Source of the DNA: an uncultured Anaerolineaceae bacterium | GTDB taxonomy: Bacteria; Chloroflexota; Anaerolineae; Anaerolineales; Villigracilaceae | Assembly: GCA_964524485.1 (NCBI GenBank) | Contig: CAZGFR010000004.1 | Span: 3,036-67,035, forward strand | DNA length: 64,000 nt | Direction: 5' to 3' | Shown here: positions 1 to 64,000 of the stretch, piece after piece | Layout: every line of letters starts with the position of its first letter | Position numbering within the stretch: the first letter of the stretch is position 1 | Program-made: the position numbers and the translations under genes | Notes under the pieces: model-generated | What the model was told of the DNA's origin: nothing | Seen by the model: only the letters and a program-made list of their open reading frames with translations | The model's database searches: none

Positions 1-946
1 CGCCGAGCAGGTCAACGGCTGTCGCGCGGATCAGGTCCGCGGCGCTGGCGTGGTTAACGAGCGGCGGGCATCCGAAGACGAACTTCAACAGGTAGTCGCC
101 GCCCAGGGCGCGGGTCAGCTCGAAGGCGCGGCGCATCTCCGCTTCGATCTTCAGGCGCGAGGCCTCGCTCGTGAAGCGCAGCGTGCCGCTCAACTCCACC
201 TTCTCAGGAATGACGTTTTCGGTGAACCCGCCGTGGATCTGCCCGATGCTGACCACGGCTGGGTCGAACGGATCGATGCGGCGCGAGACCACGCCGTTTA
301 GCCCGACGATGACTTGACTCAGCAGGAAGAACGGGTCGACCGTTTCGTCGGGATAAGCGCCATGCCCGCCGACCCCGAAGAGGGTCCCGTACCAGGTGGT
401 GACTCCGCCGCCCGCCACGCCCGCGTTGATGCCGATCTGCCCGACGGGCGTGTGCGGGTCCACGTGCTGCGCGATGACCAGGTCCACGCCTTCGAGCGCT
501 CCATCCTGCACCATGCGCGGCGCACCGCTGATGCCTTCCTCATCCTCGGTCTCCTCCGACGGCTGAAACAGGAATCGCACGCGGCCAGGGAATTTTTCCT
601 TTGCAAGCAGCGCCGCTGCGCCCAACGCCATGCTGGTGTGGGAATCGTGGCCGCAGGCGTGCATCACGCCTGAGTTCTGCGAGGCATATTCACGGTCCTG
701 TGATTCCAGAATGGGCAGCGCATCCATATCCGCGCGGATGGCGATGGTACGGCCGTTCCCGTCGCCGATGTCAGCGACTACGCCCGTGCGTCCCACCCCG
801 CGGCGGACTCGGTAGCCGAGCTTCTCCAACTCCTGCGCCACGATCTCAGCCGTGCGCGTTACGTGAAAGCCCAACTCGGGGTGCATGTGAAAGTCACGCC
901 GCCAGTGGACGAGGTCTTCGAAAAGGGCATGAGCGGGTTTGAGCAT
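1..946 (-). CDS. M20-family amidohydrolase (N-acyl-L-amino acid amidohydrolase / hippurate hydrolase-like); C-terminus runs off the window edge
   Basis: Not in the ORF track because no stop lies in the window. My reverse translation from ATG (946-944) reads MLKPAHALFEDLVHWRRDFHMHPELGFHVTRTAEIVAQELEKLGYRV..IAIRADMDALPI..GVMHACGHDSHTSMALGAA..RFLFQPSEE. These are the metal-ligand motifs of the M20D family. Confidence 0.8.
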   Translation of the reverse strand, partial: MLKPAHALFEDLVHWRRDFHMHPELGFHVTRTAEIVAQELEKLGYRVRRGVGRTGVVADIGDGNGRTIAIRADMDALPILESQDREYASQNSGVMHACGHDSHTSMALGAAALLAKEKFPGRVRFLFQPSEETEDEEGISGAPRMVQDGALEGVDLVIAQHVDPHTPVGQIGINAGVAGGGVTTWYGTLFGVGGHGAYPDETVDPFFLLSQVIVGLNGVVSRRIDPFDPAVVSIGQIHGGFTENVIPEKVELSGTLRFTSEASRLKIEAEMRRAFELTRALGGDYLLKFVFGCPPLVNHASAADLIRATAVDLLG

Positions 947-951
947 GTCCA

Positions 952-2217
952 TCACCTGCGAATCGTCGCTTCTCGTTCAGGCCCGACGCCGATCCACTTG
1001 ACGGGTACGCCCGTCGCGGATTCGATCATCTGCACGTAGTCGCGCGCGCGCTGGGGCAGGTTCTCGAAGGAGCGCGCTGCGCGGATGTCTTCGTTCCAGC
1101 CTTTGACCGTTTGATATTGCAGGTCGACCTTGTCCAGGCTGTAGGCATCTAATTCGGCATAGCTGACGGGTTGACCGTTCAGCTTATAGCCCGTGCAGAC
1201 CTGAATCTCTTCGAGCCCGCTCAGCACGTCGAGCTTGGTCAGGCACAGTTCGGTGATGCCGCTCAGGGCCACGGCCGTCTTGACGATCTCCAGGTCCAGC
1301 CAGCCGACGCGGCGCGTGCGGCCTGTCGTGGCGGCGGTTTCGCCGAATTTCTGGTAGACCTGTGAGGCTGTGTCGTGGATCTCCGTCGGCAGCGGGCCGC
1401 CGCCCACGCGCGTGGTGTAGGCCTTGGTCACGCCGACGACGCGGGTGAGATAACGCGGCGGGATGCCGAGTCCAGCCGAGGCGGCGGAGGGGATGGTGGT
1501 CGAGGCGGTGACGAAGGGGTAGGTGCCCCAGTCGGTGTCGAGGAAGGTGCCCATCGCCTGTTCGAGCAGGAAGTGCTTGTCCGCTTTGAGGCCGTCCTGT
1601 ACCAGCGGGAAGAGTTCGCGCAGATAGGGTTTCATGCGTGCATAGTAACCGCGATACGCAGCGCGGACCTCGTCAAAGCTGAGCGCTTCACCGCCGAGCG
1701 CGATGATAATCTTGTTCTTCAATTCGAGTTGCACCTTGAGGCGCGATTCGAACATGTCGCTGGCAAAGTCCGTCCAGCGGATGCCGTTGTAGCTGACCTT
1801 GTCTGCAAAGACGGGGCCGATCCCGCGGCGTGTGGTGCCCGTTGCGCCCGCGCCTTTGGCCTCTTCGTACAGTCCATCCAGAATTTTGTGATACGGCATG
1901 ATCAGGTGTGAACGCGGCGAGACCCAGAAACGGCCATCCAGGCCGACGCCCGCCTGGTTGAGCGACTCGATCTCGTCGAGCAGCACTGCGGGATCGATGA
2001 CCACGCCGCCGCCGATCAGGCCTGTTGTCTTCTGTGCGAAGATGCCCGAGGGCACGAGGTGGATTTTGAACGTGCCGAACTCGTTGATGACCGTGTGGCC
2101 TGCGTTGTTCCCGCCATTGAAGCGCGCCACGTAGTCGGCGCTCTCGGCCAGAAAATCGACGACCTTGCCTTTGCCTTCGTCTCCCCATTGCGAACCGATC
2201 ACTGCGGTAACAGACAT
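952..2217 (-). CDS. purA: Adenylosuccinate synthetase
   Basis: From internal ATG 2217 the protein reads MSVTAVIGSQWGDEGKGKVVDFLAE..FNGGNNAGHTV (P-loop GDEGKGK and GHTV). An AGGAG SD lies 5 nt upstream of 2217. The 21-codon extension to 2280 in the ORF track is unsupported. Confidence 0.95.
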   Translation of the reverse strand: MSVTAVIGSQWGDEGKGKVVDFLAESADYVARFNGGNNAGHTVINEFGTFKIHLVPSGIFAQKTTGLIGGGVVIDPAVLLDEIESLNQAGVGLDGRFWVSPRSHLIMPYHKILDGLYEEAKGAGATGTTRRGIGPVFADKVSYNGIRWTDFASDMFESRLKVQLELKNKIIIALGGEALSFDEVRAAYRGYYARMKPYLRELFPLVQDGLKADKHFLLEQAMGTFLDTDWGTYPFVTASTTIPSAASAGLGIPPRYLTRVVGVTKAYTTRVGGGPLPTEIHDTASQVYQKFGETAATTGRTRRVGWLDLEIVKTAVALSGITELCLTKLDVLSGLEEIQVCTGYKLNGQPVSYAELDAYSLDKVDLQYQTVKGWNEDIRAARSFENLPQRARDYVQMIESATGVPVKWIGVGPEREATIRR

Positions 2218-2263
2218 TGTTTCTCCTGATTTTGCCCTGCGCGGAGTCGAAGGGCGGTGAATG

Positions 2264-2293
2264 ATGAAAAGTCTAGTCAACCCGCATTATAAT
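2264..2293 (+). promoter_or_regulatory. Candidate sigma70 promoter for guaB (ATGAAA -18- TATAAT)
   Basis: A perfect TATAAT lies at 2288-2293, 31 nt upstream of the guaB ATG. The -35 element is weak (ATGAAA, 2264-2269). Confidence 0.35.
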
Positions 2294-2323
2294 TCGGGCG
2301 TTTGATTCCATGAGGAGAGAGCC

Positions 2324-3763
2324 ATGAAAATCCTGCCTGATACCGCCTTGACGTATGACGACGTACTGCTCGTGCCGCAATATTCGGAAGCCGATTCGCG
2401 GCGTATCTTATCGACCCGTACGCAGTTGACCAAAAAGATCACCCTGCAAATCCCCATCGTCTCTGCCAACATGGACGTGGTGACTGAGAGCGAGATGGCC
2501 ATCACCATGGCTCGCGAGGGCGGCATCGGCATCATCCATCGCTTCCTGTCCATCGACGAGCAGGCGCGCCAGATCCAGCGGGTGAAGAAGGCCGAGTCCT
2601 TCATCGTGGACGACCCGATCACCATGCCCGAGACCAGTACCGTGGGCGAGGTGCAGCGCGTGGTGCAGGAGACCGGCTCGGGTGGAATCCTGATCCTGAA
2701 CGCGCGGAAGCAGTTGGTTGGCATTGTTACCACGCGAGACCTGCTCTTCGAAGACGACGCCGCCAAACCCGTCACCGCCATCATGCAGCGCAAGGTCATC
2801 ACTGCGCCGCGCGATACAACCTTGAAGCAGGCTGAGGGATTACTGCACGATCACCGCATCGAGAAATTGCCGCTGGTGGACGAGGGCGGTCAGGTCACGG
2901 GGCTGGTCACCTTGAAGGACATCATGAAGATCACGCAGTTTCCCAAGGCCACCAAGGACTCGCGCGGACGGCTGGCCGTCGGCGCGGCGGTGGGGGTGCG
3001 TGAAAAGGAGATGCGCCGCGTGGAAGCCATGCTCGAAGCGGGCGCGGACTGCATCGTGGTTGACATCGCCCACGGCGACTCACATCTGGAGATCGAGATG
3101 ATCAAACGCATCCGCCGCGCCTTCCCCGAGGCGCAGATCATCGGCGGGAACGTCGCCACGGCGGACGGGACCAGGCGCCTGATCGACGCGGGGGCGGACG
3201 CCGTCAAGGTGGGCGTGGGACCTGGCTCGATCTGCATCACGCGCATCGTGGCGGGATCAGGCATCCCGCAGTTGACAGCGGTCATCGCATGCGTGGAGGC
3301 AGCCCGCCCGTACGGGATTCCCATCATTGCGGACGGCGGCATCCGTCAGCCGGGTGACCTGGCCAAGGCCATGGCGGCAGGCGCGTCCACAGCCATGATC
3401 GGCAGCCTCTTGGCGGGCACCGACGAAAGCCCGGGCTTGATCCTGACCCGCCGCGGACATCGCTATAAAGCCTCGCGCGGCATGGCTTCGCGCGGCGCCG
3501 CCATCGACCGCAACCACCGCGAAGGCAGCGACCTGACGCAGGAGGAGATCGAAGAGTACGTGGCCGAGGGCGTCGAAGCGGCCGTGCCGTATCGCGGCAA
3601 GGCGCGTGAGGTGCTGACCCAGTTGGTCGGCGGACTGCAATCGGGCATGAGCTATAGCGGCGCGTCCACGCTGGAGGAGTTCACGCAGAAGGCCATCTTC
3701 GTGCGCATGACCGGCGCGGGCCTGCGCGAGTCGGGTCCGCATGACGTGGAGTTGTTGACATAA
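2324..3763 (+). CDS. guaB: Inosine-5'-monophosphate dehydrogenase with CBS pair
   Basis: The protein reads [42 protein letters not shown]. It has the catalytic loop [20 protein letters not shown] and the [11 protein letters not shown] motif. A GAGGAG SD lies upstream. Confidence 0.95.
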
Positions 3764-3775
3764 GTTCGCCATGTC

Positions 3776-3802
3776 ATTGCGAGGGCGTTAGCCCGAAGCA
3801 AT
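3776..3802 (+). other. Intergenic stem-loop (attgc-ga-gggc-gtta-gccc-gaa-gcaat)
   Basis: Read directly: outer stem attgc/gcaat, inner stem gggc/gccc, loop gtta. It sits 13 nt after the guaB stop and upstream of the real terminator. Confidence 0.4.
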
Positions 3803-3825
3803 CTCAAGGTGACAGGAAAATAAAA

Positions 3826-3855
3826 CTGGCCTGGATGATCTCCAGGCCAGTTTTT
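3826..3855. terminator. Bidirectional rho-independent terminator between convergent guaB and the plsC-like gene
   Basis: The stem is 10 bp (ctggcctgga, 3826-3835 / tccaggccag, 3841-3850) with loop tgatc. A T-run (3851-3855) follows and an A-run (aaaa) precedes it. Confidence 0.65.
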
Positions 3856-3898
3856 ATGTACCGCAAAGCACGCTAAGGCCGCGAAGATTCTTTATGAC

Positions 3899-3929
3899 CC
3901 TTTGTGTTCTTTGTGCCCTTTGTGGTTAA
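3899..3929 (-). repeat. 31-nt intergenic repeat with 9-nt periodicity, copy 1 (reverse complement ttaaccacaaagggcacaaagaacacaaagg)
   Basis: It matches 58968-58998 at 29 of 31 positions in inverted orientation. It is built of three cacRaagg-type 9-mers. Confidence 0.6.
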
Positions 3930-3932
3930 TGG

Positions 3933-4610
3933 CTAATTGCCAGTCGCGTGCTGCGCCAGCAACTCCTTCAAGCGCGGATGTCCCGCGTACACGCCGTGAT
4001 ACTTCTCGGGGATGAGCGCCGCGATGCGACACATGATCTCATCGGTGTAGCCCTTGAGGGCCGCGTCGCGATCCTTGCGCGGAAGTTCGGGCAGCGTGAA
4101 GGCGGGTCCCGCCTTCACGACGATGTGCGAGCGCTTCAATCGCTTGAGGTTCGACAGGATGACCTTGTCCTCGGTGCCCGCCAGCCCGACCGGCACGATG
4201 GGACGGTTCAGCTTGGACGCCAGGTAACTGACCCCGGGCCTGCCTTCGATCATCGAGCCGACTCGCGAACGCGTCCCTTCGGGCGCGATGACCAGGATGT
4301 TGCCCGCCTCCATCAGGCCGATGATTTTTCGCATGGCCTTCAGGTCGGGCTCGAAGCGGTTGATGAAGATCAGGTTGAAGTACTTCGCCAGGAAGCGGAA
4401 CAGCCAGATCTTCTCCCACTTTTCGGCCACGGGGATGAACACATCCCAGCGGTCGATGGCCAGGTACAGCATGGCCGAGTCGAGGATGCCGAGATGGTTG
4501 GTGGCGATGACGTACGCCCCCGTGGCGGGCAGGTTCTCGTAGCCCGAGATGTCCACGCGGGCAATGAGACGGACGACAGAGCGGATGATCCAACGCAGAA
4601 AAGTTCGCAT
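3933..4610 (-). CDS. 1-acyl-sn-glycerol-3-phosphate acyltransferase family (PlsC-like)
   Basis: It has the HxxxxD acyltransferase motif (ATNHLGILDS) and the APEGTRS motif, with an N-terminal TM segment. The start is taken at internal ATG 4610 (MRTFLRWIIRS). Confidence 0.8.
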   Translation of the reverse strand: MRTFLRWIIRSVVRLIARVDISGYENLPATGAYVIATNHLGILDSAMLYLAIDRWDVFIPVAEKWEKIWLFRFLAKYFNLIFINRFEPDLKAMRKIIGLMEAGNILVIAPEGTRSRVGSMIEGRPGVSYLASKLNRPIVPVGLAGTEDKVILSNLKRLKRSHIVVKAGPAFTLPELPRKDRDAALKGYTDEIMCRIAALIPEKYHGVYAGHPRLKELLAQHATGN

Positions 4611-4657
4611 GGGCCCAATCGTAAATCGTCCCTTGCAAATCGTCAACCGAAATACTC

Positions 4658-4687
4658 TTGCCTTTGCCTTGCGAAGCACGATATAAT
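4658..4687 (+). promoter_or_regulatory. Candidate sigma70 promoter for the ferredoxin gene (TTGCCT -18- TATAAT)
   Basis: TTGCCT lies at 4658-4663 and TATAAT at 4682-4687. An AAGGAGG SD follows at 4712-4718 and the ATG is at 4726. Confidence 0.5.
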
Positions 4688-4725
4688 GCCTTCATCTCGC
4701 TTTCCAATTCCCAAGGAGGTTCCGC

Positions 4726-5139
4726 ATGACCCACATCATTACCAGTTTGTGCGTTCGTGATCGCGGCTGCATCGAAGTCTGTCCGGTGGAGTGCATCATC
4801 CCTGGCCAGCCCGTGGCTGAATGGCCGTGGATGTACATCGACCCCGACACCTGCATCGACTGCGGCGCCTGCGTGCCCGAGTGCCCGTATGCCGCCATCT
4901 TCCCCGAAGACGAGGTCCCCTCGGCCTACACCGCCAAGGGCGGCGAATTCATCAGCAAGATCGGCCTCACAGGCCACTACGAAGGCACCAATCACCACGG
5001 CAAGCAGGTGGTGCTCGAGACCACCCAGCAGCTCGCCGCCGGCGAGGTCGTGGACCTGACCCTCGACATCAAGCCCAACTACGAGTTCTTCAAGAGCGGC
5101 CCGGGCTACGGCGCCAAGGACCAGGACACGGGTTCCTGA
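4726..5139 (+). CDS. 7Fe-type (3Fe-4S + 4Fe-4S) ferredoxin with ~75-aa C-terminal extension
   Basis: The Cys pattern SLCVRDRGCIEVCPVECI...DPDTCIDCGACVPECPYAAIF resembles FdxA-type ferredoxins. A strong SD is present. Confidence 0.85.
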   Translation: MTHIITSLCVRDRGCIEVCPVECIIPGQPVAEWPWMYIDPDTCIDCGACVPECPYAAIFPEDEVPSAYTAKGGEFISKIGLTGHYEGTNHHGKQVVLETTQQLAAGEVVDLTLDIKPNYEFFKSGPGYGAKDQDTGS

Positions 5140-5156
5140 TCGGTTCAGTACTTAAA

Positions 5157-5183
5157 GGCCAGGCGATTGCCTGGCCTTTTTTT
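5157..5183 (+). terminator. Rho-independent terminator after the ferredoxin gene
   Basis: Stem ggccaggc (5157-5164) / gcctggcc (5169-5176), loop gatt, then T7 (5177-5183). Confidence 0.7.
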
Positions 5184-5235
5184 GTCGGATTGTGCGAAAA
5201 TGATGGGGAAGATTCCACGCCAAAGGAGTTGACCG

Positions 5236-5949
5236 ATGTCCCGCCCTCGCTTGATCCAATTTGCCCTGGCCTTTTTGCTTTTGATCACCGCCTGCAACCT
5301 GCCGACGGCTGCCGCGCCCACCCTGCTTCCGACCCAGGCGGCGACAGCACTCCCCGTCAGCCCGACCGCCCCCAGCCTGCCGACTCCGCTCCCGCCGACC
5401 GAGAGTCTGCCTCCCGCCCCGACCCCCAGCCTGGCCCCGTCCTGGACGGCCACCCTGCCGCCCACGGCCGCGCCCGTCACCGTCAGCGCCACGGGCAACC
5501 TCAACGTCCGCCGCGGACCTGGGGTGGGTTACAACCCTGTCGGCGGCCTGCTCAAAGGCGAGACGGCCACCGCCACCGCCCGCGATGCCAACGGCGAATG
5601 GCTCTATATCAGCCTGGCCTCGTCCAAGCCGGGCTGGGTCTCGATCCTCACCAAGTTTTCCACCGTCAGCGGTGACGTGCAATCCCTGCCCGTGATGAAC
5701 GTGGACCCGCCCAAGCCCGCCTACTTCCGCAACTGCACCTTCCACCCCATGCTGGTCAAGCCCGCGGGGATCACCGTCCCGCCGCAGAACGAGTCGCCGC
5801 AAAACAAGGTCCAATTCAACCCGGGCGATTACGAGGTCAAGGACACCAGCGTGGCGGGCGAGCCGACCGTCATGGAGGCCACCCTGTTCGAAGGCCAGAC
5901 CATCGACATCCGCACCGACGGCATCCCCAATACGTACTCGTGCCCATAG
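5236..5949 (+). CDS. Secreted lipoprotein with bacterial SH3 domain
   Basis: A signal peptide with lipobox (LLLITAC) is followed by a Pro/Thr/Ala linker. An SH3b-like segment follows (ATGNLNVRRGPGVGYNPVGGLLKGETATATARDANGEWLYISL). Confidence 0.6.
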   Translation: MSRPRLIQFALAFLLLITACNLPTAAAPTLLPTQAATALPVSPTAPSLPTPLPPTESLPPAPTPSLAPSWTATLPPTAAPVTVSATGNLNVRRGPGVGYNPVGGLLKGETATATARDANGEWLYISLASSKPGWVSILTKFSTVSGDVQSLPVMNVDPPKPAYFRNCTFHPMLVKPAGITVPPQNESPQNKVQFNPGDYEVKDTSVAGEPTVMEATLFEGQTIDIRTDGIPNTYSCP

Positions 5950-5972
5950 CCTTGTAAGCAGGCAACAAAAAA

Positions 5973-5997
5973 ACGGACGGCGATTGCCGTCCGTTTT
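5973..5997. terminator. Bidirectional terminator between the SH3 lipoprotein gene and the convergent SEDS-PBP gene
   Basis: Stem acggacggc (5973-5981) / gccgtccgt (5986-5994), loop gatt. It is flanked by an A7 run upstream and ttt downstream. Confidence 0.6.
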
Positions 5998-6009
5998 GCT
6001 TAGGTATCG

Positions 6010-8421
6010 CTACGGCGTCATGGCCGCATTGAGCAATTCCCGTCCCACCAGGCGCGCCAACGCGGGATCATCCTCCTCCAGCGCGATGACCACCGCCAGC
6101 GGCGTGCCCTGCCAGTTGGGCTGGGTCCCGCCGAGATACCAGGTGATGGTCACATCCTCCTGCCGCGCCTGCCCGACGAATTCCCAAAAGGCATCGCCCT
6201 GCACGAGGAAGGCTTCCGCCGCCTGGTCCGCCGCCGAAGCGGGGATGGCGGTAACGGGCTCGCTCATGGGCGGGAGGATCACCCAGCCCTGCTGGGGCGT
6301 GTCCACGGCCAGGGCGATGCGCGGGGCGGGCCGCGTGCCGTGGTTCGACAGGGCCGAGGCTGCGATGGCCATCTGCAACGGGCTGACGCGCAGCGGGCTG
6401 GTCCCGTTTTGGGGCGAGGCGACCGCCACTGCCAGGCGGATCTGCGGCGTGGAGAAGAAACCCAGCCCCTTGAACAACGCCGACGATTGCTCCGCGCTGG
6501 GCTGCTTCAGCGTGGACAGGAAGGGCGTCCCCGCCGTCCCCAGCGGATAAGTTCCCTGCGCCGCGCGGTTGACCAGCGGCGCGCCCTCATCCTTGAGCAG
6601 GTCGCCGCCTTCGGCCTCGATCAGGTTCGGGTCAAAGGTGGGATGTGAGGCCATCACCAGGATCTCGCCGCTTTGCGCATTCATCAACACCGCCGCGCCG
6701 CGATGCTCCCCGAGCGACTGGTCCGCTGTGCGCTGCAAGCGCATCTCCAGGCTCAGGCGCACGTCCAGCCCGGGCGGGGGCATGCCGTACAGCAATTGGT
6801 CCCACCAGACCAGGCTGGTGGGGTTGCCTTGCAGGCCGCGCAGATAATCGTCGAGGCTGGCTTCGAGGCCGGCCTGGCCGAAGGTGGGTTGCGTGTATCC
6901 AATCACGGGGCCGAGGTCGGGGTACAGGTATTGGCGGACGTACGAGCCGCTTTCCCCGGTGGTGATGTTGAGCGGTTCGTCGCGGCGGTCGATCAGGTCG
7001 CCGCGCGGCACGTAGCGGTCGGCAATGGCGCGGCGCGGATTGTCGGTGCGGGTCAGCAGGTCGGGACTGCGCACCACGGCCCACCAGGCGGCCGCCAACG
7101 CGGCAGCCAGCAGTCCCAGGCTGAGCAGGCTCGCCAGGAGCGTGTAGGGCCGCGCAGAGGGCAGGGGAGCGGGTTCGCGCTCGGGGTGCGCGCCGATGCG
7201 CAGGAGGAACAGCAATGCGAGGAAGGAGGTCAGCAGCGACGAGCCGCCGTACGAGACGAAGGGCAACGTCACGCCCGTCAGCGGCAGGAGCCGCAGGTTG
7301 CCGCCGATGATGAGCAGGCTCTGGATGCCGAGGTAGGCGGTCAGCCCCGCCGCCAGGAAACGGCGGAAGCGGTCGGAGGCGCGCAGGGAGGCGGTCATGC
7401 CGCGGGCCAGGATCAGACCAAGGAGGCCGAGCAGGCCCAGGGTCCCGACCAGACCTGTTTCTTCGCCGATGGCCGCAAAGATGAAGTCCGAGATGGCCAC
7501 GGGGACCAGGCCCGGGCTTCCCAGCCCCGGTCCGCGGCCGAGAGTCCCGCCATTGGCCACCGCCAGCAGGGATTGGATGATCTGGTAGGAACGTCCGCTG
7601 GGGTCGGCCCACGGGTCGAGCCAGGCGTTCACGCGCACTTGCACGATGGGGATGAAGAAATAGCCGACCAGCCCCGCCAGCGCCAGGCCGAGCGTGGTGG
7701 CAAGCAGCACGCGGCGATGGTCGGTGGCGAGGAAGAGGATGACGGTGTAAAGCAGGATAAAGATGGAGGCCGTGCCCAGGTCGCGTTGAACGAGCAGGAT
7801 GAGCAGCGACAAGCCTGTGACGAACAGGGTGGGCAGGATCAGCGGAAAGGCGCTCAGGCGGACGGGTGTGCGGTCGGCGAGGTAGGCGGCCAGGTAGATG
7901 ATGAGCAGCAACTTGAGTGGTTCGGATGGTTGCAGGTAGATGCCGCAGCATCCCAGCCACAAGCGCGGACCTGCGCCGCCCGGGTTGGTGCCGAAGATCA
8001 GGGTCAGGGCGGTCAGCAGCAGCCCGCCGCTGAGAAGGACATACTTGTAACGTCGCAGGAATTGCAGGTCTTGGGGCAGACGCAGGCCGAGCAGGAACAC
8101 CACCACGCTGAGCGCCAGCCAGATCAATTGGCGCAGGCCGAAGCCCGAGTCCAGCCGCCAGATGGTGAGCATGCCCCAGCCGCTCAGGAGCAGGGCGGCG
8201 GGCAGCAGGTAGGGATCGCGGTCGGGCAGGGCGCGGCGGGTGACGGTGTCTGCCGCGATGGCCAGGGCGGCCCAGGCCGCGAATCCCAGCCAGTGCGACC
8301 AGCGCAGGTCCGTGGCAAAGGTATGCTCGCGCACCGCGGGTGAGAGCGTGAGGATGACCGAGTACAGAAAAAGGAAAACCGCCGCCCAGCGGAGCAGACG
8401 GTTTTGGAGAACGTCAGGCAT
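6010..8421 (-). CDS. Fusion protein: SEDS (FtsW/RodA-type) peptidoglycan glycosyltransferase + C-terminal PBP transpeptidase-like domain with degenerate catalytic motifs
   Basis: The N-terminal ~410 aa carry SEDS motifs (QPSEPLKL, RDLGTAS, SDFIFAAIGEETG, LPLTGVTLPFVSYGGSS). The C-terminal ~335 aa align to class B PBPs (RGDLIDRRDEPL, GAAVLMNAQSGEILVMASHPTFDPN, SPLQMAIAASALSNHG). I cannot find SxxK, SxN or KTG. The start is taken at ATG 8421 (MPDVLQNRLL). Confidence 0.85.
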   Translation of the reverse strand: MPDVLQNRLLRWAAVFLFLYSVILTLSPAVREHTFATDLRWSHWLGFAAWAALAIAADTVTRRALPDRDPYLLPAALLLSGWGMLTIWRLDSGFGLRQLIWLALSVVVFLLGLRLPQDLQFLRRYKYVLLSGGLLLTALTLIFGTNPGGAGPRLWLGCCGIYLQPSEPLKLLLIIYLAAYLADRTPVRLSAFPLILPTLFVTGLSLLILLVQRDLGTASIFILLYTVILFLATDHRRVLLATTLGLALAGLVGYFFIPIVQVRVNAWLDPWADPSGRSYQIIQSLLAVANGGTLGRGPGLGSPGLVPVAISDFIFAAIGEETGLVGTLGLLGLLGLILARGMTASLRASDRFRRFLAAGLTAYLGIQSLLIIGGNLRLLPLTGVTLPFVSYGGSSLLTSFLALLFLLRIGAHPEREPAPLPSARPYTLLASLLSLGLLAAALAAAWWAVVRSPDLLTRTDNPRRAIADRYVPRGDLIDRRDEPLNITTGESGSYVRQYLYPDLGPVIGYTQPTFGQAGLEASLDDYLRGLQGNPTSLVWWDQLLYGMPPPGLDVRLSLEMRLQRTADQSLGEHRGAAVLMNAQSGEILVMASHPTFDPNLIEAEGGDLLKDEGAPLVNRAAQGTYPLGTAGTPFLSTLKQPSAEQSSALFKGLGFFSTPQIRLAVAVASPQNGTSPLRVSPLQMAIAASALSNHGTRPAPRIALAVDTPQQGWVILPPMSEPVTAIPASAADQAAEAFLVQGDAFWEFVGQARQEDVTITWYLGGTQPNWQGTPLAVVIALEEDDPALARLVGRELLNAAMTP

Positions 8422-8426
8422 GGAGG

Positions 8427-9293
8427 TTACTTGAGGTATTTTCCAACCAGCAAATCCAGTTTTTGCCGCGTGGCGGGCGGGATGCGGTCGGGGCGGGTGA
8501 TGAGCGCGTCGGCCAGGGCGTGCTGGCAGGCGCAATCCCGTTCGGGGGTGAAGTCACGCGCCAGCAGGTGGATGGCCTCCTGCGCGATCTCGGTGTTCTT
8601 GTTGAGGGTCTGGATGACCATCTCCACCGTGACGGGCGCGGCGCTGACGTGCCACACGTCGTAGTCGGTGATGTGGGCCATCACGGCGTAGCACATCTCG
8701 GCCTCGCGCGCCAGAAAGGCCTCGGGTGAGGTGGTCATGCCGATTAGCGACATGCCCCACGAGCGGTAGGTGGTGGATTCGGCCTTGGTCGAGAAGCGTG
8801 GCCCCTCGATGGTGATGAAGGTCCCGCCGCGATGAATGGTCGCGCCCGCCTCGCGGGTGACCGACTCGAGTTGGTCGGAGAGTTCCTTGCAGAATGGATC
8901 GGCGATGCTGACATGCGCCACAAGTCCCTCGCCGAAGAAGGTCCGCTCGCGGCCTTTGGTGTTGTCGAAGATCTGGTCGGGGATGACGATGTGCCCGGGC
9001 GCGTAATCGTCGCGCAGGGAGCCGCAGGCGCTCACGCTGATGACCTGTTTCGCGCCGAGCGACTTGAGCGCGTGGATGTTGGCTCGGTAGTTGACCTCGC
9101 TGGGCGTGATGTGGTGCCCCAGCCCGTGACGGGCCAGGAAGGCCACCCGCTGCCCCTCGAGCGTGCCCACCACGATGGGCGCACTCGGTTTCCCGAAGGG
9201 CGTATCGAGATCGTACTCTTTTGTGTCTTTCAGGCCGCTCATGCTATACAAGCCCGAGCCGCCAATCACAGCGAACGAAACAGTTTCAGTCAT
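8427..9293 (-). CDS. mtnP: S-methyl-5'-thioadenosine phosphorylase
   Basis: The protein reads VSFAVIGGSGLY..FGKPS..GTLEGQRVAFLARHGLGHHITPSEVNYRANIHALKSLG, which is typical of MTAP. ATG 9293 overlaps the upstream stop (GATGACTGA). The ORF-track start at 9305 is a TTG. Confidence 0.9.
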   Translation of the reverse strand: MTETVSFAVIGGSGLYSMSGLKDTKEYDLDTPFGKPSAPIVVGTLEGQRVAFLARHGLGHHITPSEVNYRANIHALKSLGAKQVISVSACGSLRDDYAPGHIVIPDQIFDNTKGRERTFFGEGLVAHVSIADPFCKELSDQLESVTREAGATIHRGGTFITIEGPRFSTKAESTTYRSWGMSLIGMTTSPEAFLAREAEMCYAVMAHITDYDVWHVSAAPVTVEMVIQTLNKNTEIAQEAIHLLARDFTPERDCACQHALADALITRPDRIPPATRQKLDLLVGKYLK

Positions 9294-9759
9294 CTTTGCT
9301 CCCAAGTCGCAGGGTGGGTGAGACCAACGCTTCAGCCGCCAGGTTGACCAGCAGGCTGGCCTCCCCGATGCTCACCTCGTCGCCCGAGGTCAGTACGGTG
9401 GGCTGGGTGAGCATTTCCTGGTTGAGGCGGGTGCCGTTGGTCGAGCCGAGGTCCTCGACCCACCACTGTCCGTGATGATAGGAAAAGCGCGCGTGGCGCG
9501 CGGAGACGGTCTCTTCGAAGATGGGGATGTCGCAGACGGGATCGCGCCCGAGCGTGATCTCGGGCTGGATGAAATGCTTCACGGCGATGGTCTCTCCCCC
9601 CGCGCGGACCGTCAGGCTGATTCCCGCCGCCCGGCGGTTGACCAGTCCCATGGCCTCGCGGCGCACGTCCCGCCAGAAGGCGAACAAGGCCCAGGCCAGG
9701 AAACCGTACAGGGCCAGGGCCAGCAGAAGGCGCAGGGCCAGGACGATGGGGCCGCTCAT
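9286..9759 (-). CDS. Membrane-anchored FHA-domain protein (FhaB/FipA-like)
   Basis: It has an N-terminal TM segment and a C-terminal FHA domain (ITLGRDPVCDIPIFEETVSARHARFSYHHGQWWVEDLGSTNGTRLN). Its start forms an ATGA overlap with the upstream gene. Confidence 0.8.
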   Translation of the reverse strand: MSGPIVLALRLLLALALYGFLAWALFAFWRDVRREAMGLVNRRAAGISLTVRAGGETIAVKHFIQPEITLGRDPVCDIPIFEETVSARHARFSYHHGQWWVEDLGSTNGTRLNQEMLTQPTVLTSGDEVSIGEASLLVNLAAEALVSPTLRLGSKDD

Positions 9760-10580
9760 TTCGGTTTGGTGAATTTGGCGGTGGAACGGTCTTTGAGGAT
9801 CGCCGTCGGGCGGTCCGAGGCGGCAGGGTTGAGCGGGGCGGTATCCACCAGGTCAGGGCGCTGGGGCGGGTTGTCCTGCCCGAAGATGAGCGCCACCCCC
9901 GCCAGCGAGATGACATCGCCCGGGTACAACACCGACTGGCTGGTGCGCTGTCCGTTGACGAAGGTGCCGCCCGTCGAGTTCAGGTCGAACAACACGAAGC
10001 GCCCGTTGATGGCCCGCAATTGAGCATGGTTGCGCGAAATGCGTGGGTCATCGATGACCAACTGGTTGTCCATGCGGCGGCCGATGTTGACAACGCTGGC
10101 CGTCAGCGGATAGACCTTGACGCCCTCGATGATCAGGAAGGCGTTTTCGGGAATATGGTCTGCCTCCTTCGGCGCCTGGGGAGTCTCGTTGGGCATGCCT
10201 TTTGTCTCAGCCATAGGTTCCACACGATGAGAGGCCAGCACACTGGCGTCGTTCTGGGGATGGGATGCGTCGGTCGAAATGGTGATCGCAGGCGGCGAGG
10301 CAAATTGCAAGCCCGCCTCCTGTCCCGCCGACTTGAGAGCCTCGATCAGGGTTTCCAGCAGGTGTGGGTCCTGCCAGCGGGTCGCATCCTCAGGGTTCAC
10401 GATGATGGTGTACACGTTCGGCGCCAGGTCCCCGCCGTCCGTCTGTTGCACAAGGTTGCCCTGCATCGCGGCAGCCAGTTTCTGAGATACGCGGGATTCC
10501 ACGCTCTGGCCCGGCAGGACGCTCATCAACCGCACCTCGATCAGATTTTGCAGGCGGGCTTCCAGGTCGTTGAGATTCAT
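9756..10580 (-). CDS. FhaA-like protein (DUF3662-type N-domain + C-terminal FHA domain)
   Basis: The N-terminus reads MNLNDLEARLQNLIE..PNVYTIIVNPEDATRW. The C-terminal FHA domain reads VVNIGRRMDNQLVIDDPRISRNHAQLRAINGRFVLFDLNSTGGTFVNGQR. The start is taken at ATG 10580. Confidence 0.8.
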   Translation of the reverse strand: MNLNDLEARLQNLIEVRLMSVLPGQSVESRVSQKLAAAMQGNLVQQTDGGDLAPNVYTIIVNPEDATRWQDPHLLETLIEALKSAGQEAGLQFASPPAITISTDASHPQNDASVLASHRVEPMAETKGMPNETPQAPKEADHIPENAFLIIEGVKVYPLTASVVNIGRRMDNQLVIDDPRISRNHAQLRAINGRFVLFDLNSTGGTFVNGQRTSQSVLYPGDVISLAGVALIFGQDNPPQRPDLVDTAPLNPAASDRPTAILKDRSTAKFTKPK

Positions 10581-10590
10581 AGGTAAAAGC

Positions 10591-10619
10591 ATTATAGAAG
10601 GTCAAAGGGGATTCCGCAA
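10591..10619 (-). promoter_or_regulatory. Candidate sigma70 promoter (TTGCGG -17- TATAAT) only 10 nt upstream of the fhaA-like ATG
   Basis: The minus strand reads ggcTTGCGGaatcccctttgaccttcTATAATgcttttacctATG. There is no SD in the 10-nt gap. Confidence 0.45.
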
Positions 10620-10657
10620 GCCTTGTCCCTGGCCCACTGCTCCTACTCAAACGGATG

Positions 10658-10684
10658 AAAAAAACTCCCCCGCGCGGGGGGAGT
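10658..10684 (-). terminator. Rho-independent terminator of the zinc-ribbon gene
   Basis: The minus strand reads actcccccc-gcgc-gggggagt followed by T7. On the plus strand this is an A7 run at 10658-10664 followed by the stem-loop at 10664-10684. Confidence 0.75.
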
Positions 10685-10689
10685 GGAAT

Positions 10690-11274
10690 TTACAGGCGGT
10701 TTCCGCAGTTCGGGCATTGTTTCTCGCCCGCCTTGACCACGAAGCCGCAGTTGGGGCAGGTCCCCGGTTGGACCTTACCTAGCGGCGCGCCGCACGCGAC
10801 GCACGACGGCTCGCCGACCGGGTTGGCCGTGCCGCAGTATTCGCATTCCATGCGGCGCAGGCGCTCGGAGAGCCTTTTTGAAGCGCCGCGGGCCTGGGCG
10901 CTGGAGGCGATCACCTGCCAGACGCGGTCGCTGAGGGTCAGGTTTTCGATGTCCTGGGCCAGGTCGTCTAGGCGGCCGAGCAGGGCGAAGGGGTTTCGCA
11001 GGGCGGAGAGGGCGGTGGTCCCCAGGCTGGCGGCCACGCCGAACCAGGCCTGTTGGCCGATCTCGGCCATGACTCCATCCTCGAACTTCTGGATCGAGAC
11101 CGTCATGGCGGTGTCGCCGCCCGAAGCCGCCCCGGGGCGGGTGCTGATCTGCACGATCATCTTGTCGCCGTTGCCGAGGGTCTGGGCGCGCAGGTTGCCG
11201 CGGTTGAACTCCGCCAGAAGAGCCTGCGCCACTTCTGCTGGGGTGATATCGCCGTGAAAAACTTTTCGGTCCAT
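10690..11274 (-). CDS. Double zinc-ribbon protein with ~130-aa N-terminal domain of unknown function
   Basis: From ATG 11274 the protein reads MDRKVFHGDITPAEVAQALLAEF. Its C-terminus carries CEYCGTANPVGEPSCVACGAPL and CPNCGFVVKAGEKQCPNCG. The 99-codon extension in the ORF track overlaps the divergent gene and is rejected. Confidence 0.6.
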   Translation of the reverse strand: MDRKVFHGDITPAEVAQALLAEFNRGNLRAQTLGNGDKMIVQISTRPGAASGGDTAMTVSIQKFEDGVMAEIGQQAWFGVAASLGTTALSALRNPFALLGRLDDLAQDIENLTLSDRVWQVIASSAQARGASKRLSERLRRMECEYCGTANPVGEPSCVACGAPLGKVQPGTCPNCGFVVKAGEKQCPNCGNRL

Positions 11275-11281
11275 GTTTTCG

Positions 11282-11289
11282 ATTATAAT
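11282..11289. promoter_or_regulatory. Palindromic ATTATAAT box giving a TATAAT -10 hexamer on both strands of a 51-nt divergent intergenic region
   Basis: gattataatc (11281-11290) is its own reverse complement. On the minus strand TATAAT ends 7 nt before ATG 11274. On the plus strand it lies 36 nt before ATG 11326. Confidence 0.35.
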
Positions 11290-11325
11290 CGCCTTTGCGA
11301 TTCTCCTTAATCCATACCTACGAAT

Positions 11326-11949
11326 ATGAAGAGAAACTGGTTTCAACCCCTGCTTGGGCTGCTTATTTTTGTTGCCGTTTTCGGGCTGATGCTGGCCGCC
11401 CCCGGTCAGATCATTGCGCGCGCCCAGCAGCCGACAGGCTCCGTCCCCACGGTGACCGGCACGCCGGTGGCGGCCTACATTATCGTCAACTCCGACCAGG
11501 AGCAGATCAACGTGCGTGGCGGCCCGTCCACCTACCTGTACCCGCCCATTGGCGTGCTCCTCGCGGGGCAACAGGTCCCGGCCGTGGGACGTTCGCCCGG
11601 CGGCGACTGGATCCAGATCGTCTACCCGGGCGTGCCCGGCTCGGTGGGATGGGTCTATGCCCCGCTGGTGAAGATCTCGCCCGGCGCGAACCTGCCCATC
11701 GTCGAGCCGCCGCCTACGCCCACCCCGGTCTCGACCCCGACCATTGACCCCACGCTGCAGGCCGCTTTCATCACCCCCGAGGCTGCCACCCGCATGCCCA
11801 CCTATACGCCGCCCGCGCCGTTGGCCATCCCCACCTTCACGGACGCCAGCTCCGCACCCAGCGGAATCCCGATGGGCCTGCTGATCTTCGGCCTCGGCTT
11901 CATCGGCGCCCTGGGACTGGTCATCTCCTTCGTCCGCGGCGGACGCTAA
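11326..11949 (+). CDS. Exported SH3b-domain protein with C-terminal membrane anchor
   Basis: A signal peptide is followed by an SH3b-like segment (INVRGGPSTYLYPPIGVLLAGQQVPAVGRSPGGDWIQIVYPG). A Pro/Thr-rich linker and a C-terminal TM segment (GLLIFGLGFIGALGLVISFV) follow. Confidence 0.6.
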   Translation: MKRNWFQPLLGLLIFVAVFGLMLAAPGQIIARAQQPTGSVPTVTGTPVAAYIIVNSDQEQINVRGGPSTYLYPPIGVLLAGQQVPAVGRSPGGDWIQIVYPGVPGSVGWVYAPLVKISPGANLPIVEPPPTPTPVSTPTIDPTLQAAFITPEAATRMPTYTPPAPLAIPTFTDASSAPSGIPMGLLIFGLGFIGALGLVISFVRGGR

Positions 11950-11967
11950 TCACGCAGGAATCAAAAA

Positions 11968-11991
11968 GACCGACGTGCGTCGGTCTTTTTT
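11968..11991. terminator. Bidirectional rho-independent terminator between convergent genes
   Basis: Stem gaccgac (11968-11974) / gtcggtc (11979-11985), loop gtgc, then T6. An A5 run lies upstream. Confidence 0.7.
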
Positions 11992-12006
11992 GTTGTCAAG
12001 ATTTCG

Positions 12007-12384
12007 CTAGTTCTGGCAGGAGCAGGAACCGCCGCAGCCACAGCCTTCTTCGCCGTGGTCGTGACCCTTCTTGGCAGACGGGCTGTCCACGAGGAAGCCC
12101 GCGCCGTGGGTCGGGTCATTGACGAAGTCCACGGTGGCGCCGCGCAGGTAGTCGATAGAAACGTTGTCCACGACCACTTTGATGCCGTTGCTGTCGAAGG
12201 TGGTGTCCACGTCGCGGAAGTTGTTGTCGAGCGCCATGCCGAAGTTCACACTGCAGCATCCGCCGCCCGCCACGTACACACGCAGGGCGTAGCCTTCGAG
12301 CTTGCGCTCGTCCATGATATTTTTGACAGCCTGGGCGGCTGAGGTGGTGATGGTCAGGGTCTGGGTTTCGATTTCCTGTAACAT
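12007..12384 (-). CDS. HesB/IscA-family iron-sulfur cluster insertion protein with Cys/Gly-rich tail
   Basis: The protein reads ITTSAAQAVKNIM..GYALRVYVAGGGCCSVNFGMAL..IDYLRGATVDFVND and ends in the tail GCGCGGSCSCQN. ATG 12384 has an AGGAGA SD. The consensus promoter lies inside the ORF-track extension. Confidence 0.85.
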   Translation of the reverse strand: MLQEIETQTLTITTSAAQAVKNIMDERKLEGYALRVYVAGGGCCSVNFGMALDNNFRDVDTTFDSNGIKVVVDNVSIDYLRGATVDFVNDPTHGAGFLVDSPSAKKGHDHGEEGCGCGGSCSCQN

Positions 12385-12418
12385 GTTCGTCTCCTGTGAT
12401 TCAGGGGTAAGTGGATGG

Positions 12419-12447
12419 ATATTATCAGAATTTAGCAGGGCTGTCAA
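12419..12447 (-). promoter_or_regulatory. Near-consensus sigma70 promoter for the HesB/IscA gene (TTGACA -17- TAATAT)
   Basis: The minus strand reads gcgTTGACAgccctgctaaattctgaTAATATcc. On the plus strand these are tgtcaa at 12442-12447 and atatta at 12419-12424. Confidence 0.6.
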
Positions 12448-12457
12448 CGCAAAAATA

Positions 12458-12660
12458 TCAGAGCGCCCAGGCCAGCATCAGGCCGAAGAGGGCGACCACC
12501 AATCCGATGTGCAGGAACAGGTTGGAGGTCAGCAGGATGTTGCCTGCGGGCAGCAGGAATTGCAGGAGCAGATTCAGCAGGATGAGCCCGATGCCGAGCA
12601 GCGGCAGGAGTCCCTTGCGGTGGGCCAGGTATTCGGACAGAACATCAAGCAGTTTTGACA

Positions 12661-12661
<1 letters not shown>
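12458..12661 (-). CDS. Small (67 aa) two-TM membrane protein, translationally coupled to hflX
   Basis: The sequence is hydrophobic (LLPLLGIGLILLNLLLQFLL..LFLHIGLVVALFGLMLAWAL). Its ATG overlaps the hflX TGA (TGATG at 12659-12663). Confidence 0.45.
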
Positions 12662-14059
<1,398 letters not shown>

Positions 14060-14079
<20 letters not shown>

Positions 14080-15316
14080 CAGGTTGTATACGGCTCGAGT
14101 CTAAACTGTCGAATAATTTGGTCAGGCGCGGATCGATGGCGTCGGAGCGCGCGGGGATCAGGACATGGAATGTGGAACCAGGCATTTTCTTTTCATCGTG
14201 ACCTTCCGATTCGACCCAGATGGTACCGCCATGTGCTTCCACGATACCGCGCGCGATGGCCAGTCCCAGGCCTGGCCCGCCGCCTTTGAACTTGGTCTTG
14301 CCGCTGGAGTGCAGGTCCACGCGGCCCAACTGGCCGAACTTCTCGAAGATCAAGGCCTGGTTCTCGGGCGAGATGCCGATGCCTGTATCTGCGATGGTGA
14401 CCTCGATGAAGCCTGGCAGGGTGCGGCCGTTGATGAAGATGGAGCCCTTGTCGGGTGTGAACTTGATGGCGTTGCTCAGGATATTGCGCAGGGCCTGGTA
14501 CAGGCGTTCGGGGTCGGCAAAGATCCAGGTGTCGCTGCCGCTGAACTTCCTCAGGTCCAGGTTTTGCTGGCGTTCGAGGATGGTGGGCATCAACTCATTG
14601 CGGAGCAGGTCCAGCAGTTGGCCGATCTGGACGGGCTGCAAATTCAGCGAGAGCAGGTGGTTGTCGATCAACGAGACGTCGATCATGTCGTCCACGATCT
14701 GGCGCAGGCGGTTGATGCCGCCGTTCATGCCTTCCAGCAGGTTGTCGATGGTCTTTTGCTGGAGCGACGCCGCCAGGTCGCGGATCATCGAGGCGTAGCC
14801 CTCGATCAGGGTCAGCGGGGTCTTCAACTCGTGGGCCGCCACCGCGATGAAGCCCGACTTGCTGCGGTCGAGCTGTTCCATCTTCTTTTGCACGTCCGAC
14901 ATCTCGGTGGAGATGTGGGTCAGGCGGGTCTCCATCTCGTACCGCGAGACGACCTCCAGGCCGTAGCTGAAGACGGGAATGACCGTGGCGATATAGTCGA
15001 GCGCATCCTGCTCGCTCAGGGTCTCGCGGGCCACTTCGATGGTGAGGCTCAGGATGCGGTTCATCACGAAGGCCACGTGATACTGGCCCTGGTCGAGGTC
15101 GGTCTCGGTGGGGGAGCGCGCCCAGTCATACAGGATCGGCTCCAGCCAGGCCGAGTCGCCTGTGATGACCGCCTGCACCATCAGATCGTAGAAACGTCCG
15201 AGTTCGGCGACAAAGCTTTCGCGCACCCCTGTCCCGCGGGCAAGGGTTTGAGAGACGCGCTGAATCCAGGGTTCACGGACCTGGGTGAGAAGTTCGGGAA
15301 CGATCATTTCTCCCAA
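14060..15316 (-). CDS. Cytoplasmic sensor histidine kinase
   Basis: It has a HisKA H-box (FIAVAAHELKTPLT), an N box (LRNILSNAIKFT) and G boxes (DTGIGI, GGPGLGLAI). No TM segments are visible. The start is uncertain: 15316 is a TTG and an ATG lies at 15307. Its 3' end overlaps hflX by 20 nt. Confidence 0.85.
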
Positions 15317-15349
15317 GTGTACGCCGACTTTGTCAGTTTGAACATGATA

Positions 15350-16255
15350 CTAACGTTGACGATTTTGTTGGGCAATCCATTCCAGCAGGGTCGCGCCGAC
15401 CGCCTGCAGGCTGGCCGCCGACACCTTGTCGGGCGTGTCTTCGAGGGTGTGCCAGTAGGGGTAGTCGAAGTCGATGATGTCCACGGCGGGCAGGCCTGCT
15501 TCGAGGAAGGGCGTGTGGTCGTCCTCCATGCTGTATTTTTCCTGATCGATGAAAACGTCTCCGTAGCCGAGCTTGGCGGCCACGGCCCAGATCTCATCGC
15601 GGATGGCGGGCGTGGAATTACGCTCCTTGTACAGGTTCAGGTCCGCATCGCCGACCATATCCACGATGACCACGGCGCGCGGCGTGAGGGCCGGGTTCTG
15701 TTGGACGAAGGCGCGCGAGCCAAGGATCCAGTCCCAGCCATCGATGCGGCCATTATCCTCGGCGTCGAAGAACACCAGCCAGGTGGGGACGCTTTCCTTG
15801 GGCAGGGCGCGCGCCATCTCGAGCAGCACGGCTACACCCGAGGCGCCGTCATTCGCGCCTGGAACGGGCTGATCGTGATTCTTCGGCGCGGGGTCGTTGT
15901 CGGCGAAGAAGCGGGTGTCGTAGTGAGCGCCGAGGAGGATTTGTGGTGCTTCGTCATTGCGGCGGGCGACGATGTTCTCGACGGGGTGTCCCATCCTCTC
16001 GCTGGATTGGATCTCGACGATCCAGCCCGCCGCCTCCAGCTCGGACATGATCCATGTCTGGACTTGGGCATGGCCCTCGGACCCAGGCGTGCGCGGCCCG
16101 AAAGCGACCTGCGTCTGCACGTCGGCCAGGGCGCGCTCGCCGCTGAACGGGTCGGGGGTCACGGAGTCCAGCCAGAAGGAATAGCCATACCAGCCGATGA
16201 CGACGACCAGCAGGGCGGCGATGACGAAGATATAGATTTGGCTGCGTTTATTCAT
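15350..16255 (-). CDS. M28-family metallopeptidase / glutaminyl-cyclase-like protein, membrane anchored
   Basis: It carries the motifs [33 protein letters not shown] and DDHTPF, plus an N-terminal TM segment. The start is taken at ATG 16255 ([10 protein letters not shown]). Confidence 0.75.
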
Positions 16256-17588
16256 GTTGAGAAAGATAAGTCTCCAGGTCGCGCAGGGCGCGCTCGGCAT
16301 GCGCCGCTCCGCGTTCGCGCTTGCCGTGCTTGCCCGTCAGGACCAGCGGCGGCAGGATTCCGAAATTCGCCTTCATCGGCTGGAAGTCCTTCAAGTCCGC
16401 GTGGGTGACGTAGTGACACAGCGCGCCCAGCATGGTGGTCTCGGGCAAGGTCAGCGGAACCTGTCCCTTCAACAGCCGCGCGGCGTTGATGCCCGCCAGC
16501 GCGCCCGTGGCGATGTTGCCCATGTAACCTTCCACGCCCGTGATCTGGCCCGCGAAGAACAGGTCCTCGCGCTGGATATGCTGCAAGGTGGGACGCAGCA
16601 GTTTGGGTGAAGCGATGAAGGTGTTGCGGTGCATCTGCCCATAGCGGACGAATTCCGCGTTCTCCAGACCAGGGATCATGCGCAGCACACGGCGCTGTTC
16701 GGGGAATTTCAAGTTGGTCTGGAAGCCGACCATGTTGTACAGGCTGCCTGCCAGGTTGTCCTGCCGCAGCTGGACCACGGCCCACGGGCGGTGTCCCGTA
16801 CGCGGATCGGTCAGGCCCACGGGGCGCATCGGGCCAAAGGCCAGCGAGTCGCGTCCGCGCGCAGCGATGATCTCCACAGGCAGACAGCCCTCGAAGAAAT
16901 GTCCCGCCTTCACGCCCTCGCGGATGGCTTCCTCGAAGGAGCGCAACTCGATACGCTCAGCGGTTTGCAACGCTTCGACAAAGGCCAGATATTCTTCCTT
17001 GTTGAACGGACAGTTGATGTAATCGCCCTCGTCTTGCTCGCCTGCGCCGTAGCGCGAGGCGCGGAAGGCGATGTCCATGTTGATCGAGTCGGCGGCAATG
17101 ACGGGCGCAATGGCATCGAAGAAGAACAGATGCTCCTCGCCGCTCAACGCCGCGATCGACCTGGATAGACTGTCCGAGGTGAGCGGCCCGCTGGCTACGA
17201 TGACAGGTGTGGAGGGAATCTCCTTCACCTCCTCGCGCACCAGCTCGATATTGGGATGCGCCTCGATGCGTGCGGTGACCAGGCGCGCAAAGCCCTCACG
17301 GTCCACGGCCAGCGCGCCGCCTGCGGGCAGCGCGGCTTCTTCCGCGCAATCGAGCAGCAGGGAGCCGAGACGGCGCAACTCGTTCTTCAGTACACCCGAG
17401 GCGCGGTCGGCTAAATTCGAGCCGAGCGAGTTCGAGCAGACCAGCTCCGCCAGGTCGCCTGTTTGATGTGCGCCTGTGGGCGAGGCGGGACGCATTTCGT
17501 AGAGTCGGACGTTCAGTCCGCGTTGGGCGGCTTGATAGGCGGCTTCGCTGCCTGCCAATCCGCCGCCGATAACGATGAGATCAACCAT
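16248..17588 (-). CDS. trmFO: Folate-dependent tRNA (uracil54-C5)-methyltransferase
   Basis: [34 protein letters not shown] is an FAD-binding GxGxxG. The Gid/TrmFO-type length and motifs hold throughout. Confidence 0.9.
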
Positions 17589-17595
17589 GAAATGT

Positions 17596-17604
17596 ATTGT
17601 ACCA
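17596..17604 (-). promoter_or_regulatory. Extended -10 element (TGgTACAAT) 7 nt upstream of the trmFO ATG
   Basis: The minus strand reads ccccgaTGGTACAATacatttcATG. The 7-nt gap contains no SD. Confidence 0.45.
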
Positions 17605-17617
17605 TCGGGGTCTGCTG

Positions 17618-17623
17618 TATAAT
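17618..17623 (+). promoter_or_regulatory. TATAAT -10 hexamer 9 nt upstream of the first ATG of the GAF kinase gene
   Basis: The sequence reads ctgctgTATAATttataccgtATG. The -35 is weak (TTGTAC, 15-nt spacer). Confidence 0.35.
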
Positions 17624-17632
17624 TTATACCGT

Positions 17633-20230
17633 ATGCCCACCTCCTCGAACCTCAATTCCCACCTCAAAGAAGCCCTCGGCCTGACCTCTGCCCATTGGGT
17701 GGCCCTGGCGGACTGCGAGGGCGGGAAATGGACTCTGCTGGCTTCCCAGCGGCTGACCCGTTCCATGCAGGGGCAGTTGCTGCGCCTGCTTGAGGATCCC
17801 GCCATGAACGCCTGGCTGGACGGCATGTTGAGTGGCGGGAGCGGGCGTCCGTCCCAGGCCCTGCCTGCGGGGTTGGGCGCGGCGCGGGTGTTTGCCTTCC
17901 CTGTGGCCAATTCCACGCGCGTCCTGCTGGCTGCTGCCGATGGACAGAATCACGCGGACGGACGCCTGTGGCGTTTGTTGGCGTCCCTGCTGCCCGAACA
18001 CACGCCCGCCTATCTCGACCAGCCGACCCTGCACGAGGAGGTGCTGGCCAGCCTGCCCTATGACCTCTCGGGCTCCCTGGAGCGCATCCTCAAGGCCTTC
18101 ACGCAGGCGGTGCCCTGTCAGAGTGCGACGCTGGCCATTCGTCGCGGAGACACGCTCGAGGTCCTGGCCGCCTGGAACGAACCCAAATCGGGCGGCGAGT
18201 CCTTCCAGATCGAGTCGAACGAACTCCTGCGCCGCGTCGTCCGCACGCGCACGGAGGCGGCCGTCCTGCAGGGCCAGCCCGAATGGGACTCGATCCCTCA
18301 CGTCACCCGAAAACGCGGCGCGCGTGCATGGATCTGCCTGCCGCTGGTGATCGGTCAACGCCTGATCGGGGTGGTGACCATGTGGCGGACCCTCGCGCCG
18401 ACCCCGTCCGAGTGGCAGACCCTGCGCGAGCTGGCGGCCTACCTGGCCTCTTCCGTGGATGTGGCGGCCACCTTTGCCGAGATGAGCGCCCACCTGCGCC
18501 GCCTCGGCATGTTGAACGATTTTGCGCTGACCATCTCCTCGGCCCAGAACCTGGACCAGATCGCCCGCCGTGTGTTCGACCTGCTGGCGCGCACCTTTGG
18601 AACCGAGATGGTCACGCTCTTCCTGCTCTCCCTCGACGGGCGCATGGTGCGCGAGTTTCGCAGCCGCGAGCGCAGGTTGGCAGCGCGGATGAAGTCGTTA
18701 ACCAACCATCCCATTGCGCCATTCCTGAAGAAAGCCCGCCTTGTGCGTGCGGACACGTCTGCCAGCGGACTGCCCGTCCTGCACGAAAGCGCGCGCTCGG
18801 TCATGGCCGTGCCGCTCCGATACCGCGGACAGGTGATTGGCTCGATCCACATCGAGAGCCCGCGCCCCGAGGCCTTCAGCCAGTACGACGAGAATTTCAT
18901 GGTGGTGGTCGCCAGTCACCTGGCGGGCCTGGCCGAGTACGGACGCCTGCGCGAGGAGGCCGAGGGCCGCGCCCGCAGCCTGGGCCTGATCCACGAGATG
19001 GTCCAGCAGGTGATCGGCTTGCACGACCTGCAGGAGATGGCGCAGATTACCGCCGACCTGTTGGCGCAATACTTCGGCTACGAACTGGCCGCCGTGGTCT
19101 TCGAGGACCGCGAGCAGAACGAACTCATCCGCGGCTTCGGCGGCAAACATGGCGACACCATCCGCGAGATCGTGGGCGAGCGCGACCTGGCCATCTTCTC
19201 GGGCATCACGGGACACGTCTTCACCACAGGAGAAAGCACGCTGGTCAATGACACCCGCCAGGACCCGCACTACCAGGCCCTGCCAGGCTGGAGCGCCGCC
19301 TCTGAGATCTGTGTGCCCCTGCGTGATCTGGAGCGCGTCTTCGGGATTATCGACATCGAAAGTTCCCAGCCCAACGCCTTCACCACCAACGACCTGCTGG
19401 CCATCGAATCGCTGGCGGGCATCCTTTCGGCGGTCATCTCCAATTCGGATCAATACCGCCGCCTGCAATCCACCGTCCGCCAGTTGCGGCAGACGCAGGT
19501 GGAGTTGAAAGCCCGCATGGATGCACAACGCGCAGCCGAGAACCGCCTCATCCAGGCTGCCAAACTGGCCGCCGTGGGCGAGATGTCCGCGGGCATCGCG
19601 CACGAGTTGAACAATCCGCTTACCACGGTGACGGGTTTCACTGAGTTGATCCTCGAGGACCTGCCGCCCGAGGCCCAATACCGCACCGAACTGGAGATGG
19701 TCCAGCGCGAGGCCAAGCGCGCCACCGACGTGGTCCGCCGCCTGTTGGACTTCTCGCGCCAGGGCGAGCGCACTCGCACCCGCGCAGACCTGAATGAGAT
19801 CGTCGAAGACGTGGTGGCTCTTACACATCACCTAATTCACACCAGTGGCGTGCAATTGATCCTCGATCTGGCAGGCGACCTGCCCTGGGCCTCGATCGAC
19901 CGAAACCAGATGAAACAGGTCCTGCTCAACCTGATCCACAATGCCCTGCAGGCCATGCCCAACGGCGGCACCCTGCAGATCGCCACCACCACATCCAGCC
20001 GCGAAGCGCGCTCCTGGGTGACGCTCTCGGTACAGGACACGGGGGTGGGCATCCCGCCCCAGGATCTTGAGCGCGTCTTCGAGCCATTCTTCACCACCAA
20101 AGGGGAGCGCGGTGGCACAGGCCTGGGCCTGTCCGTCACCTATGGCATCGTCACCGACCACGGCGGCCTGATCGATGTGGCCAGCACGCCCGACGTCGGA
20201 TCCATCTTCACGGTTTGGCTGCCGCTCTAA
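17633..20230 (+). CDS. Cytoplasmic multi-GAF sensor histidine kinase
   Basis: Several GAF-like segments are followed by HisKA ([16 protein letters not shown]) and HATPase ([25 protein letters not shown]). The ORF track starts at TTG 17597 and the first ATG is at 17633. Confidence 0.85.
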
Positions 20231-21807
20231 TGGACGCGATTTCCGTTCTGGTCATCGACGACGAACCAGGCATTGCCATGTTGTGCAAGCGCCTGCTCAC
20301 GCGCGCGGGTTTCCACGTCTCCACGCTGACCGACTCGCGCCTGGCCGTGGACTTCATGCTCAACAACACGGTCGACCTGCTGCTGGTCGACATCCGCATG
20401 CCCGATGTGGATGGCTTCGAGGTCGTCGCTCACGCCCAGCGCATCCAACCCGATATTGCGGTGCTGGTGATGACGGGCTACGGCACGGTCGAGACCGCCA
20501 TCCGCGCCCTGCGCCAGGGCGTAGATGGTCTTCTGCTCAAGCCCTTTGACCACGGCGACGAACTCATCAAGTCTGTGCAGCAGGCTCTGGCCGACAACCA
20601 GCAAAAACGCGACGCTTCGCGCACCCGCGCCCTGCGTCCGCTCTTCTCCGTCACCGAGTCCCTGCTTTCCGAAACCCAGCCCGACCGCCTGCTCGATCTC
20701 ATCTCCAGCGCCATCTGCGGCTACCTGCGTTGTCCGCATGCGGGCTACTACCTGGCCGCGGGGAACGAGTCGTTACAGTTGTTGGAGGAACGTGGCCACG
20801 CCTTCGAGGGAAAACTGGACTCGGTCGCCGCACAGGTGGATGAAGCCAACGCCCCCAGCCTGATCCTGTCCAAAGGGCCGCGCGCCGCCAAATTCAAACG
20901 CCAATTGCTGGACCTCGGGCTGGGCTCCGCCATGTTGATTCCCGTCCAGCGCCCCAGCTTCCGCAGCGTGCTGTACGCCGCGCGTGACCCGCTGGAGCCG
21001 CCCTTCCAGGAATCTGATTTCGAGATGTTCCAGATCCTGGCGCGGCAGGCCGCCGCCGCGCTGGAAAATGCCCGCCTGTATGCCGCCCAATTGGAATACG
21101 TCCGCAAGGTGGAGGAATCCCAGAAGGCCCTGCTCCAGGTGGAGAAGATGGCCACGGCGGGACGCTTGAGCGCGTCCATCGCGCACGAGGTCAACAATCC
21201 GCTGCAGGCCGTGCAGAACTGCCTGCACCTCGCCGCCCGCGAAGACCTGCCGCCCGAGAAGCGCCAGGAATATTTCGACCTCGCCCGCACCGAACTCGAC
21301 CGCCTCACTGTCACCGTAAGGCGCATGCTGGACTTTTACCGTCCAGGCCCCGCTTCCAGCGCGAAACTTAACCTGTCCGAGATCTTCGATCACGTCCTGC
21401 ACCTGATGGCCAAGCAGTTATCCGAGCGCAATGTGATCGTGGATTTTGAGATTCCCGACTCCCTTCCGCCCATCCAGGCGGTCGGCGGTCAAATTCAGCA
21501 GGTCTTCATCAACCTGATCCTCAATGCCGCCGATGCGCTGCCCGAGGGCGGCCACCTTTGGATCTCTGCGCGGGCTGTGCGCGGCGGGGCCGAAATCCTC
21601 TTTCAAGATAGCGGCCCGGGCGTTCCGCCCGAAAAACAGGCCAACATCTTCGAGCCGTTCTTCAGCACCAAGGACGGTGGCACGGGTCTGGGCCTGACCG
21701 TGAGTTACAATATCATCACAGCGCATGGAGGCACCCTGGAACTGCTCCCCGACCGTGGTCCAGGCGCCTGCTTCCGAGTCTTTCTGCCCACTGGAGGTAA
21801 GCGATGA
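20230..21807 (+). CDS. Response-regulator receiver fused to GAF-like segment and histidine kinase core
   Basis: The REC domain reads ISVLVIDDEPG..LLLVDIRMPDVDG..VLVMTGY. HisKA (SASIAHEVNNPLQAV) and HATPase (GTGLGLTVSY) follow. The ATG at 20230 overlaps the upstream TAA (TAATG). Confidence 0.85.
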   Translation: MDAISVLVIDDEPGIAMLCKRLLTRAGFHVSTLTDSRLAVDFMLNNTVDLLLVDIRMPDVDGFEVVAHAQRIQPDIAVLVMTGYGTVETAIRALRQGVDGLLLKPFDHGDELIKSVQQALADNQQKRDASRTRALRPLFSVTESLLSETQPDRLLDLISSAICGYLRCPHAGYYLAAGNESLQLLEERGHAFEGKLDSVAAQVDEANAPSLILSKGPRAAKFKRQLLDLGLGSAMLIPVQRPSFRSVLYAARDPLEPPFQESDFEMFQILARQAAAALENARLYAAQLEYVRKVEESQKALLQVEKMATAGRLSASIAHEVNNPLQAVQNCLHLAAREDLPPEKRQEYFDLARTELDRLTVTVRRMLDFYRPGPASSAKLNLSEIFDHVLHLMAKQLSERNVIVDFEIPDSLPPIQAVGGQIQQVFINLILNAADALPEGGHLWISARAVRGGAEILFQDSGPGVPPEKQANIFEPFFSTKDGGTGLGLTVSYNIITAHGGTLELLPDRGPGACFRVFLPTGGKR

Positions 21808-22541
21808 AGTCAAACATCCTGGTTGTGGACGACGAACCCGTCGCCCGCCAATCCCTGACGGACATCCTCAAACTCGAGGGCTACAGCGTGGCCTCGGCTC
21901 CCAACGGTCATGCGGCCGTGGAACACGTCCGCACCCACCCCGTGGATCTGATGATTGTGGACCTGCGCATGCCAGGCATGGATGGCTTGGAAGTGGTACA
22001 GGTGGTCAACCAGATCTCCCCCGAGACCGAGGTCATCCTGCTTACGGCGTTCGGCTCTACCGAGACGGCTATTCAAGCCCTGCGGTTACGCATCCACGAT
22101 TACCTGCTCAAGCCCGCCTCGCCCTCCCAGGTGATGGCCAGCGTCAAGAAGGGACTGGCCCGCCGCTCCTCGCGGCTGCGCGTGCGCAGCGGGGCAGGGG
22201 GCGAGGTGGACGTGGAAGAACCCTCTGCACAGTTCAGCCTCAAGGACGGTACGGTGGTGGACCTCTCCCGCCGTCAGATCCGCATGAAGGACAAACTCGA
22301 ACACCTCACGCCTGCCGAGGGACGCCTGCTGCGTATCTTGATGGAGAACCCGGGCAAGGTCTTTTCTCACCGTGAGTTGGTCCTGTTGGTGCAGGGATAC
22401 GATGCCTCCCAGCGCGAAGCGCCCGAGATCCTGCGACCGCTGGTCAGTCGCCTGCGGCATAAATTGGAGATCTTCCCGATGTTGAACAACCGCGTGGTCA
22501 GCGTGCGCGGAACAGGCTACGTGTACGAGAACGAGGAATAA
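21804..22541 (+). CDS. OmpR-family DNA-binding response regulator
   Basis: The REC domain reads ILVVDDEP..LMIVDLRMPGMDG. The winged-helix C-terminus reads LTPAEGRLLRILMENPGKVFSHRELV..VSVRGTGYVY. Its start forms an ATGA overlap with the upstream gene. Confidence 0.9.
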   Translation: MKSNILVVDDEPVARQSLTDILKLEGYSVASAPNGHAAVEHVRTHPVDLMIVDLRMPGMDGLEVVQVVNQISPETEVILLTAFGSTETAIQALRLRIHDYLLKPASPSQVMASVKKGLARRSSRLRVRSGAGGEVDVEEPSAQFSLKDGTVVDLSRRQIRMKDKLEHLTPAEGRLLRILMENPGKVFSHRELVLLVQGYDASQREAPEILRPLVSRLRHKLEIFPMLNNRVVSVRGTGYVYENEE

Positions 22542-22549
22542 AACCAAAA

Positions 22550-22579
22550 CTGCCAGCTCACACGAGTTGGCAGTTTTTT
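22550..22579. terminator. Bidirectional rho-independent terminator (response regulator gene / convergent EamA gene)
   Basis: A 10-bp stem ctgccagctc / gagttggcag (one G-U pair) with loop acac is followed by T6. An A-rich run lies upstream. Confidence 0.65.
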
Positions 22580-22589
22580 GTTTGTGGAA

Positions 22590-23531
22590 TTACTGATAAG
22601 GCGGCCAGATTTCCTTGGGCGGGTCGGGCGGACGGATCCACGAGAGCCAGCCCTCGGCGTGCTTTTCGGGGGAGGTCTTCTCGAATCGGACCAGGAGCAG
22701 GCTGAGGCCAAGTCCCACGGCACCCAGCCATTGAAGTGGAGACAGGTTTTCGTGTAGCCAGTAGTAACTAAACAGGAGGGTCACCAGCAATTCTCCCAAC
22801 CCCAGCAGCGCGGTCTGCATCCCGCCGATCCGTTTGACGCCCAGGAACAACGCCAGGCGGGAAAGGAAGGTTGCCAGGGTCAACCCGAGCACGGGCTCCC
22901 AAGGGACATTTTGAGCAGGCCAGGTGCGGTCGAAGAGGAAATAGGCGGGTACGACCACTGCGCTCATCGAAAGCAAGGTATAGAGTGTGACGGTTTGTGC
23001 GGGTACTTCGTATAGCACGCGCTGGTTGATGGGCAGGTGCAGGGCGTAGAGCATGGCCGCGCCGATCATCATCAGCACGCCGGCCAGGTTGGTGGAACTG
23101 GCGGAGAGGTCGGTGAGCAGGATGACCGCCACCGAGGCCAGCCCGATGCGGATCAGCGTCAGACGGCTGAGGGTTTGTCGGTCGAGGATCATCCAGACGG
23201 CGAGGAACAGCGGGTAGAGCGAATAGAGCATCTGCCCGAGGCTGGCAGGCAGGCGGTTGAGCGCCATGTAATAGAGCAGGGAGCCAAGGCCGTTGATGAC
23301 ACCCGCCAGCATGCAACCGACCAGACCGACAGGGAAAATGTAGAGATATCGGCGGCCGAACAGGGCGACGATCAGGAAGAGCAGGGCGGCGGCCAGGCTG
23401 GTGCGCAAAGCTACCACCGCCAGGGGACTCAGCCCTTGGGTGATGGCCAGCTTGCCAAAGACCGGCGAGACCCCCAGGAACAGGGCCGATCCCAGCGCAG
23501 CGATGACTCCTGCCGTCTTTTTATTGATCAA
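22590..23531 (-). CDS. EamA/DMT-superfamily transporter
   Basis: It has ten predicted TM segments in two EamA-like halves. The start is a TTG with a GGGAGA SD 5 nt upstream. Confidence 0.8.
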   Translation of the reverse strand: MINKKTAGVIAALGSALFLGVSPVFGKLAITQGLSPLAVVALRTSLAAALLFLIVALFGRRYLYIFPVGLVGCMLAGVINGLGSLLYYMALNRLPASLGQMLYSLYPLFLAVWMILDRQTLSRLTLIRIGLASVAVILLTDLSASSTNLAGVLMMIGAAMLYALHLPINQRVLYEVPAQTVTLYTLLSMSAVVVPAYFLFDRTWPAQNVPWEPVLGLTLATFLSRLALFLGVKRIGGMQTALLGLGELLVTLLFSYYWLHENLSPLQWLGAVGLGLSLLLVRFEKTSPEKHAEGWLSWIRPPDPPKEIWPPYQ

Positions 23532-23694
23532 ACCGATCTCCCAGGTAGAAAAGACATTAGCTCACGAAGGGAATGCCATGATGCCAGAATCGCCCCGCTG
23601 TCGTTTGAAGCCTTCGTGTCTGTTCGGCAAAGGGGAACGAGAGAGCGAGAGGTCATCCCGCTCTTCTCGTTTGCTCCGCCCTCAAAGCGATGGA

Positions 23695-25365
23695 CTATTT
23701 GATCAACGAACGCACCTCTTCGAGGAATTCGTCGTTGAGGAAATCGCCCTTTTGCATCAACGCCTGGATCCGCCCGCTGAGCAGGTTCTTCTCCTGCGGG
23801 GTCAGTTCCTTGGCGGTGGACACGATCACAGGGATGTTGGCGGTCTCGGGGCGGGCGCGCAGGGCGTCCATCACGGCGAAGCCGTCCATTTCGGGCATCA
23901 TCAGGTCGAGGATGACCAGGTCGGGCAACTCACGCTGGATCAACTCCAGACCCTCCTTGCCGTTGGTGGCCTCGCTGATGGTGTAATTGCCCTGCGATTG
24001 CAGGATGCGGCGGATGAGGCGGCGGGCCTCGGCGGTGTCGTCCACGATGGCCACGCGCGGGAAGCGGTCGGGGGCCACGTTGTTGAGCGCGGCCAGCAGG
24101 CCGTCCTCGGGAGTCTCCTCCTTGGGCGGCAGGACGATGTTGCGCGACCAGTTCTCGCCCAGCACGAACTGCTCGGCGGGCATGGTGTGTCCTGTGGCAT
24201 TGACCACTACCACGTCGGTCGGCTTGATGATGCCCGCGCGGATGAGTTTGAACAGACCCGCGAATGCCACAGCGGCGGCGGGTTCAGCGGAGATGCCTTC
24301 CATCTTGGCCAGCACGTGCATGGCGCGGTAGGCTTCCTCGTCTGTGACGCTCTCGAAAGCGCCCTGGGTGGCGTTGACGTATTTGCTCAGGATGTTATAT
24401 GCGCGGCCCGGGTCGCCCGTGGCCAGGGTCTCGATGTGGGTGCGGGGTGAGGTGACAGGCTCGGCGTTTTCCAGCCCGCGCTTCCAGCTGCTGACCATCG
24501 GCGCGCAGCCGTCCGCCTGGATGGGGGCCATGGCGGGCATGCGGTCGGTCAGGCCCATCTCGTTCAGTTCACGAAATCCCTTGTAGACGCCGATGGGCCC
24601 CATCCCGCCGCTGATGGCCTGGATGTACCAATCGGGCGTGCGCCACACGGGGGGCTGGTTCCCGTTGACAGACGCGGGCGGACCCAGCAGGGCGGTCAGC
24701 TGTTCGGCAATCTCAAAGGCGATGGTCTTCATCGCTTCGATGGAGGTGATGGTGCGCGCACCCATGTCGAGGTACAGGTTGCGCTGACGGGCGAACTCAG
24801 CCGCCATCTGCTTGACCTGGTCGTAGGACCCCGTCACCTTGATGACCTGGCTTCCATATAGCGCGATCTCCCGCATTTTGACGGCAGGCACCAGACTGGT
24901 GACGAATGCCCACAACTTGATGCTCGCGCGCGAGGCATAGGCCGAATAGGCGATGGCCACGTTGCCCGTGGATGCTGCCACCATTTCGGTGATGCCCGCT
25001 TCCTTGAGCGCTGCGATCGTGACCGCCGCCTGGCGGTCCTTGAAGGAGCCCGTTGGACCCTGGCGCTCGTCCTTGATGTACAGGTTGGGGCAGCCCAGCA
25101 TCATGCCCAGGTTGACGGCCTGGATGAGCGGCGTGCCGCCTTCACCTAATCGCAGGCTGGGGATGGGGTTGCGGATGGGAAGCAGCTCACGGTAGCGCCA
25201 CAGGTCGAAGGGGCGGTTCGCGATCAGGTGAGTGAAGTTTTCAGCGATGTTCTTGTAATCGTAATCCGCTTCGCGCCACTGGCTGTTACAACGCGGGCAG
25301 TGGAAGGAACTGGGATGGTATTCTGCGACATAGCCGCAGTCCATGCACTTGATGGTGAAGGTCAC
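23695..25365 (-). CDS. Threonine-synthase-like PLP enzyme (N-terminal Zn ribbon) fused to a C-terminal response-regulator receiver domain
   Basis: The Zn ribbon reads CMDCGY..CPRC. The PLP-lysine motif is GPTGSFKDRQAAV, with ASTGN and a GGMGP glycine loop. The REC domain spans aa ~437-556 (VAIVDDTAEARR..LVILDLMMPEMDG..IPVIVSTAKE..MQKGDF). The GTG start has a GGAGAA SD 9 nt upstream, and the first ribbon Cys lies upstream of the first ATG. Confidence 0.85.
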   Translation of the reverse strand: MTFTIKCMDCGYVAEYHPSSFHCPRCNSQWREADYDYKNIAENFTHLIANRPFDLWRYRELLPIRNPIPSLRLGEGGTPLIQAVNLGMMLGCPNLYIKDERQGPTGSFKDRQAAVTIAALKEAGITEMVAASTGNVAIAYSAYASRASIKLWAFVTSLVPAVKMREIALYGSQVIKVTGSYDQVKQMAAEFARQRNLYLDMGARTITSIEAMKTIAFEIAEQLTALLGPPASVNGNQPPVWRTPDWYIQAISGGMGPIGVYKGFRELNEMGLTDRMPAMAPIQADGCAPMVSSWKRGLENAEPVTSPRTHIETLATGDPGRAYNILSKYVNATQGAFESVTDEEAYRAMHVLAKMEGISAEPAAAVAFAGLFKLIRAGIIKPTDVVVVNATGHTMPAEQFVLGENWSRNIVLPPKEETPEDGLLAALNNVAPDRFPRVAIVDDTAEARRLIRRILQSQGNYTISEATNGKEGLELIQRELPDLVILDLMMPEMDGFAVMDALRARPETANIPVIVSTAKELTPQEKNLLSGRIQALMQKGDFLNDEFLEEVRSLIK

Positions 25366-25379
25366 AGAGTGTGTTTCTC

Positions 25380-28300
25380 CTAAGCCGGGCCTGGTTTAAC
25401 ACGCTGGAGGGCGTGTTCGAGACTGGTGATAAGTTCCTTCTCGCTCAATCCGCTCTTGTGGACGAATTGCTGTCCGTAGTCTTCGAGCTGCTTGCGTTGT
25501 TCGGGCGTCAGGTCACCGCTGCTGACGATGATGATGGGGATCTCGCTCAAGCCCTTGTTGGTGCGCATTTTTTCGAGGATCTTGAAGCCGTCCATGTCGG
25601 GCATGAACAGGTCGATGATCACAGCCTGGGGGGCCTGGTTGAGGATCATCTCCCAGCCCTTGGCCCCGCCCTGGGCCAGCAGCGGTTTGTAGTTGCCGTT
25701 GTCGGTGAGCATCTTGCCCATCAGGCTCAGGTCGTTGGGATTGTCGTCGATGACCAGCACTTCGCGGATGGACCCGTCGGGGTTGATGCGGTTGAGGGCC
25801 TGGACCAGGTCCTCTTCCAGGATGGGCTTGACGAGGTAGTCGGAAGCGCCCAGGCTGAATCCGCGCTCCTGTTCTTCGATGATCGAGCAGATCATCACGG
25901 GGATGTCGCGCGTTTCGGGGTTCGATTTTAACTCAGTCAACACCTGCCAGCCGTCGATGCCAGGCATCATGATGTCGAGCGTAACTGCGAAGGGCTTGAG
26001 CTCGGCCACGCGTTTGACCGCCTGCGACGGGTCGCTGAGCGGGATGACCTGGTAGCCCGAGGATTGCAGATAGCGTTCGTACAGGCTGATGACCTGCGGG
26101 TCATCGTCGATGGCCAGGACCAGCTTGCCGCCATAATCGGCAGCCTTGGGTTCGCGATAGACGGGCAGCGTGAAGAAGAAGGTGCTGCCTTTTCCGACTT
26201 CGCTCCTGAGGCCGATCTCGCCGCCGTGCATGCGGATCAGGCGCTGGCTGATGGAGAGGCCCAGGCCCGAGCCGCCCGTCTTGCGGGTGGGGGCATCGTC
26301 CACCTGGGAGAAGGGCTGGAAGAGTTTGACCTGGTCCTTTTCGGCGATGCCTGGACCCGTGTCGGTCACGCCCACGTAGATCTCGGGCTGGCCCGAGGAA
26401 TTGTTCTGGATATAGGCGTCGACCGTAATGGAGCCCTCGTCGGTGAACTTGGCTGCATTGGAGAACAGGTTGATCAGCACCTGGCGGACGCGGATCGGGT
26501 CGGCGTGTGCGTGCGGCAGGTCGGCGGGGATGTTCTTGAGCAGGCGGATCTGCTTGTCCTTGACCAGGCCCGTCGCCGTGGACATGACGCTGGCGATGAT
26601 GTCGTTCATGTTGACTTCCTCGAAGGCCAGTTCCATCTTGCCTGCTTCGATCTTGGAAAGGTCGAGGATGTCGTTGATCAGGCCGAGCAGATGCTGGCCC
26701 GAGTTATAGATGGCGGTCAGGTCGCTTTGCTGCAACTCGGTGATGGGGCCGTCGATGCCCTTGAGGATCACGCGCGAGAAACCGATGATCGAGTTGAGCG
26801 GCGTGCGCAGTTCGTGGCTCATGTTCGCCAGGAAGGTGGTCTTCAGGCGGTCGATCTCGCGCATTTCCTTCACGGCTTCCATCGAAAGTTCGTAGGAGCG
26901 CGCGTTGTCGATGGCGATGGCCACCTGGTCTGCCAGGGTTTGCAGCACGGCCACGTCGTCCTCGGTGAAGGCGTCCGTTTGCGTGGACTGGATGTCCAGC
27001 GCGCCGATGACGCGGTTCCCCACCCGCAGCGGGATGGCCGCCTCGGCGCGGGTGCCTGGCAGCAGCGGATTGGGCTTGTGCAGCGTGCTGGATTCGGTGT
27101 CGTTGACGATGAGGGGCGCACCCGACTGGGTCACCTGGCCCACGATGGACTGCGACCCGACCTGCAGGCTGTGCCGCTGAATCTTCATGGCCGCGCCCGC
27201 TTCGCCAGTGGCTTCCTGTAAATGCGCCGTGAAGCCCGTCTCTTCGACGATGAAGATCGAGGCATGATAGAAGCCGAAGCGTTCACGCACCAGGTTGACC
27301 GTGCGGTTGAACAGGGTGTTCAGGTCGAGGGTGGAGGTCACCAGGCGGGCGATGTCGGACGAGGCTGCCAGATAGGTGTTGCGACGTTTCAGGCTTTCCT
27401 CGGCCAGTTTGCGTTCGGTGATGTTGCGGGCCACCCAGAAGACTTCGTCCTCGTTCAACTTCGAGAGGGTCGCCAGGAACCAGTAGACCGTGGTCCCGAC
27501 GGGCAGGTCGTACTCGAACTGGATCTTTTCGCCCGTTTCCAGGGTCTGACGGATGAGCGCCACGAAGCGGTCGGCCGCCTCGCTGGGCAGCACCTCGTGC
27601 ATGCGTTTACCGAGCAATTCGGCGGGCGGGCGGACGAGCAGGCCAGGGTTGGTCGGCGCGATGCGGATGTAGCGCGCGTCCCCATCCACCACCAACACCA
27701 CGTCTTCCATCGAGGAGAACAGGGTGCGCAGGTCTGCTTCGGATTTGGCCAGCGCATCGCGGGCTTCGAAGCGCTCGATGGCGGCTGTCACCTGGGCGGC
27801 CAGCGGAACAAGCGCCTGGATGTGACCCTCGTTCAAACGGATCTTCGGGTCGTAGGTCTGGATGGTCATCACGCCGCGCACACCCCTTGCCGAGCGCAGG
27901 GGGATACCCAGCCAGTCCTCACCGGGCGCGCCGTCGGGGGTGACCCGTCCCTGTTGTTGGAGCTCTTCATACATCTCAGGCGTCACCAGCAGCGGGGCAG
28001 CTGTGTTGATGATGTAACTGGTCAGGCCCAGCCCGTACTTCATCGGCGGCGGAGGCGGATCTTTTTCATCCACGAAATACGGGAAGTTGATCATTCCCTC
28101 GGAAGGATCGTACAGGGCGATATAGAAATTGTCGGCGGGGGCCAGCCGTCGGGCCGCGTCATGGACGGCGCGCAACAGGTCCGTCAGGCTGGCGGCATTC
28201 AGCGCAGCTTCCGTGATTTGGGCCGTGGCGGTCTGCACCAACTGGCCGATCTTGCTCTCGGTGATGTCCTGGTTCGCGCCGAACGAGCGGACCGTGCGTC

Positions 28301-29060
28301 CCTGCGCATCCTTTTGTATGCGGAAGCGCATGGCCACGTATCCCAGCGTCCCATCGCCGAATGTGACGCGGTGTTCGAGGCCAGTGCTAAAGTTCGGGTC
28401 ACTGGTCTCGACCGACTTCTGGATCTCCATGCCCACCAGAGGGGCATCCTCGGGGTGAACGAAGCGCTCTACATAGCGCGCGGCGTTCATGGTGTAACCG
28501 CCCTCGCGTTCGGCGCTGGTGCGCATCACGTTGTAGAACTGGTCGTTGAACGTGAAGGTGTCGGTCAGGAAATCATATTCCCAGTTGGCCAGGCGCGCAA
28601 TGCGCAAAGCCTCGCTCAATTGGGCTTCGCTGGCGCTCACCTTCTGGAACAGGCGCGCGTTCTCGAGAGCCAGTGAAAGCTGGTCGGTCACCTGCTTGAC
28701 GAGCAACTGATCGTCGGAACTCCAGGTGCGGGTGCGCTCCTCGTCCACCACGTGCATGGTGGCCCAGTTGGTCTGGTCCATCTGGAAGCCGATGGAGATG
28801 CTGGGCGGTACACCCATCTCGTTGCCGTTGTCCACGACGATGGAGTCGACCTGCTGCGTGAGCATGCCCGTGGCCGCCAGGCGCGGACGCGGCGCGGGAC
28901 GGGCCGATGCGACCGCCTTCGGGTCGACGACCTGCCTGCCGCCAGCCTCACGCGGACCCTTGGACTGGCCCCGTTTTGGCTTCGATGGGGCCTCTTCGGG
29001 CTGGATCCCGTCAAAGAGCGTATCAATACGCTTGTCGATTTTCTGTTTCTTCTTTGGCAT
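25380..29060 (-). CDS. Cytoplasmic hybrid sensor histidine kinase: basic N-tail, headless GAF-like module, PAS, GAF, PAS, GAF, HisKA, HATPase, two receiver domains
   Basis: HisKA reads FLANMSHELRTPLNSIIG. HATPase reads NLFSNAAKFT, DTGPGI, GGSGLGLSI. The two REC domains read LVLAIDDDP..VTLDIMMPGIDG and VLVIDDNP..VIIDLFMPDMDG. The kinase-proximal GAF (RFGFYHASIFIVEE..LADQVAIAIDNAR) belongs to the same family as the receptor GAFs. No TM segments are visible. The start is taken at ATG 29060; the ORF-track start at 29204 is a TTG. Confidence 0.85.
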   Translation of the reverse strand: MPKKKQKIDKRIDTLFDGIQPEEAPSKPKRGQSKGPREAGGRQVVDPKAVASARPAPRPRLAATGMLTQQVDSIVVDNGNEMGVPPSISIGFQMDQTNWATMHVVDEERTRTWSSDDQLLVKQVTDQLSLALENARLFQKVSASEAQLSEALRIARLANWEYDFLTDTFTFNDQFYNVMRTSAEREGGYTMNAARYVERFVHPEDAPLVGMEIQKSVETSDPNFSTGLEHRVTFGDGTLGYVAMRFRIQKDAQGRTVRSFGANQDITESKIGQLVQTATAQITEAALNAASLTDLLRAVHDAARRLAPADNFYIALYDPSEGMINFPYFVDEKDPPPPPMKYGLGLTSYIINTAAPLLVTPEMYEELQQQGRVTPDGAPGEDWLGIPLRSARGVRGVMTIQTYDPKIRLNEGHIQALVPLAAQVTAAIERFEARDALAKSEADLRTLFSSMEDVVLVVDGDARYIRIAPTNPGLLVRPPAELLGKRMHEVLPSEAADRFVALIRQTLETGEKIQFEYDLPVGTTVYWFLATLSKLNEDEVFWVARNITERKLAEESLKRRNTYLAASSDIARLVTSTLDLNTLFNRTVNLVRERFGFYHASIFIVEETGFTAHLQEATGEAGAAMKIQRHSLQVGSQSIVGQVTQSGAPLIVNDTESSTLHKPNPLLPGTRAEAAIPLRVGNRVIGALDIQSTQTDAFTEDDVAVLQTLADQVAIAIDNARSYELSMEAVKEMREIDRLKTTFLANMSHELRTPLNSIIGFSRVILKGIDGPITELQQSDLTAIYNSGQHLLGLINDILDLSKIEAGKMELAFEEVNMNDIIASVMSTATGLVKDKQIRLLKNIPADLPHAHADPIRVRQVLINLFSNAAKFTDEGSITVDAYIQNNSSGQPEIYVGVTDTGPGIAEKDQVKLFQPFSQVDDAPTRKTGGSGLGLSISQRLIRMHGGEIGLRSEVGKGSTFFFTLPVYREPKAADYGGKLVLAIDDDPQVISLYERYLQSSGYQVIPLSDPSQAVKRVAELKPFAVTLDIMMPGIDGWQVLTELKSNPETRDIPVMICSIIEEQERGFSLGASDYLVKPILEEDLVQALNRINPDGSIREVLVIDDNPNDLSLMGKMLTDNGNYKPLLAQGGAKGWEMILNQAPQAVIIDLFMPDMDGFKILEKMRTNKGLSEIPIIIVSSGDLTPEQRKQLEDYGQQFVHKSGLSEKELITSLEHALQRVKPGPA

Positions 29061-29820
29061 ATTCCACCAGTTCCTGGGCCAGGTCACGGTATTGGACGGA
29101 GCCGCGGGTGTTGGGTCGGTATTGGGTAATGGGCAGTCCTGCGATGGGGCTTTCGCGCAGTTTGGTATCCACTTCGATGACAGTCTTGAACACGCCCTCG
29201 CCAAAGGTGCTGCGCAACTGCTCGTTGATGTTGCGATGCGTGCGGTTGCGGCGGTCGAACATCGTCACCAGGATGCGATAGGCCAGGTCGGCGTTGCTTT
29301 CCATGCGGATGCGGCGGATGAGGTTCATCATGTTACGCAGGGCGTAAGCCGAGAAATACTCCGCCTGGGTGGGGATCACCAGCAGGTTGGCCGCGCTGAG
29401 CGCGTTCATGGTGATGGCGCCCAAAGCGGGCGGGCAGTCCATCAGGATGTACTCGTATTTCATGTTGCCCGCGCTCTGGATGGAACGGCGCAGGGTGGAG
29501 ATGTACCCCGTCCGCACGGGCAGGAAGTGTTCGGCGCTTTCGATGCGCGAGTTGCACGGCACCAGGTCGAGGTTGGCGATCTCCGTCGTGCGCACGGCCG
29601 TCATCAGCGGTGTGGCTTCGATCAGCACATTGCTCGACGTGTATTCACTCTCGCCGATCTCGATGCCCAGCGCCAGCGACAGGTTGGCCTGCGGGTCGAG
29701 GTCGATCAACAGCACCTTGTGTCCCAGTTCCGCCAGGGCGGCCCCGAGCGAGAGGGTGGTGGTGGTTTTGGCCACTCCACCTTTTTCGTTTGAAATGGCG
29801 ATTGTTTTGGTCATGGTCAT
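29023..29820 (-). CDS. Orphan ParA/MinD-family (Soj-like) P-loop ATPase
   Basis: It has the deviant Walker A (ISNEKGGVAKTTTT), then LLIDLDPQANLS and a Walker B region (ILMDCPPAL). No parB or parS-like partner is seen nearby. Confidence 0.9.
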   Translation of the reverse strand: MTMTKTIAISNEKGGVAKTTTTLSLGAALAELGHKVLLIDLDPQANLSLALGIEIGESEYTSSNVLIEATPLMTAVRTTEIANLDLVPCNSRIESAEHFLPVRTGYISTLRRSIQSAGNMKYEYILMDCPPALGAITMNALSAANLLVIPTQAEYFSAYALRNMMNLIRRIRMESNADLAYRILVTMFDRRNRTHRNINEQLRSTFGEGVFKTVIEVDTKLRESPIAGLPITQYRPNTRGSVQYRDLAQELVEYAKEETENRQAY

Positions 29821-29826
29821 CTCTCA

Positions 29827-32667
29827 CTAGGATTCGGGCCGCTCCGAAACGGATTGCGGCAGGACTTCGATGCGGTTGACGCCCAGGGCGTTCTTCAACT
29901 CCTGCATCGCCAGACGGATCATTTCGTTCGGGTCATTGGTCGAGCGGATGGTCGAGGTAATCTCAGATACCTTGCGTTCACGTTCGGCGCGTCGCAGGGA
30001 GTCCTGAAGCAGGCGGGCATTTTCGAGCGCCAGCGCCAGGCGGTCGGACGCGGTCTGCACCAGCGCCACCTCCTCCTTGGCCCACTGACGGTCCTTCTGC
30101 AGCGACATCACGTTCAGCACGCCGAGCAGTTCGCCGCGCAATTTAACGGGCATGACGATGGTCGGCTGGTGCGCGTCCCCGCCGTCCGTCACAACCACTT
30201 CGCCGCGTTCCAGCGCCTGCTGCATGCTCTCGCTTTGGACGGGCTTGTTGAGCAGCCTGCCGCCGCTGATCGACTGATAATAGCCGACGCTGGCGCTCTG
30301 CTGGGCGAAGCCCTTCCACTCCTGCCGCAGATACTGGCTGTACATGCTCTGCACTTCTTCGAGGGCCTGCTGGGTGCGTTCGAACAGGCGCGCGTTCTCG
30401 ATGGCGATGGCCACCTGGTCGGCCAGGGTGCTCAACACGTTGGCGTCGTTGTCGGTGAACGCCCCGTGCTTTTCGCTTTGCACGTCCAGCACGCCGATCA
30501 CGTCGCCGCGCACAATCAGCGGCAGGGCCATTTCGGAGTGGGTGTTAGGCAGGTCTGGGTTGTTGAAGAAAGCCGAGTCCGCGCCCACGTCGAGGGCGAT
30601 GCGCGGCTTGCCCGTGTTGGCCACATACCCCACGATGCCCGTCTGGCCCACCTGCAAGCGGTGACCGCGCGCCAGCATGCGCTGTCCGCCTTCGCTGTTG
30701 GCGGCCTGCAGCACGGCATAGGTGCGGGTCGGGTCGAGCAGGAAGATGCCTGTGTGATAGAAGCCGAATTTCTCGCTCACGGTACGGGCGATGAGCGGGA
30801 GCAGCACGTCGATACGCTGTTCAGCGGAGATGGCGCGTGAGACTTCGCTGATGGTCTCCAGGTTCCTGGCGCGCTCTTCACTTTGCAGGCGCGCGATCTC
30901 CAGGTCGTAGGTTCGCTCGGCCACGCTCCGTTCCAGTCCTCTCAGCGTATCGGAAAGCTGGCTCACGGTTTGATCCATCACACTGGCAAGCGTGCCGAGC
31001 TCGTCGGAGCGCTGGATGGCGTTCCGCACCGTGAGGTCGCCTGCCTGGATGCGCTCAGCGGTTGCCGTCAGGGACTGGACCGGGGCGACCAGCATCCTTG
31101 CGGATAGATTGGCCAGAAAACCTGCGCCAACGAAAAGGATCACAAGCAACGCCGCGCCCGCGCCCAATTGGCCGAACAAAGGCTGGAGGAAAGTCTCGCC
31201 GGGTTCCACGGCAATCGCCGTCCACGGTTTGAGCTGCGTGCGCGTCAGGCTGGCCTGGTCGTCACCGGGGGAGGTGTCGTTCGTTTCGAGTTCCACAGAG
31301 AAGAAATTCGAATCAGGATTTGCCAGGCCCGCTTCCATGTCGGGCAGGTTCAGCAGGAAATTCTCCTGTGGGCCAGGCGGGAGCCTCTGGGCATCCTGGA
31401 GGTCGGCGATCTGTGTCGCGCTGAACGGGGTGGATGTCTTGTAAAGCTTGTTCTCGTTCTTCTCGTCTGCGAGGATGGTGTGGTTTTCGTCCATCAGGAG
31501 AATGTAGGCGGTGGTATCGGCCGTATTGCCCTTCACAATTAGATTCTGCAGGACGGCCGCATCATATTCGACCACCAGCACCCCCAGCAGGGTGCCGTCC
31601 TCGTCCGAGATGGGGGCGCTGAAATACAGTTCCGCCGCACCCGTCTGCGGGTCGAACAGCACGTCCGAGGCGTAGGCCTGTCGATTCGAGATGACGGACC
31701 GATAGAAGGGGGCATTCGACTCATCGGTGGAGACGTGCGCCTGTTCCTCACTGCTGTCGAAGAGACTCTTGCCCTGGGCGTCGAGGACCAGATAGGTCTT
31801 GATCTCCCTTTGTGTCGAGCCCAGCGCCAGCAGCGTCCCCTGGAGTTCTTCGGCGGTTTCCTCTCCCTTGAGGAAGCCGATCACGCTGGGCAGGGTGGCA
31901 TTGGCCTGGATGGTGTTTAGATTATCCTGGAGGAAGGTGTCTATCTGGTGGGATGCCTGTTGCGCCTTATCCTGCAAACTCTGTCTGGATTTCTGGGTAA
32001 GGATATCCTGCGTGCTCAATAAAGCGGGGACGCCGATCATCAACACGGGCACGATCAACGTGATGAGGTAGGTTGTGTTGAGCTGGGTGCGCAACGACTT
32101 GAACTCGATCTGGGTGGTCAGGTGGATGCCGAAGAACAGCACCACCGCGCCGATGACGATGATGACACCCTGTTGGATCAAAGAGGCGATCGGAAGCCGC
32201 TCGGTGAGCTGCAGTCCATATTCGAAGATGAGGGTGGCGACGCTGAACATCCCGCCGATCACCAGGGCGAGTTGCACGCCGCGCGGCGGCAGCGCCTGCA
32301 GGGCAAAGATGGCCGTGAAGACTATCGCACCCAGAGCGAAAGTGATGCCCATCCCTGAAACGAAGAGCGTAGCAACGGTAAAGGTTAAGTTGACGATGCC
32401 GATGAATATCCAGGCCGTCAGGGAGGTATTCTTCGTCCGCCAGAGCAGGATCGTGCCTATCAGGATGGCCAGGCCCAGGATGGCATTGTCGATGAACAAC
32501 CCGTAATGCTGCCAGGCGCCGCCGCTCTGCCGTAACAGGCTGAGGTAGAACAGCTCGACCAGGATCACGGCGATCACGCCCGCCACACCGAAAGTCAGCA
32601 GGGTGCGATATTGGACGATTTGCTTGCTGGCTTGTCGTCGTTCTTGAGTGGGTTCAGAAGGTTGCAT
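29827..32667 (-). CDS. Receptor paralog R8: ~7 TM + dCache-like extracytoplasmic domain + TM + HAMP + GAF + GAF-like + C-terminal GAF-head stub; no output domain
   Basis: HAMP reads AERIQAGDLTVRNAIQRSDELGTLASVM. The signalling helix reads LERSVAERTYDLE. The GAF core reads KFGFYHTGIFLLD..GHRLQVGQTGIVGYVA..PDLPNTHSEMALPL..LADQVAIAIENARLF. A second module ends in RLALALENARLL. The terminal stub reads ERERKVSEITSTIRSTNDPNEMIRLAMQELKNALGVNRIEVL. Confidence 0.8.
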   Translation of the reverse strand: MQPSEPTQERRQASKQIVQYRTLLTFGVAGVIAVILVELFYLSLLRQSGGAWQHYGLFIDNAILGLAILIGTILLWRTKNTSLTAWIFIGIVNLTFTVATLFVSGMGITFALGAIVFTAIFALQALPPRGVQLALVIGGMFSVATLIFEYGLQLTERLPIASLIQQGVIIVIGAVVLFFGIHLTTQIEFKSLRTQLNTTYLITLIVPVLMIGVPALLSTQDILTQKSRQSLQDKAQQASHQIDTFLQDNLNTIQANATLPSVIGFLKGEETAEELQGTLLALGSTQREIKTYLVLDAQGKSLFDSSEEQAHVSTDESNAPFYRSVISNRQAYASDVLFDPQTGAAELYFSAPISDEDGTLLGVLVVEYDAAVLQNLIVKGNTADTTAYILLMDENHTILADEKNENKLYKTSTPFSATQIADLQDAQRLPPGPQENFLLNLPDMEAGLANPDSNFFSVELETNDTSPGDDQASLTRTQLKPWTAIAVEPGETFLQPLFGQLGAGAALLVILFVGAGFLANLSARMLVAPVQSLTATAERIQAGDLTVRNAIQRSDELGTLASVMDQTVSQLSDTLRGLERSVAERTYDLEIARLQSEERARNLETISEVSRAISAEQRIDVLLPLIARTVSEKFGFYHTGIFLLDPTRTYAVLQAANSEGGQRMLARGHRLQVGQTGIVGYVANTGKPRIALDVGADSAFFNNPDLPNTHSEMALPLIVRGDVIGVLDVQSEKHGAFTDNDANVLSTLADQVAIAIENARLFERTQQALEEVQSMYSQYLRQEWKGFAQQSASVGYYQSISGGRLLNKPVQSESMQQALERGEVVVTDGGDAHQPTIVMPVKLRGELLGVLNVMSLQKDRQWAKEEVALVQTASDRLALALENARLLQDSLRRAERERKVSEITSTIRSTNDPNEMIRLAMQELKNALGVNRIEVLPQSVSERPES

Positions 32668-32690
32668 AGATTTCTCTCACACTAAAGGCA

Positions 32691-35564
32691 TCACTTGCGG
32701 ACAGGTTGAGGCTTGACACCGTCGACCGTCGCCGACGGGGAAGGCTGTACCTGGACCAACACTTCGGTGTCGCCGCCCAGCGCCTGGCTCAACTCCTGCG
32801 CGGTGATCTGCAGGATCGACTCGAGGCGGATCGAAGAACCGATCTTGCCCGAAAGGTCGGCCGAGAGGCGTTCCAGTTCGGCGCGGCGGGTCGACTCTTC
32901 GAACAGGCGGGCGTTCTCCAGCGCGAGCGCCATTCGGTCGCTGACGGCCTGCACCAGGCTGATCTCGTCCACATTCCATTCGTGACCTTGTTGGCTCGGC
33001 TGGACGTTGATGACACCGATCACCTGGCCGCGGAGTTTGACCGGCATGGACAGGGACGCGGTCTGGCCGTCGTGCGCGGGGTTGAGGACCACCTCACCCC
33101 GTTCCAACGCGGCTCTCGCCTCGGCTGAATATTCCTCGGACTTCAGCCTGGCCCCGCCGCTCAGGGTTTGCTGGTATCCCAGGCCCTGGCTGCGGCGGGC
33201 AAAGCCCGTCCACTCCTGGCTGATGTACTGACGGTACACCGACTGCACCTCGGCCAGGGCGGCTTCCGTCTGGCTGAACAGGCGGGCGTTGTCGATGGCG
33301 ATGGCCACCTGGTCTGCCAGCACGGTGAGGGTGCTCAGGTTTTCGACCGTGAACACGCCGGAGTCGGTGCTTTGCATATCCAGCACGCCGATGGTCTGTC
33401 CGCGTGCGTTGAGGGGCAGCGCAATCTCGGAACGGGTATTGGGCAGATCGGGATTGTTGAAGAAAACGGCGTCAGCACCCACGTCGAGGGCGATGCGCGG
33501 TTGACCCGTCTGGGCCACGTAGCCCACGATGCCGGTCTGTCCCACTGCCAGGCTGTGACCGTGCGCCAGCATCCGCTTACCGCCTTCACTGCTGGCTGCC
33601 TGGAGGATGGCGAACTGTCGGTTGGAGTCGAGCAGGAAGATGCCCGTGTGATAGTAGCCGAATTTTTCGGTGATGAGGTTCGTGATGAGCGGCAGCAGCG
33701 ATTCGAGCCGCTGCTCGCCCGAGATGATGCGCGCCACGTCGCTAATGACCTCGAGGTCATGCGCGCGCGCCTCGCTTTGACGGCGGGCCACATCGAGGTC
33801 GTTAGTGCGTTCGGCCACGCGGGTTTCGAGGCTTTGCAGGGTCAGTTTCACCTGGTCGGACATGCGGTTGAACGTGGCTGCCAGTTCGCCGATCTCATCG
33901 TCCGCGCTGACGACAGCTTGGGCGGTCAGGTCGCCGGCGGCAAGTTTTTCAGCGGTGCTCTTCAAGGACAGCACCGGCTGCGAAATGATCCGCGCTGCAT
34001 ACAGGGACGAGAGTACGGCCAGCAGGATCAGCGCGATCGAGCCGAGCACGATGGCGCGGTTCTGGATGCGGACCGGGGCGTATAGCACGGATTCAGGCTG
34101 GCTGGCGATGGCCACCCACTTGACCGATTTCATCCGCGCGCCGGTCGTCAGAGCGCTGACCCCGGGCTTGGGCAGGTCGGCAGTGAAGTAGGGCGTTTGT
34201 TCGAGAGTCTGGATGCCCGCTACGACCGCGTCCGAACTGGCGATGGTTTCGTCGGCGGGACCGGGCGGAAGCAGTCCCTGCAATTGCAGGTTGGCCATGT
34301 CGATCGGCCCGTAGTTGCTGAAGGATTTGTACAACTCGTTGCGCGGACCGGTATAGGCCACGCGCACATAGGTACGGGCGTCCACCAGGGCCACGAGTTG
34401 TTGCTGTTCCTCATGGCCCGCCAACAGGGAGCGCATCATGTTCTGGAAGACGGCTGCGTTATATTCCGCGCGCAGGATGCCGATCACATCGCCGGAGAGG
34501 TTGCGGACCGGCGTGCTGAAATGGATATTGGCCTTGTTGCCGCTCTCGAAGACCAGGGTGGAGACGTACGGCAGGCCTGAGTTGAAGGGGACCTTGAAAT
34601 AGTCGAACCCGCTCTCGTCACGGCCGATCTGGTTCTCTGCCGTATCGAGGATATCCCGTCCGCTGACGTCGAGCAGGGCATACGAGTAGATGAACAGCAG
34701 GTCCTTGCGGACGAAGGTGTTCAGCGTGCGCAGGGCGTTGGCCTCCTCCGGGCTGCCCGCGCGCTGGAAGGTGGGCAGGGTCATGTACGCGATGATGGTG
34801 GGCTGTTGGGCTTCCGTGCGCAGGCTGTCCAATTGGGCGATGATGTACGCATCGGCCTTGTCGGCGGCGTTGGCGGCCAGGTCCGAGAGGTTCAACTTGG
34901 CCTGTGACTCCTGGGCCTGACGGCCCGCCAGGCTGCCAGCCGTGCCGAAGAGGAGCAGCGGGACCAGCGCTACGAGGGTGAAGGCGATCAGGATCTTTGC
35001 CTGCAGATTGAAGGAACTGAAATTCCTGAGGAGGAGGACGGTGAACACGATGGCCAGGACCGCTGAGATCGGGGTGCTGATCGTCGTGTTGGTTTGGATG
35101 CCAAACCCGACCGGCAGGAACAGGTCCGCGAGGATGGCCAGGGTGCCCAGGACGGCGGAGAAGGCAGCCGCCCGGACCACGTAGTTGGTCGGAAGCGTGG
35201 CGGTCGCGATGGTGGTCGTCATGACGATAAGCGCCAGGACCGGCGCAACCACCTGCCCGGGCAGCAGGTAGGGCATGAGCAGAATGGACATCACCAACAC
35301 AGTGATTAGGATGCCCATGCCGCCGCCCACCTGCCCGCGGTAGCTCAGGAGCAGGCTGACCAGGCCTGTCAGTGCCAGGAAACCGGCCAGGAAGACGCCG
35401 GCATAGATATCGCTCCCCAGGGTCTGCACGTTGAGCAAGAGGACTGCCGTGACGACGGTCAGGATCGCTGCTGTCAGACCGCTGATCCAGAGCGCGTTTC
35501 GGCGCCGCCTGTCTGTGAGGGCGTCGGAAGTGGGGGAGGGTGGTTGCGTTCGAGCGGGCATCAT
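32691..35564 (-). CDS. Receptor paralog R7: ~8 TM + dCache-like domain + TM + HAMP + GAF + GAF-like + GAF-head stub; no output domain
   Basis: It has the same architecture as R8. HAMP reads AEKLAAGDLTAQAVVSADDEIGELAATF, followed by LETRVAERTNDLD. The GAF core reads KFGYYHTGIFLLD..LADQVAIAIDNARLF. The stub reads RAELERLSADLSGKIGSSIRLESILQITAQELSQALGGDTEVLVQV. Confidence 0.8.
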   Translation of the reverse strand: MMPARTQPPSPTSDALTDRRRRNALWISGLTAAILTVVTAVLLLNVQTLGSDIYAGVFLAGFLALTGLVSLLLSYRGQVGGGMGILITVLVMSILLMPYLLPGQVVAPVLALIVMTTTIATATLPTNYVVRAAAFSAVLGTLAILADLFLPVGFGIQTNTTISTPISAVLAIVFTVLLLRNFSSFNLQAKILIAFTLVALVPLLLFGTAGSLAGRQAQESQAKLNLSDLAANAADKADAYIIAQLDSLRTEAQQPTIIAYMTLPTFQRAGSPEEANALRTLNTFVRKDLLFIYSYALLDVSGRDILDTAENQIGRDESGFDYFKVPFNSGLPYVSTLVFESGNKANIHFSTPVRNLSGDVIGILRAEYNAAVFQNMMRSLLAGHEEQQQLVALVDARTYVRVAYTGPRNELYKSFSNYGPIDMANLQLQGLLPPGPADETIASSDAVVAGIQTLEQTPYFTADLPKPGVSALTTGARMKSVKWVAIASQPESVLYAPVRIQNRAIVLGSIALILLAVLSSLYAARIISQPVLSLKSTAEKLAAGDLTAQAVVSADDEIGELAATFNRMSDQVKLTLQSLETRVAERTNDLDVARRQSEARAHDLEVISDVARIISGEQRLESLLPLITNLITEKFGYYHTGIFLLDSNRQFAILQAASSEGGKRMLAHGHSLAVGQTGIVGYVAQTGQPRIALDVGADAVFFNNPDLPNTRSEIALPLNARGQTIGVLDMQSTDSGVFTVENLSTLTVLADQVAIAIDNARLFSQTEAALAEVQSVYRQYISQEWTGFARRSQGLGYQQTLSGGARLKSEEYSAEARAALERGEVVLNPAHDGQTASLSMPVKLRGQVIGVINVQPSQQGHEWNVDEISLVQAVSDRMALALENARLFEESTRRAELERLSADLSGKIGSSIRLESILQITAQELSQALGGDTEVLVQVQPSPSATVDGVKPQPVRK

Positions 35565-35587
35565 GGTAGTTGTCTCATTTCGCGGCC

Positions 35588-36562
35588 CTATCTCAGGTAG
35601 GACTCGTCGAGCATGGCGTTGAAGTCGGGATTTGAGGTCAGGGTTCCAACCCGCACAAGGAAGTCAGTGTTGGTGGAGGCGATTTGCTGAATGGGGGAGG
35701 CGCCTCCGTCTGCACCGACCCGGTACAGGTCGAGATTGTTTTCGCGGTTGAACAGGGTGACGGGCGAGTTGAATTCGATGGTGCCCTGTGGAACCTTCAA
35801 GTATTCGGCGATGATCTGGCGGGCCGCCTGGGGATTCTGGCGGCGGAATTCCACGGCTTCGAACCAGGCGCGCAGGAAGGCGCGGATCTGGTCGGGCTGC
35901 GATTCAACCACCTCGCGGCGGAATACGATCACATCCGGGAAGAGCATCGAGGTCTCATTGGACTTGAACAGGATGCGGTTCCCTTTGGACAGGGCCTCAC
36001 CGGTGTAGGGTTCCCACGAAAAGCCTGCGTCGATGTCGACGCCCAACGCGGCGGGAACCTCGGCCGGGTCGTAATCGAACAGGGAGACGTCCGACAGTTT
36101 CAGACCGCCTGTTTCGAGCATCTGGACGACGAACAGTTCGTACGTCGAACCGATCGGCACGCCGATGCGCTTTCCTTTCAAATCCGGGACGCGCGTGATA
36201 TCGGGGCTGGCAATGACGGTGTTGGGACCGCCGTCGTCATAGACGGCTGGGATGACGATATCCGCGTGGTGGGAGGCGTTCAGCGCGTCGCCGATGTTCA
36301 TCAGCGCCCCGTCGAGCTGTCCGGCAGACAGGTCTGCCAGGCTTTTGTAATACACATCGTAATAGACGGGTTCCACGTCCACGCCGTACTTTTCGAACAG
36401 GCCGCGTTCCTTGGCGATGATCAGGGTGTAGTCACCCCACCAGGAAGTGAACTCGACCCGCAGGGGGGCGCGGGTGGCGGGCGCAGGTTCAAACGCGCCG
36501 CATGAGGTCAGCAGGCTGAGCACCACGGCGATTTGCAGGAATTTCCACAAGCGCGGGAACAT
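35588..36562 (-). CDS. Orphan lipoprotein substrate-binding protein, NMT1/THI5 (SsuA/TauA/NrtA-like) family
   Basis: It has a lipobox (LSLLTSCGA) and SBP-type sequence (LRVEFTSWWGDYTLIIAKERGLFEKYGVDVE..LKGKRIGVPIGSTYELF). No permease or ATPase genes are adjacent. Its ATG overlaps the R6 stop by 1 nt. Confidence 0.75.
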   Translation of the reverse strand: MFPRLWKFLQIAVVLSLLTSCGAFEPAPATRAPLRVEFTSWWGDYTLIIAKERGLFEKYGVDVEPVYYDVYYKSLADLSAGQLDGALMNIGDALNASHHADIVIPAVYDDGGPNTVIASPDITRVPDLKGKRIGVPIGSTYELFVVQMLETGGLKLSDVSLFDYDPAEVPAALGVDIDAGFSWEPYTGEALSKGNRILFKSNETSMLFPDVIVFRREVVESQPDQIRAFLRAWFEAVEFRRQNPQAARQIIAEYLKVPQGTIEFNSPVTLFNRENNLDLYRVGADGGASPIQQIASTNTDFLVRVGTLTSNPDFNAMLDESYLR

Positions 36563-38307
36563 TACTCGCCTCCTTGTGCGCCGGGCATCTCGGCCGCCTC
36601 GAGTTCAGCGGGTTGGATCTGCACCGTGACGTCCGAGCCGCCCAGGGCGCGGCTCAACTCTTCGGCCGCTGTCTGGATGATGGCCTCTATGCGGATGGTG
36701 GAACTGAGTTTGCCGGTGATCTCGGCGGTTACGCGCTCGACGTCCGCGCGGTGTTGGGCGGCGCGCAGCAGGGTGGAGGTCTCGAGCGCCAGCGAAAGGC
36801 GGTCGGCCACCGCCTCGGCGATATCGACATCGTCGGGATTCAAGGGTTTGTCCTGGGGGACGCGCAGGTTGATAATGCCGATGACCTGTTCGCGCAGGCG
36901 GATGGGCACAGCCAACGTGTTGGCCTGCTGGACGGTCTGATTGTTGCGCAGGGCTTGTTGGATGGGTTCGCCTTCGAGCGGCTTCTCCAGCGGGCGGACA
37001 CCCGCTGCCGAGGTTCGGTATCCCATGGCGGCGGCAGCCGGACGCAGGATTCTCCACGCCTGGGTGATATACCCGCTGGTGGCGCGCTGGGCCTCATTGA
37101 GCAGAGCGCGCGCCTCTACGAAGGAGTTGGCGTTCTGGATGGCGATGGCCACCTGGTCGGCCAACGTGGTGAGCGCCTCCACATCTTCCTGCTTGAAGGC
37201 GTTCGGCTCGGTGCTTTGCACGTCCAGTACGCCGATCAGTTCGCGGCCCACCCTCAGCGGCAGGGCCAACTCGGAGCGAGTGTTGGGCAGGTCGGGATTA
37301 TTGAAGAAGACCACGTCTTCGCCCGCGTTCATGGCGATGCGCGGATTGCCCGAACCCGCCACGTACCCCACGATGCCCACCTGCCCGACCTTGAGCCTGT
37401 GTCCGCGCGCGAGCATTTTCTGCCCGCCCTCGGTGTTGGCGGCTTTCAGGACGGCATACTCATGGGCATCATCCAACAGAAAAATGCCTGTGTGATAAAA
37501 GCCAAAATGCTGGCTGATGACATGCGTGATGCGCGGCAGGAGCGCGTCCAATTCCTGGACGGATGCGATGACCCGCGCCACCTGGGTGATGGCTTCGAAT
37601 TGGACGGCGCGTCGCTCGCTGTTGAGGCGGGCGGACTCCAGGTCGGCGGTGCGTTCCTGGATGCGCTCCTCCAGGTGCAGGCGGTTCTGCTCCAGTTCCC
37701 GCAGGGCCAGACGGGTCTGGCGGGCCTCCTGGGTGATCTCGCTTTCCAGGCGCTGCAGGCCGAGCACGATGACTCCGCTGAAAACCAGGAACATGCCCGC
37801 GGTACTGAGCCAGTTCAACACGTTCAGGTTGCCCGCCACGGCCACTGCCACGGGGGCGTAACCGTTCAGGTACACGATTCCCCCGAAGAGCATGGCCGAC
37901 AGGGAGAGGGCGGTGGCGGTCCAGCCCGCGCGGGACGAGAGCATCAGGGTGGCGATCACAACCGTGGCATAAAAGAACAGGGTCGCATCGCTGAGGATAC
38001 CGAAATAGGTTAATTCATTGATGGCCACGCCGAACACGGCCACCAACAGCACCAGTACGCGTCCCGTGTAGGGGAACGGCAGGATGGTGATGACCAGCGC
38101 CAGCAGGTAGCCCACGGCGAATACGATGGTGGTGACGGGATTTTGCGCGGCAAGGATGCCCGCGACCAGCGCAAAGAAACCGAACACCAGCCCGACTCCC
38201 AACATGGGGCGGATAAAACCCGCACGCCAGTTTCGCACTGCCGATTCGGCTCCGTGCTGGATTGGACGCAGCAGGCTGGTCAGGGTAGGATCGTTGTACT
38301 TGTTCAT
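36562..38307 (-). CDS. Receptor paralog R6: multi-TM (no large loop) + coiled coil + GAF + GAF-like + GAF-head stub; no HAMP, no output domain
   Basis: About 6 TM segments are followed by LEERIQERTADLE. The GAF core reads HFGFYHTGIFLLD..LADQVAIAIQNANSF. The stub reads RADVERVTAEITGKLSSTIRIEAIIQTAAEELSRALGGSDVTVQI. Confidence 0.8.
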   Translation of the reverse strand: MNKYNDPTLTSLLRPIQHGAESAVRNWRAGFIRPMLGVGLVFGFFALVAGILAAQNPVTTIVFAVGYLLALVITILPFPYTGRVLVLLVAVFGVAINELTYFGILSDATLFFYATVVIATLMLSSRAGWTATALSLSAMLFGGIVYLNGYAPVAVAVAGNLNVLNWLSTAGMFLVFSGVIVLGLQRLESEITQEARQTRLALRELEQNRLHLEERIQERTADLESARLNSERRAVQFEAITQVARVIASVQELDALLPRITHVISQHFGFYHTGIFLLDDAHEYAVLKAANTEGGQKMLARGHRLKVGQVGIVGYVAGSGNPRIAMNAGEDVVFFNNPDLPNTRSELALPLRVGRELIGVLDVQSTEPNAFKQEDVEALTTLADQVAIAIQNANSFVEARALLNEAQRATSGYITQAWRILRPAAAAMGYRTSAAGVRPLEKPLEGEPIQQALRNNQTVQQANTLAVPIRLREQVIGIINLRVPQDKPLNPDDVDIAEAVADRLSLALETSTLLRAAQHRADVERVTAEITGKLSSTIRIEAIIQTAAEELSRALGGSDVTVQIQPAELEAAEMPGAQGGE

Positions 38308-40493
38308 TCCTGGTCCTTGCCTTGGAACTGGATCGCGACCTCTGCGTCGGGCAGGGTCTGGCTGAGTTCCTGGACAGTGGTCTGGAGGATCTTCTCGATG
38401 TCCACCAGGCCGCCGATGCGCGCCGAGATCTCACCGATGGTGCGCTCTTTGGCGGCCAGCCTCTGGGTCTCTTCCAGCAGGCGGGCGTTCTCCAGCGCCA
38501 GACTCGCCTGGGTGGCGGCGTTCTCTGCGATGGACAGTTCGTTCCTGGTCCACTCGTAGGCGGGATCATCCTTCTCGATACCCAGCGTGCCGATCAACTG
38601 CCCCTGCAGCGCCAGCGGGACGAGCAGGGTGCTGCCCTTCTCTCCGCGCAGGATGACGGTCCGACCCTCGACCAACTGGGACAGTTGCTCTTTGGGCAGG
38701 TCCTGCTTGACGGGGGCCACGTTCAGGCCGTCGTACTCGAACTCGGATGACTTTTCCTGCGAAACCTGCTTCCATGCGTTGCGGACCTGAGCCTGATACA
38801 GCATCCCCAGATCGCGCAGGTTCTCGCGCGTGCGCTCCGCCAGGCGGGCGTTGTTGATGGCGATGGCCAACTGGTCGGCCACGGTCTGCATGATCTTGAC
38901 ATAATCGTCGTCGAAGGCCGCTTCCTGCTTGGACTGGACGTCGAGGGCGCCGATGATCTCGCCGCCATAAATGAGAGGCAGCGCCATCTCGGAGCGGGTC
39001 TCGGGCAGCAGCGGATTGCGGAAGTGGGTCACATCGGTGCCTACGTTGAGCGCCACGCGCGGACGTCCCGTCTGGGTGACGAAGCCCACGATGCCCACCT
39101 CGCCGATCTTGAGGCGGTGGTTCAGCGCCAGCAGTTGACGGCCCGCGTCGCCCGTGGCAGCGCGCAGAACAGCATACTCCTTGCGGTCGTCCACGAGGAA
39201 GATGCCTGCGTGATAAAAGCCGAATTCGTCGCGGATCAGGTTGGCGGCGCTGTTCAGGAGTGGATCCATTTGCTGCTCGGACGTGATCTCGCGCGCAATG
39301 CGCGAGGCGGTCTCAAGTTCACGGCGGCGGCGGTCCAGATCCTGGGTGCGTTCCCTGACGCTCTGTTCCAGGTTCCCGATCATGCTGCGCAATTGGAGGG
39401 TCATCTGGTTGAAGGCCGTGCCGAGTTGCCCGATCTCGTCATCTTCGTTCACAATCGAGATGTCCTGGCCCAAGTCGCCGTTTGCGATCGACAGGGCTGA
39501 ACGGGTCAAGTCGCCGAGCGGACTCAGGACGCGGCGGGTGGTGAAGAACAACACCAGGGCGCCGATGGCCATGGCGATGACCACCACGATCAACCCGAAG
39601 AGGATGCGCGAAAATTGCTGGGAAAGGGCGGGTCTCAGGTCCGTGAAGACCTCCACCGTGCCGATGGTCTGCCCCGAGTAATCCACAAGAGGGAAGCCAT
39701 AGATGCGGTAATTGGTATTGTCGCCAGCCTGAACGGGGACGCTGGTCTTTGCGCCCTGGACCAGACCTTCGTAGTAACTGGATCCCGCATAGGGCAGGGA
39801 GGGTTTGGTCGTGGCGAGCACGAACAGGTCAAGGGTGGGGCCAGGCTCGAAAGTGGTGAAATCCTGCAAGGTGGCAAGTTCGAGCGACTGACGCGTGAGC
39901 AGGATGCGCCACTCGTGCCCGTACTGAGCCTTGAGGTCATTCAGGAAGGTGTCGTCCACGTTCGAGCCGAACTCGACGGAACCGATGAACTGATTCTGGT
40001 AGAAGATGGGGGCCACGCCGCGCAGGCCCAAGCCGCCGCGTCCCACTTCCAACCCCACCACCGGCAGTTTGGTCTGGTTGACCTGTACCACTGTGCGGCG
40101 GAAAGTGGAAAGGTCATCGCCGAAATTCTCAAGGTCGTGCAGGCGCAGAAAGGAAATGGCGGGCGGGATGTGATACTGGTATTGCGGCAGGTCGAAACGC
40201 TGGTTGAGGGTCTGGTAGTTCTTGAGGGTCAACTGGGTCAGGGCCTGTCGGTCGCGGCGAGCGAAGGCATCCTGGATGCTCGGGTCGTTTGCAGCCTCGA
40301 GCGCCAGCCCCAGGGCCAGGGTGCCCTGGCTTTCCACCTTGGCGTTGAAAGCCGTCTCGAGTTGCTGATCGTCGGCGCGCTCGCGCTCGCGATTGGCCGC
40401 CTGGTTGGTCAGGTAACTGTAGACGAACAAGCCTGCAATGGCCACGATGAAGGCGGCCAGAGTGGGGATGAGGATTCTTTGGGAGAGTCTCAT
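38304..40493 (-). CDS. Receptor paralog R5: TM + Cache-like periplasmic domain + TM + HAMP + GAF + GAF-like + GAF-head stub; no output domain
   Basis: The Cache-like segment reads PPAISFLRLHDLENFGDDLSTFRRTVV..GLRGVAPIFYQNQFIGSVEFG. HAMP reads ANGDLGQDISIVNEDDEIGQLGTAFNQM. The GAF core reads EFGFYHAGIFLVD..VADQLAIAINNARL. The stub reads AAKERTIGEISARIGGLVDIEKILQTTVQELSQTLPDAEVAIQF. Confidence 0.8.
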   Translation of the reverse strand: MRLSQRILIPTLAAFIVAIAGLFVYSYLTNQAANRERERADDQQLETAFNAKVESQGTLALGLALEAANDPSIQDAFARRDRQALTQLTLKNYQTLNQRFDLPQYQYHIPPAISFLRLHDLENFGDDLSTFRRTVVQVNQTKLPVVGLEVGRGGLGLRGVAPIFYQNQFIGSVEFGSNVDDTFLNDLKAQYGHEWRILLTRQSLELATLQDFTTFEPGPTLDLFVLATTKPSLPYAGSSYYEGLVQGAKTSVPVQAGDNTNYRIYGFPLVDYSGQTIGTVEVFTDLRPALSQQFSRILFGLIVVVIAMAIGALVLFFTTRRVLSPLGDLTRSALSIANGDLGQDISIVNEDDEIGQLGTAFNQMTLQLRSMIGNLEQSVRERTQDLDRRRRELETASRIAREITSEQQMDPLLNSAANLIRDEFGFYHAGIFLVDDRKEYAVLRAATGDAGRQLLALNHRLKIGEVGIVGFVTQTGRPRVALNVGTDVTHFRNPLLPETRSEMALPLIYGGEIIGALDVQSKQEAAFDDDYVKIMQTVADQLAIAINNARLAERTRENLRDLGMLYQAQVRNAWKQVSQEKSSEFEYDGLNVAPVKQDLPKEQLSQLVEGRTVILRGEKGSTLLVPLALQGQLIGTLGIEKDDPAYEWTRNELSIAENAATQASLALENARLLEETQRLAAKERTIGEISARIGGLVDIEKILQTTVQELSQTLPDAEVAIQFQGKDQE

Positions 40494-42514
40494 GGCTGGC
40501 CCTCGCCTGTTTCCTCAACGCCGCTCTCGGGCAGGTTGATAGTGATGAAGGTGCGGCTGGCGTTGAAGGCCTTGCCGAGTTCGCGGATGGTGTTTTGCAG
40601 GATGCCGTCCATGGCTGTGGAACTGCGAATCTGGTTGACGATGTTGGCTGTCTGGCGTTCGGTGGCGGCGCGGAGTTGGGCTTCCTGGTACAGGCGGGCG
40701 CTTTCGAGCGTGCCGCTCACCTGGTCGGCCAGGGTGCCCACCACGTTGATCTCTTCCGTCGACCAGGGTGGGGAATTTCTGGGCTTGCTCAGACGCACCG
40801 AGCCGATGTTCTGTCCGCGCACCTTCAACGGGACCAGGAGCGTCAACCCGTTATCGGTGGTGACAGGCTGCTCGATCACGGACTGGTTTTTGACGTTGCC
40901 GCGTGTGATGCGGACGAAGTTGCCCTGCGAGGTGCTCATGAAGCCGAGCGTGTCGGTCAACTTCTGCATCTGCTGCCAGGCGGTCTGACTGACGTCGCCG
41001 TAGGCGCGGCGGACGGTCTCGAGCGCGTTTTGGTTTTCCTCGAACAGGCGGGCGTTCTCGATGGCTACAGCCACCTGGTCGGCCAGCACTTGCAGCACGT
41101 TGATGTCGTCCTGCGAGAAGGCGTTCGACTCCGTGCTTTGCACGTCCAGCGCGCCCAGGATCTCTCCACCCGCCACCAGCGGCAGGGCCATCTCGGAGCG
41201 GGTGTTGGGCAGGTCGGGGTTGTCGAAGAAGGTGGCGTCCGTGCCCACGTCCAGCGCAATGCGCGGATTGCCCGTCCCTGTGACGTAGCCCACGATGCCC
41301 ACCTCACCAACCTTCAGGCGGTGACCGCGGGTGAGCATGCGCTGTCCGCCCGTGCTGTTGGCGGCGCGCAGGACGGCAAACTCCTTGCGGTCGTCGAGAA
41401 GGAAGATGCCTGTGTGGTAGAAGCCGAAGCGTTCGCTGATCAACTGGGTCACCTGCGCAAGCAGGGGATTCAGGTCGCGCAGTTTGGCGGCCACGCTGCC
41501 GATCTCGGCGGCGGTCTGGATCTGCACGGCGCGTCGTTCCAGGTCGCGGGTACGGTCGGCCACACGGCTTTCCAATTGGCCCACCATGCCGCTTAGTTCG
41601 TTCGCCATACTGTTGAAGGCCTGTCCCAGTTTGCCGATCTCGTCGTCACGTTCGAGGGTCACGCGCGCCGACAGGTTGCCGCGGCTGATCTCGGTGGCAG
41701 TCTCGGCCACCTGGGTCAATGGTCTGGCCAGCGCGCGGGCGATCACCACGCCCAGGATGCTTCCGAAGACCGTGACCGCTGCGCCCAGGACGATGGTGGC
41801 CAGCCGCATGCTCTCGATCAACTCGTAGAGGGCGAAGGGCGCCGTCGAGAGGATGCCCTCATCGGTCAGTGTATTGCGGATGATGGTGATGCTCATCGCG
41901 CCGAGCAGCAGCGCCACGATCAGGGTGATGGTGGCGATGGCGTTGGCGATCTTCGGTCCGAGGCCGATACTGCGCGCCTGGAAGATGAGCAGCAGGATCT
42001 GGAAGAAGAACGCGAACGCCGCGAGGAATCCAGCGGCGCGGATGATGTCGGTGGGGGTGGCCAGCCGCGTGTAGAAATTGCCCGCGAACGCGTCGAAGAC
42101 CACAATCAGGCTGCCTGAGATATATCCGAAGAGCAGGGCCAGGTCTGCCCGGTTGAGCGGCAGGGTCAGCGTGCTGATGATCGAGACCAGGATGGCCGCC
42201 AGGATGCCGAACGGCAGGCCGAGGTCTTGCCGCAACGCCGCGCGGAGTGCGGCAGTGGCAATGATCCCGATCAGCAGCATCCAGACCGACTGTTCCACCT
42301 GTCCGCGCAGCGCGCGGAGCAGGCCGAGGATGGAGGCGACCATCACGCCCAGGATGCCCGCTATTTCCAACGCCATCGTCAGGTTGAAAGCCTTGAGGTT
42401 CGAGATGAGCGGGGAGAGATTGAGGAACGTGATGGCCAGGATCGCAATGGCGGAAAAGACCGCATTGCGTTGTTCGCGGCTCATGGCGGGAAAGGAGATT
42501 TCAGAAGTGCTCAT
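40490..42514 (-). CDS. Receptor paralog R4: multi-TM + HAMP + GAF + GAF-like + GAF-head stub; no output domain
   Basis: About 7 TM segments are followed by HAMP (SRGNLSARVTLERDDEIGKLGQAFNSM). The GAF core reads RFGFYHTGIFLLD..LADQVAVAIENARLF. The stub reads AATERQTANIVNQIRSSTAMDGILQNTIRELGKAFNASRTFITI. Confidence 0.8.
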   Translation of the reverse strand: MSTSEISFPAMSREQRNAVFSAIAILAITFLNLSPLISNLKAFNLTMALEIAGILGVMVASILGLLRALRGQVEQSVWMLLIGIIATAALRAALRQDLGLPFGILAAILVSIISTLTLPLNRADLALLFGYISGSLIVVFDAFAGNFYTRLATPTDIIRAAGFLAAFAFFFQILLLIFQARSIGLGPKIANAIATITLIVALLLGAMSITIIRNTLTDEGILSTAPFALYELIESMRLATIVLGAAVTVFGSILGVVIARALARPLTQVAETATEISRGNLSARVTLERDDEIGKLGQAFNSMANELSGMVGQLESRVADRTRDLERRAVQIQTAAEIGSVAAKLRDLNPLLAQVTQLISERFGFYHTGIFLLDDRKEFAVLRAANSTGGQRMLTRGHRLKVGEVGIVGYVTGTGNPRIALDVGTDATFFDNPDLPNTRSEMALPLVAGGEILGALDVQSTESNAFSQDDINVLQVLADQVAVAIENARLFEENQNALETVRRAYGDVSQTAWQQMQKLTDTLGFMSTSQGNFVRITRGNVKNQSVIEQPVTTDNGLTLLVPLKVRGQNIGSVRLSKPRNSPPWSTEEINVVGTLADQVSGTLESARLYQEAQLRAATERQTANIVNQIRSSTAMDGILQNTIRELGKAFNASRTFITINLPESGVEETGEGQP

Positions 42515-42515
42515 G

Positions 42516-44204
42516 TCAGTTCTGGCCCTTTAGCGCGCCGGGATGTTTCCCGTTCGGGTTCTCGTTCACCTCAGGTGCGGGTGGCGTGTTGAATCGCACT
42601 TCGGCCTCCGTCAGCCCGAAGGCATTGCGGAGTTCGTCGGCAGCGGTCTGGAGCACGGTCTCCATGTCCAGGGTTTGGCGGATGCGGTTGGACACGTTGG
42701 CGATCATTTGGTCGCGGGCGGCGTTCTTTTGGGTCTCCTCCAGCAGGCGGGAGGTGTCGAGCGCAAGCGCCACCTGGGCGGCGATCTCTGCCGCCAGTTC
42801 CTGCTCTCGTTTGTTCCAGGGAGGTGAGGTCTGTTTGCGGCGCAGGTTGATCACGCCGATTGCCTGTCCGCGCAGCTCGATGGGCACGCGCAGGGTCCAG
42901 CCGCTATCGTCGGGCAGGGACTCGCTGGCGCGTACATCGGTCAGCGGGCGGACGCCCAGGTGAGTGTACTGATATGCGGGGGCGCGGCGCTTGAGGTAGG
43001 TCACCCAGGCGTCGCGGGTCTGCAGGGCGGTGAGGGCCTGGAACTGGCCAATGATGGCCTCGCTCTCGGTGAACAGGCGGGTGTTCTCGATGGCGATGGC
43101 CAGTTGGTCGGCCACGGTACGCATGATCTCCACATCGTCTTCGCTGAAGGCGTTGACCTTTTCGGACTGGATGTCGAGCGCGCCGATCACATGTCCGCGT
43201 ACGATCAGGGGCAGGGCCATCTCGGAGTGGGTCAGCGGCAGGTGCGGATTGTCGAAGAAGACGGCGTCCGCGCCTGTGTCGAGGGCCACGCGCGGACGGG
43301 CGCGCGCGGTGACATAGCCGACGATGCCCGTCTGCCCGACGGTCAGGCGGTGGCCGAGGCTCAGCATCTGCCTGCCGCCTTCGGAAGAGGCGGCCTGGAG
43401 CACGGCAAATTGTTCCCTGTCGTCCAGCAGGAAGATACCGACGTGGTAGAAGCCGAACTGTTCGGCAATGTTGGATACCACGCCGTTCAACAGGGCTTGC
43501 AGGTCACGGACTTCGGCGATCCTGCGGGCCACCGACGAGGCGGCTTCGAGCTGGGTGGTCTTTTCGGCGATCTCGGTGGTGCGTTCTTCCACGCGCTTTT
43601 CGAGCAGGGAGCGTTCCTTCTCGAGCGCGTTCAGCGAGGAGCGGGCGTCGGCTTGGGCGTTCTCGAACTCGCGCTGGAGCAGAGCCAGGCCGATGATGGC
43701 GATGGCGTCCAGCATTAGCAAGGCCACAGCGCTGGTGAGCCAGATCTCCCAGGAGCCGATGATCAATTCCTTGTTGATGGGTTCGATCTGCCCGACGATC
43801 AGCATCCAGCCTGCCGCGGCAGTCGCTCCCAGTGAGATGATCGTGGCGACCACCGCCGCGCGGGTCGAGAGCAGCATGGCGGTGAACACGACCGTGGCGA
43901 ACAGGAACAGGCGTGAATCGCCCCAAATGCCCGTGTCGATCAACCCGACCGCACCCAGGGCGAAGGGAAGCAGGATGAAGATGCCCGCCCGCAGCACATA
44001 CGGAATGGGTGCAAACGTGATGACGATCAGCAGAGCGTAGGCCGCAAGGTTCACCAGCGGCGTGAAGGGATCGTTCCACGAACTGAGGGAGGGGATCAAT
44101 GCAAGGAAGGCAAAGACCAACGCGACGCGCAGGATGATGCGCAGGAAGTTCTCGCGCCAGGCCTGCAGGGTGTGGGAGGTATCTCGAATGGCATTCGTGG
44201 TCAT
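42516..44204 (-). CDS. Receptor paralog R3: multi-TM + coiled coil + GAF + GAF-like + GAF-head stub; no HAMP, no output domain
   Basis: About 6 TM segments are followed by LEKRVEERTTEIAE. The GAF core reads QFGFYHVGIFLLD..VADQLAIAIENTRLF. The stub reads AARDQMIANVSNRIRQTLDMETVLQTAADELRNAFGLTEAEVRF. Confidence 0.8.
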   Translation of the reverse strand: MTTNAIRDTSHTLQAWRENFLRIILRVALVFAFLALIPSLSSWNDPFTPLVNLAAYALLIVITFAPIPYVLRAGIFILLPFALGAVGLIDTGIWGDSRLFLFATVVFTAMLLSTRAAVVATIISLGATAAAGWMLIVGQIEPINKELIIGSWEIWLTSAVALLMLDAIAIIGLALLQREFENAQADARSSLNALEKERSLLEKRVEERTTEIAEKTTQLEAASSVARRIAEVRDLQALLNGVVSNIAEQFGFYHVGIFLLDDREQFAVLQAASSEGGRQMLSLGHRLTVGQTGIVGYVTARARPRVALDTGADAVFFDNPHLPLTHSEMALPLIVRGHVIGALDIQSEKVNAFSEDDVEIMRTVADQLAIAIENTRLFTESEAIIGQFQALTALQTRDAWVTYLKRRAPAYQYTHLGVRPLTDVRASESLPDDSGWTLRVPIELRGQAIGVINLRRKQTSPPWNKREQELAAEIAAQVALALDTSRLLEETQKNAARDQMIANVSNRIRQTLDMETVLQTAADELRNAFGLTEAEVRFNTPPAPEVNENPNGKHPGALKGQN

Positions 44205-44207
44205 GGG

Positions 44208-46124
44208 TTAGTCTGCCTTCAACTCGATGGTGACTTCGTCGGTGTCCAAGGCGCGGCCCATTTCCCTGGCGGCGGTCTGCATGATGCCGTCGATGGTGCT
44301 GGAGGACCAGATCTTGCCGGTGATCTCCGCCACCATGCGCTCGCGGCGGGCGGTGGACTGGCTGTCTTCCACCAGGCGTGCATTTTCTAACGCGAGCGCG
44401 GCTTGCGAAGCAATGGCTTCGATCATGCTTCTTTCTTCGGGAGTCCAGTCGTTGTCGCCCGTCAGGTTGATCTGACCGATGATCTGGTCACGCAACGACA
44501 ACGGGATATCGATCTGGCGCACTGTCTCGTGCGGCTCCACCTCGCCGTTTTCAAAGGAGAGGTTTGGTCGTTCGTCGGTGACGCGCTTCCAGGTATCAAG
44601 CAGGTACTGTTGCTGGATGGCGTGCATATCCTGCAGGTTCTGTCGAGCCTCCTGGAACAGGCGCGCGTTCTCGAGCGCGATGGCGATCTGGTTGGCCATG
44701 GTCTGAAGGGTCTCGATGTCCTCCGGGTCGAAGGCGCTATCCTTCGTCGATTGGGCGTCCAGCGCCCCGAGGACGCGGTCGCCCACGATAAGCGGGAGCG
44801 CGATCTCGGAGCGGGTGTACGGGAGCAGCGGATTGTCGAAGCGGACGTGGTTCCCGACGGTGTCCATCACCACCTGTGGCTGGCGCTCGCGGATGGCGGT
44901 CCCCACCATGTTCTTGCCATCCACTTCCAGGCGGTGCTTGTTCTCGCGCAACACGCGGCCTGCATCGCCGGTGGCGTTGCGGAGTTCGGCCCAGCGCTCG
45001 GAGGGGTCCAGCAGGAAGAGGGCCACGTAGTAGTAACCGAATTCCTCGGCGATCAAGTTCACGAGGCGTTCAGTCAGTTCGTTTGCGTCGAGGATGGCGC
45101 TGATGACGCGGCTGACCTGCACCGTGGCGCGCAATTGGGCGGTGCGTTCCTTGACCTGCGACTCGAGCGTTTCCTGAAGGGTGTTCAGACGCCCGGCCAT
45201 GTGGTTGAAGTAAATGGAGACTTCGCCGATTTCATCGGAGGCGATCACGTCCACGCGTTTGGTCAGGTCGCCTTGTTCCAATGCCTGCATGGCCTGGATC
45301 AGGTTGCGCATCGGGGTCAACAGGGTGCGCAGGATCAGGGCTGAGAGGGTCAATCCCAACACAAGGTTGATGGCGCTCGCCACGATTGACTGGACCTGGA
45401 AACTTCTCACCAAGTCTGCGCCGCCTGCTCCGCCGCTGGTTGCCAGGAGGACGTGATGATATCCGATCGGGCCCATCACCAGGATGCCGATGGCGATCAG
45501 CGTCAGCGCCGAACCGATGATCTTGTTTGTGAGACCGAACCCAACCACGTCCTTCAACTGGGCTTCGATGGTCTTGGGGATCAATACCACGCGGACCGGG
45601 CGCAGGAAATAATCGAGGATGTGTGAGGCGAGCGAAGCCCCGCCAAAGGAGGCCACCAGCCCGCCCATGATCCCGTACTGGAACTGCTCGGGCGTGACAC
45701 CGTGGTAGAAGTACAGGAACCCCAACAGCGGGATGGTCTCCCCGATCAACGCGACCAGGAAGGTGGTCAGGATGAAGCGCAGGGGCAGCGAGTTAACCTC
45801 CCGCCAGGCGGCGCTTTCGGTCTTGTCTCCGCTCGAAAGGGGTTTTCCCTGGCTCCACTGGGTCAATCGCAGGAAGGCGTTCTGGCTGGAGTAATACGTC
45901 CAGGCTGCCATGACGACATTTCCAATGGGGACCAGCACCCAGGTGATGCGGAACACCATCGAGATCTGGTCGGCGGTGAATTGGGCGTTGTTTTGCACGA
46001 AGTAGGTGGCCACAGCCGTGCTGACAAAGGCTATAAGCTGAACCACGAGCACCGTGACCGGCAGGTACCAGCCGCCCAGCCGCTTCAAAGCGTTTTGCAG
46101 GAAGGGTGCAAGGTCGAACTTCAT
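44208..46124 (-). CDS. Receptor paralog R2: ~6 TM + HAMP + GAF + GAF-like + GAF-head stub; no output domain
   Basis: HAMP reads LEQGDLTKRVDVIASDEIGEVSIYFNHM. The GAF core reads EFGYYYVALFLLD..MANQIAIALENARLF. The stub reads ARRERMVAEITGKIWSSSTIDGIMQTAAREMGRALDTDEVTIEL. Its start forms an ATGA overlap with R1. Confidence 0.8.
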   Translation of the reverse strand: MKFDLAPFLQNALKRLGGWYLPVTVLVVQLIAFVSTAVATYFVQNNAQFTADQISMVFRITWVLVPIGNVVMAAWTYYSSQNAFLRLTQWSQGKPLSSGDKTESAAWREVNSLPLRFILTTFLVALIGETIPLLGFLYFYHGVTPEQFQYGIMGGLVASFGGASLASHILDYFLRPVRVVLIPKTIEAQLKDVVGFGLTNKIIGSALTLIAIGILVMGPIGYHHVLLATSGGAGGADLVRSFQVQSIVASAINLVLGLTLSALILRTLLTPMRNLIQAMQALEQGDLTKRVDVIASDEIGEVSIYFNHMAGRLNTLQETLESQVKERTAQLRATVQVSRVISAILDANELTERLVNLIAEEFGYYYVALFLLDPSERWAELRNATGDAGRVLRENKHRLEVDGKNMVGTAIRERQPQVVMDTVGNHVRFDNPLLPYTRSEIALPLIVGDRVLGALDAQSTKDSAFDPEDIETLQTMANQIAIALENARLFQEARQNLQDMHAIQQQYLLDTWKRVTDERPNLSFENGEVEPHETVRQIDIPLSLRDQIIGQINLTGDNDWTPEERSMIEAIASQAALALENARLVEDSQSTARRERMVAEITGKIWSSSTIDGIMQTAAREMGRALDTDEVTIELKAD

Positions 46125-49100
46125 TTCGATCCCTCCCCATTGCCGTTGTGTGGGATGGCGGGGTTGATGGTGATGCGCGCATGCCGCGCTCCCACAACCT
46201 TCATCAGTTCGTTGCCCGTGGTCTCCAGGATGGTCTGGATGTCGGTGGAGCGGCGGATCTTGCTGGTCACCTCGAAGAGTTGGCGCTCGCGTTCGGCCTG
46301 GGTGCGGATCTGCTCCAGCAGGCGGGCGTTCGCGATGACGGCCGCCAGGCTGCCGCCCAGCGTGCCGAGCATTTCCTCGTCACCTTCGCTGTATGCGGCC
46401 TGCTGTTCGCTTTCCACGTTCAGCACGCCCAGCATTTCATTGCGGTAAATCAGAGGAACGGCCAGTTCGGAGCGCGTGTTGGAACTGACCTGGATGTAGC
46501 GCGGCTCGTCGGCGATGTCGTCGATGCGCAGGGGACGGCGGTGCGCCGCCACCCAGCCTGTCACACCGCTGCCCACCGGGATCCGAATCTGGGCTACTTC
46601 TTCCGAGTAGCCGACCGAGGCCTTGACCTGCAATTCCTTGCGGTCGCGGTCGAGCAGGAGGATCATCACACGGTCGCCGCCGAGCGTCACCTGGAGTCCG
46701 TTCACCGCGCTGGTAAGGGCTTCTTCCAGGGTGGTCCCGGAGGCCGCCGTGGTGGTGATGTGATGCAGCAGGCGGTGCTGGGAGAGGTGTTCCTGCGTTT
46801 CGGAGAACAGCTCGCTGTTTGCCACCGCCACCGCCATCTGGTCGGCGAGGATTTGCAGGGTGCGCAGGTTGTCGTCGTTGAAGGCGAAGATCTGCGTGCT
46901 TTGCACGTCCAGCACGCCCAGGATGCGGTCACTGACCTTGAGCGGGATGGCAGCCTCGCTCCTCGTCTCGGGCAGGAGCGGATTGGCATAATAAGTAGGA
47001 TCCTTGGCGGCGTCGTTGATGACCAGCATCTCGCCGCGCCCGGAGACGTATCCCACGATGGATTTGGAGCCGACGCCGAGTTTGTGCCCGGCGCGTTTGA
47101 GTTGCTGCCCTGCCTCACCGGTCGCCTCGCGGATGACGGCGAATTCCCCGGGCAGGTCGAGCAGGAACACGGACGCGTGATAGAAGTTGAAGCGTTCGCG
47201 GATCAGGTTGACGGCCTTGGCCAGCAGTTCGTCCACATTGAAGGAGCGGCTGACCTCGCGGGCGATTTCCGCCGCGGTCTCGAGCTGCACAGCGCGCTCG
47301 CGGCTGTCATCCAGCAGGCGCACGTTATAGATCACGCCCGCCACCTGCGACGAGAGGGCCGAGATGAATCTCAGGTTATTCTCGGTGAAAGCGCCTTCGT
47401 TCTCGGTGTCCTGCACGATCAAGGCGCCGATGGCCTCCCCGTTGAGGATCATGGGTGCGCCCATCCACGATCTGGGTGGACGGCCGATGATCTTGGCGCC
47501 CATGGCCGCCGCGCGTTTCTCGGTGTTTTCCACCAGCAGGAGTGGCTTCTTGGAGTGGATCAGAATCGAGGTCAGGCCCTCGCCCAGGGGGAACGGGTCG
47601 ATCTGGGTGATGCGTCCCTCGTCGTAGGCATACGGGATGCGGATCGTGTTGGACTTCGAGTCGTACAGCGCCACGATGAAACTGTGGTCGCCGATGATGT
47701 TCTGGACCTGTTTATGCAGGGTGGTGAACAGATCGCTGGCGTCGGTCGCCGTGGACACGATCTGGCCGATGGAGGTCAGCGCATTCAATTCGCGCATGCG
47801 CTCGTCGGTGGTGTCGGCGGCCTGGATCTTTTCAAGTGTGATCGAGGTCAGGTCGGCCAGGCTGATGTAGGGCTGCAAGGCCGAGCGGTTCAACTTGACG
47901 GCACGCGAACCGATCATCAGCAGGGCGTCCAGACTTTCACCGCGCATGATCGGCAGGTAGGCCACGGATTGGAAGCCCAGCGCGGTCGGAATGGCGGTCA
48001 GCGCGTTGGTGGTGGGGCTGGCCGTCAGGTCGTAGATGGATTCACCTGCCAGTTGGCGGACGGTCTCTGCGGGAGTCAATTTGATGTCGCGCGGCAGGGT
48101 GTTGACGGAGGGATTGCGCGTGTCGTTGATGAAATCCAGTTCGAGCTGATTGTTGCGCGGACGGAAGATACCCGTTGCGTAGGGTGCATCCCTGAGCGCC
48201 GCGCTGACGATGCTCAACGCCTCTGTCTCGCTCTGCGCCTGGGCGATCTGGCGGCTGGAGCGGTACAGGCGCTCGAGTTCCTGGAAGTTGATCTGCGTCG
48301 ATTCGACCAGGCTGGCGTTCTGGATGGCGGCCGCGATCTGGTTGGCCAGGGTTTGCAGCACCACGATGGCTTCCGAGTCGAAGGCGTTCGGCTCGGTGCT
48401 TTGTACGTCGAGCACACCGTAGACCAGGTCGCCCGAGGAGATCGGGACAGCGGCTTCGGCGCGCGTGTTGACCAGCAGGGTGTTCTTGAAGTGGAGCGGA
48501 TCCTCGACCGTGTCGGATGCGACGCGCGGCTGGTTATTGGCCGACACCCAGCCGACCAGGGAGGTCGAACCGACTTCGAGGCTGTGTCCACGCTCGAGCA
48601 GTTCGCGCGCCACCGGGCTGTAGGCCGCGCGGATGACCGCGTATTTGCCTGCGCGATCGAGCATGAATATGGACGAGTGATAATACCCGAAGCGTTCGAC
48701 GATTAGGCGGGTGGTGGTGTTCATCAATTCGGGCAGGTCAGTGGCGGCGGTGATGCCCTTGGCTACTTCGCCCGCCGTGCGGATCTGGCGTGTGCGCTCC
48801 GCGACCTTTTGTTCAAGGGAACGCGTCAGGCTGCTCAACTCGTCGGCCATCTGGTTGAACGAGTGGGCCAGCTGGCCGATCTCGTCCTGCCGTTTGACCT
48901 CGGCCCGCTGGTCGAGGTCACCTTCGGCGAAGCGGCGCGTGACCCCCGTCAGTAAAATGATGGGATTGATCATGCGGTTGATGCCGCCGCTGATGGCGAT
49001 GGCCGCCAGGATCATTGCGCCCAGGAAGATGCCGATGGTGAACGGCGCCAGGCTGTTGACCCGGTCAAGGACCACATCTCTCTGAATTTCAAGCACAACC

Positions 49101-50014
49101 CCGGCATTCATGCCGGGCAGCCATTTTGCCTGTGCAATGACGGTGTGACCGTCATTGGTTTCGAGCGTGAGCGAGGCGGGCGGCGGGGATTCCTCGGTCT
49201 GGCCCATCATCCCCGCGAAGGCCGTACCGAGCGAGGCTTTTTGTTCCTGGGATGGTTCGATACGCAGCAAGTCGCCCGTATACGGGTCGGCTCCGATCAG
49301 TACTCCGTCTGTGGTGACGAAATACGCCGAAGCCGAAGGGCTGAGTCGTACCAACGGGTCGAGGATGCGTGACAGGCTTTGCGGCTCGGTCACGCCCACC
49401 AGGGCTCCGAGTACCGAACCTGACTCGGTGCGGTAGGGCTGGATGGTGAGCGCCACCAACTGATTCGGATAGTATGGACGGAAATCGTAGACCGTGATCG
49501 TGATGGGCTTCCCCGCGCGAAGGCTGCCATACGCTGCGGTCTCTGCAATGGAAGTGGTCTCCCATTCCGGGCGGGTGGCCATCTGGATCGTGCCGTTCGG
49601 GCGCACCAGGAAGACCTGGTCGAAGGTGGGGTTGGCTTGATCTGCGTTCATTACGCGGATCTGATCCAGCACCTGCCTGCGCAGCGAGTTGAAGGTGGTG
49701 CTCTTGCGGTTGGAATGCAGCGCCTGCTGGAGCAGAGAGGCCAGGTCTTCGCGGTTGGTCAGCCGTTCCAGGCGGATGTTCTTGGTCTTGAGCAACAGGA
49801 CGACGTCGTCCGTCTGCCCGTTCAGCAGGGTCTGCATCTGTGTCACAGCCTGCTGTTGCAGCAAATCCCTGGAACGCAAATAAGCGCTGCCAGCCATGAT
49901 GATCAGCGGGATCAACGTCAAGCCAACCAGCGCCTGGATCAGCGTGCGTCTCAGACTGCCTGTAAATTCACCTGTGTTCATGTTCTGCGCGGAGCGACCG
50001 TCGAAGGATGTCAT
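46121..50014 (-). CDS. Receptor paralog R1 (1297 aa): TM + dCache-like domain + TM + HAMP + five GAF domains + GAF-head stub; no output domain
   Basis: HAMP reads AEGDLDQRAEVKRQDEIGQLAHSFNQM. Two GAFs carry the family core (RFGYYHSSIFMLD.., RFNFYHASVFLLD..LADQMAVAVANSELF), and three more divergent GAFs are present. The stub reads AERERQLFEVTSKIRRSTDIQTILETTGNELMKVVGARHARITI. Confidence 0.8.
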   Translation of the reverse strand: MTSFDGRSAQNMNTGEFTGSLRRTLIQALVGLTLIPLIIMAGSAYLRSRDLLQQQAVTQMQTLLNGQTDDVVLLLKTKNIRLERLTNREDLASLLQQALHSNRKSTTFNSLRRQVLDQIRVMNADQANPTFDQVFLVRPNGTIQMATRPEWETTSIAETAAYGSLRAGKPITITVYDFRPYYPNQLVALTIQPYRTESGSVLGALVGVTEPQSLSRILDPLVRLSPSASAYFVTTDGVLIGADPYTGDLLRIEPSQEQKASLGTAFAGMMGQTEESPPPASLTLETNDGHTVIAQAKWLPGMNAGVVLEIQRDVVLDRVNSLAPFTIGIFLGAMILAAIAISGGINRMINPIILLTGVTRRFAEGDLDQRAEVKRQDEIGQLAHSFNQMADELSSLTRSLEQKVAERTRQIRTAGEVAKGITAATDLPELMNTTTRLIVERFGYYHSSIFMLDRAGKYAVIRAAYSPVARELLERGHSLEVGSTSLVGWVSANNQPRVASDTVEDPLHFKNTLLVNTRAEAAVPISSGDLVYGVLDVQSTEPNAFDSEAIVVLQTLANQIAAAIQNASLVESTQINFQELERLYRSSRQIAQAQSETEALSIVSAALRDAPYATGIFRPRNNQLELDFINDTRNPSVNTLPRDIKLTPAETVRQLAGESIYDLTASPTTNALTAIPTALGFQSVAYLPIMRGESLDALLMIGSRAVKLNRSALQPYISLADLTSITLEKIQAADTTDERMRELNALTSIGQIVSTATDASDLFTTLHKQVQNIIGDHSFIVALYDSKSNTIRIPYAYDEGRITQIDPFPLGEGLTSILIHSKKPLLLVENTEKRAAAMGAKIIGRPPRSWMGAPMILNGEAIGALIVQDTENEGAFTENNLRFISALSSQVAGVIYNVRLLDDSRERAVQLETAAEIAREVSRSFNVDELLAKAVNLIRERFNFYHASVFLLDLPGEFAVIREATGEAGQQLKRAGHKLGVGSKSIVGYVSGRGEMLVINDAAKDPTYYANPLLPETRSEAAIPLKVSDRILGVLDVQSTQIFAFNDDNLRTLQILADQMAVAVANSELFSETQEHLSQHRLLHHITTTAASGTTLEEALTSAVNGLQVTLGGDRVMILLLDRDRKELQVKASVGYSEEVAQIRIPVGSGVTGWVAAHRRPLRIDDIADEPRYIQVSSNTRSELAVPLIYRNEMLGVLNVESEQQAAYSEGDEEMLGTLGGSLAAVIANARLLEQIRTQAERERQLFEVTSKIRRSTDIQTILETTGNELMKVVGARHARITINPAIPHNGNGEGSK

Positions 50015-50017
50015 GGT

Positions 50018-50464
50018 CTATGTGAATTCCCAAACTTGTTCCCCACTCAGGATGCGGCGGATCTGGTCAGGAAAACGGTCGGGGTCGAGCGGTTTGCCCA
50101 GAAAGCCATCGAAGCCCGAAGCGCGGGCTTTGTTCATCTGCTCCTGACTGGCTTCGGCCGTCACGGCAATGATTGGGATGGTCTTCAGCCGCTCGGAGGC
50201 GCGGATCTTCTTCAACGCCCCGTAGCCGTCCTCGTAGGGCAGGCGGATGTCCATCAGGATCAGGTCCAGGCGCGGCAGGGTGTCGGCATATTCCACCACC
50301 TCGTACCCCGAGGTCTTCCACTCGCAGTGGATGCCAAGGTAACCCAACATGCGGGCGATCAGCACGAAGTTGGACACGTTGTCCTCTACCACCAGCACGG
50401 TCGTATCTTTGGGGATGCCTGGTTTGCGGGCGGGTTGAACTTCCATCGAGGTGGGGTTAACCAT
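50018..50464 (-). CDS. Stand-alone CheY-like receiver protein (with ~20-aa N-terminal extension)
   Basis: The protein reads VLVVEDNVSN..LILMDIRLPYEDG..IPIIAVTAEA..GFLGKP. No output domain is present. Confidence 0.85.
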   Translation of the reverse strand: MVNPTSMEVQPARKPGIPKDTTVLVVEDNVSNFVLIARMLGYLGIHCEWKTSGYEVVEYADTLPRLDLILMDIRLPYEDGYGALKKIRASERLKTIPIIAVTAEASQEQMNKARASGFDGFLGKPLDPDRFPDQIRRILSGEQVWEFT

Positions 50465-50840
50465 TGGTGTTCCTCATAAAACGTTCGATCTGATGGGGCA
50501 GGTTGTCGATGTCGATCGGTTTCTGGATGTAGCCGTCGCAACCTGCTTCGAGGGATTTCTCGCGGTCACCGCGCATGACGTTGGCCGTCACCGCCACGAT
50601 GGGCACACGCGTGTGGGCGGGCATCGCGCGGATTTTGGCGGTCAGGGTGTAACCGTCCATGTCGGGCATGTTGATGTCCATCAGGATCAGGTCGGGGTTG
50701 CCTTTATCGAGCAGGCTCAAGGCTGCCTCGGCGTTGGGTGCTTCCATCAACTGGTACCCCTCCGCCTCCAGTACACGGCGGACCAGGCTGCGGTTATCAG
50801 AGTTATCTTCGACGTAGAGAATGGTCTTCTTATCGGACAT
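50457..50840 (-). CDS. Stand-alone CheY-like receiver protein; first gene of the 27-kb block
   Basis: The protein reads ILYVEDNSDNR..LILMDINMPDMDG..VPIVAVTANV..GYIQKP. A GGAG SD lies upstream. Its 3' end overlaps the next gene by 8 nt. Confidence 0.85.
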   Translation of the reverse strand: MSDKKTILYVEDNSDNRSLVRRVLEAEGYQLMEAPNAEAALSLLDKGNPDLILMDINMPDMDGYTLTAKIRAMPAHTRVPIVAVTANVMRGDREKSLEAGCDGYIQKPIDIDNLPHQIERFMRNTNG

Positions 50841-50914
50841 TTTGGGTCTCCGTATTCGATTCTACATGCGCGCAAAAAACCACTACATAACAGCAACCTT
50901 ACAAATCAATTAAC

Positions 50915-50942
50915 AAAAAAGTCGAGGACAACTGTCCTCGAC
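50915..50942 (-). terminator. Rho-independent terminator of tRNA-Gly
   Basis: The minus strand reads gtcgaggac-agtt-gtcctcgac followed by T6. On the plus strand this is an A6 run at 50915-50920 followed by the stem-loop at 50921-50942. It begins 4 nt after the tRNA 3' end. Confidence 0.75.
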
Positions 50943-50946
50943 TGAG

Positions 50947-51018
50947 AGCGGGTGAAGGGATTCGAACCCTCGATATCTTGCTTGGGAAGCAAGCGTTCTA
51001 CCACTGAACTACACCCGC
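50947..51018 (-). tRNA. tRNA-Gly (anticodon CCC), no encoded CCA
   Basis: The reverse complement reads GCGGGTGTAGTTCAGTGGTAGAACGCTTGCTTCCCAAGCAAGATATCGAGGGTTCGAATCCCTTCACCCGCT. It has a 7-bp acceptor stem, an anticodon stem CTTGC/GCAAG with loop TTCCCAA, and a T-arm GGTTCGAATCC. Confidence 0.9.
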
Positions 51019-51032
51019 AAGTGCGAACGGGG

Positions 51033-51061
51033 ATTATAGCCAGCCGCTGGGGCGGTGTCAA
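51033..51061 (-). promoter_or_regulatory. Perfect-consensus sigma70 promoter of tRNA-Gly (TTGACA -17- TATAAT)
   Basis: The minus strand reads cacTTGACAccgccccagcggctggcTATAATccccgttcgcactt followed by GCGGGTG. The -10 element ends 14 nt before the mature 5' end. Confidence 0.7.
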
Positions 51062-51094
51062 GTGACGGCGCATCCAGCCTTTTCCTGGACCCGC

Positions 51095-52099
51095 TCACTG
51101 TTCCCGTTTCAGCAGCTTGTGGGCCAGCCCGATCAGGGTCTCGCCTGCCTGCCCCTGGGGTGCGGCGGATTCCAGGCTTTGCAGGGCCTTGTCGGTCCAC
51201 TGTTTGGCCTGGGACTGGGCGTACTCGTACCCACCCGCATCCACCAGCCATTGGGCCACCTGCGCCACTTCCTCAGGCTGGATCGGTCCCTGTTTCCAGC
51301 GCTCGGCGAATTGTCCGCCACGGCTGAGGCCGTACAGCACGGGCAGGGAATTCTTGCCCTCCACCAGGTCGCTGGCCGCGGATTTGCCCGTCACGGCTTC
51401 GTCGCCCCAGATGCCGAGGATATCGTCCTGCACCTGGAAGGCTAGCCCGAGGTCAAAGCCGAAGGCGCGGTAGGCCTCCTGCCGCGGTTCGTCTGCGCCG
51501 CCCAGCAGCGCGCCGATGTGACAGCAGGCCGCCAGCAGGGCGGCCGTCTTGCCGCCGACCATCGGCCAATAATCGTCCACGCTCAGGTCGTGGCGCTCTT
51601 CATAAGACATGTCGAGGAACTGGCCGCGGGTCAGGTCGAGGCAGGTGTCGTGCAGGATGGAGGAGGCGCGCACCACGCGGTCGGCAGGATGAGATTCGAG
51701 CAGGTCGATCAGGGCCTGGTTCGAGATGACGAAGAGCGCGTCGCCCACGTTGATGGCCATCGGCGCACCCCAGCGCACCCATGCGGTGGGACGTCCGCGC
51801 CGCTTGGGGGAGTTGTCCTGGATGTCGTCGTGGACCAGGCTGAAGTTGTGGACCAACTCCACGGCGGCGGCGGCGGGCAGGGCGGTCTTCCAATCTGCGC
51901 CGCAGGCAGCGGCGGAGAGCAGCACCATCAGCGGACGGATGCGTTTGCCCGTGGCTTCGGGACCCGCGCCTTCGCCCGTCCAGCCCATGTGATAGGTGAG
52001 CATCTCGTGGAAGGCGCGGGTGCGCGGCTGGTCGAGGCGCGCCACTTGTCGCTGGAGTTCGCTTTCGATGGAGGGGAGCAGGTCAGAGATCATGGACAC
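51095..52099 (-). CDS. Polyprenyl diphosphate synthase (trans-IPPS, GGPP/FPP synthase-like)
   Basis: The first Asp-rich motif reads LVHDDIQDNSPKRRGRPT. The second region reads FQVQDDILGIWGDEAVTGKS. Confidence 0.85.
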   Translation of the reverse strand: MSMISDLLPSIESELQRQVARLDQPRTRAFHEMLTYHMGWTGEGAGPEATGKRIRPLMVLLSAAACGADWKTALPAAAAVELVHNFSLVHDDIQDNSPKRRGRPTAWVRWGAPMAINVGDALFVISNQALIDLLESHPADRVVRASSILHDTCLDLTRGQFLDMSYEERHDLSVDDYWPMVGGKTAALLAACCHIGALLGGADEPRQEAYRAFGFDLGLAFQVQDDILGIWGDEAVTGKSAASDLVEGKNSLPVLYGLSRGGQFAERWKQGPIQPEEVAQVAQWLVDAGGYEYAQSQAKQWTDKALQSLESAAPQGQAGETLIGLAHKLLKREQ

Positions 52100-52168
52100 C
52101 TTTTGACAATGGGCGCTTCGACTGCGGGTCTCGATACGCTCGCATCTCGACCCTCGGCTCAGCGCGAA

Positions 52169-52774
52169 TTAAAGAATTCCCAACTGCTGGAGTTCGCGCT
52201 CCAGTTGTTCGGGAGATTGATACTGGATGGTGACGATGTTCAACGCGCGCGCGGCGACGACGTTGGCGGGGTTGTCGTCGATGAAGACGCATTCCTCGGG
52301 CTTGCGGCCGATCTTCTCCAACATGCGCTGGAAGATGGCGGGGTCGGGCTTGACCAGCTTGACCTCGCCCGAGAGCAGATAACCATCCAGTAAATTGAAG
52401 AAGGTATGTTGTTTGCGGATGATGGGAAAGGTCTCCATTGACCAGTTGCTCAGGCCATAGACGGGCCAGCCCGCCGCTTTGACGCGCTTCAGGATCTCGA
52501 TGACGGGCGTGATCGGCTCGCCGATGGACTCTTCCCAGTGCTCGTGGTAGGCGCGGATCAGGTCCGCGTGTTGCGGGAATTGGGCCGTCAGGTCGGCCAC
52601 GCCCTCGGCGAACGGTCGGCCCTTGTCTTGCAGGGCGTTCCACTCCATGAAGTCGATCTCTTCGAGGAAGTGCTCCATGCTCTCGGCGTCGTCGAAGTAG
52701 CGGCGATACAGGTTGCGCGGGTCCCACTCGATCAGGACCCCGCCAAAGTCAAAGATGACAGCAGTGATGTTCAT
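52169..52774 (-). CDS. HAD-superfamily hydrolase (subfamily IA-like phosphatase)
   Basis: Motif I reads VIFDFGGVL. LSNWS and FIDDNPANV mark the later motifs. Confidence 0.75.
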   Translation of the reverse strand: MNITAVIFDFGGVLIEWDPRNLYRRYFDDAESMEHFLEEIDFMEWNALQDKGRPFAEGVADLTAQFPQHADLIRAYHEHWEESIGEPITPVIEILKRVKAAGWPVYGLSNWSMETFPIIRKQHTFFNLLDGYLLSGEVKLVKPDPAIFQRMLEKIGRKPEECVFIDDNPANVVAARALNIVTIQYQSPEQLERELQQLGIL

Positions 52775-52801
52775 GGCCTTTCCAGAATGGATGCGAGGAT
52801 G

Positions 52802-53686
52802 TCAGGCTGGCTCGAGGGTGAAGACCGTGATCTCGGGCCTGCAATTGAAGCGCGCGTTGACGGTGGTCACGCCGACGCCGCGGTTCGTATAGAGCAGCAT
52901 ATCCCCGATATTATACAGGCCGCTCGGGTATTTTTGTCCCAGTTCGGGCAGGATGGGCGGACCGATCAACGGGAGGTTGATCTGACCGCCGTGGGTGTGA
53001 CCCGAGATCTGCAGGTCGAAGCGCCCCGCCGCCGCGCTGGTATCCGCGAAATCGGGTTCGTGGGCGAGCAGGACCGCGGCGCCGTCCGCTGGCAGGGACG
53101 CGAGCACCTGGTCGAGACGGTTCATCTTGTAGAGGATGTCGTCCACGGCGGCGATGTGAAATTTGGCATCGCCCCGTGTGAAGGTCTGGACCGAATTGCG
53201 CATGACCGTGACCCCTGCCTCGGTCAGCGCCTGCTCGACCCACCCCGCGTTGACGCGGTGATCGTGATTGCCGAGGATGGCCAGGGTGGGACAATACGCG
53301 GCCAGCGTGGGGAAAGAGCGGCGGACAATGTCGAGGCTGTCTGCGTAGGTGGTCCACTCGTTCGGCCTGCCGTAGGGACGGTATTCGACGTAGTCACCCG
53401 TGAGGGCGATGAAATCGGGCTTCTGCTCCAGGGTCAATTGGATGATGTGGTCCAGCCGCTCACGGTCGATCCATTGCCCCAAATGGAAGTCGCTGACCTG
53501 GACCAGCCTGACGCCGCGAAAGGCGGGGTCGAGACGAGGCAGTTTCAGGGTGAGGTTCTTGATCTCGATCCAGTTCATCTCCACCTCGGTGCTGTAGCCA
53601 TACCCAAAAATCCCGAGCAGGACGGTCGGGATGGAAATGGATTTGATCAATTGGAAGAAGTCTCTGCGGGAAAGTTTTTTATTCAT
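52802..53686 (-). CDS. Calcineurin-like metallophosphoesterase, probably exported
   Basis: It carries VQVSDFHLG, LTGDYV, GNHD and GHTHGGQ. The N-terminus MNKKLSRRDFFQLIK looks Tat-like. The start is taken at ATG 53686; the ORF-track start is a TTG at 53704. Confidence 0.8.
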   Translation of the reverse strand: MNKKLSRRDFFQLIKSISIPTVLLGIFGYGYSTEVEMNWIEIKNLTLKLPRLDPAFRGVRLVQVSDFHLGQWIDRERLDHIIQLTLEQKPDFIALTGDYVEYRPYGRPNEWTTYADSLDIVRRSFPTLAAYCPTLAILGNHDHRVNAGWVEQALTEAGVTVMRNSVQTFTRGDAKFHIAAVDDILYKMNRLDQVLASLPADGAAVLLAHEPDFADTSAAAGRFDLQISGHTHGGQINLPLIGPPILPELGQKYPSGLYNIGDMLLYTNRGVGVTTVNARFNCRPEITVFTLEPA

Positions 53687-53789
53687 GCGATAAAGAGAGG
53701 GCAACTCGATATTTCTTGGACAACTCGATCCACGATTTGATTACCTGCCTAATGAAGTTGAAAGAGCGTATGAGTTTGTTGATGGTTTT

Positions 53790-54242
53790 TTATAACTCTG
53801 ATGTATCTGAAATGTACCCCAGGATCGCTATTTGCTTGAAGAACTCTTTGAGATCATCTTCCTGGCATTCATTTTGAAACCCTAATTTTCTGTGGTCATT
53901 TTCAAGTTCGATGCTTAAGTAATAGCCATACTTCAAGGCGCTTCGTATCATCCAAATTCCCAATGGGATAAGGCCCAGGAGCATAAATTCCATTGCGTAC
54001 ATTCTTAGGTATCCCATCCACGCGCTGTAAAGCCTCAAGATGGGATAGGCTGCGATAAGGAACAAAACAATCCCAAATACAACTTGCACCACAGGACGTT
54101 CTGCCTGATACCCAAACCCGAGCGAGACCTTCTTGATATCCGCCTTGCGGACTGTAATGACCTCGGTCCTGCCCTCAACCATGGAGATTTTATCGGGTGT
54201 AACAAGGATGCCATTGAAAAAGACAAACGAGGGTTCCATCAT
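53790..54242 (-). CDS. Hypothetical membrane protein (low-GC islet)
   Basis: It has three hydrophobic segments and no recognisable motif. A GGTGAGG SD lies ~9 nt before ATG 54242. It sits in AT-rich sequence. Confidence 0.45.
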   Translation of the reverse strand: MMEPSFVFFNGILVTPDKISMVEGRTEVITVRKADIKKVSLGFGYQAERPVVQVVFGIVLFLIAAYPILRLYSAWMGYLRMYAMEFMLLGLIPLGIWMIRSALKYGYYLSIELENDHRKLGFQNECQEDDLKEFFKQIAILGYISDTSEL

Positions 54243-54275
54243 GGCCAAAGCCTCACCTTTTATTTTTTTCCGTCC

Positions 54276-54788
54276 CTAGCGAAGACGATTTTCCAGTTCT
54301 TTCAGGTGTTCCAGTATTTCGGGATGAAAATCGAACTGATGGGCGTATGATAAAGCGTCTCTTACCATGCTTTCGAACTCGTCAAAGTTTACGTGTTTTG
54401 CCTGGATGAGGAAAACGATGTCGTCAAGGTCAGTGTCCAATCCACGATCCAGTTTGCTTAGCGCAATGCTATATGGGTCGGCAATAAAGATGTTCAGGTT
54501 TCCAAACCGACCGATGGGGATGGCGCGTTCCGCACTGCCCTTTGGCAAGGGGATGAAGCGGTCAAGAGGAACAGGCTCGGCGCTGATCTTCAACTCTTTT
54601 GCCGCTTGCAATATCATCTTATGAAGTTCGCTGGGATGAATGTCGTCTCCGACAAAATCGATATCAATAGTCAAGCGAGGGTTTCCGAGCAGGGCCAAAG
54701 CACTCCCGCCCACCAAGATTAAATCAGAATTGGGCGGTACGCGTTCTCCTAGATTTCGCAAAACAGCTTGAATTTCCGCGTTATCCAT
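54276..54788 (-). CDS. Small nucleotidyltransferase-fold protein, AbiEii/DUF6036-like (low-GC islet)
   Basis: LILVGGSALALLGNPRLTIDIDF resembles the GG[ST]AL...R.T.DIDF signature of AbiEii-type NTases. It lies 4 nt downstream of its partner gene. Confidence 0.5.
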   Translation of the reverse strand: MDNAEIQAVLRNLGERVPPNSDLILVGGSALALLGNPRLTIDIDFVGDDIHPSELHKMILQAAKELKISAEPVPLDRFIPLPKGSAERAIPIGRFGNLNIFIADPYSIALSKLDRGLDTDLDDIVFLIQAKHVNFDEFESMVRDALSYAHQFDFHPEILEHLKELENRLR

Positions 54789-54792
54789 ACAG

Positions 54793-55284
54793 TCAGCCCT
54801 TCTTTAACTCCAAGCCCTTGCGCCAAATTTGCGCAGCGTGTTGATAGGTGCCAAGCCAGTCGGCGTACGAGCCACTTAACTCCTTATGCCGCTTCGCCAA
54901 CGCTTGCAAGTTTTCGTCGGGACGATCGCTGGGAGTTAAATTCAATTCTTTGGAAAAAAGATCGGGGAGATCTTCGGTTGGCAGATATTTTTTTGCCAAC
55001 CAGACTGCCGCGCTGTAATAACATTGGAGGGTAAGTCGCGCGGACGGGGCAAGGCCTTTGGCCACTTTTCGAACCTGCGACGCAAATTCGGGGTGCTCCA
55101 GGAATAGGGGAATTAATGAAAGCCGCAGACGGGCTTCGTTGCTTTGAGCAAGCGCTGCGATCAGGCGGGCAGGGTCTGTGTACAGGGACTCGTCCGAACT
55201 TTTCCCCACCATGACAAAGTTCACGCCCAGCACGTGCAAAGCCTGTGCAAGTTGGTCACCCGTGCTTGCGGAGGTGTGTTTCAT
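54793..55284 (-). CDS. Hypothetical protein, putative partner of the NTase (low-GC islet)
   Basis: From ATG 55284 the protein reads MKHTSASTGDQLAQALHVLG. I found no recognisable motif. The ORF-track extension overlaps fni and is rejected. Confidence 0.45.
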   Translation of the reverse strand: MKHTSASTGDQLAQALHVLGVNFVMVGKSSDESLYTDPARLIAALAQSNEARLRLSLIPLFLEHPEFASQVRKVAKGLAPSARLTLQCYYSAAVWLAKKYLPTEDLPDLFSKELNLTPSDRPDENLQALAKRHKELSGSYADWLGTYQHAAQIWRKGLELKKG

Positions 55285-55312
55285 GATTAAATTATATCGC
55301 ACCTGGCACACA

Positions 55313-56341
55313 TTATTCCGCGACCAACTTTCCATCCTTAAGCCCATCCAACTTCCCCGCCCCACACGCAAACATTGTGACCTCGATCTGGCGTTTGGTC
55401 AGGTTCATCATCTCGACCACGTTCCCGGTGGAGACGGCGGCAGCTTTGAGGAACGGTCCCGCCATGCCGCCCAGGGTGGCGCCGAGGGCGACGCACTTGG
55501 CGATGTCGAGGCCGTCCTTGAGTCCGCCCGAGGCGAAGATGGGCATGTCGGGCGTAGCGCGGCGGACGTTGAGAATCGACTCGGCGGTGGGAATGCCCCA
55601 GCCAACGAATGTGGCCGCCAGTTGACGGGTGAACTCGTCGGGCGCGCGGTGCATCTCGACCTGCGACCAACTCGTGCCGCCCGCGCCCGCCACATCGATG
55701 GCAGAGACGCCGCACTCGGCCAGCAGTTTCGCCGTCCGCTCGGAGATGCCCCAGCCGACCTCCTTGGCAATGACGGGGATGGGCAGCTTGGCGCAGACCT
55801 CTTCGATCTTTTTGGCAATGCCCGCCCAGTTGGTGTCGCCCGCATCCTGCACGGCCTCTTGCAGCGGGTTGAGGTGCAGATAGAGCGCGTCGGCCTGGAT
55901 CATGTCCACGGCGCGGCGGCATTCGTCCACGCCGTAGCCGTAGTTGAATTGGACCGCGCCGAGGTTGGCGAAGAGCAGGATGTCAGGCGCGACTTTCCGC
56001 ACCTGGAAGGTGGCGGCCTGTTCGGGATGTTCCAATGCGGCGCGCTGCGACCCGACCCCCATTGCCACGCGGACCTCCTGGGCGGCTTCCGCCAGCCGCA
56101 GGTTGATCGTGCCCGCATCGGACGTGCCGCCCGTCATCGAGCTGACCAGGATCGGGGCGGAGAGCCGCCGTCCAAACAGGACCAGGCTGGGGTCCACGTG
56201 GTTGAGGTCCACTTCGGGCAGGGCCTCGTGGACGAAGCGGTAGTTCTCGAGTCCCGTGGTCAGCGCGGAGCGGACATCCTGCTCGAGATTGATCTTGATG
56301 TGGTCGGCTTTCCTCTGGTCGATCGGCGCAACTTTTGACAT
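55313..56341 (-). CDS. fni: Isopentenyl-diphosphate delta-isomerase, type 2 (FMN-dependent)
   Basis: The protein reads [69 protein letters not shown]. Confidence 0.9.
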
Positions 56342-56390
56342 AAGGTAGTGTTCCTGTCTTTGAACATCCCCTAAAGGGACGAGTGCTGGC

Positions 56391-56418
56391 TTGACAGTGC
56401 AAGTGAAAAGATTACAAT
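56391..56418 (+). promoter_or_regulatory. Near-consensus sigma70 promoter for acpP (TTGACA -16- TACAAT)
   Basis: TTGACA lies at 56391-56396 and TACAAT at 56413-56418. A GGAGGA SD follows at 56448-56453 and the ATG is at 56458. Confidence 0.6.
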
Positions 56419-56457
56419 AAGCCAGCCTATCTTGTACATACCAATTTGGAGGATCAA

Positions 56458-56691
56458 ATGTCTGACACGTATGAAGAAGTCAAGAAGATCGTTGTGGATC
56501 TGCTTGGCGTGGATGAAGCCAAGGTGACGGCCGATGCCCGTTTCCGCGAGGAACTCGAAGCCGATTCGCTCGACCTGGTGGAACTCATCATGGCCTTCGA
56601 GGACAAGTTCGGCGCCGAGATCTCGGACGAGGACGCGCAGTCCATCACGACCGTCGGCGAGGCCGTCAAGTACATCGACTCGCACAAATAA
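56458..56691 (+). CDS. acpP: Acyl carrier protein
   Basis: [52 protein letters not shown] contains the DSLD phosphopantetheine-attachment site. The ORF-track start at 56446 is a TTG lying inside the SD region. Confidence 0.9.
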
Positions 56692-56707
56692 TACAGCGAT
56701 TATAACC

Positions 56708-56736
56708 GTGGAGCCGCCCGTTGAAGGCGGCTCCAC
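56708..56736 (+). terminator. Terminator hairpin after acpP
   Basis: An 11-bp stem gtggagccgcc / ggcggctccac with loop cgttgaa. The T-run is weak (gcgttt). Confidence 0.5.
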
Positions 56737-56827
56737 GCGTTTAAGAGAGGGATTTGAGAGTCATTTACCTCTTTAACTTCCCCATTTTCGATGAGCGAAA
56801 ACGCTGGAGGAGTGATGAATAATACAA

Positions 56828-56854
56828 CTCCCCAATTTCACAGAAATTGGGGAG
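56828..56854 (-). terminator. Terminator hairpin after sucD
   Basis: An 11-bp stem ctccccaattt / aaattggggag with loop cacag. A U-rich tract (ttgtattatt) follows on the minus strand. Confidence 0.5.
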
Positions 56855-56867
56855 AGTAGGGTTGGGG

Positions 56868-57728
56868 CTATTTCAACAGCGAGGGGATTTCCTCGGGGTG
56901 CTTGGCCACGCGCACGCCCGCGGACTCGAGCGCGCGGACCTTGTCGGCTGCGGTGCCAGCTCCGCCTTCGATGATGGCGCCCGCGTGTCCCATGCGTTTG
57001 CCTGGAGGAGCGGTCTGGCCCGCGATGAAGGAGACCACGGGCTTGGTCATCTTGGTGCGGATGAAGTCGGCCGCCTTTTCCTCATCGGTGCCGCCGATCT
57101 CGCCGATCATCACGACCTTCTCGGTCTTGGGATCGTGCTCGAACATATCCAGCACGTCGATGAAGTTGGTGCCGTTGACGGGGTCGCCGCCGATGCCCAC
57201 GCAAGTGGACGAGCCCATGCCGACCTGCTTGAGCGCGTACAGCACTTCGTAGGTCAGCGTGCCCGAGCGTGAGACCACGCCCACGTTGCCAGGGATGGCG
57301 ATGTTGCCAGGGATGATGCCGACCTTGGCCTCGCCAGGGGTCAGCAGGCCAGGACAGTTCGGGCCGACCAGACGGACCTTCTTTTGATCGAGGTAGTTGC
57401 GCACGCGCATCATGTCCTGCACGGCCACGCCTTCGGTGATGCAGATGACCAGCGGGATGCCCGCATCCGCCGCCTCGAACATGGCGTCGGGGGCGAAGCG
57501 CGCGGGGACGAAGATGATCGAGGCGTTGGCGCCCGTGGCTTCGACGGCCAGCTTGACCGAGTCGAACACGGGGACCTTGTCCAGCACCCATTCGCCGCCC
57601 TTGCCAGGCGTCACGCCCGCGACGACGTTGGTGCCGTAATTGACCATCTGGGTGGTGTGGAAGAGGCCTTCCGAGCCTGTGATGCCCTGCACCAGCAGGC
57701 GGGTATTCTTGTCAACTAGGATGCTCAT
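56868..57728 (-). CDS. sucD: Succinyl-CoA synthetase alpha subunit
   Basis: The protein reads [30 protein letters not shown]. It contains the phosphohistidine loop MGHAGAI. Confidence 0.95.
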
Positions 57729-57731
57729 GGA

Positions 57732-58868
57732 TTAGGCTCCCTTCGCGGCAGCGACGGCCTTCTTGGCGGCGTCGGCGAGAGTTTCAGCGGTGATCATTTT
57801 GGCGTCGGCCAGCAGCTGGCGGCCTTCTTCAGCATTGGTGCCCACCAGGCGGACAACCATCGGGACCTTGGGCTTGACCTCGGCCATGGCGGCCAGGATG
57901 CCCTTGGCCACTTCGTCACAGCGGGTGATACCGCCGAAGATGTTGAACAGCACAGCCTTGACGTTCGGGTCGGACAGGATGATGCGCATGGCCGCGGCCA
58001 CTTTTTCCGCGCCCGCGCCGCCGCCGATATCCAGGAAGTTGGCGGGCTCGCCGCCGAAGAGTTTGACGATGTCCATACTGGTCATGGCCAGGCCTGCGCC
58101 GTTGACCATGCAGCCGATATTGCCGTCCAGTTTGATGAAGGACAGTCCGTACTTGCGGGCCTCGGTCTCGGCGGGGGCTTCCTCGTCGATGTCGCGCATC
58201 TCGCTCAGGTCCGAGTGGCGGAAGAGGGCGTTGTCGTCGATCATCATCTTGCCGTCCAGGGCCACCAGACGTTTGTCCTTGGTGATGACCAGCGGATTGA
58301 TCTCGGCCAGGGTGGCGTCGGTGCTGCTGTAGGCCTTCCACAGGCCGTTGGCAATGGCGCCAAAGTCCTTCCAGTATTCGCGCGGCAGGTCCATCGAGGC
58401 GGCGATGTCGCGGGCTTGATAGTCGCGCAGGCCCAGCAGGGGATCGATGTGGACCTTGATGATCTTTTCGGGATGGGTGGCAGCCACTTCTTCGATGTCC
58501 ACGCCGCCCGCGGCGGAGGCCATGATGACGGGTTTCTTGGCGGCGCGATCGTTGGTGATGGCGAAGTAGATTTCCTGGTCGATGGCGGCGGCTTCGTCCA
58601 CCAACACCTTGCGGACGGGCAGGCCCTTGATCTCCATGCCCAGGATCTGCGTGGCGAGCTGTTCGGCTTCCTGCGGGTCCTTGGCGAGTTTCACCCCACC
58701 CGCCTTGCCGCGTCCGCCGACGAGCACCTGCGATTTAATGACAACGCGGCCACCGAGCTCTTCTGCGATCTGTCTGGCTTCGCTTGCGGTTGCCGCGACC
58801 CGTCCCTTGGGGATGGGAATTCCGAACTTTGAAAAAATTTGTTTCGATTGGTATTCGTGAAGTTTCAT
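57732..58868 (-). CDS. sucC: Succinyl-CoA synthetase beta subunit
   Basis: [22 protein letters not shown] marks an ATP-grasp N-terminus. The motifs [14 protein letters not shown] and [10 protein letters not shown] are present. Confidence 0.95.
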
Positions 58869-58912
58869 CGCATCCTCTGTGTCAGGCGTGTGCCCGGGGT
58901 ACGTACAGCGCG

Positions 58913-58921
58913 ATTATACCA
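58913..58921 (-). promoter_or_regulatory. Extended -10 promoter element (TGgTATAAT) for sucCD
   Basis: The minus strand reads cccagTGGTATAATcgcgc. It lies ~44 nt upstream of the sucC ATG, and an AGAGGA SD lies in between. Confidence 0.45.
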
Positions 58922-58967
58922 CTGGGATTTTTGCCCCCTTCCTGACCTTTTCCCGTTTTTAAAGTGC

Positions 58968-58998
58968 TTAACCACGAAGGGCACAAAGTACACAAAGG
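58968..58998 (+). repeat. 31-nt intergenic repeat with 9-nt periodicity, copy 2 (ttaaccacgaagggcacaaagtacacaaagg)
   Basis: It matches the reverse complement of 3899-3929 at 29 of 31 positions. Confidence 0.6.
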
Positions 58999-59115
58999 AA
59001 AAAGAGATGCTCACCTGCGCTGACCAAACGCACGATTTTCCAAGCAAATCGGGTGCAAGTATCGCTTTCGTGCAGCACGACACATCAAGAGTATGGTATT
59101 AACTTGGAGTACATA

Positions 59116-59148
59116 TAAAACAAAAAGGAGCAACCTGCTGGCTGCTCC
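59116..59148 (-). terminator. Rho-independent terminator of the glycosyltransferase-NHL gene
   Basis: A 9-bp stem with one mismatch (ggagcaacc, 59127-59135 / ggctgctcc, 59140-59148) has loop tgct. On the minus strand it is followed by tttttgtttt. Confidence 0.6.
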
Positions 59149-59167
59149 TTTTGCATTCGAGATGATA

Positions 59168-62100
59168 TTACGGGACGGTGAAGCGCAGGATGCGCTGGAA
59201 GGCGGAGTCGGTGACCCAGACGTGACCCTCGGGGTCCACGGCGATGCCCGAGGGCAGGCCGAAGCCTGTGGGGGTGTCGCCGTAATCGCCCCAGACCTTG
59301 AGCAGTTCGCCGTCGCTCGAGAATTCCATCACGCGGAAGCCTTCGGGGTCGGTGATGAAGACGTGACCCTGTTGGTCCACGGCGATGAAGGGCTTGTTAT
59401 CGAGCGACTGGCTGAACCAGCCGTACACATCCCATTGCTTTTCGGGATAGAAGCTCATCCCATCCTCGGAGGGCAGGAAGGTCTGCACACGCTGGTTCCA
59501 CGTATCGGAGACGTAGATGCGGTCCTGCGCATCCACGGCCACGCCGACGGGTTCATCGAACATGCCAGGCTCCAGGCCGCCCGAGCCGATCTGGGTGATG
59601 GGCGTGCCGTCCGATTCGTAGACGACGATGCGTTTGTTGCCCGTGTCCGCCACGTAGACGCGGCCCTGGCTGTCCACGGCGATGCCGCGCGGACCGTAGA
59701 GTTTGAGCAGGGTATCGCCCTGTCCGAACTCGCCCCAGGCGGTGAGCGGGATGCCCGTCGACGAGAACTTCTGGATGCGGTGATTCCACGTATCGGAGAC
59801 ATACACCGACCCGTCGGGGCCGACTGCCACGCCCCACGGTTCGCTGAACTTGCCGAGCGGCGCAGGCGGACCCTGGGATGGGTCGGGGCTTTGCTCAAAG
59901 GAACCCCACTCGTTCAGGGTGATGCCCTCCGCGTTCAGGTGCAGGATGCGGTGATTGAGCGAGTCAGCCACGTAGAAGGTGCCATCCTTGGCGAAGGCCA
60001 GGGAGCGCGGCGCGTTCAACAGGACGGGATTCGCCTGGGTGGAGTCCAGCATCAGGTCGGCGGGGAGGGTGACAACCTTCCCTTCGGTGGGATCCTGCTG
60101 AGGCTGCTGCGCCACAGGGCCGACGCCATAATTCCAGATCTGGGCGGCCACGTCCTTGCGGATGTACATGCGCATCTGGTCGGCGGGCTGCCAGGTGGAG
60201 AGGGTCAGGTCGTTGCGACCCAAGGCCTGGGCGTAGGTGGTGTAATCGCGGTCGAGCCAGATCTTGACCAGGCCCGCGCGGATCTGCGGGTCGAGCAGGG
60301 CGGAGCAGACGCGCGAGTAATCGTTTTTCGGGAACCAGCGCAGGAATCCGAGCGGACCCTTGCAGGAATAGGTGTCGTCGAACGGGATGCTGGGTTCGGG
60401 GCGCGGGTTGACCAGGCCGAAGTAATCCTGCATCGGCCACCACATGCGGATGTAGTCCACGCGATAGTAGTTGGTGCCGAGGGCGGGCTCGATCTTGTCG
60501 AAGTTCTTCTGGTCCACGATCACCACCACGGCGTCACGCAGCGAGCGAGTGGGGGCGTCGAAGGAGCGCTGATTGGTGTAATCGCGCAGATACCACACGA
60601 ACGGCCAGGAGACGCCCGTGTCGGGCGCGGAGGCGTCGTAGGCGATGGCCAGGTTGTATCCGCCCGCGGTGCGTTCGGAGATCTCCTTGGCCTGGGCCAT
60701 GACCTGCTTGATGCCCGTCGCGCCGTGAGCATAGACGAGGAACTCGGTGGCGTCATCGTAATTGATGTACGAGGCGCGGAAGGAGGCGCGCATGGTCAGC
60801 GCCGCCAGCAGCGCAAAGAAGGTCAACACGAAGACCCGCTTGACCTGGTTGGAATTCCACTTCATCAGCAGGAAGGCCGCTCCCACGCCGCTGGCCACCG
60901 CCACCAGGGCGGGCAGCAGGAAGGCGCTGGTGGCTTCGAGCTGGGCCAACTCCTTGCCCTGGAAGGGTGGATTGAGATTCCAGGACAGGACGGCGTTGAA
61001 GAAGCTGGCCACGAAGACCACCACCACGCCGAGCGAGACCCATACGCGTTTTTCGCGCAAACCCTCCCAGTCCAGGGTTTCGAAGAGATGGCCGAGCGCC
61101 CAGCCCGTGATCAGGATCATCGGCCAGGTCAGGTGGACGGTGAGCCAGGGCATGCGCTCGCCCGCGTAGGAGAAGGCTGCCACGCTGATGACGCTCCACC
61201 AGGCCAGCAGGCTGAACATGTTGGTGAAGTTGTCGGCGGGGGCGGGTTCGTCGGTTTCTTCGTCGAAACCTGCGGCGGGCACGCGGACGGTGACCCGATC
61301 GTTCTCGTCGAGCGGAGCGTCACAGGCCACGCAGGAGGAGGATTGGACGGGATTGCTGGTGCCGCAATAGCCGCAGCGCAGGAAGGTCGCTTCGGTGAGA
61401 TTCTGTTCGGTGAGGAGGACGCCTGACTCGGAAAGTTCGACTTCCTCATTCTGCCTGGCTCGTCGAATCCACAGGCGGGCGCCGAGGAAGACGGCCAGCA
61501 GCAGACCGAGGGCGGGCAGGAACTCGTACATGGGAATCTGCACAAGCAGATAGTAGTACCAGGGTTGGCTGCCGCGCTGCACTCCCTGCTGGACGATCCA
61601 GTAACCGAGCGAGCCGATCGTGCCTGTGAAGAAGCCGTCGCTGTTGGTGAAGAAGGTGGTGTACAGCACGGTGAACGGCACCCAGAAGGTGAGCGCCAGT
61701 TTCCACCACAGGCGGCGGTTCCAGATGAAGCCGATGGCGATGGAGACGCCGAAAGTGGCCAGGAGCAGGAGCGCCACTTTGACCACTGCATCGACGGTCA
61801 TCGCCTGGACCGAGGCCATGTCGGTGGGGATGGTCACGTTCATCCATTTCTTCAGGACCTCGATCAGGAAGGCCGTCAGCAGGGGCAGGACCAGGGTCCC
61901 CGAAAGGATCAGCAGGTCGAAGGAACGCTCCTTGAGGATGCGCCTCCAGCCAAATCCGCGGATGAGATAGAAGGCGGCTGCGATGAAGGCTGCAAAGGCG
62001 AACACTCCCAGGATGACGGGAATCGAAACAGGGGAGGATCCTTCCGTTGCCAGCGGGGTCGGGACCGTCTGGCCTGGCGCGGCAGGAGCGGCGGTTTCCG

Positions 62101-62857
62101 TCCCCGAGAGAGTCTCATTCTGATGGGTGTACACCTGCGCGAAGACGGTCAACCCGCCCAATACCAGTCCGATCACCAGGGCGACCACGAAGGCGCGGTA
62201 ATCGGAGGGGTTGTGAGTCCACGGGCGATGGGTGACGCGGGCGATGAAATAAATCGCCAGGTAGAGCAGGATCTGCGCCGCATAGATGTAGGAAGTCTCT
62301 TTGGAGGTAAAGTGCAGACACAGTGCGGCGGCGAAGAAGTACAGGTATTTGGGCTTGGCGGTTTCGAGATAGCGCAGGGTGGCGTACAACATCACCACGC
62401 CCGAGAAGGCCACGAAGGACTCGTTGCGGACGTAGCGCGAGTAGTACAGCATGTAAGGCGAGATGACCATCAGGAAGCCCGCGATGATCGCGCCCGCCTT
62501 GCCGAGATAATCGCGCCAGTACCAGATCATCCAGACCGTGGCGATGCCGAACAGGGCAGCAGGGATGCGGGCCGTGAAGTCGCTCACGCCGAACAGGAAG
62601 TAGGTCAGCGCGATGATGTGGAACTGGAACGGCCCGTGCATCATCGGGCTGTGCTGGTAGCCCTGTCCGCGATAAAGCAGCCAGGAGAAATAGGTATGCA
62701 GGCTTTCGTCGTGGCTCATCACGCGCGGTTCGAGCATGTAGAAGCGCGTGGCAATGGCCAGCAGGATGACCAGCCCAAACAGCAGCACCTCGTTGGTGAT
62801 GGCAGGCAGGGCGGGATGAATGGAACGTTCAAGCCAGGGACGTTTTTCGTTGGTCAT
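59168..62857 (-). CDS. Giant membrane protein: GT-C-type (GT39/ArnT/TIGR03663-like) glycosyltransferase + inserted zinc ribbon + second TM block + C-terminal six-bladed NHL beta-propeller
   Basis: The N-terminus reads RFYMLEPRVMSHDESLHTYFSWLLYRG..PMMHGPFQFH with many TM segments. An internal zinc ribbon reads CGYCGTSNPVQSSSCVACDAPL. The C-terminal repeats read YVADSLNHRILHL, YVSDTWNHRIQKF, YVADTGNKRIVVY, YVSDTWNQRVQTF, FITDPEGFRVMEF and WVTDSAFQRILRF. Confidence 0.8.
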   Translation of the reverse strand: MTNEKRPWLERSIHPALPAITNEVLLFGLVILLAIATRFYMLEPRVMSHDESLHTYFSWLLYRGQGYQHSPMMHGPFQFHIIALTYFLFGVSDFTARIPAALFGIATVWMIWYWRDYLGKAGAIIAGFLMVISPYMLYYSRYVRNESFVAFSGVVMLYATLRYLETAKPKYLYFFAAALCLHFTSKETSYIYAAQILLYLAIYFIARVTHRPWTHNPSDYRAFVVALVIGLVLGGLTVFAQVYTHQNETLSGTETAAPAAPGQTVPTPLATEGSSPVSIPVILGVFAFAAFIAAAFYLIRGFGWRRILKERSFDLLILSGTLVLPLLTAFLIEVLKKWMNVTIPTDMASVQAMTVDAVVKVALLLLATFGVSIAIGFIWNRRLWWKLALTFWVPFTVLYTTFFTNSDGFFTGTIGSLGYWIVQQGVQRGSQPWYYYLLVQIPMYEFLPALGLLLAVFLGARLWIRRARQNEEVELSESGVLLTEQNLTEATFLRCGYCGTSNPVQSSSCVACDAPLDENDRVTVRVPAAGFDEETDEPAPADNFTNMFSLLAWWSVISVAAFSYAGERMPWLTVHLTWPMILITGWALGHLFETLDWEGLREKRVWVSLGVVVVFVASFFNAVLSWNLNPPFQGKELAQLEATSAFLLPALVAVASGVGAAFLLMKWNSNQVKRVFVLTFFALLAALTMRASFRASYINYDDATEFLVYAHGATGIKQVMAQAKEISERTAGGYNLAIAYDASAPDTGVSWPFVWYLRDYTNQRSFDAPTRSLRDAVVVIVDQKNFDKIEPALGTNYYRVDYIRMWWPMQDYFGLVNPRPEPSIPFDDTYSCKGPLGFLRWFPKNDYSRVCSALLDPQIRAGLVKIWLDRDYTTYAQALGRNDLTLSTWQPADQMRMYIRKDVAAQIWNYGVGPVAQQPQQDPTEGKVVTLPADLMLDSTQANPVLLNAPRSLAFAKDGTFYVADSLNHRILHLNAEGITLNEWGSFEQSPDPSQGPPAPLGKFSEPWGVAVGPDGSVYVSDTWNHRIQKFSSTGIPLTAWGEFGQGDTLLKLYGPRGIAVDSQGRVYVADTGNKRIVVYESDGTPITQIGSGGLEPGMFDEPVGVAVDAQDRIYVSDTWNQRVQTFLPSEDGMSFYPEKQWDVYGWFSQSLDNKPFIAVDQQGHVFITDPEGFRVMEFSSDGELLKVWGDYGDTPTGFGLPSGIAVDPEGHVWVTDSAFQRILRFTVP

Positions 62858-62878
62858 AAATTCTCTTATCGAAGGATT

Positions 62879-62907
62879 GAATTGGTGACTTATACTTCAC
62901 TCTTGAG
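62879..62907 (-). promoter_or_regulatory. Candidate sigma70 promoter (TTGTCA -17- TATAAG) for the glycosyltransferase-NHL gene
   Basis: The minus strand reads aacTTGTCAgaacctcaagagtgaagTATAAGtcacc. It lies ~31 nt upstream of ATG 62857. Confidence 0.4.
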
Positions 62908-62933
62908 GTTCTGACAAGTTGCCGAATCGGCCC

Positions 62934-63602
62934 CTACGGCGTGCTCATCGTGTATTCCGCCTGGGGAGTGATCGTGACCGTGGAGGAGGGAGTCCGCGAG
63001 CCGACCAGCGGGGTGACAGAACACATCGGGATCGATAGCTCGGCTGGCAGGGACTCCGCCGTCAGGCGATTGTAGGCCATCAGGACGTCTTTGGAGATGG
63101 AGAATTGCCGCGCAATGTCGTCCAACGTATCGCCCGCCTGGACCTGGTAGCGGATCGACTTGCACTTGGGCAGGCTCAGCAGCGTGGACGTGATCGGCGC
63201 GGACGGGGTGGGCACCAGCAGGGCGGTGGCCGTCAGCGCCTGGGTGGGATGAGGCCCGCGGCCTGCCCCGCGCGGAACCCCCAATGTAAGGATGATCGCC
63301 AGCAGGACGACCAGTAGAACAGGGGCTGCGACCCATCGGTTGGCAAATGTCGTGGCTGGCTGGCTAACCTTGACCCGTTGCAAGACCTCCTCCAGCGAGA
63401 GGGGCGCATGGGACGCAGGCAAATGGGCTTGCAGGCTTTTTCGCAGAGTCCCTTCCAGGCTCGTCAGTTCGGCCTCATAACGACGGCACTCGTCGCAGCC
63501 CGCGAGATGACCCTCCAGCGCGGCACGCTGCTCGGGGGACAGGGCCAGGTCCACGGCGGAGTCCAGCCAGGCGCGGGCCTGCAAATGGCTGATGGGGTTC
63601 AT
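62934..63602 (-). CDS. Anti-sigma factor (zf-HC2) with single TM and extracytoplasmic C-terminal LysM domain
   Basis: The zf-HC2 motif reads HLAGCDECRRYEAEL. The TM segment reads WVAAPVLLVVLLAIILTLGV. The LysM domain reads YQVQAGDTLDDIARQFSISKDVLMAYNRL. The start is taken at ATG 63602; the ORF-track start is a TTG at 63620. Confidence 0.75.
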   Translation of the reverse strand: MNPISHLQARAWLDSAVDLALSPEQRAALEGHLAGCDECRRYEAELTSLEGTLRKSLQAHLPASHAPLSLEEVLQRVKVSQPATTFANRWVAAPVLLVVLLAIILTLGVPRGAGRGPHPTQALTATALLVPTPSAPITSTLLSLPKCKSIRYQVQAGDTLDDIARQFSISKDVLMAYNRLTAESLPAELSIPMCSVTPLVGSRTPSSTVTITPQAEYTMSTP

Positions 63603-63606
63603 GGGG

Positions 63607-64000
63607 TCATTCTCCAGCAAGTTTCCTCAACTCGACTCGCAATCGTTCACGGGCGGTGTGCAGACGCGAATGGATCGTGCCTTCGTTCACGCTGAGCATC
63701 TCGGCAATCTCCGCCACCGACAGGTCGTTGTAATATCGAAGGACAAGCGGGATGCGGTGCTTGTCGTCCATGGACGAGACAGCCTGCCAGATGAAGCGTT
63801 CCTTCTCATTCTGGATGACGACCTCCTCGGGCAGGGGGCGCTGCGCATCCATGCGGAGGAGGGAGGTCAGTGTCTGCTTGAGGCGGTCCAGACTCCTGTG
63901 CTTGCGCAATCGGCTGCGGCTGAGATTGAGGGCGATGGTGAACAGCCAGGCTTTGAAGGAGGTCTGATCCCGATAGGCGCGCAGGGACCTCAACGCCGCG
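63607..64000 (-). CDS. ECF-type sigma-70 family RNA polymerase sigma factor; N-terminus outside the window
   Basis: Region 2 reads FKAWLFTIALNLSRSRLRK and region 4 reads LSVAEIAEMLSVNEGTIHSRLHTARERLR. The reading frame stays open to the window edge. Confidence 0.8.
   Translation of the reverse strand, partial: AALRSLRAYRDQTSFKAWLFTIALNLSRSRLRKHRSLDRLKQTLTSLLRMDAQRPLPEEVVIQNEKERFIWQAVSSMDDKHRIPLVLRYYNDLSVAEIAEMLSVNEGTIHSRLHTARERLRVELRKLAGE

Follow-up and report, generated by a model that had tools for sequence, protein, structure and literature searches.

A truncated GAF domain and a conserved basic peptide at the N-terminus of an Anaerolineales hybrid histidine kinase encoded beside a ParA-like ATPase

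The locus and its kinase

The window analysed here, a stretch of 64,000 nucleotides from an uncultured Anaerolineaceae bacterium, carries on one strand the genes for eight receptors (R1 to R8), a ParA-like ATPase, a hybrid histidine kinase and a fusion of a PLP enzyme with a receiver domain. The kinase and its immediate neighbours comprise the following features.

29023..29820, (-) strand: predicted ParA/MinD-family ATPase, 265 aa (Pfam AAA_31 1.1e-46, CbiA 3.6e-22)
29023..29060, (-) strand: 38 nt shared by the 3' end of the ParA-like gene and kinase codons 1-12, read from the sequence
25380..29060, (-) strand: hybrid histidine kinase, 1226 aa (ORF, Pfam, hydropathy)
28995..29060, (-) strand: basic amphipathic N-terminal peptide, kinase aa 1-22, MPKKKQKIDKRIDTLFDGIQPE, proposed ParA/MinD-partner peptide
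28863..28994, (-) strand: disordered Pro/Ala/Lys/Arg-rich linker, kinase aa 23-66 (AF2)
28644..28862, (-) strand: truncated ("headless") GAF, kinase aa 67-139, three strands in a meander, then the first part of the alpha5 helix
28590..28718, (-) strand: long alpha5/signalling helix, kinase aa 115-157 (AF2)
23695..25365, (-) strand: threonine-synthase-like PLP enzyme fused to a receiver domain (Pfam PALP and Response_reg; NCBIfam)

The kinase is a hybrid histidine kinase by its Pfam matches to HisKA (1.6e-19), HATPase_c (2.9e-27) and Response_reg (1.9e-37, in two stretches). From the N-terminus it consists of the peptide, linker, truncated GAF, PAS, GAF, PAS_4, GAF, HisKA, HATPase_c and two REC domains. 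It is soluble and cytoplasmic; hydropathy (maximum 1.08) revealed no transmembrane segment. No Pfam or NCBIfam family spans the N-terminal module (kinase aa 1-205 scanned). The reading frame starts with an ATG at 29060, and the same methionine starts the protein in 82 of 82 related loci, a start that keeps the headless segment within the protein, as the original prediction had supposed. A TTG farther upstream, at 29204, was considered and rejected, as the extension it would add is not conserved among these homologues. The PLP enzyme-receiver fusion has a homologue in 68 of the 82 loci, directly downstream of the kinase wherever it could be placed, and is probably the cognate response regulator.

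The truncated GAF domain

A GAF-like body without its head had been predicted at 28644-28862, and both coordinates and sequence proved correct: the (-) strand translation runs LTQQVDSIVV...LALENARLFQ, and the homology of kinase aa 67-139 to GAF domains is confined to the C-terminal part of the latter. The Pfam GAF model scores 14.2 bits against kinase aa 60-156 (cut-off 22.4), through model positions 97-133 of 133 only, and a whole GAF domain (PF01590/PF13185, alpha1-alpha5, about 130-150 aa) was not matched in this segment above the curated score. Profile comparison with solved GAFs, the check proposed for a partial domain, likewise aligned C-terminal strands and alpha5 only (8w26_A 133-208, E 4.7e-4, the best PDB match of the body; DevS 104-151 of 153). 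The body is thus without alpha1, beta1, beta2 and the pocket helices.

Structure prediction agrees with the claim that no GAF head stands before this body. An AF2 model of the kinase N-terminus (111 sequences; pTM only 0.44) shows strands at 71-77, 87-93 and 99-105 (block pLDDT 78-91) and a helix at 115-157 (block pLDDT mostly >90) that runs straight into the first PAS domain. No folded element precedes the strands in this model, the residues before them being unfolded, and no complete GAF is predicted for the N-terminus on its own. Foldseek aligned the body model with the GAFs 5m85, 5dfx and 4fof over ~85 columns (rmsd 2.3-2.5).

Kinship between the kinase body and the receptors' shorter second GAF module ("module 2") had also been proposed, and profile searches bear it out. 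An HMM of receptor module-2 bodies matched the kinase N-terminus with 37.6 bits (iE 4.5e-11), through the last strand and helix only, and a kinase-type body profile matched, over the profile's full length, receptor-type module-2 bodies of related proteins (55 bits in the divergent cluster L084). On these scores, the similarity is not due to chance. A search of 1.84 billion representatives with the kinase-body profile brought up mainly giant multi-GAF proteins, whose scores came from many alpha5 matches; the full-length matches were N-terminal bodies or module-2 bodies only.

Within the body, W99, T101, W113 and residues 119-135 are near-invariant among homologues; among 31 diverse sequences, 16 positions are invariant and a further 5 nearly so. 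This near invariance suggests a specific partner. It also weighs against the notion that gene fission or domain loss truncated a GAF and left the body as a functionless relic. A score below the Pfam threshold and the absence of the ligand-pocket half are what such a remnant might display, but the confident structure prediction for the body and its conservation across the ~211 Anaerolineales species genomes in which the system occurs make this origin very improbable.

Receptor stubs and the proposed coupling of receptors to the kinase

The eight receptors, all of which have transmembrane segments, end in short stubs; the second module of R7 is listed with them.

46160..46300, (-) strand: R1 stub, after a full-size GAF (stub HMM iE 3.8e-11)
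44214..44351, (-) strand: R2 stub (stub HMM iE 1.4e-19)
42585..42728, (-) strand: R3 stub (stub HMM iE 3.8e-18)
40535..40672, (-) strand: R4 stub (stub HMM iE 3.4e-14)
38322..38462, (-) strand: R5 stub (stub HMM iE 2.1e-21)
36610..36753, (-) strand: R6 stub (stub HMM iE 1.9e-21)
32901..33182, (-) strand: R7 "module 2", a complete mini-GAF whose head comprises the W-helix and GY hairpin
32742..32888, (-) strand: R7 C-terminal GAF-head stub (stub HMM iE 2.6e-17)
29851..29994, (-) strand: R8 C-terminal GAF-head stub (stub HMM iE 1.6e-19)

In R1-R8 and the kinase, Pfam found only dCache, MASE11, HAMP, GAF, PAS, HisKA, HATPase and REC; it detected no output domain in the eight membrane receptors and no MCP signalling domain, CheW or CheA P5 in either the receptors or the kinase. 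The receptors form a sensor class without recognisable output, in which dCache or MASE11 is followed by HAMP, GAF, mini-GAF and stub, and they must signal by protein contact with the single soluble kinase. The arrangement resembles chemoreceptor-CheW-CheA arrays in its many membrane receptors and one soluble kinase, and ParC/PpfA array systems in the ParA-type ATPase encoded in the cluster. Unlike chemoreceptor arrays, however, it shows no MCP, CheW or CheA P5 match in these scans, and its receptors end in GAF, mini-GAF and stub. A parallel for such contact is found in rice, where the GAF domain of the ethylene receptor OsERS2 binds and inhibits the histidine kinase MHZ1/OsHK1 (PMC6981129). 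There, as proposed here, a receptor with no productive kinase output uses a GAF-type surface to control a distinct histidine kinase; unlike the Anaerolineales cluster, that system is eukaryotic and features a complete GAF, with neither a split domain nor a ParA-type ATPase.

The original prediction regarded the receptor ends as orphan GAF heads, of which the head is upheld and the orphan is not. The stub profile aligned with the first ~45 residues of solved GAFs (6oap_A 138-182, E 3.7e-13; 8w26_A 10-53, E 5.2e-13, the second-best PDB match), and by this profile evidence the stubs ending all eight receptors are true GAF heads (linker helix, alpha1, beta1), each terminating after beta1. Set against canonical or cyanobacteriochrome-type GAFs (8w26, 6oap, DevS 2w3d), the stubs correspond to these first residues and the kinase segment to the last strands and alpha5; unlike those domains, neither is whole. 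In the AF2 tail model of R7, however, the stub (helix 161-178 and strand 183-189; pLDDT 80-89, pTM 0.74) has its strand paired inside its own chain, and the preceding module 2 already has a head. AF2 places strands in that module at 45-50, 53-56, 76-78, 87-94 and 97-106 and helices at 64-72 and 115-152 (pLDDT 85); its best Foldseek match is the Lcd1 GAF.

These observations bear directly on the suggestion that a receptor head docks in trans on the headless body of the kinase, rebuilding a GAF-like domain and thereby connecting eight output-less receptors to one kinase. In the GAF fold, beta1 pairs with beta5. Under this proposal, the free edge of beta5 in the kinase would take up the stub's beta1 as its partner, and alpha1 would pack alongside alpha5. 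The two fragments, a true head and a true tail by homology, both match the GAF of 8w26_A; beta5 appears to lie exposed at the sheet edge in the model of the kinase, and the receptors are without any output domain. Stub-bearing receptors are, moreover, syntenic with the kinase in 80 of 82 loci, in which 291 stubs share the kinase strand, and one natural protein (L035) joins a stub-type head to a hairpin and body in a single domain. We nevertheless consider docking in trans rather unlikely, given the confident pairing of the R7 stub strand within its own chain and the head that module 2 already possesses. The domain in front of a stub can also be a full GAF (R1) or a PAS domain (P0004, P0069), and stub strands differ strongly among receptor classes. 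In the clusters L083 and L084, stub-terminated proteins are present though no headless N-terminal body was found within the ~20 kb viewed, and in L051 the protein bearing peptide and body itself ends in a stub, the separate kinase beginning with a PAS domain.

Covariation among receptor tails was also considered. The top pairs from mean-field DCA (373 receptor tails) were gap and indel artefacts, and this measure was replaced by gap-excluded, APC-corrected mutual information, which picked up only a covarying block within the stub, along with a single stub-to-alpha5 pair, and thus cannot separate cis from trans. Stubs covary little with their own module-2 sheet, a point in favour of docking in trans. 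The broader proposition, in which split-domain plug-in is combined with a ParA-like ATPase that organises or recycles the assemblies via the N-terminal peptide to give a CheW/CheA-independent multi-receptor array, is in our estimation rather unlikely too. Although the split domain is currently the less likely reading, two compact candidates for the interface that couples receptors to kinase are at hand in the truncated GAF and the GAF-head stubs.

The N-terminal peptide and the ParA-like ATPase

The start of the kinase had been described as a basic low-complexity tail. It is indeed basic, with 6 K/R in aa 1-22, but it is not simply of low complexity: a conserved 22-aa motif, M-P-K-K-K-x-I-D-K-R-L-D-x-L-F-x-D-I-x-P-E-E, is kept in 82 of 82 related loci and is followed by the disordered Pro/Ala-rich linker (residues 25-63 at pLDDT <50 in AF2), which varies between 45 and 167 aa among homologues (P 16%, A 14%). 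A hydrophobic stripe (I8/I12/L15/F16/I19) is flanked by K3-5, K7, K10 and R11, and AF2 predicts a short helix at residues 8-15 (pLDDT 61-71).

The adjoining gene has an intact deviant Walker A motif (EKGGVAKT), by which, together with its family profile, its product is assigned to the ParA/MinD P-loop ATPases; the protein is without a membrane helix. No named NCBIfam subfamily matched it above cut-off, ParA/MinD/RepA matches being sub-threshold only. The ParA-like gene is present, and adjoins the gene with the N-terminal peptide, in 82 of 82 loci. In the 78 of 82 loci where the overlap was measured, it spans 32-47 nt from the kinase ATG to the ParA stop codon, with 32, 35 and 38 nt accounting for nearly all cases. 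The overlapping ParA frame, whose tail EYAKEE..RQAA is co-conserved, confounds the conservation seen at kinase codons 1-12. Across 80 anchored loci the peptide consensus holds at K (73/80), R (79/80) and F (80/80), and outside the overlap conserved residues include L (76/80), F (80/80), D (57/80), P (52/80) and E (68/80). The peptide is thus conserved beyond the overlap, and selection therefore acts on the kinase reading frame. The ParA-like gene of L084, too, is overlapped by a gene whose product starts with K-D-R-L-E-G-L-F but is no kinase and has no headless body; the peptide, it follows, tracks ParA rather than the body.

Partners of ParA/MinD ATPases such as ParB, MinE, PomX, McdB and TlpT employ N-terminal, positively charged peptides. 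In published ATPase-activating proteins, some 22 conserved, K/R-rich residues at the N-terminus precede an Ala/Pro-rich unstructured region, the whole being grafted on an interaction domain (PMC7993993; PMC10241942). The kinase shares this layout with ParB/Spo0J, SopB, MinE, PomX, McdB, TlpT/PpfA and ParP/ParC: its conserved N-terminal stretch is rich in positive residues, a Pro/Ala-rich region and a candidate interaction domain follow, and its gene lies, as those of partner proteins do, beside that of the putative cognate ATPase. As for PpfA/TlpT and ParC/ParP (PMC7993993; PMC10241942), the cargo would be a signalling complex. In place of a ParB, a CheW-like protein or a chemoreceptor, however, a hybrid histidine kinase from a GAF/PAS two-component system carries the peptide here; also unlike the known partner systems, the genes overlap by ~32-38 nt and the ATPase matches no named NCBIfam subfamily above cut-off.

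We therefore favour, at roughly even odds (about 0.5), a reading of the kinase N-terminus as a conserved adaptor in three parts. Residues 1-22 would be a partner or ATPase-activating peptide through which the ParA-like ATPase binds the soluble kinase and, once bound, positions or clusters it; residues 23-66 would serve as a flexible Pro/Ala-rich tether; and residues 67-157, the last three GAF strands and alpha5, akin to the mini-GAF of module 2 and without a ligand pocket, may form a dimeric cap or protein-interaction platform atop the signalling helix. We infer both the binding of the peptide to the ATPase and the binding role of the truncated GAF. The link to ParA, overlooked in the earlier reading, explains the basic N-terminus better. 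Counting against a partner peptide is L083, a related cluster whose kinase has a similar peptide (KKRVKKLFTDI) though no ParA gene was seen within 20 kb.

The same cluster lends some credence to an alternative role for the peptide, as an amphipathic membrane-targeting helix that holds the soluble kinase near its receptors, adjacency to ParA reflecting co-expression only. Such a basic helix could bind membrane instead: its hydrophobic stripe is flanked by Lys/Arg, the kinase has no transmembrane segment of its own while the receptors are membrane proteins, and we take the helix to resemble the KRLF-type membrane helix of MinD. Three acidic residues in the helix and a short hydrophobic face render this unlikely, however, and the conserved overlap and L084 tie the peptide to the ATPase gene. 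Alternatively, the helix may fold back over the tether and replace the missing GAF head in cis, a latch which the ParA-like ATPase could open. The predicted helix, a tether of sufficient length and the joint conservation of helix and body in 82 loci would permit this, but with a pTM of only 0.44 for the model, and the peptide occurring without the body in L084, we judge completion in cis unlikely.

Should the adaptor reading be true, a ParA/MinD partner peptide grafted on a histidine kinase would be new for two-component signalling, as would the class of output-less membrane sensors, and ParA-type spatial organisation, already seen in chemotaxis arrays, would reach into a two-component pathway of the GAF/PAS kind. 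Literature on this cluster, on MASE11 and on split or swapped GAF domains yielded no description of the receptor-kinase-ParA-like ATPase system, which we regard as undescribed. Its presence in ~211 species-level genomes of uncultured Anaerolineales makes it a major uncharacterised pathway of the group.

Truncated GAF domain at the kinase N-terminus

The 1226-aa hybrid histidine kinase is encoded in a co-directional block which comprises, in order of transcription, the receptors R1-R6, an SsuA-like binding protein, R7, R8, a ParA/MinD-type ATPase, the kinase, and a threonine-synthase-like enzyme fused to a receiver domain.

Features of the block and its surroundings
50014 down to 23695, minus strand: co-directional block, containing the truncated GAF
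29023-29820, minus strand: ParA/MinD-type ATPase
25380-29060, minus strand: hybrid histidine kinase, 1226 aa
23695-25365, minus strand: threonine-synthase-like PLP enzyme with C-terminal receiver domain
22590-23531, minus strand: EamA-family exporter, following the enzyme-receiver gene
17597-21807, plus strand: second kinase gene pair, outside but adjoining the block (histidine kinase with three GAF domains and REC histidine kinase), in divergent orientation

Hydrophobic segments are absent from the kinase and transmembrane segments are present in all eight receptors, for which domain searches returned no kinase, MCP, GGDEF or other output domain. The original prediction called this the only kinase in the block, which is correct for the co-directional genes, the other kinase pair lying outside them on the opposite strand. 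A similar kinase/regulator gene set adjoins the related clusters L001 and L002, likewise on the opposite strand.

The sequence originally read at 28644-28862 is an exact translation of the DNA and corresponds to kinase residues 67-139, and four independent lines (Pfam, phmmer, AlphaFold2 and Foldseek) bear out its description as a GAF body lacking its head. The Pfam GAF model matched only over positions 97-133 of 133, below threshold, while phmmer aligned the body with the C-terminal part of solved GAF structures (8w26_A, 133-208; DevS, 104-151 of 153). The AlphaFold2 model of the kinase N-terminus, built with 111 homologues, contains no complete GAF. It predicts a short helix at residues 8-15, disorder at 25-63 (pLDDT <50), strands at 71-77, 87-93 and 99-105 (block pLDDT 78-91), and a long helix at 115-157 (block pLDDT mostly >90) which continues into the first PAS domain. 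Foldseek aligned some 85 columns of this model with GAF domains at an rmsd of 2.3. A true start codon that would remove the segment was considered and rejected, since the same Met opens the kinase in 82 of 82 related loci.

The proposed likeness of the body to module 2, the smaller GAF unit of the receptors, is significant (37.6 bits, iE 4.5e-11), the match covering mainly the last strand and helix. The beta4-beta5 hairpin carries a conserved motif of its own, AFQxGxxxWATLQVxDE, and 16 positions are invariant among 31 diverse sequences. Such near invariance in a truncated domain argues for a specific contact, which could be with the second subunit of the dimer, with the N-terminal helix of the kinase itself or with the receptors.

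N-terminal peptide and its association with the ATPase gene

What was first taken for a low-complexity tail at the kinase start proved to be a conserved motif of 22 residues, M-P-K-K-K-x-I-D-K-R-L-D-x-L-F-x-D-I-x-P-E-E, followed by a linker rich in Pro and Ala which spans 45 to 167 aa in homologues. Among anchored loci, K is retained in 73/80, R in 79/80 and F in 80/80. The ParA-like gene lies directly upstream of the kinase in all 82 loci, and its stop falls 32-47 nt past the kinase ATG, nearly always at 32, 35 or 38 nt (78 loci measured), lengths that leave the frame offset unchanged. Kinase codons 1-12 thus share their DNA with the end of the ATPase (EYAKEE..RQAA); in the window the overlap is 38 nt (29023-29060). 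This overlap contains an A-rich run, CCAAAGAAGAAAC.

Residues L15, F16, D17/18, I19, P21 and E22 are strongly conserved outside the overlap, a pattern which indicates selection on the kinase reading frame itself. In the divergent cluster L084, the gene overlapping the ParA-like gene encodes a non-kinase protein devoid of the headless body, yet this protein begins M-A-D-K-D-L-K-D-R-L-E-G-L-F. Judged from these gene arrangements, the peptide tracks the ATPase gene and not the body. The ATPase retains an intact deviant Walker A motif and matched no named subfamily above cut-off.

Known activators of ParA/MinD ATPases, such as Spo0J, SopB, MinE, PomX, McdB and TlpT, carry roughly 20 Lys/Arg-enriched residues at the N-terminus and then an unstructured Ala/Pro-rich region, the whole grafted onto an interaction domain (PMC7993993; PMC10241942). 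The kinase N-terminus matches this layout. From the association with the ATPase gene and this published analogy, we infer that the ParA-like ATPase engages the kinase through this peptide.

Receptor stubs and complementation in trans

All eight receptors end in a full GAF, a mini-GAF (module 2) and a stub of about 50 aa, save that in R1 the stub follows the full GAF.

Receptor tail features
29851-29994, minus strand: stub
32742-32888, minus strand: stub
36610-36753, minus strand: stub
38322-38462, minus strand: stub
40535-40672, minus strand: stub
42585-42728, minus strand: stub
44214-44351, minus strand: stub
46160-46300, minus strand: stub
32901-33182, minus strand: module 2 of R7, the same mini-GAF unit being present in R2-R8

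When 47 diverse stubs were combined in a profile, it matched solved GAFs over their first ~45 residues (6oap_A 138-182, E 3.7e-13; 8w26_A 10-53, E 5.2e-13), so the stubs are, as predicted, genuine GAF heads, comprising linker helix, alpha1 and beta1. We found 291 stub-terminated ORFs, every one on the strand of the kinase, in 80 of the 82 loci; eight further hits lie >30 aa from the ORF end, most being stubs with longer tails.

Whether these heads are orphans bears directly on the proposal that they complete the headless kinase body in trans. They are probably not. In the AlphaFold2 model of the R7 tail (104 sequences, pLDDT 85, pTM 0.74), module 2 folds as a small but whole GAF and has a head of its own. 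Its elements run from a long W-containing helix and a GY hairpin through a helix and three further strands to alpha5. The stub forms a helix (161-178) and a strand (183-189) at pLDDT 80-89. The strand is scored as paired by DSSP and, the model being of a monomer, its partner lies in the same chain. In mutual information over 373 tails, positions within the stub covaried strongly as a block, and the stub strand had one link, to the F of ENARLF where its own alpha5 ends; no link joined the stub to the module-2 sheet. These results agree with the helical-hairpin geometry intrinsic to a GAF head and are compatible with pairing in cis or in trans.

In favour of the proposal, beta1 pairs with beta5 in the GAF fold, and the kinase model seems to leave beta5 as a free edge. 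In one receptor of L035 (1737-3909), moreover, a stub-type head continues through a hairpin into a body; together they make up a whole mini-GAF, after which comes a second stub. Head and body pieces are thus structurally compatible. This is the only clear continuing domain among ~299 stub hits. Other loci weigh against complementation. In the ~20 kb viewed, L083 and L084 encode proteins that end in stubs and none that begins with a headless body. In the gene-split variant L051 (9988-16183), the protein after ParA bears the N-peptide, the headless body, two GAFs and a terminal stub of its own, while the kinase, a separate 1512-aa gene starting 3 nt later, begins with PAS. A stub can also come after a full GAF, as in R1, or after a PAS domain, as in the related proteins P0004 and P0069, and stub strands differ markedly between receptor classes. 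We therefore regard complementation in trans as the less likely reading, and indeed as improbable.

Several further features of these modules were noted. Stub subtypes appear receptor-class-specific (for example, NDP and GGSxVxVQIQP types), and about nine stub positions vary together as a block across the 373 tails. Module 2 is a compact unit of ~110-130 aa whose head consists of the W-containing helix and GY hairpin; Pfam detects its C-terminal half only. Mini-GAF units are repeated at the kinase N-terminus in L083 (17439-19395), and a kinase-type-body profile gave up to 17 separate matches per protein in giant proteins of 2000-3700 aa (P0233-P0240, three of which were read).

Proposed mechanism, output and distribution

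The most likely mechanism, based on genomic association and analogy, is that the kinase N-terminus serves as a three-part adaptor, in which a flexible tether joins the peptide for the ParA-like ATPase to a truncated GAF. This GAF would cap the signalling helix leading into PAS-GAF-PAS-GAF-HisKA. The ParC/ParP and PpfA/TlpT systems suggest, by analogy, that the ATPase positions or clusters the kinase, and possibly the receptors too.

The threonine-synthase-like enzyme-receiver and the downstream EamA exporter are the probable output. A homologue of the former occurs in 68 of 82 loci, directly downstream of the kinase where placeable. This suggests that the pathway acts not on transcription but through a small molecule whose synthesis and export are controlled by phosphorylation.

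Each part is of a known kind: ParA/MinD ATPases paired with N-terminal partner peptides, sensor modules of the GAF type, and hybrid kinases. Their combination, in which a histidine kinase bears a partner-type peptide and an N-terminal truncated GAF, its gene overlaps that of the ATPase, and output-less receptors end in a dedicated GAF-head stub, is not described in the literature searched. It is conserved in ~211 species-level genomes (Anaerolineales and Chloroflexota MAGs). The observation is sound and the system worth study.

Additional genes in the window
35588-36562, minus strand: SsuA-family periplasmic substrate-binding protein, mid receptor array
6010-8535, minus strand: 841-aa single ORF with FtsW/RodA (SEDS), PBP dimerisation and transpeptidase domains
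59168-62857, minus strand: 1229-aa protein with N-terminal PMT_2 glycosyltransferase domain and C-terminal NHL repeats

L083 and L084, which are equivalent clusters, encode other binding proteins. All of these binding proteins may act as partners that deliver ligands to the dCache receptors.

Follow-up and report, generated by a model that had tools for sequence, protein, structure and literature searches.

A Soj-type ParA ATPase of Anaerolineae predicted to handle an overlapping hybrid histidine kinase as its cargo

Within the window, the whole 64,000-nt stretch of DNA analyzed here, an orphan Soj-type ParA ATPase is encoded between an array of membrane receptors and a soluble kinase. We propose that this is a dedicated cargo-handling ParA with, as its cognate partner, the hybrid histidine kinase whose gene follows and overlaps its own; from the sequences we put the probability of this reading at about 0.55. 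Most likely the ParA has been re-used to place or distribute the signaling kinase in the cell, where the localization itself is something we infer. The genes lie on the minus strand as follows.

29827..32667 (-): last gene of the upstream membrane dCache-HAMP-GAF sensor array, with no output domain; a conserved upstream neighbor
29023..29820 (-): orphan ParA ATPase of Soj type with a Pfam AAA_31 match; the longest ORF is 265 aa
29023..29060 (-): 38 nt shared by the end of the ParA gene and the start of the kinase gene, in two frames, read directly
25380..29060 (-): soluble hybrid histidine kinase of 1226 aa, from domain matches

The locus has a single kinase and eight to nine receptors, the latter being dCache/HAMP/GAF proteins and not chemoreceptors. 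A gap of 6 nt separates the last receptor gene from the ParA ORF. From its N-terminus the kinase comprises a tag, a linker, a partial GAF domain, PAS, GAF, PAS, GAF, HisKA, HATPase_c and two REC domains. The preliminary description gave an overlap of 38 nt between the ParA and kinase genes on the assumption of a kinase start at ATG 29060. With that ATG, and a ParA stop at 29023, the figure is exact, and the start is conserved in relatives. The ATG at 29060..29058 (-) is the conserved start, and the kinase frame of relatives is often open for just 1-3 codons 5' of it. In the window's family, the distance from the kinase ATG to the last base of the ParA stop codon downstream is 29-38 nt; a complete genome with independent gene calls has the kinase starting 35 nt inside ParA.

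The ParA carries all the catalytic motifs expected of an ATPase that would form an ATP-sandwich dimer. Two elements of the protein are particularly relevant.

29761..29784 (-): deviant Walker A motif KGGVAKTT, residues 13-20, with K13 the signature lysine and K18 the catalytic lysine, read directly
29161..29250 (-): basic patch R190-R191-x-R193-x-x-R196 ... K220-x-R222, equivalents of the non-specific DNA-binding residues of Soj/ParA

The deviant Walker A of ParA/MinD type, noticed at the outset, is verified by reading the codons; positions 29784..29761 run AAA GGT GGA GTG GCC AAA ACC ACC and the motif is intact. K13, K18, D40 and D42 (Walker A') and D128 (Walker B) are kept in all 44 clade members. 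The reading frame closes with TGA at 29025..29023 (-). Translation is likely to begin at M3 (ATG 29814), giving 263 aa in place of the 265-aa maximal ORF. This start is favored because the sequence GAGAG lies 6 nt 5' of ATG 29814, but abuts ATG 29820, and because homologues are called at 261-263 aa.

In Pfam the protein matches AAA_31 (1.1e-46) and CbiA (3.6e-22). It falls under every cut-off of the NCBIfam ParA-type equivalogs (RepA, ParA_partition, BcsQ, MinD, SopA and PrgP), with top scores of 102.7 bits against a cut-off of 348 and 100.9 bits against one of 180. The predicted fold is of the Soj/MinD type (AF2 mean pLDDT 88, pTM 0.90), and Foldseek returns TM scores of 0.89-0.93 to Soj and ParA structures (9A6N and 8RAY, respectively). 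Among proteins of solved structure, M. xanthus ParA (8RAY) and T. thermophilus Soj come closest by sequence, at E of about 1e-41, as compared with about 9e-16 for McdA (6NON/6NOO), where the match spans only residues 4-169. MinD structures are distant matches by both sequence and Foldseek. The C-terminus is acidic (EYAKEETENRQAY) and lacks the MinD-type amphipathic membrane helix; C-termini across the clade are acidic or variable. A bona fide MinD is encoded elsewhere in the genome, and ends in the amphipathic helix GLWGRLQRLTGGRK. A membrane-bound, MinD-like reading of the ParA is thus ruled out by the missing helix and by the true MinD encoded elsewhere.

In the basic patch R191, the arginine of TMxDxR, is R in 43 of 44 clade members. 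Of the 44, 37 have K and 7 have R at position 220, which aligns with R238 of M. xanthus ParA, the residue changed in the R238E variant that served as the ParA* reagent of the source study (PMC12462528). R190, R193, R196 and R222 are additional basic residues specific to the clade. From these few conserved basic residues we predict that the ParA binds DNA non-specifically. The pocket that receives ParB has fared differently. Three of its six mapped positions are replaced clade-wide, V116 by K/Q/R/H, L152 by A/T/P and L192 by T/S, while the catalytic and DNA-binding residues are unchanged. Position 98 is H/Q in the window's family and K/R elsewhere, and tracks the net charge of the tag; this covariation probably represents a single change on the tree, and it is therefore given no weight.

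The feature that would connect the kinase to the ParA is its N-terminus.

29001..29060 (-): ParB-like putative ParA-binding tag, kinase residues 1-20, MPKKKQKIDKRIDTLFDGIQ, with I8, K10/R11, I12, D13, L15 and F16
28776..29000 (-): flexible linker rich in Pro, Ala, Lys and Arg, spanning kinase residues about 21-95, from sequence composition

The core peptide is MPKKKQKIDKRIDTLF. [quoted passage not shown] The register L1-x-(K/R)-x-L5-(D/E)6-x-L8-(F/I)9 fits the LG(K/R)GL(D/E)AL(I/L) of ParB from the same genomes. It also fits L11, R13, L15, L18 and I19 of M. xanthus ParB, which mutagenesis has found to be required for ParA binding (PMC12462528). Partners of ParA/MinD ATPases generally act via a disordered N-terminus (PMC10241942), and here the linker of ~75 residues separates the short amphipathic peptide from the first folded domain. 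We predict that the kinase N-terminus is a ParA-binding motif, as a cargo-positioning ParA needs.

Scanning 93,210 candidate starts in the genome with a PSSM of the family gave 37.6 bits for the kinase tag and 15.6 for the runner-up, so by this matrix the tag is present once, on the kinase and not on the receptors. With the class-level PSSM a 166-aa protein of C13 starting MDILQLIDRLEELFNE scores 18.4 bits and outranks the kinase at 16.0; its family-matrix score is under the reporting threshold. In the window's family the tags have a net charge of +1 to +5 and the linker is often basic. At class level the net charge is on the acidic side (-5 to +2), with the hydrophobic 1-5-8-9 spacing retained. 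The suggestion that ParA would recognize a basic N-tail on the kinase thus stands in part: the ParB-like motif is conserved, but the basic charge is not.

The pairing extends well beyond this genome. The ParA clade is monophyletic (45 of 45 members, SH-aLRT 100, stem length 0.8), and the Soj proteins of Anaerolineae form a separate clade (SH-aLRT 99). The references for placing the ParA were Soj/ParA proteins of solved structure, the genome's own Soj and MinD, PDB sequence ranks and Foldseek. The clade was found only in the class Anaerolineae, in 66 of 401 class genomes and in all those sampled of the window's family. All the genomes with the clade are uncultured MAGs, and in every one it coexists with a Soj from the separate clade; among them, MAGs labelled Longilinea and Bellilinea have homologues at 55-58%. 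About 26 genomes of the window's family show the order receptor, ParA, tagged protein, as do 18 of 20 sampled class-level loci. The two exceptions (L053 and L054) have the weakest ParA matches, with ParB-type proteins encoded after them, and the clade's sister branch (L054) has ParA followed by a ParB-like gene. At every locus inspected ParA is overlapped or directly adjoined by the gene that follows, overlap being usual.

With a PSSM from the window's family and order, 15 of 18 class-level partner N-termini outscore more than 99% of 29,591 null starts. A hybrid kinase is the tagged partner in all five further genomes tested. More widely the carriers vary, including hybrid kinases, dCache-HAMP-GAF and MASE11-GAF proteins, MinC and an FGE-sulfatase, and most have a similar low-complexity spacer after the tag. 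In other Anaerolineae families membrane receptors bear the tag at the tip of long Pro-rich cytoplasmic tethers, and in one genome it is found on MinC, within a minC-minD-rodA cluster. Because the partner bodies differ while the tag stays, this is the pattern expected of a portable address tag for ParA. The place of ParA between receptors and kinase is fixed across the whole family and the kinase tail is conserved; of the receptor-kinase assembly that the preliminary description suggested, by analogy, as the thing positioned, only the kinase is tagged here.

The rest of the genome, which is 94.5% complete, was searched for other partners and systems. It has its own Soj-ParB pair on contig C7, where Soj is 36% identical to the window ParA and is adjoined by the genome's sole ParB_N domain. 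There is no ParB_N domain within the 64,000-nt window. Allowing up to three mismatches to the parS consensus, the window contains 2 matches against 0.99 expected, which is not above chance; both are one palindromic site at 13670-13685 read on the two strands, 15 kb from ParA. The view of this ParA as an orphan with neither parB nor parS is borne out, and the clustering with chromosomal Soj that would have spoken against a positioning role was looked for in the tree and not seen. A complete 3.97-Mb chromosome has the same neighborhood flanked by housekeeping genes, which rules out a plasmid or mobile-element origin for the locus.

How might such a ParA work? In the mechanism that we envisage, the nucleoid would host ATP-bound ParA dimers, consistent with the retention of Soj/ParA basic residues and the lack of a MinD-type membrane helix. 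A kinase dimer has two tags, and each could occupy one of the two remodelled pockets where the ParA subunits of the dimer meet; the docked tags and DNA would jointly stimulate hydrolysis of ATP. Through cycles of binding and release ParA would tether the kinase, plus any receptor-kinase complexes, and spread them across the nucleoid, such that every cell of a filament might retain a share of the single kinase serving its eight to nine receptors. The co-inheritance and overlap of the two genes fit this pairing, and the remodelled pocket and glycine-free tag may insulate it from the resident Soj-ParB. A nucleoid matrix is not obviously sensible for a kinase that must reach membrane receptors, and the tags on membrane receptors in other families might rather indicate a membrane-proximal mechanism or one based on a landmark.

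Several known systems are instructive. Window ParA shares with ParABS (Soj-Spo0J) its fold, sequence, catalytic motifs, DNA-binding residues and partner-peptide spacing, but it has no ParB or parS, forms a separate clade and has a remodelled ParB pocket. The ParB motif has two glycines, whereas the tag here lacks both and is carried by a kinase. In the PpfA-TlpT system of Rhodobacter sphaeroides, clusters of cytoplasmic chemoreceptors are held on the nucleoid, which serves as matrix; they are nucleated by TlpT, which binds PpfA (PMC10924463). The likeness lies in an orphan ParA within a signaling operon, having a signaling partner instead of a DNA-binding ParB, and in the outcome to be expected, the spacing and inheritance of a signaling complex; the matrix established there is one we would extend to the Anaerolineae ParA by analogy. 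PpfA-TlpT serves chemotaxis, whereas the partner here is a two-component hybrid histidine kinase and the ParA lineage an Anaerolineae-specific offshoot of Soj-type ParAs. Domain searches of the 94.5%-complete genome for MCPsignal and CheW gave zero of each, with control genomes positive. For this reason the window ParA may act like PpfA-TlpT without being a member of that system. The earlier analogy with chemotaxis operons likewise survives as a functional one only, because the genome lacks the MCP signaling domain and CheW and its receptors, being dCache/HAMP/GAF proteins, are not chemoreceptors. ParC-ParP of the polar arrays of Vibrio and Pseudomonas is similar in using a ParA-family ATPase to localize a sensory kinase-receptor assembly. 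By the published account ParP has a CheW-like array-integration domain and ParC depends on a polar landmark (PMC5706961); the genome here has no CheW-like domain and no known landmark. The PomZ-PomX/PomY and McdA-McdB systems are described as ParA/MinD ATPases activated by non-ParB N-terminal peptides (PMC7993993, PMC13170346, PMC12139897). On those accounts a short N-terminal peptide on a partner that does not bind DNA would be expected to activate a nucleoid-bound ParA-type ATPase here too, although the cargoes differ (a divisome regulator and a carboxysome) and the tag here is ParB-like.

The same pairing of ParA and kinase could serve regulation. ParA would then be an ATP-dependent switch or scaffold, in which binding of the tag gates dimerization or activity of the kinase, or its access to receptor tails, in the way that FleN and FlhG regulate FleQ, or Soj regulates DnaA. 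Purely regulatory partners of ParA/MinD proteins exist, an example being the FleQ-FleN complex among the fold matches of our ParA; such gating would be useful to one kinase with many receptors. It would leave the conserved basic patch and the clade-specific arginines unexplained if no matrix is used, and the tag is also found on non-kinases (MinC, the FGE enzyme and output-less receptors). Since the tag occurs on proteins without kinase activity, the common denominator is placement and not control of a kinase, and we consider a regulatory role unlikely.

A ParA of the ParC/FlhG kind might instead mark the pole, septum or another landmark and draw the tagged kinase or receptors to it without involving the nucleoid. 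The tagged membrane receptors of other Anaerolineae families, on their long Pro-rich cytoplasmic tethers, would suit this, and the tagged MinC hints at a division-site or pole context. Yet the ParA has no membrane-targeting helix and keeps its DNA-binding residues, its nearest sequences and folds are the nucleoid-binding Soj/ParA and not MinD or FlhG, and no landmark protein has been identified. Positioning by a landmark is accordingly improbable.

It is more improbable again that the kinase binds DNA by itself through its basic N-tail, using the nucleoid as a scaffold, with the adjoining ParA unrelated. The charge of the tag in the window's family and the often basic linker would allow it, but the net acidic class-level tags keep their 1-5-8-9 spacing beside ParA, and ParA and tag are always adjacent and usually overlapping. 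Finally, an ordinary DNA-partition ParA of the chromosome or an integrated element, having an unrecognized centromere-binding partner or a distant ParB, can be set aside almost entirely: Soj is the nearest characterized family and the sister branch does pair ParA with a ParB-like gene, but the genome's one ParB_N adjoins its own Soj, parS is absent from the window, a small partner gene would not fit on either side, with a 6-nt spacer upstream and an overlapping gene downstream, the chromosomal neighborhood is stable in a complete genome, and the ParB-binding pocket residues are replaced.

Known cargoes of ParA/MinD ATPases are chromosomes, plasmids, carboxysomes, flagella, chemotaxis arrays and the divisome. 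A literature search found no account of a two-component histidine kinase, or of output-less HAMP-GAF receptors, as ParA/MinD cargo. If the pairing of the cargo-handling ParA with its kinase is real, it would offer a sequence-defined test case of a ParA paralogue insulated from the resident ParABS by a remodelled pocket and a glycine-free tag. Spatial organization would then be possible for non-chemotactic signaling, and a tag with an overlapping ParA would be a simple rule to find which protein is the hub in the large multi-receptor operons of Chloroflexota. More tentatively, at less than even odds, the N-terminal motif of ParB may have become a portable tag in Anaerolineae, read by a ParB-insulated ParA paralogue on the hub of a sensory module in a general form of protein sorting. 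The hub might on this speculative view be the single hybrid kinase here, while elsewhere the role could fall to HAMP-GAF or MASE11-GAF receptors, MinC or an enzyme. If so, ParA sorting would spatially organize ordinary two-component complexes, in the manner of chemotaxis arrays, in filamentous multicellular bacteria.

The orphan ParA, a Soj-type ATPase, has the following features, the second taken by direct reading of the codons:

29820..29023, minus strand, open reading frame of the orphan ParA, 265 aa
29784..29761, minus strand, deviant Walker A KGGVAKTT, residues 13-20

The gene on the 5' side encodes a 946-aa dCache-HAMP-GAF membrane protein, with 6 nt between its stop codon and the first ATG of the ParA frame. 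M3 (ATG 29814) is the likely start: 6 nt 5' of it is a Shine-Dalgarno-like GAGAG, and the called lengths of homologues are 261-263 aa. On the 3' side lies the gene for a hybrid histidine kinase (GAF, PAS, HisKA, HATPase_c and two REC domains), which from ATG 29060 overlaps the ParA gene by 38 nt. Both this overlap and the KGGVAKTT motif had been reported in the preliminary description, and the sequence bears them out. The protein matches the Pfam families AAA_31 (1.1e-46) and CbiA (3.6e-22), and no curated NCBIfam equivalog (RepA, ParA_partition, BcsQ, MinD, SopA) at cut-off. Its C-terminus is acidic, with no membrane-targeting helix in the sequence.

The window's genome (a 3.64-Mb MAG from Anaerolineales with 94.5% completeness) carries a canonical Soj (NQKGGVGKTT) on contig C7, directly followed by ParB (MPKHTGLGKGLDALIP...). 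Given this separate pair and an identity of 36% between the two ATPases, we reject the orphan ParA as the chromosomal Soj. The copy beside Soj is the sole ParB_N in the genome at that completeness, and the 64-kb window holds no parS beyond chance expectation, in agreement with the early claim that neither parB nor parS lies near the gene. The genome also encodes a true MinD, which has an amphipathic helix at its C-terminus. Clustering with chromosomal Soj, together with a cognate parB elsewhere acting on the gene, had been named as a result that would refute a role in positioning a receptor-kinase assembly. In a maximum likelihood tree of 74 sequences all 45 orphan-clade proteins lie on one side of a branch (SH-aLRT 100, length 0.8), which separates them from both the Anaerolineae Soj clade (SH-aLRT 99) and the solved Soj/ParA proteins. 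The closest outgroup is the ParA of locus L054, itself upstream of a ParB-like gene. Among solved proteins the orphan ParA comes nearest to M. xanthus ParA 8RAY and T. thermophilus Soj, at E about 1e-41, and matches archaeal MinD (1e-19 to 1e-21), McdA (1e-15), bacterial MinD (about 1e-7 to 1e-12) and ParF (3e-6) far less well. The AlphaFold2 model (pLDDT 88, pTM 0.90) has its best structural matches in Soj/ParA proteins (TM 0.89-0.93).

Residues were mapped via the 8RAY alignment in 44 clade members. The catalytic residues are invariant in all 44, and the orphan ParA is a Soj-type paralogue predicted to be catalytically competent. K220 (K in 37/44, R in 7/44) is the counterpart of M. xanthus R238, changed in the R238E ParA* reagent (PMC12462528). 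The TMxDxR arginine is R191, present in 43 of the 44, and R190, R193, R196 and R222 are extra basic residues particular to the clade. Experiments have defined six ParB-pocket residues, and three of them are changed clade-wide (V116 to K/Q/R/H, L152 to A/T/P and L192 to T/S), where the Soj clade retains V, L and L. The pattern is consistent with a partner site adapted to another peptide and shielded from the genome's own ParB.

A candidate for such a peptide, which we call the tag, lies at the kinase N-terminus. Kinases of the window's family start M-[PS]-K-K-..-K-[IL]-x-[KN]-R-[LI]-[DE]-x-L-F, that of the window being MPKKKQKIDKRIDTLFDGIQ. A PSSM for the tag was built from the window's family and order, with 29,591 ATG starts from the window's genome as null; 15 of 18 class-level N-termini scored above the 99th percentile and 9/18 above the 99.9th. 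When the genome was scanned with the family PSSM the kinase scored 37.6 bits and the runner-up 15.6 among 93,210 candidate starts; the predicted tag is single in this genome, and its bearer is uniquely the hybrid kinase. Set in a common register, ParB next to the Soj clade reads L1-G-(K/R)3-G-L5-(D/E)6-A-L8-(I/L)9-P, the kinase tags (I/L)1-x-(K/N)3-R4-(L/I)5-(D/E)6-x-L8-F9, and the class-level tags L1-(K/R)2-x-x-L5-(E/D)6-x-L8-F9. Mutagenesis of M. xanthus ParB found L11, R13, L15, L18 and I19 to be needed for ParA binding (PMC12462528), and the register positions of the tag coincide with these. Because of both matches, the most plausible reading of the tag is a ParA-binding motif derived from ParB that has lost the glycines. 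The basic character first ascribed to the tail is another matter: class-level tags have a net charge of -5 to +2, so positive charge is not what is conserved, and direct binding of DNA by the tail is disfavoured. On contig C13, minus strand, a 166-aa reading frame starting MDILQLIDRLEELFNESKAVPF scores 18.4 bits with the class-level PSSM (kinase 16.0), whereas its score on the family PSSM is too low to be reported; its product may be a second client or a chance match.

Every locus of the window's family has the order receptor gene, ParA, kinase gene, with the kinase ATG 29-38 nt 5' of the end of the ParA stop codon. At several loci the kinase frame opens just one to three codons ahead of the conserved ATG, and the tag peptide is therefore truly N-terminal. 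Independent gene calls on the complete chromosome CP129482.1 put the kinase start 35 nt within ParA, in the gene order of the window (receptors, ParA, multi-GAF kinase, PALP+REC, EamA, racemase). At 23695-25365 of the window, the PALP (threonine-synthase-like) + REC gene corresponds to one at 15921-17597 of locus L107, and the order PALP+REC, EamA, Asp/Glu racemase is common to the window and the complete Anaerolineae chromosome.

The class-level partner survey comprised 20 loci, 18 with ParA at 43-51% identity (at least 230 bits) and the two weakest at 193 and 192 bits. In all 18 the downstream gene overlaps or abuts ParA, and its product starts with a M..K.L(K/R)..LE.LFSD-type peptide. ParA and the tagged protein are probably translationally coupled. 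The tagged body is a hybrid kinase in five of five further genomes tested from the window's family and family f15; elsewhere it is by Pfam a dCache-HAMP-GAF receptor, a MASE11-GAF receptor, MinC or a HEAT-FGE-sulfatase protein, and by eye a GAF-only or beta-propeller-like protein. Across the clade, as read from these sequences, the orphan ParA is co-inherited with a protein bearing a ParB-like N-terminal motif on a predicted flexible linker. In one subclade (L038, L041, L042, L045, L046) ParA is extended at its C-terminus by a Pro-rich stretch of 20-40 residues, and the partner starts at or past the ParA stop with no overlap. At L040 (G110:C45:62431-69195) an orphan-clade ParA (NKKGGVAKTT) precedes MinC with an N-terminal tag (MAKKTLQRQLKDLFADL), and the genes after it encode a canonical MinD and a RodA-like protein. 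Two distinct ATPases of the ParA/MinD kind would have this MinC as their target.

Among 40 relatives, nearly all same-family genomes have an orthologue at 62-99% identity, each together with a Soj at about 35-38%. Matches at E <= 1e-52 occur in 66 of 401 Anaerolineae genomes, patchily by family (f1 12/12, f26 13/15, f32 9/10, f35 4/4). Class-wide they form two sets: one has at least 43% identity (about 213 bits and up), and the other, weaker, lies near 40% (180-193 bits). We left the weaker set out of the clade because both of its sampled members precede ParB-type proteins. At L053 this is a canonical ParB with the N-terminus GLGRGLEALI; at L054 (G429:C7:13339-20094; ParA 39% identical) it is a ParB-like protein with a divergent N-peptide (...KPDLKSLVSGVLEAGE...), which on this sister branch may be an intermediate between ParB and a portable tag. 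A phylum-wide sample at E <= 1e-58 had its only matches in two families, the window's own (24/24) and a sister family, with no orphan-clade ParA outside class Anaerolineae in the genomes searched. All carriers are MAGs. A 69%-identical copy on a 3.4-kb contig of a MAG labelled Gammaproteobacteria (L095, JAKEGK010000227.1) is probably a binning contaminant. At L025 (G007:C9), L032 (G039:C5) and G016:C1:251290-252058 the ParA is broken into two or three frames, by pseudogene formation or assembly frameshift, with the tagged downstream gene intact. A third Anaerolineae ParA type (L073 in G037, L074 in G027; 33-37% identity) precedes a protein, not obviously ParB, starting MSD..(K/I)..G(R/K)G(K/R)EI(I/L)LPP, a putative further variant of the ParB-like motif.

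Our literature search found no account in which a two-component kinase or GAF receptors are the partner of a ParA, and neither GAF nor Chloroflexota is mentioned in a survey from 2026 on ParA-like proteins in immunity. ParA/MinD systems whose partners act via disordered N-termini (PMC10241942) offer a general likeness. In PpfA-TlpT a nucleoid-bound ParA has a signalling protein as partner (PMC10924463), and the orphan ParA, if nucleoid-bound as we infer, would work alike. The chemotaxis analogy drawn at the outset would apply to this manner of working but does not extend to family membership, since the genome (94.5% complete) lacks both CheW and any MCP signalling domain, placing the protein outside the chemotaxis-associated ParA families.

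We put the probability that the orphan ParA and the tagged protein are a cognate ParA-partner pair at about 0.8. Among the less likely rival readings, such a pair might serve as a regulatory switch, with ParA as the switch, or ParA might act in landmark or polar recruitment. A cryptic DNA partition is improbable, like direct DNA binding by the tail. The orphan ParA, without ParB or parS and in a separate clade, is no member of a ParABS system. Placement of the kinase along the nucleoid by the orphan ParA is the full model, and we lean slightly towards it. ParA-ATP dimers would bind the nucleoid, and the two tags of a kinase dimer would fill two ParA pockets and stimulate hydrolysis. The ATPase cycle would thereby tether the kinase and spread it along the nucleoid, together with its complexes with eight to nine output-less receptors, and both daughter cells would inherit the kinase.

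Follow-up and report, generated by a model that had tools for sequence, protein, structure and literature searches.

How do eight paralogous membrane receptors, none of which carries an output domain, transmit a signal? The question is raised by a gene cluster in the window (the whole stretch of 64,000 nucleotides that was analysed), which an earlier note had described as eight tandem receptors of 562-1297 aa with variable sensors and an invariant GAF signalling module. Signal transmission was left unexplained in that note because it stopped at positions 29827-50014. The receptors themselves indeed lack output domains, but the adjoining genes, encoding a ParA-type ATPase, a hybrid histidine kinase and a threonine synthase-like enzyme fused to a receiver (ThrC-REC), together with genes for single-domain receivers, offer an output route. 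The receptors are present in one conserved operon with the kinase, ParA and three receiver proteins, and are therefore probably interchangeable inputs of a shared kinase. In the reading that we favour, with a probability of roughly 0.6, R1-R8 belong to a multi-receptor two-component system as input subunits without a kinase of their own, all serving one shared, ParA-positioned kinase.

Organization of the operon

The 14 genes of the operon occupy ~27 kb of the minus strand (23695-50840), with intergenic gaps of -38 to +23 nt, in the order recA, recB, R1-R6, SsuA-like lipoprotein, R7, R8, Soj-like ParA, hybrid histidine kinase and ThrC-receiver fusion (Table 1). A promoter and terminator scan of the operon revealed no internal signals exceeding the shuffled expectation. 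All eight receptor genes were found as minus-strand ORFs of the lengths previously given; they are paralogues, but the array is not uninterrupted, as the lipoprotein gene intervenes.

Table 1. Genes and selected protein regions of the receptor-kinase operon (positions in the window).
Feature	Position	Strand	Evidence and remarks
recA, single-domain receiver, 127 aa, first gene of the operon	50457..50840	-	ORF; NCBIfam
recB, single-domain receiver, 148 aa	50018..50464	-	8-nt overlap with recA; stops 3 nt ahead of R1
R1, TM-dCache_1-TM-HAMP-4xGAF-stub, 1297 aa	46121..50014	-	Pfam, hydropathy, alignment
R2, multi-TM-HAMP-GAF1-GAF2-stub, 638 aa	44208..46124	-	Pfam, hydropathy, alignment
R3, MASE11-coiled coil-GAF1-GAF2-stub, 562 aa	42516..44204	-	Pfam, alignment
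R4, 8-9 TM-HAMP-GAF1-GAF2-stub, 674 aa	40490..42514	-	Pfam, hydropathy, alignment
R5, TM-dCache_3-TM-HAMP-GAF1-GAF2-stub, 729 aa	38304..40493	-	Pfam
R6, MASE11-like-coiled coil-GAF1-GAF2-stub, 581 aa	36562..38307	-	Pfam, alignment
SsuA/NMT1-like substrate-binding lipoprotein, 324 aa, inside the receptor array	35588..36562	-	Pfam NMT1; TIGR01728
R7, 6TM-dCache_1-TM-HAMP-GAF1-GAF2-stub, 957 aa	32691..35564	-	Pfam, hydropathy, alignment
R8, 7TM-dCache_1-TM-HAMP-GAF1-GAF2-stub, 946 aa, last receptor of the array	29827..32667	-	Pfam, hydropathy, alignment, AlphaFold
R8 stub, aa 876-946	29830..30042	-	HMM, alignment
ParA/Soj-like ATPase, 265 aa	29023..29820	-	Pfam AAA_31/CbiA; starts 6 nt downstream of R8
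Soluble hybrid histidine kinase, 1226 aa	25380..29060	-	Pfam; 38-nt overlap with parA
Kinase N-terminal Lys-rich peptide MPKKKQKIDKRIDTLFDGIQPEE	28986..29060	-	Motif kept in orthologues
Kinase N-terminal half-GAF, aa 74-154	28599..28841	-	HMM match to the C-terminal half of receptor GAF2
Threonine-synthase-like PLP enzyme with C-terminal receiver, 556 aa	23695..25365	-	Pfam PALP + Response_reg

Variable sensors and absence of an output domain

The dCache-like ectodomains previously assigned to R1, R7 and R8 all match Pfam dCache_1, the scores of R8 (70.5 bits) and R1 (49.2 bits) being over the Pfam cut-off of 45 bits and that of R7 (39.9 bits) under it. The Cache-like domain of R5 corresponds to dCache_3 (E = 7.5e-30). 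R3 contains a MASE11 domain (58.8 bits versus a cut-off of 27.3), and the MASE11 match of R6 is under the cut-off. As had been proposed, Pfam detects HAMP in exactly six receptors and in neither R3 nor R6; the 7-8 extra transmembrane segments formerly counted in R7 and R8 are reduced to 6-7 by hydropathy. Pfam GAF matches follow the variable sensors in every receptor, and a multiple alignment (29-54% pairwise identity) recovered the common cassette with its reported motifs and its terminal stub of ~45 aa. The two-GAF description has to be corrected for R1, which contains four full GAF domains.

In agreement with the earlier note, Pfam and NCBIfam analyses of R1-R8 detected no kinase, cyclase, phosphodiesterase, MCP or HTH domain, nor any other enzymatic or DNA-binding domain; HisKA/DHp and HATPase_c, sought with the same libraries, were likewise absent. 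The STAS domain, a hallmark of RsbR-type proteins, was not detected by Pfam in any of the eight, and similarity to the NCBIfam CtpM model is weak and limited to the sensor domain and HAMP. MCPsignal (PF00015) gave no match in R1-R8 at E <= 0.01, and Pfam, applied to about 30 genes of the window, found no match to CheW, CheA P1-P5, CheR or CheB. R1-R8 are not members of the MCP family, the MCPsignal domain being missing and the scanned window genes including no che gene. The comparison with the design principle of chemoreceptors, made before the rest of the operon was considered, holds as an analogy, strengthened by the operon kinase, two CheY-like receivers and ParA, but not as membership of the MCP family.

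The lipoprotein encoded within the array matches Pfam NMT1 and, under the cut-off, the TIGR01728 SsuA_fam model (E = 2.5e-44). A substrate-binding protein gene is present inside the receptor array in about two dozen loci among the genome loci listed, and the SsuA-like lipoprotein is a candidate ligand-presenting partner of R7.

The GAF cassette and its terminal stub

The AlphaFold model of R8 residues 576-946 (pLDDT 92.2) is a tandem-GAF rod, with two GAF folds joined by a long connecting helix, the second GAF being reduced to five strands. At its end, a helix of 45 residues is followed by one of 16 residues and by an unpaired tail of low confidence; the stub thus modelled consists of the prolonged last GAF helix, the second helix and the tail. 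The top Foldseek matches of this model are the tandem GAFs of PDE5A, PDE2A and CyaB2, and GAF-PHY (E values from 1.7e-10 to about 1e-9). By sequence search against solved structures, GAF1 gave only weak matches (E >= 3e-7), to the Lcd1-type PDE GAF, PtsP, NlhH and DevS. The motif NKFDE (NK-x(5-24)-F-x3-DE) is typical of cNMP-binding GAF domains; a regular-expression search found it in none of the eight receptors nor in the kinase. R1-R8 contain no cysteine at all, and hence neither a bilin-attachment nor an fRMsr-type catalytic Cys.

The stub corresponds to an S-helix followed by alpha1 (and beta1) of a GAF domain whose remainder is missing: its HMM also matches the alpha1 region of GAF1, and in alignments it falls on alpha1-beta1 of the complete GAF domains located after the half-GAF of orthologous kinases (see below). 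Conservation is highest in GAF1 (2.7-3.2 bits, the maximum of the cassette), reaches 2.2-2.4 bits in the stub, where A, E-R and E-L positions are near-invariant, and is 1.2 bits in the N-terminal half of GAF2. Two proteins (P0409 and P0417) have a PAS domain in place of GAF2 and still carry the stub. The profile of the GAF2-stub module retrieved 12,944 sequence clusters (50%-identity representatives) at E <= 1e-30. The 150 best representatives of the module include 90 with a kinase core, of which none ends with the stub, and 30 without a kinase, which are stub-ended; kinase core and terminal stub being mutually exclusive in this set, the stub sits in the place of the kinase. As a proxy for co-evolution, we compared the stubs of paralogues from the same genome with cross-genome pairs at equal GAF1 identity; the former are no more alike, and there is therefore no signal of lineage-specific co-evolution.

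A soluble hybrid kinase related to the receptors

The kinase, whose start was set at the ATG at 29060 by its conserved N-terminus, is composed of an N-terminal peptide, a disordered linker, a half-GAF, PAS, GAF, PAS, a GAF1-like GAF, HisKA, HATPase and two REC domains (Pfam, domain map), with HisKA and HATPase at aa 740-965 of the trimmed protein. Hydropathy revealed no transmembrane segment in this protein, and no Hpt domain was found. The last GAF carries the motifs of receptor GAF1 (RFGFYHASIF...NPLLPGTRAEAAIPL). The half-GAF, composed of three strands and a long helix (AlphaFold pLDDT 77-89), matches positions 98-139 of the receptor profile (HMM, E = 1e-10) and precedes all other structured elements in the orthologous kinases examined. 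MAFFT superposed the N-termini of the kinases onto the C-termini of the receptors because the two regions are homologous. The motif of the N-terminal peptide, which is Lys/Arg-rich and predicted to be disordered, is present in 45 of 53 orthologues.

Two variant loci combine these modules differently. In L160, which has no ParA, the receptor array is directly followed by a 10xGAF-HisKA-HATPase-REC-REC kinase; ParA is therefore not obligatory. The L161 operon encodes the receptor architecture fused to a kinase core in a single polypeptide (dCache_1-HAMP-4xGAF-HisKA-HATPase-REC), and the protein encoded right after ParA is a stub-terminated poly-GAF without a kinase, so that the partner of ParA is not always the kinase itself.

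ParA, receivers and ThrC-REC

The ParA protein has an intact deviant Walker A motif (KGGVAKT, conforming to KGGxxK[ST]), and the solved structures closest to it belong to a ParA family protein (8ray), to Thermus Soj and to other Soj/ParA proteins (E from ~1e-42 to 8e-42). The cargo of ParA/MinD ATPases is usually encoded beside the ATPase, and the positively charged disordered N-termini of their partners are the part that contacts it (PMC10241942). By analogy, the Lys-rich N-terminus of the kinase is a candidate ParA-interacting peptide.

Receiver domains were detected with Pfam and NCBIfam in recA, recB and ThrC-REC. The NCBIfam matches of recA and recB are solely to receiver domains of hybrid kinases, and recB shares 83-92% identity with the best 80 of its 515 confirmed metagenome matches. 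ThrC-REC matches PRK08197 at 248 bits, under the cut-off, and solved ThrC structures at E = 1e-40; the GSFKDR motif of the PLP lysine is readable in its sequence, and the acidic pocket and phospho-acceptor Asp of its receiver appear to be present (IVDD...ILDLMMP). This protein is probably an enzymatic response regulator. Its very high conservation (76-99% identity in the best 120 clusters) means that it may represent the housekeeping threonine synthase, and its link to the receptor pathway could be regulatory in other ways than modelled here.

Conservation of the locus

We analysed 79 loci from metagenome-assembled genomes of Anaerolineales and other Chloroflexota; an R8-like query served to select them, so that the sample leans towards the 3' end of the operon, and their 10-kb flanks fall short of the operon start. 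ParA is encoded in 69 of these 79 loci, in all 69 immediately after a stub-bearing receptor. It is followed by the kinase in 65 of the 69, and ThrC-REC comes next in at least 50, the remaining loci being cut by contig ends. The operon start was surveyed through a metagenome scan seeded with recB: all 37 loci longer than 6 kb present the arrangement IspA-recA-recB-receptors, and in 32 metagenome loci the receptor series opens with an R1-type sensor. The number of receptors per operon varies from five to nine.

A model of interchangeable inputs

The architecture, the lack of an output domain, the conserved operon, the homology of the modules and the existence of fusion variants are observed; from these we infer how receptors and kinase are physically coupled, what ParA does, in which direction regulation runs and where phosphoryl groups go. 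Each receptor, a membrane protein and presumably a dimer, would use its variable sensor (dCache_1, dCache_3, MASE11 or a multi-TM bundle), possibly served in one case by the SsuA-like lipoprotein, to drive the HAMP/S-helix, the tandem-GAF rod and the helical stub. The receptors would thereby control the sole soluble hybrid histidine kinase, encoded two genes downstream of the array. In the most specific version, the receptor stub (alpha1, beta1) would dock on, or complete, the kinase half-GAF (strands and alpha5). The Soj-like ParA would bind the Lys-rich disordered N-terminus of the kinase; positioning or partitioning of the kinase-receptor assemblies would follow, a task that ParC and PpfA perform for chemoreceptor-CheA arrays. 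The two receivers of the kinase itself, recA and recB, and the receiver of ThrC-REC would be the acceptors of phosphoryl groups from the kinase, and the output would be at least partly metabolic.

A more daring extension, which we consider doubtful as a whole, is a GAF counterpart of the chemoreceptor array in which a split GAF-like mini-domain is assembled in trans. The receptor end would provide the first GAF helix and strand and the kinase start the complementary last strands and helix, nucleoid-bound ParA would spread the membrane-kinase assemblies along the filament, and the integrated signal would set a threonine-synthase-type activity via the receiver.

The receptors could also act as negative regulators or decoys, being truncated paralogues of the N-terminal region of the kinase and forming mixed oligomers with it that hold it in an inactive or phosphatase state until ligand binds, in the way that RetS keeps GacS inactive. 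Receptors and kinase do have GAF1-type and half-GAF modules in common, and a kinase core and a terminal stub never occur together in the same module array. This is our main model with the opposite sign, and the computed data do not separate the signs; it requires subunit exchange between receptor and kinase dimers, docking being simpler, and we judge it unlikely. No more probable, in our opinion, is signalling independent of the co-encoded kinase, through another partner of the stub, direct control of ParA, or a GAF1 pocket that takes up and releases a small intracellular ligand, the same ligand being sensed by the kinase GAF and the operon serving co-expression. A common ligand would fit the strong conservation of GAF1 and the recurrence of its motifs in the kinase, and the poly-GAF protein of L161 indicates that stub proteins can adjoin ParA themselves. 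Nevertheless, the receptors lack any ligand-making or ligand-destroying domain, the fusion variants join the same cassette directly to a HisKA core, and the gene order kept across 65 loci speaks for a functional unit.

That R1-R8 are fragments of larger sensor-kinase genes, produced by sequencing or assembly frameshifts, or decaying pseudogenes, is extremely improbable. Some database homologues are short and a nanopore-derived locus (L009) has split ORFs, but each gene of the window has its own ATG and its own N-terminal TM/sensor region, and adjacent genes are tightly joined (-4 to +23 nt) and use different reading frames. The stub is clearly constrained, almost all of its 445 matches end within about 30 aa of the protein C-terminus, and the independently assembled loci L001, L002 and L026 have genes of the same sizes. 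Frameshift-broken genes had been named in the earlier note as what would overturn its description; we reject this origin, as orthologous loci in other genomes keep the same gene boundaries and sizes.

If the shared-kinase reading is correct, this operon would represent a second, independent way to couple many sensors to one kinase, with GAF modules and a docking stub doing the work of the MCP hairpin and CheW. It would account for a very large class of proteins annotated merely as "GAF domain-containing protein", extend the known cargos of ParA-type ATPases to a histidine kinase and make a PLP enzyme of amino-acid biosynthesis a phosphorylation-controlled output. The hosts are Anaerolineales of sludge, sediment and groundwater, an abundant yet poorly studied order.

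Comparison with known systems

A literature search found no description of a GAF-based receptor array with a shared kinase. A close parallel is with MCP-CheW-CheA arrays positioned by ParC or PpfA, which similarly combine many paralogous receptors with variable sensors, an invariant cytoplasmic module and no enzymatic output; a separate soluble histidine kinase, CheY-like single-domain receivers and a ParA-type ATPase in the same operon are further common features. In ParC/PpfA-positioned systems the partner of the ATPase has a basic disordered N-terminus (PMC10241942), for which the kinase peptide is the candidate here. Unlike in chemoreceptor arrays, a tandem GAF with a GAF-cap stub takes the place of the MCPsignal hairpin as the invariant module, the kinase is a HisKA-type hybrid and not a CheA, and the only output domain of the operon is a PLP enzyme.

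PDE2A, PDE5A, CyaB2 and the GAF-PHY module of phytochromes resemble the cassette in their two GAF-type domains, long linking helix and preceding signalling helix. Those modules continue covalently into a catalytic or kinase domain, whereas the chains of R1-R8 end, and the receptors differ from them by the absence of NKFDE and of the bilin cysteine and by the reduced GAF2.

Sensing is delegated to proteins apart from the kinase in accessory-sensor (three-component) and multikinase systems such as RetS/LadS-GacS, LuxP-LuxQ and TorT-TorS. The operon shares with them separate sensing proteins, including a periplasmic binding protein that may feed one receptor; it differs by its five to nine kinase-less paralogues, by a C-terminal module common with the kinase N-terminus and by the presence of ParA alongside. 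The stressosome (RsbR paralogues-RsbS-RsbT) is a hub of proteins that differ in their N-terminal sensors, share a conserved C-terminal domain and together govern a kinase encoded by a gene of its own. Several paralogues, variable sensors, a conserved C-terminal part and a separately encoded kinase are found here too, but the receptors have no STAS domain and are membrane proteins, and the kinase is a histidine kinase rather than a serine kinase.

Variable receptors with a common cytoplasmic cassette

The earlier note described eight tandem membrane receptors (R1-R8) with variable sensors, a common GAF cassette and no output domain, and this observation is correct: ORF calling, Pfam/NCBIfam searches and a MAFFT alignment agree. 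The minus-strand ORFs of interval 29827-50014 encode proteins of 1297, 638, 562, 674, 729, 581, 957 and 946 aa (R1 to R8). The interval indeed holds the eight receptors but also a ninth gene that the note did not list, encoding a lipoprotein (Table). Pfam detected dCache_1 domains in R8 (70.5 bits) and R1 (49.2 bits), above the cut-off of 45 bits, and a match below it in R7 (39.9 bits), as well as dCache_3 in R5, MASE11 in R3 (with a weak match in R6), and HAMP in R1, R2, R4, R5, R7 and R8. GAF matches are present in all eight proteins, four in R1 and one full plus one partial in each of R2-R8. Hydropathy indicates two transmembrane segments each in R1 and R5, 5-9 in R2, R3, R4 and R6, and 6-7 N-terminal to the Cache domain in R7 and R8.

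The C-terminal 440 residues, aligned with MAFFT, share 29-54% pairwise identity and follow a single order: a signalling helix (S-helix; LE.RV.ERT) leads to GAF1, which a long linker connects to a short GAF2 with ALENARL at its end, and a terminal stub of ~45 aa with the consensus ER..aEi...I.s......ilqt...EL..alg closes the protein. Kinase, cyclase, phosphodiesterase, PP2C, MCP and DNA-binding domains are all absent from R1-R8 in Pfam and NCBIfam searches. Sequence searches found neither an NKFDE motif nor a cysteine in the GAF1 domains, which resemble GAFs of solved structure weakly. The receptor family exhibits extreme cysteine avoidance: R1-R8 contain no Cys in 6,384 residues (at the 0.53% frequency in 17 other proteins of the window, ~34 would be expected), and receptor ORFs of the related loci L001-L079 contain 118 in 285,039 residues, 322 of 401 receptors being Cys-free.

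A 14-gene operon

The earlier note took the receptors without their surroundings, overlooking the ParA, kinase and ThrC-REC genes downstream and the two receiver genes upstream (Table). Since the receivers abut R1 and a tRNA-Gly(CCC) gene with its own promoter- and terminator-like sites lies upstream of them, the unit is a 14-gene, 27-kb operon running from 50840 to 23695, in which successive genes of the receptor interval are spaced by -4 to +23 nt. On the minus strand, a perfect TTGACA-17-TATAAT match (51061-51033) lies ahead of the tRNA gene (50946-51018) and a GC-rich 10-bp hairpin with a T-run (50943-50920) behind it, all immediately upstream of the operon, beyond recA/recB.

Features of the operon, its neighbourhood and the related locus L161 (L161 positions refer to that locus)
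Feature	Position	Strand	Remarks
recA	50457-50840		single-domain receiver, upstream of R1
recB	50018-50464		single-domain receiver, upstream of R1
R1	46121-50014	-	first receptor
NMT1/SsuA-like lipoprotein	between R6 and R7		324 aa; Pfam, NCBIfam
R8	29827-32667	-	last receptor
ParA/MinD-type ATPase	29023-29820	-	265 aa; 6 nt downstream of R8; AAA_31 + CbiA match; Walker A KGGVAKT
Soluble hybrid histidine kinase	25380-29060	-	1226 aa; overlaps parA end by 38 nt
ThrC-REC	23695-25365	-	556 aa; threonine-synthase-like PLP enzyme + C-terminal receiver; 14 nt beyond kinase
Histidine kinase 3xGAF-HisKA-HATPase	17597-20230	+	877 aa; near operon, outside
Histidine kinase, short HisKA-HATPase	14060-15316	-	418 aa; near operon, outside
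L161 kinase-less protein	10001-15364		1787 aa; right after ParA; 9-10 GAFs; stub at end; N-terminus MADDELKRLLEGLFSDIP
L161 membrane kinase	15370-19659		dCache_1-HAMP-4xGAF-HisKA-HATPase-REC; then PALP-REC

Among solved structures, ParA is closest to a ParA family protein and Thermus Soj (E ~1e-42). The start of the kinase was set at ATG 29060 because the resulting N-terminus, MPKKKQKIDKRIDTLFDGIQPEE, is conserved in orthologues; the protein trimmed in this way contains one Cys in 1,226 residues. A basic N-peptide, a Pro/Ala/Lys-rich linker (~60 residues) and a half-GAF (aa 74-154) precede a first PAS domain, after which come a GAF, a second PAS, a GAF with GAF1 motifs (RFGFYHASIF...), HisKA, HATPase and two receivers.

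Conservation

A genome scan with the R8-type cassette gave at least 557 confirmed matches; those listed belong, with few exceptions, to MAGs of Anaerolineales and other Chloroflexota, and the nearest of them shares 93% identity. The ParA gene is present in 69 of the 79 fetched loci, in every case directly 3' of a stub-bearing receptor; the kinase follows in 65 of these 69, and ThrC-REC as well in at least 50, the loci that depart from this order being those ended by contig ends. In most 21-kb loci, the number of stub-bearing receptors is three to nine. The set of sensor modules changes from genome to genome; the array usually opens with an R1-type receptor and closes with an R7/R8-type one. 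ThrC-REC is conserved far above the receptors (76-99% identity in the best 120 clusters). Starting from recB, a scan of metagenomes yielded 515 confirmed matches, of which the top 80 are 83-92% identical, and all 37 metagenome loci longer than 6 kb have the order (IspA)-recA-recB-receptor-receptor.

The stub and the kinase half-GAF

The AlphaFold model of R8 residues 576-946 (pLDDT 92.2) comprises a 38-residue signalling helix, a six-strand GAF1, a 52-residue connecting helix and a reduced five-strand GAF2, and ends in a 45-residue helix, a 16-residue helix and a low-confidence unpaired tail. Its Foldseek neighbours are the tandem-GAF modules of PDE5A, PDE2A and CyaB2 and phytochrome GAF-PHY; the cassette thus belongs structurally to the tandem-GAF class, without the covalently attached effector that such modules normally regulate. 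The stub HMM also matches the helix ahead of GAF1, and in orthologous kinases the same pattern forms the alpha1-beta1 opening of the next full GAF. The stub is thus a signalling helix together with an N-terminal GAF cap, the body of that GAF being absent.

That the receptor genes are fragments of longer genes broken by frameshifts, which the earlier note named as a refuting condition, is ruled out: each starts at an ATG of its own and encodes a separate membrane or sensor region, gene sizes and order are identical in orthologous loci of independent assemblies (e.g. L001, L002 and L026), and almost all of the 445 full-length stub matches in 79 loci end within ~30 residues of a stop codon. Nor is the stub a decaying remnant, as shown by its conservation (2.2-2.4 bits per column in 408 receptors, versus 1.2 for the GAF2 N-half and 1.65 for the inter-GAF helix) and by its retention in two database proteins, P0409 and P0417 (HAMP-GAF1-PAS-stub), in which a PAS replaces GAF2. 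The latter architecture shows that the stub is independent of GAF2. The PAS of both proteins is a homologue of the kinase's first PAS.

The kinase half-GAF matches the profile of the receptor GAF2 C-half, DQLSLALENARLF included, and in an unpaired alignment receptor C-termini and kinase N-termini collapse together, the two halves being homologous. AlphaFold predicts kinase residues 1-70 to be disordered and the half-GAF to form three strands and a 40-residue helix running into the PAS (pLDDT 77-89). In the orthologous kinases examined, no structured element precedes the half-GAF, and zero to six full GAFs come after it.

Fused variants

An exhaustive GAF2 + stub profile search matched 108,039 representative proteins at E <= 1e-3, of which 12,944 also reach E <= 1e-30. 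Among the best 150 representatives, none of the 90 with a kinase core ends in the stub, and 30 lack a kinase and end in it; sampled stub-terminated members contain GAF only, with or without dCache, HAMP, MASE11 or PAS. In L161, a variant of the operon, dCache_1, HAMP, four GAFs, HisKA, HATPase and a receiver are combined in a single membrane protein adjoining ParA and ThrC-REC. In L160, a membrane-anchored 10xGAF-HisKA-HATPase-REC-REC kinase comes directly after a receptor array; ParA is absent from this locus and the basic N-peptide from its kinase. Both loci are Rosetta-stone evidence that ties the receptor cassette to a HisKA kinase.

The giant poly-GAF proteins P0241-P0390 reach 3,952 aa and contain 7-21 matched module stretches; in P0241, for example, 19 GAFs are joined to HisKA-HATPase. 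P0501, a 190-aa protein encoded on a metagenome contig of 903 nt, consists only of a kinase-type N-peptide, linker, half-GAF and receptor-type stub, and could be an adaptor or else a truncated gene call.

Proposed mechanism

The output-less receptors, the conserved operon with one kinase, ParA and three receivers, the homology between receptor C-terminus and kinase N-terminus, and the fused variants are established. In the general model, to which we give a probability of roughly 0.6, the receptors would modulate the shared kinase, ParA would position the assemblies, and phosphotransfer would proceed from the kinase to recA, recB and ThrC-REC. The most specific and least certain step concerns docking. 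In the GAF fold, the N-terminal helix and strand adjoin the last strands and the C-terminal helix, so the stub and the half-GAF could assemble a mini-domain in trans; we consider this split-GAF docking rather unlikely. A comparison of stub similarity within versus between genomes gave no co-evolution signal. ParA may bind the Lys-rich disordered N-terminus of the kinase and position receptor-kinase assemblies, because ParA/MinD partners have positively charged disordered N-termini and genes beside the ATPase, as in the case of ParC/PpfA and chemotaxis clusters (PMC10241942).

We rate the system as a multi-receptor two-component system in which kinase-less sensors act in trans. Like chemoreceptor arrays and stressosomes, it joins numerous sensor paralogues through an invariant module to a kinase encoded separately, but by their defining features it belongs to neither family: Pfam scans show no MCPsignal domain in R1-R8, no Che proteins among about 30 genes of the window, and no STAS domain. 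It matters as a widespread and directly testable system, of which a literature search found no description, either of the operon or of stub-terminated GAF receptors.

Other observations in the window

An 841-aa ORF (6010-8535, minus strand) with an FtsW/RodA/SpoVE domain and a penicillin-binding transpeptidase segment is apparently a SEDS-transpeptidase fusion. In a 1229-aa protein (59168-62857, minus strand), a PMT_2 glycosyltransferase membrane domain occurs together with NHL-repeat beta-propeller repeats. Finally, a 14-bp hairpin with an A-run on one side and a T-run on the other (22546-22577), between an EamA gene (minus strand) and a convergent plus-strand gene, looks like a bidirectional terminator.
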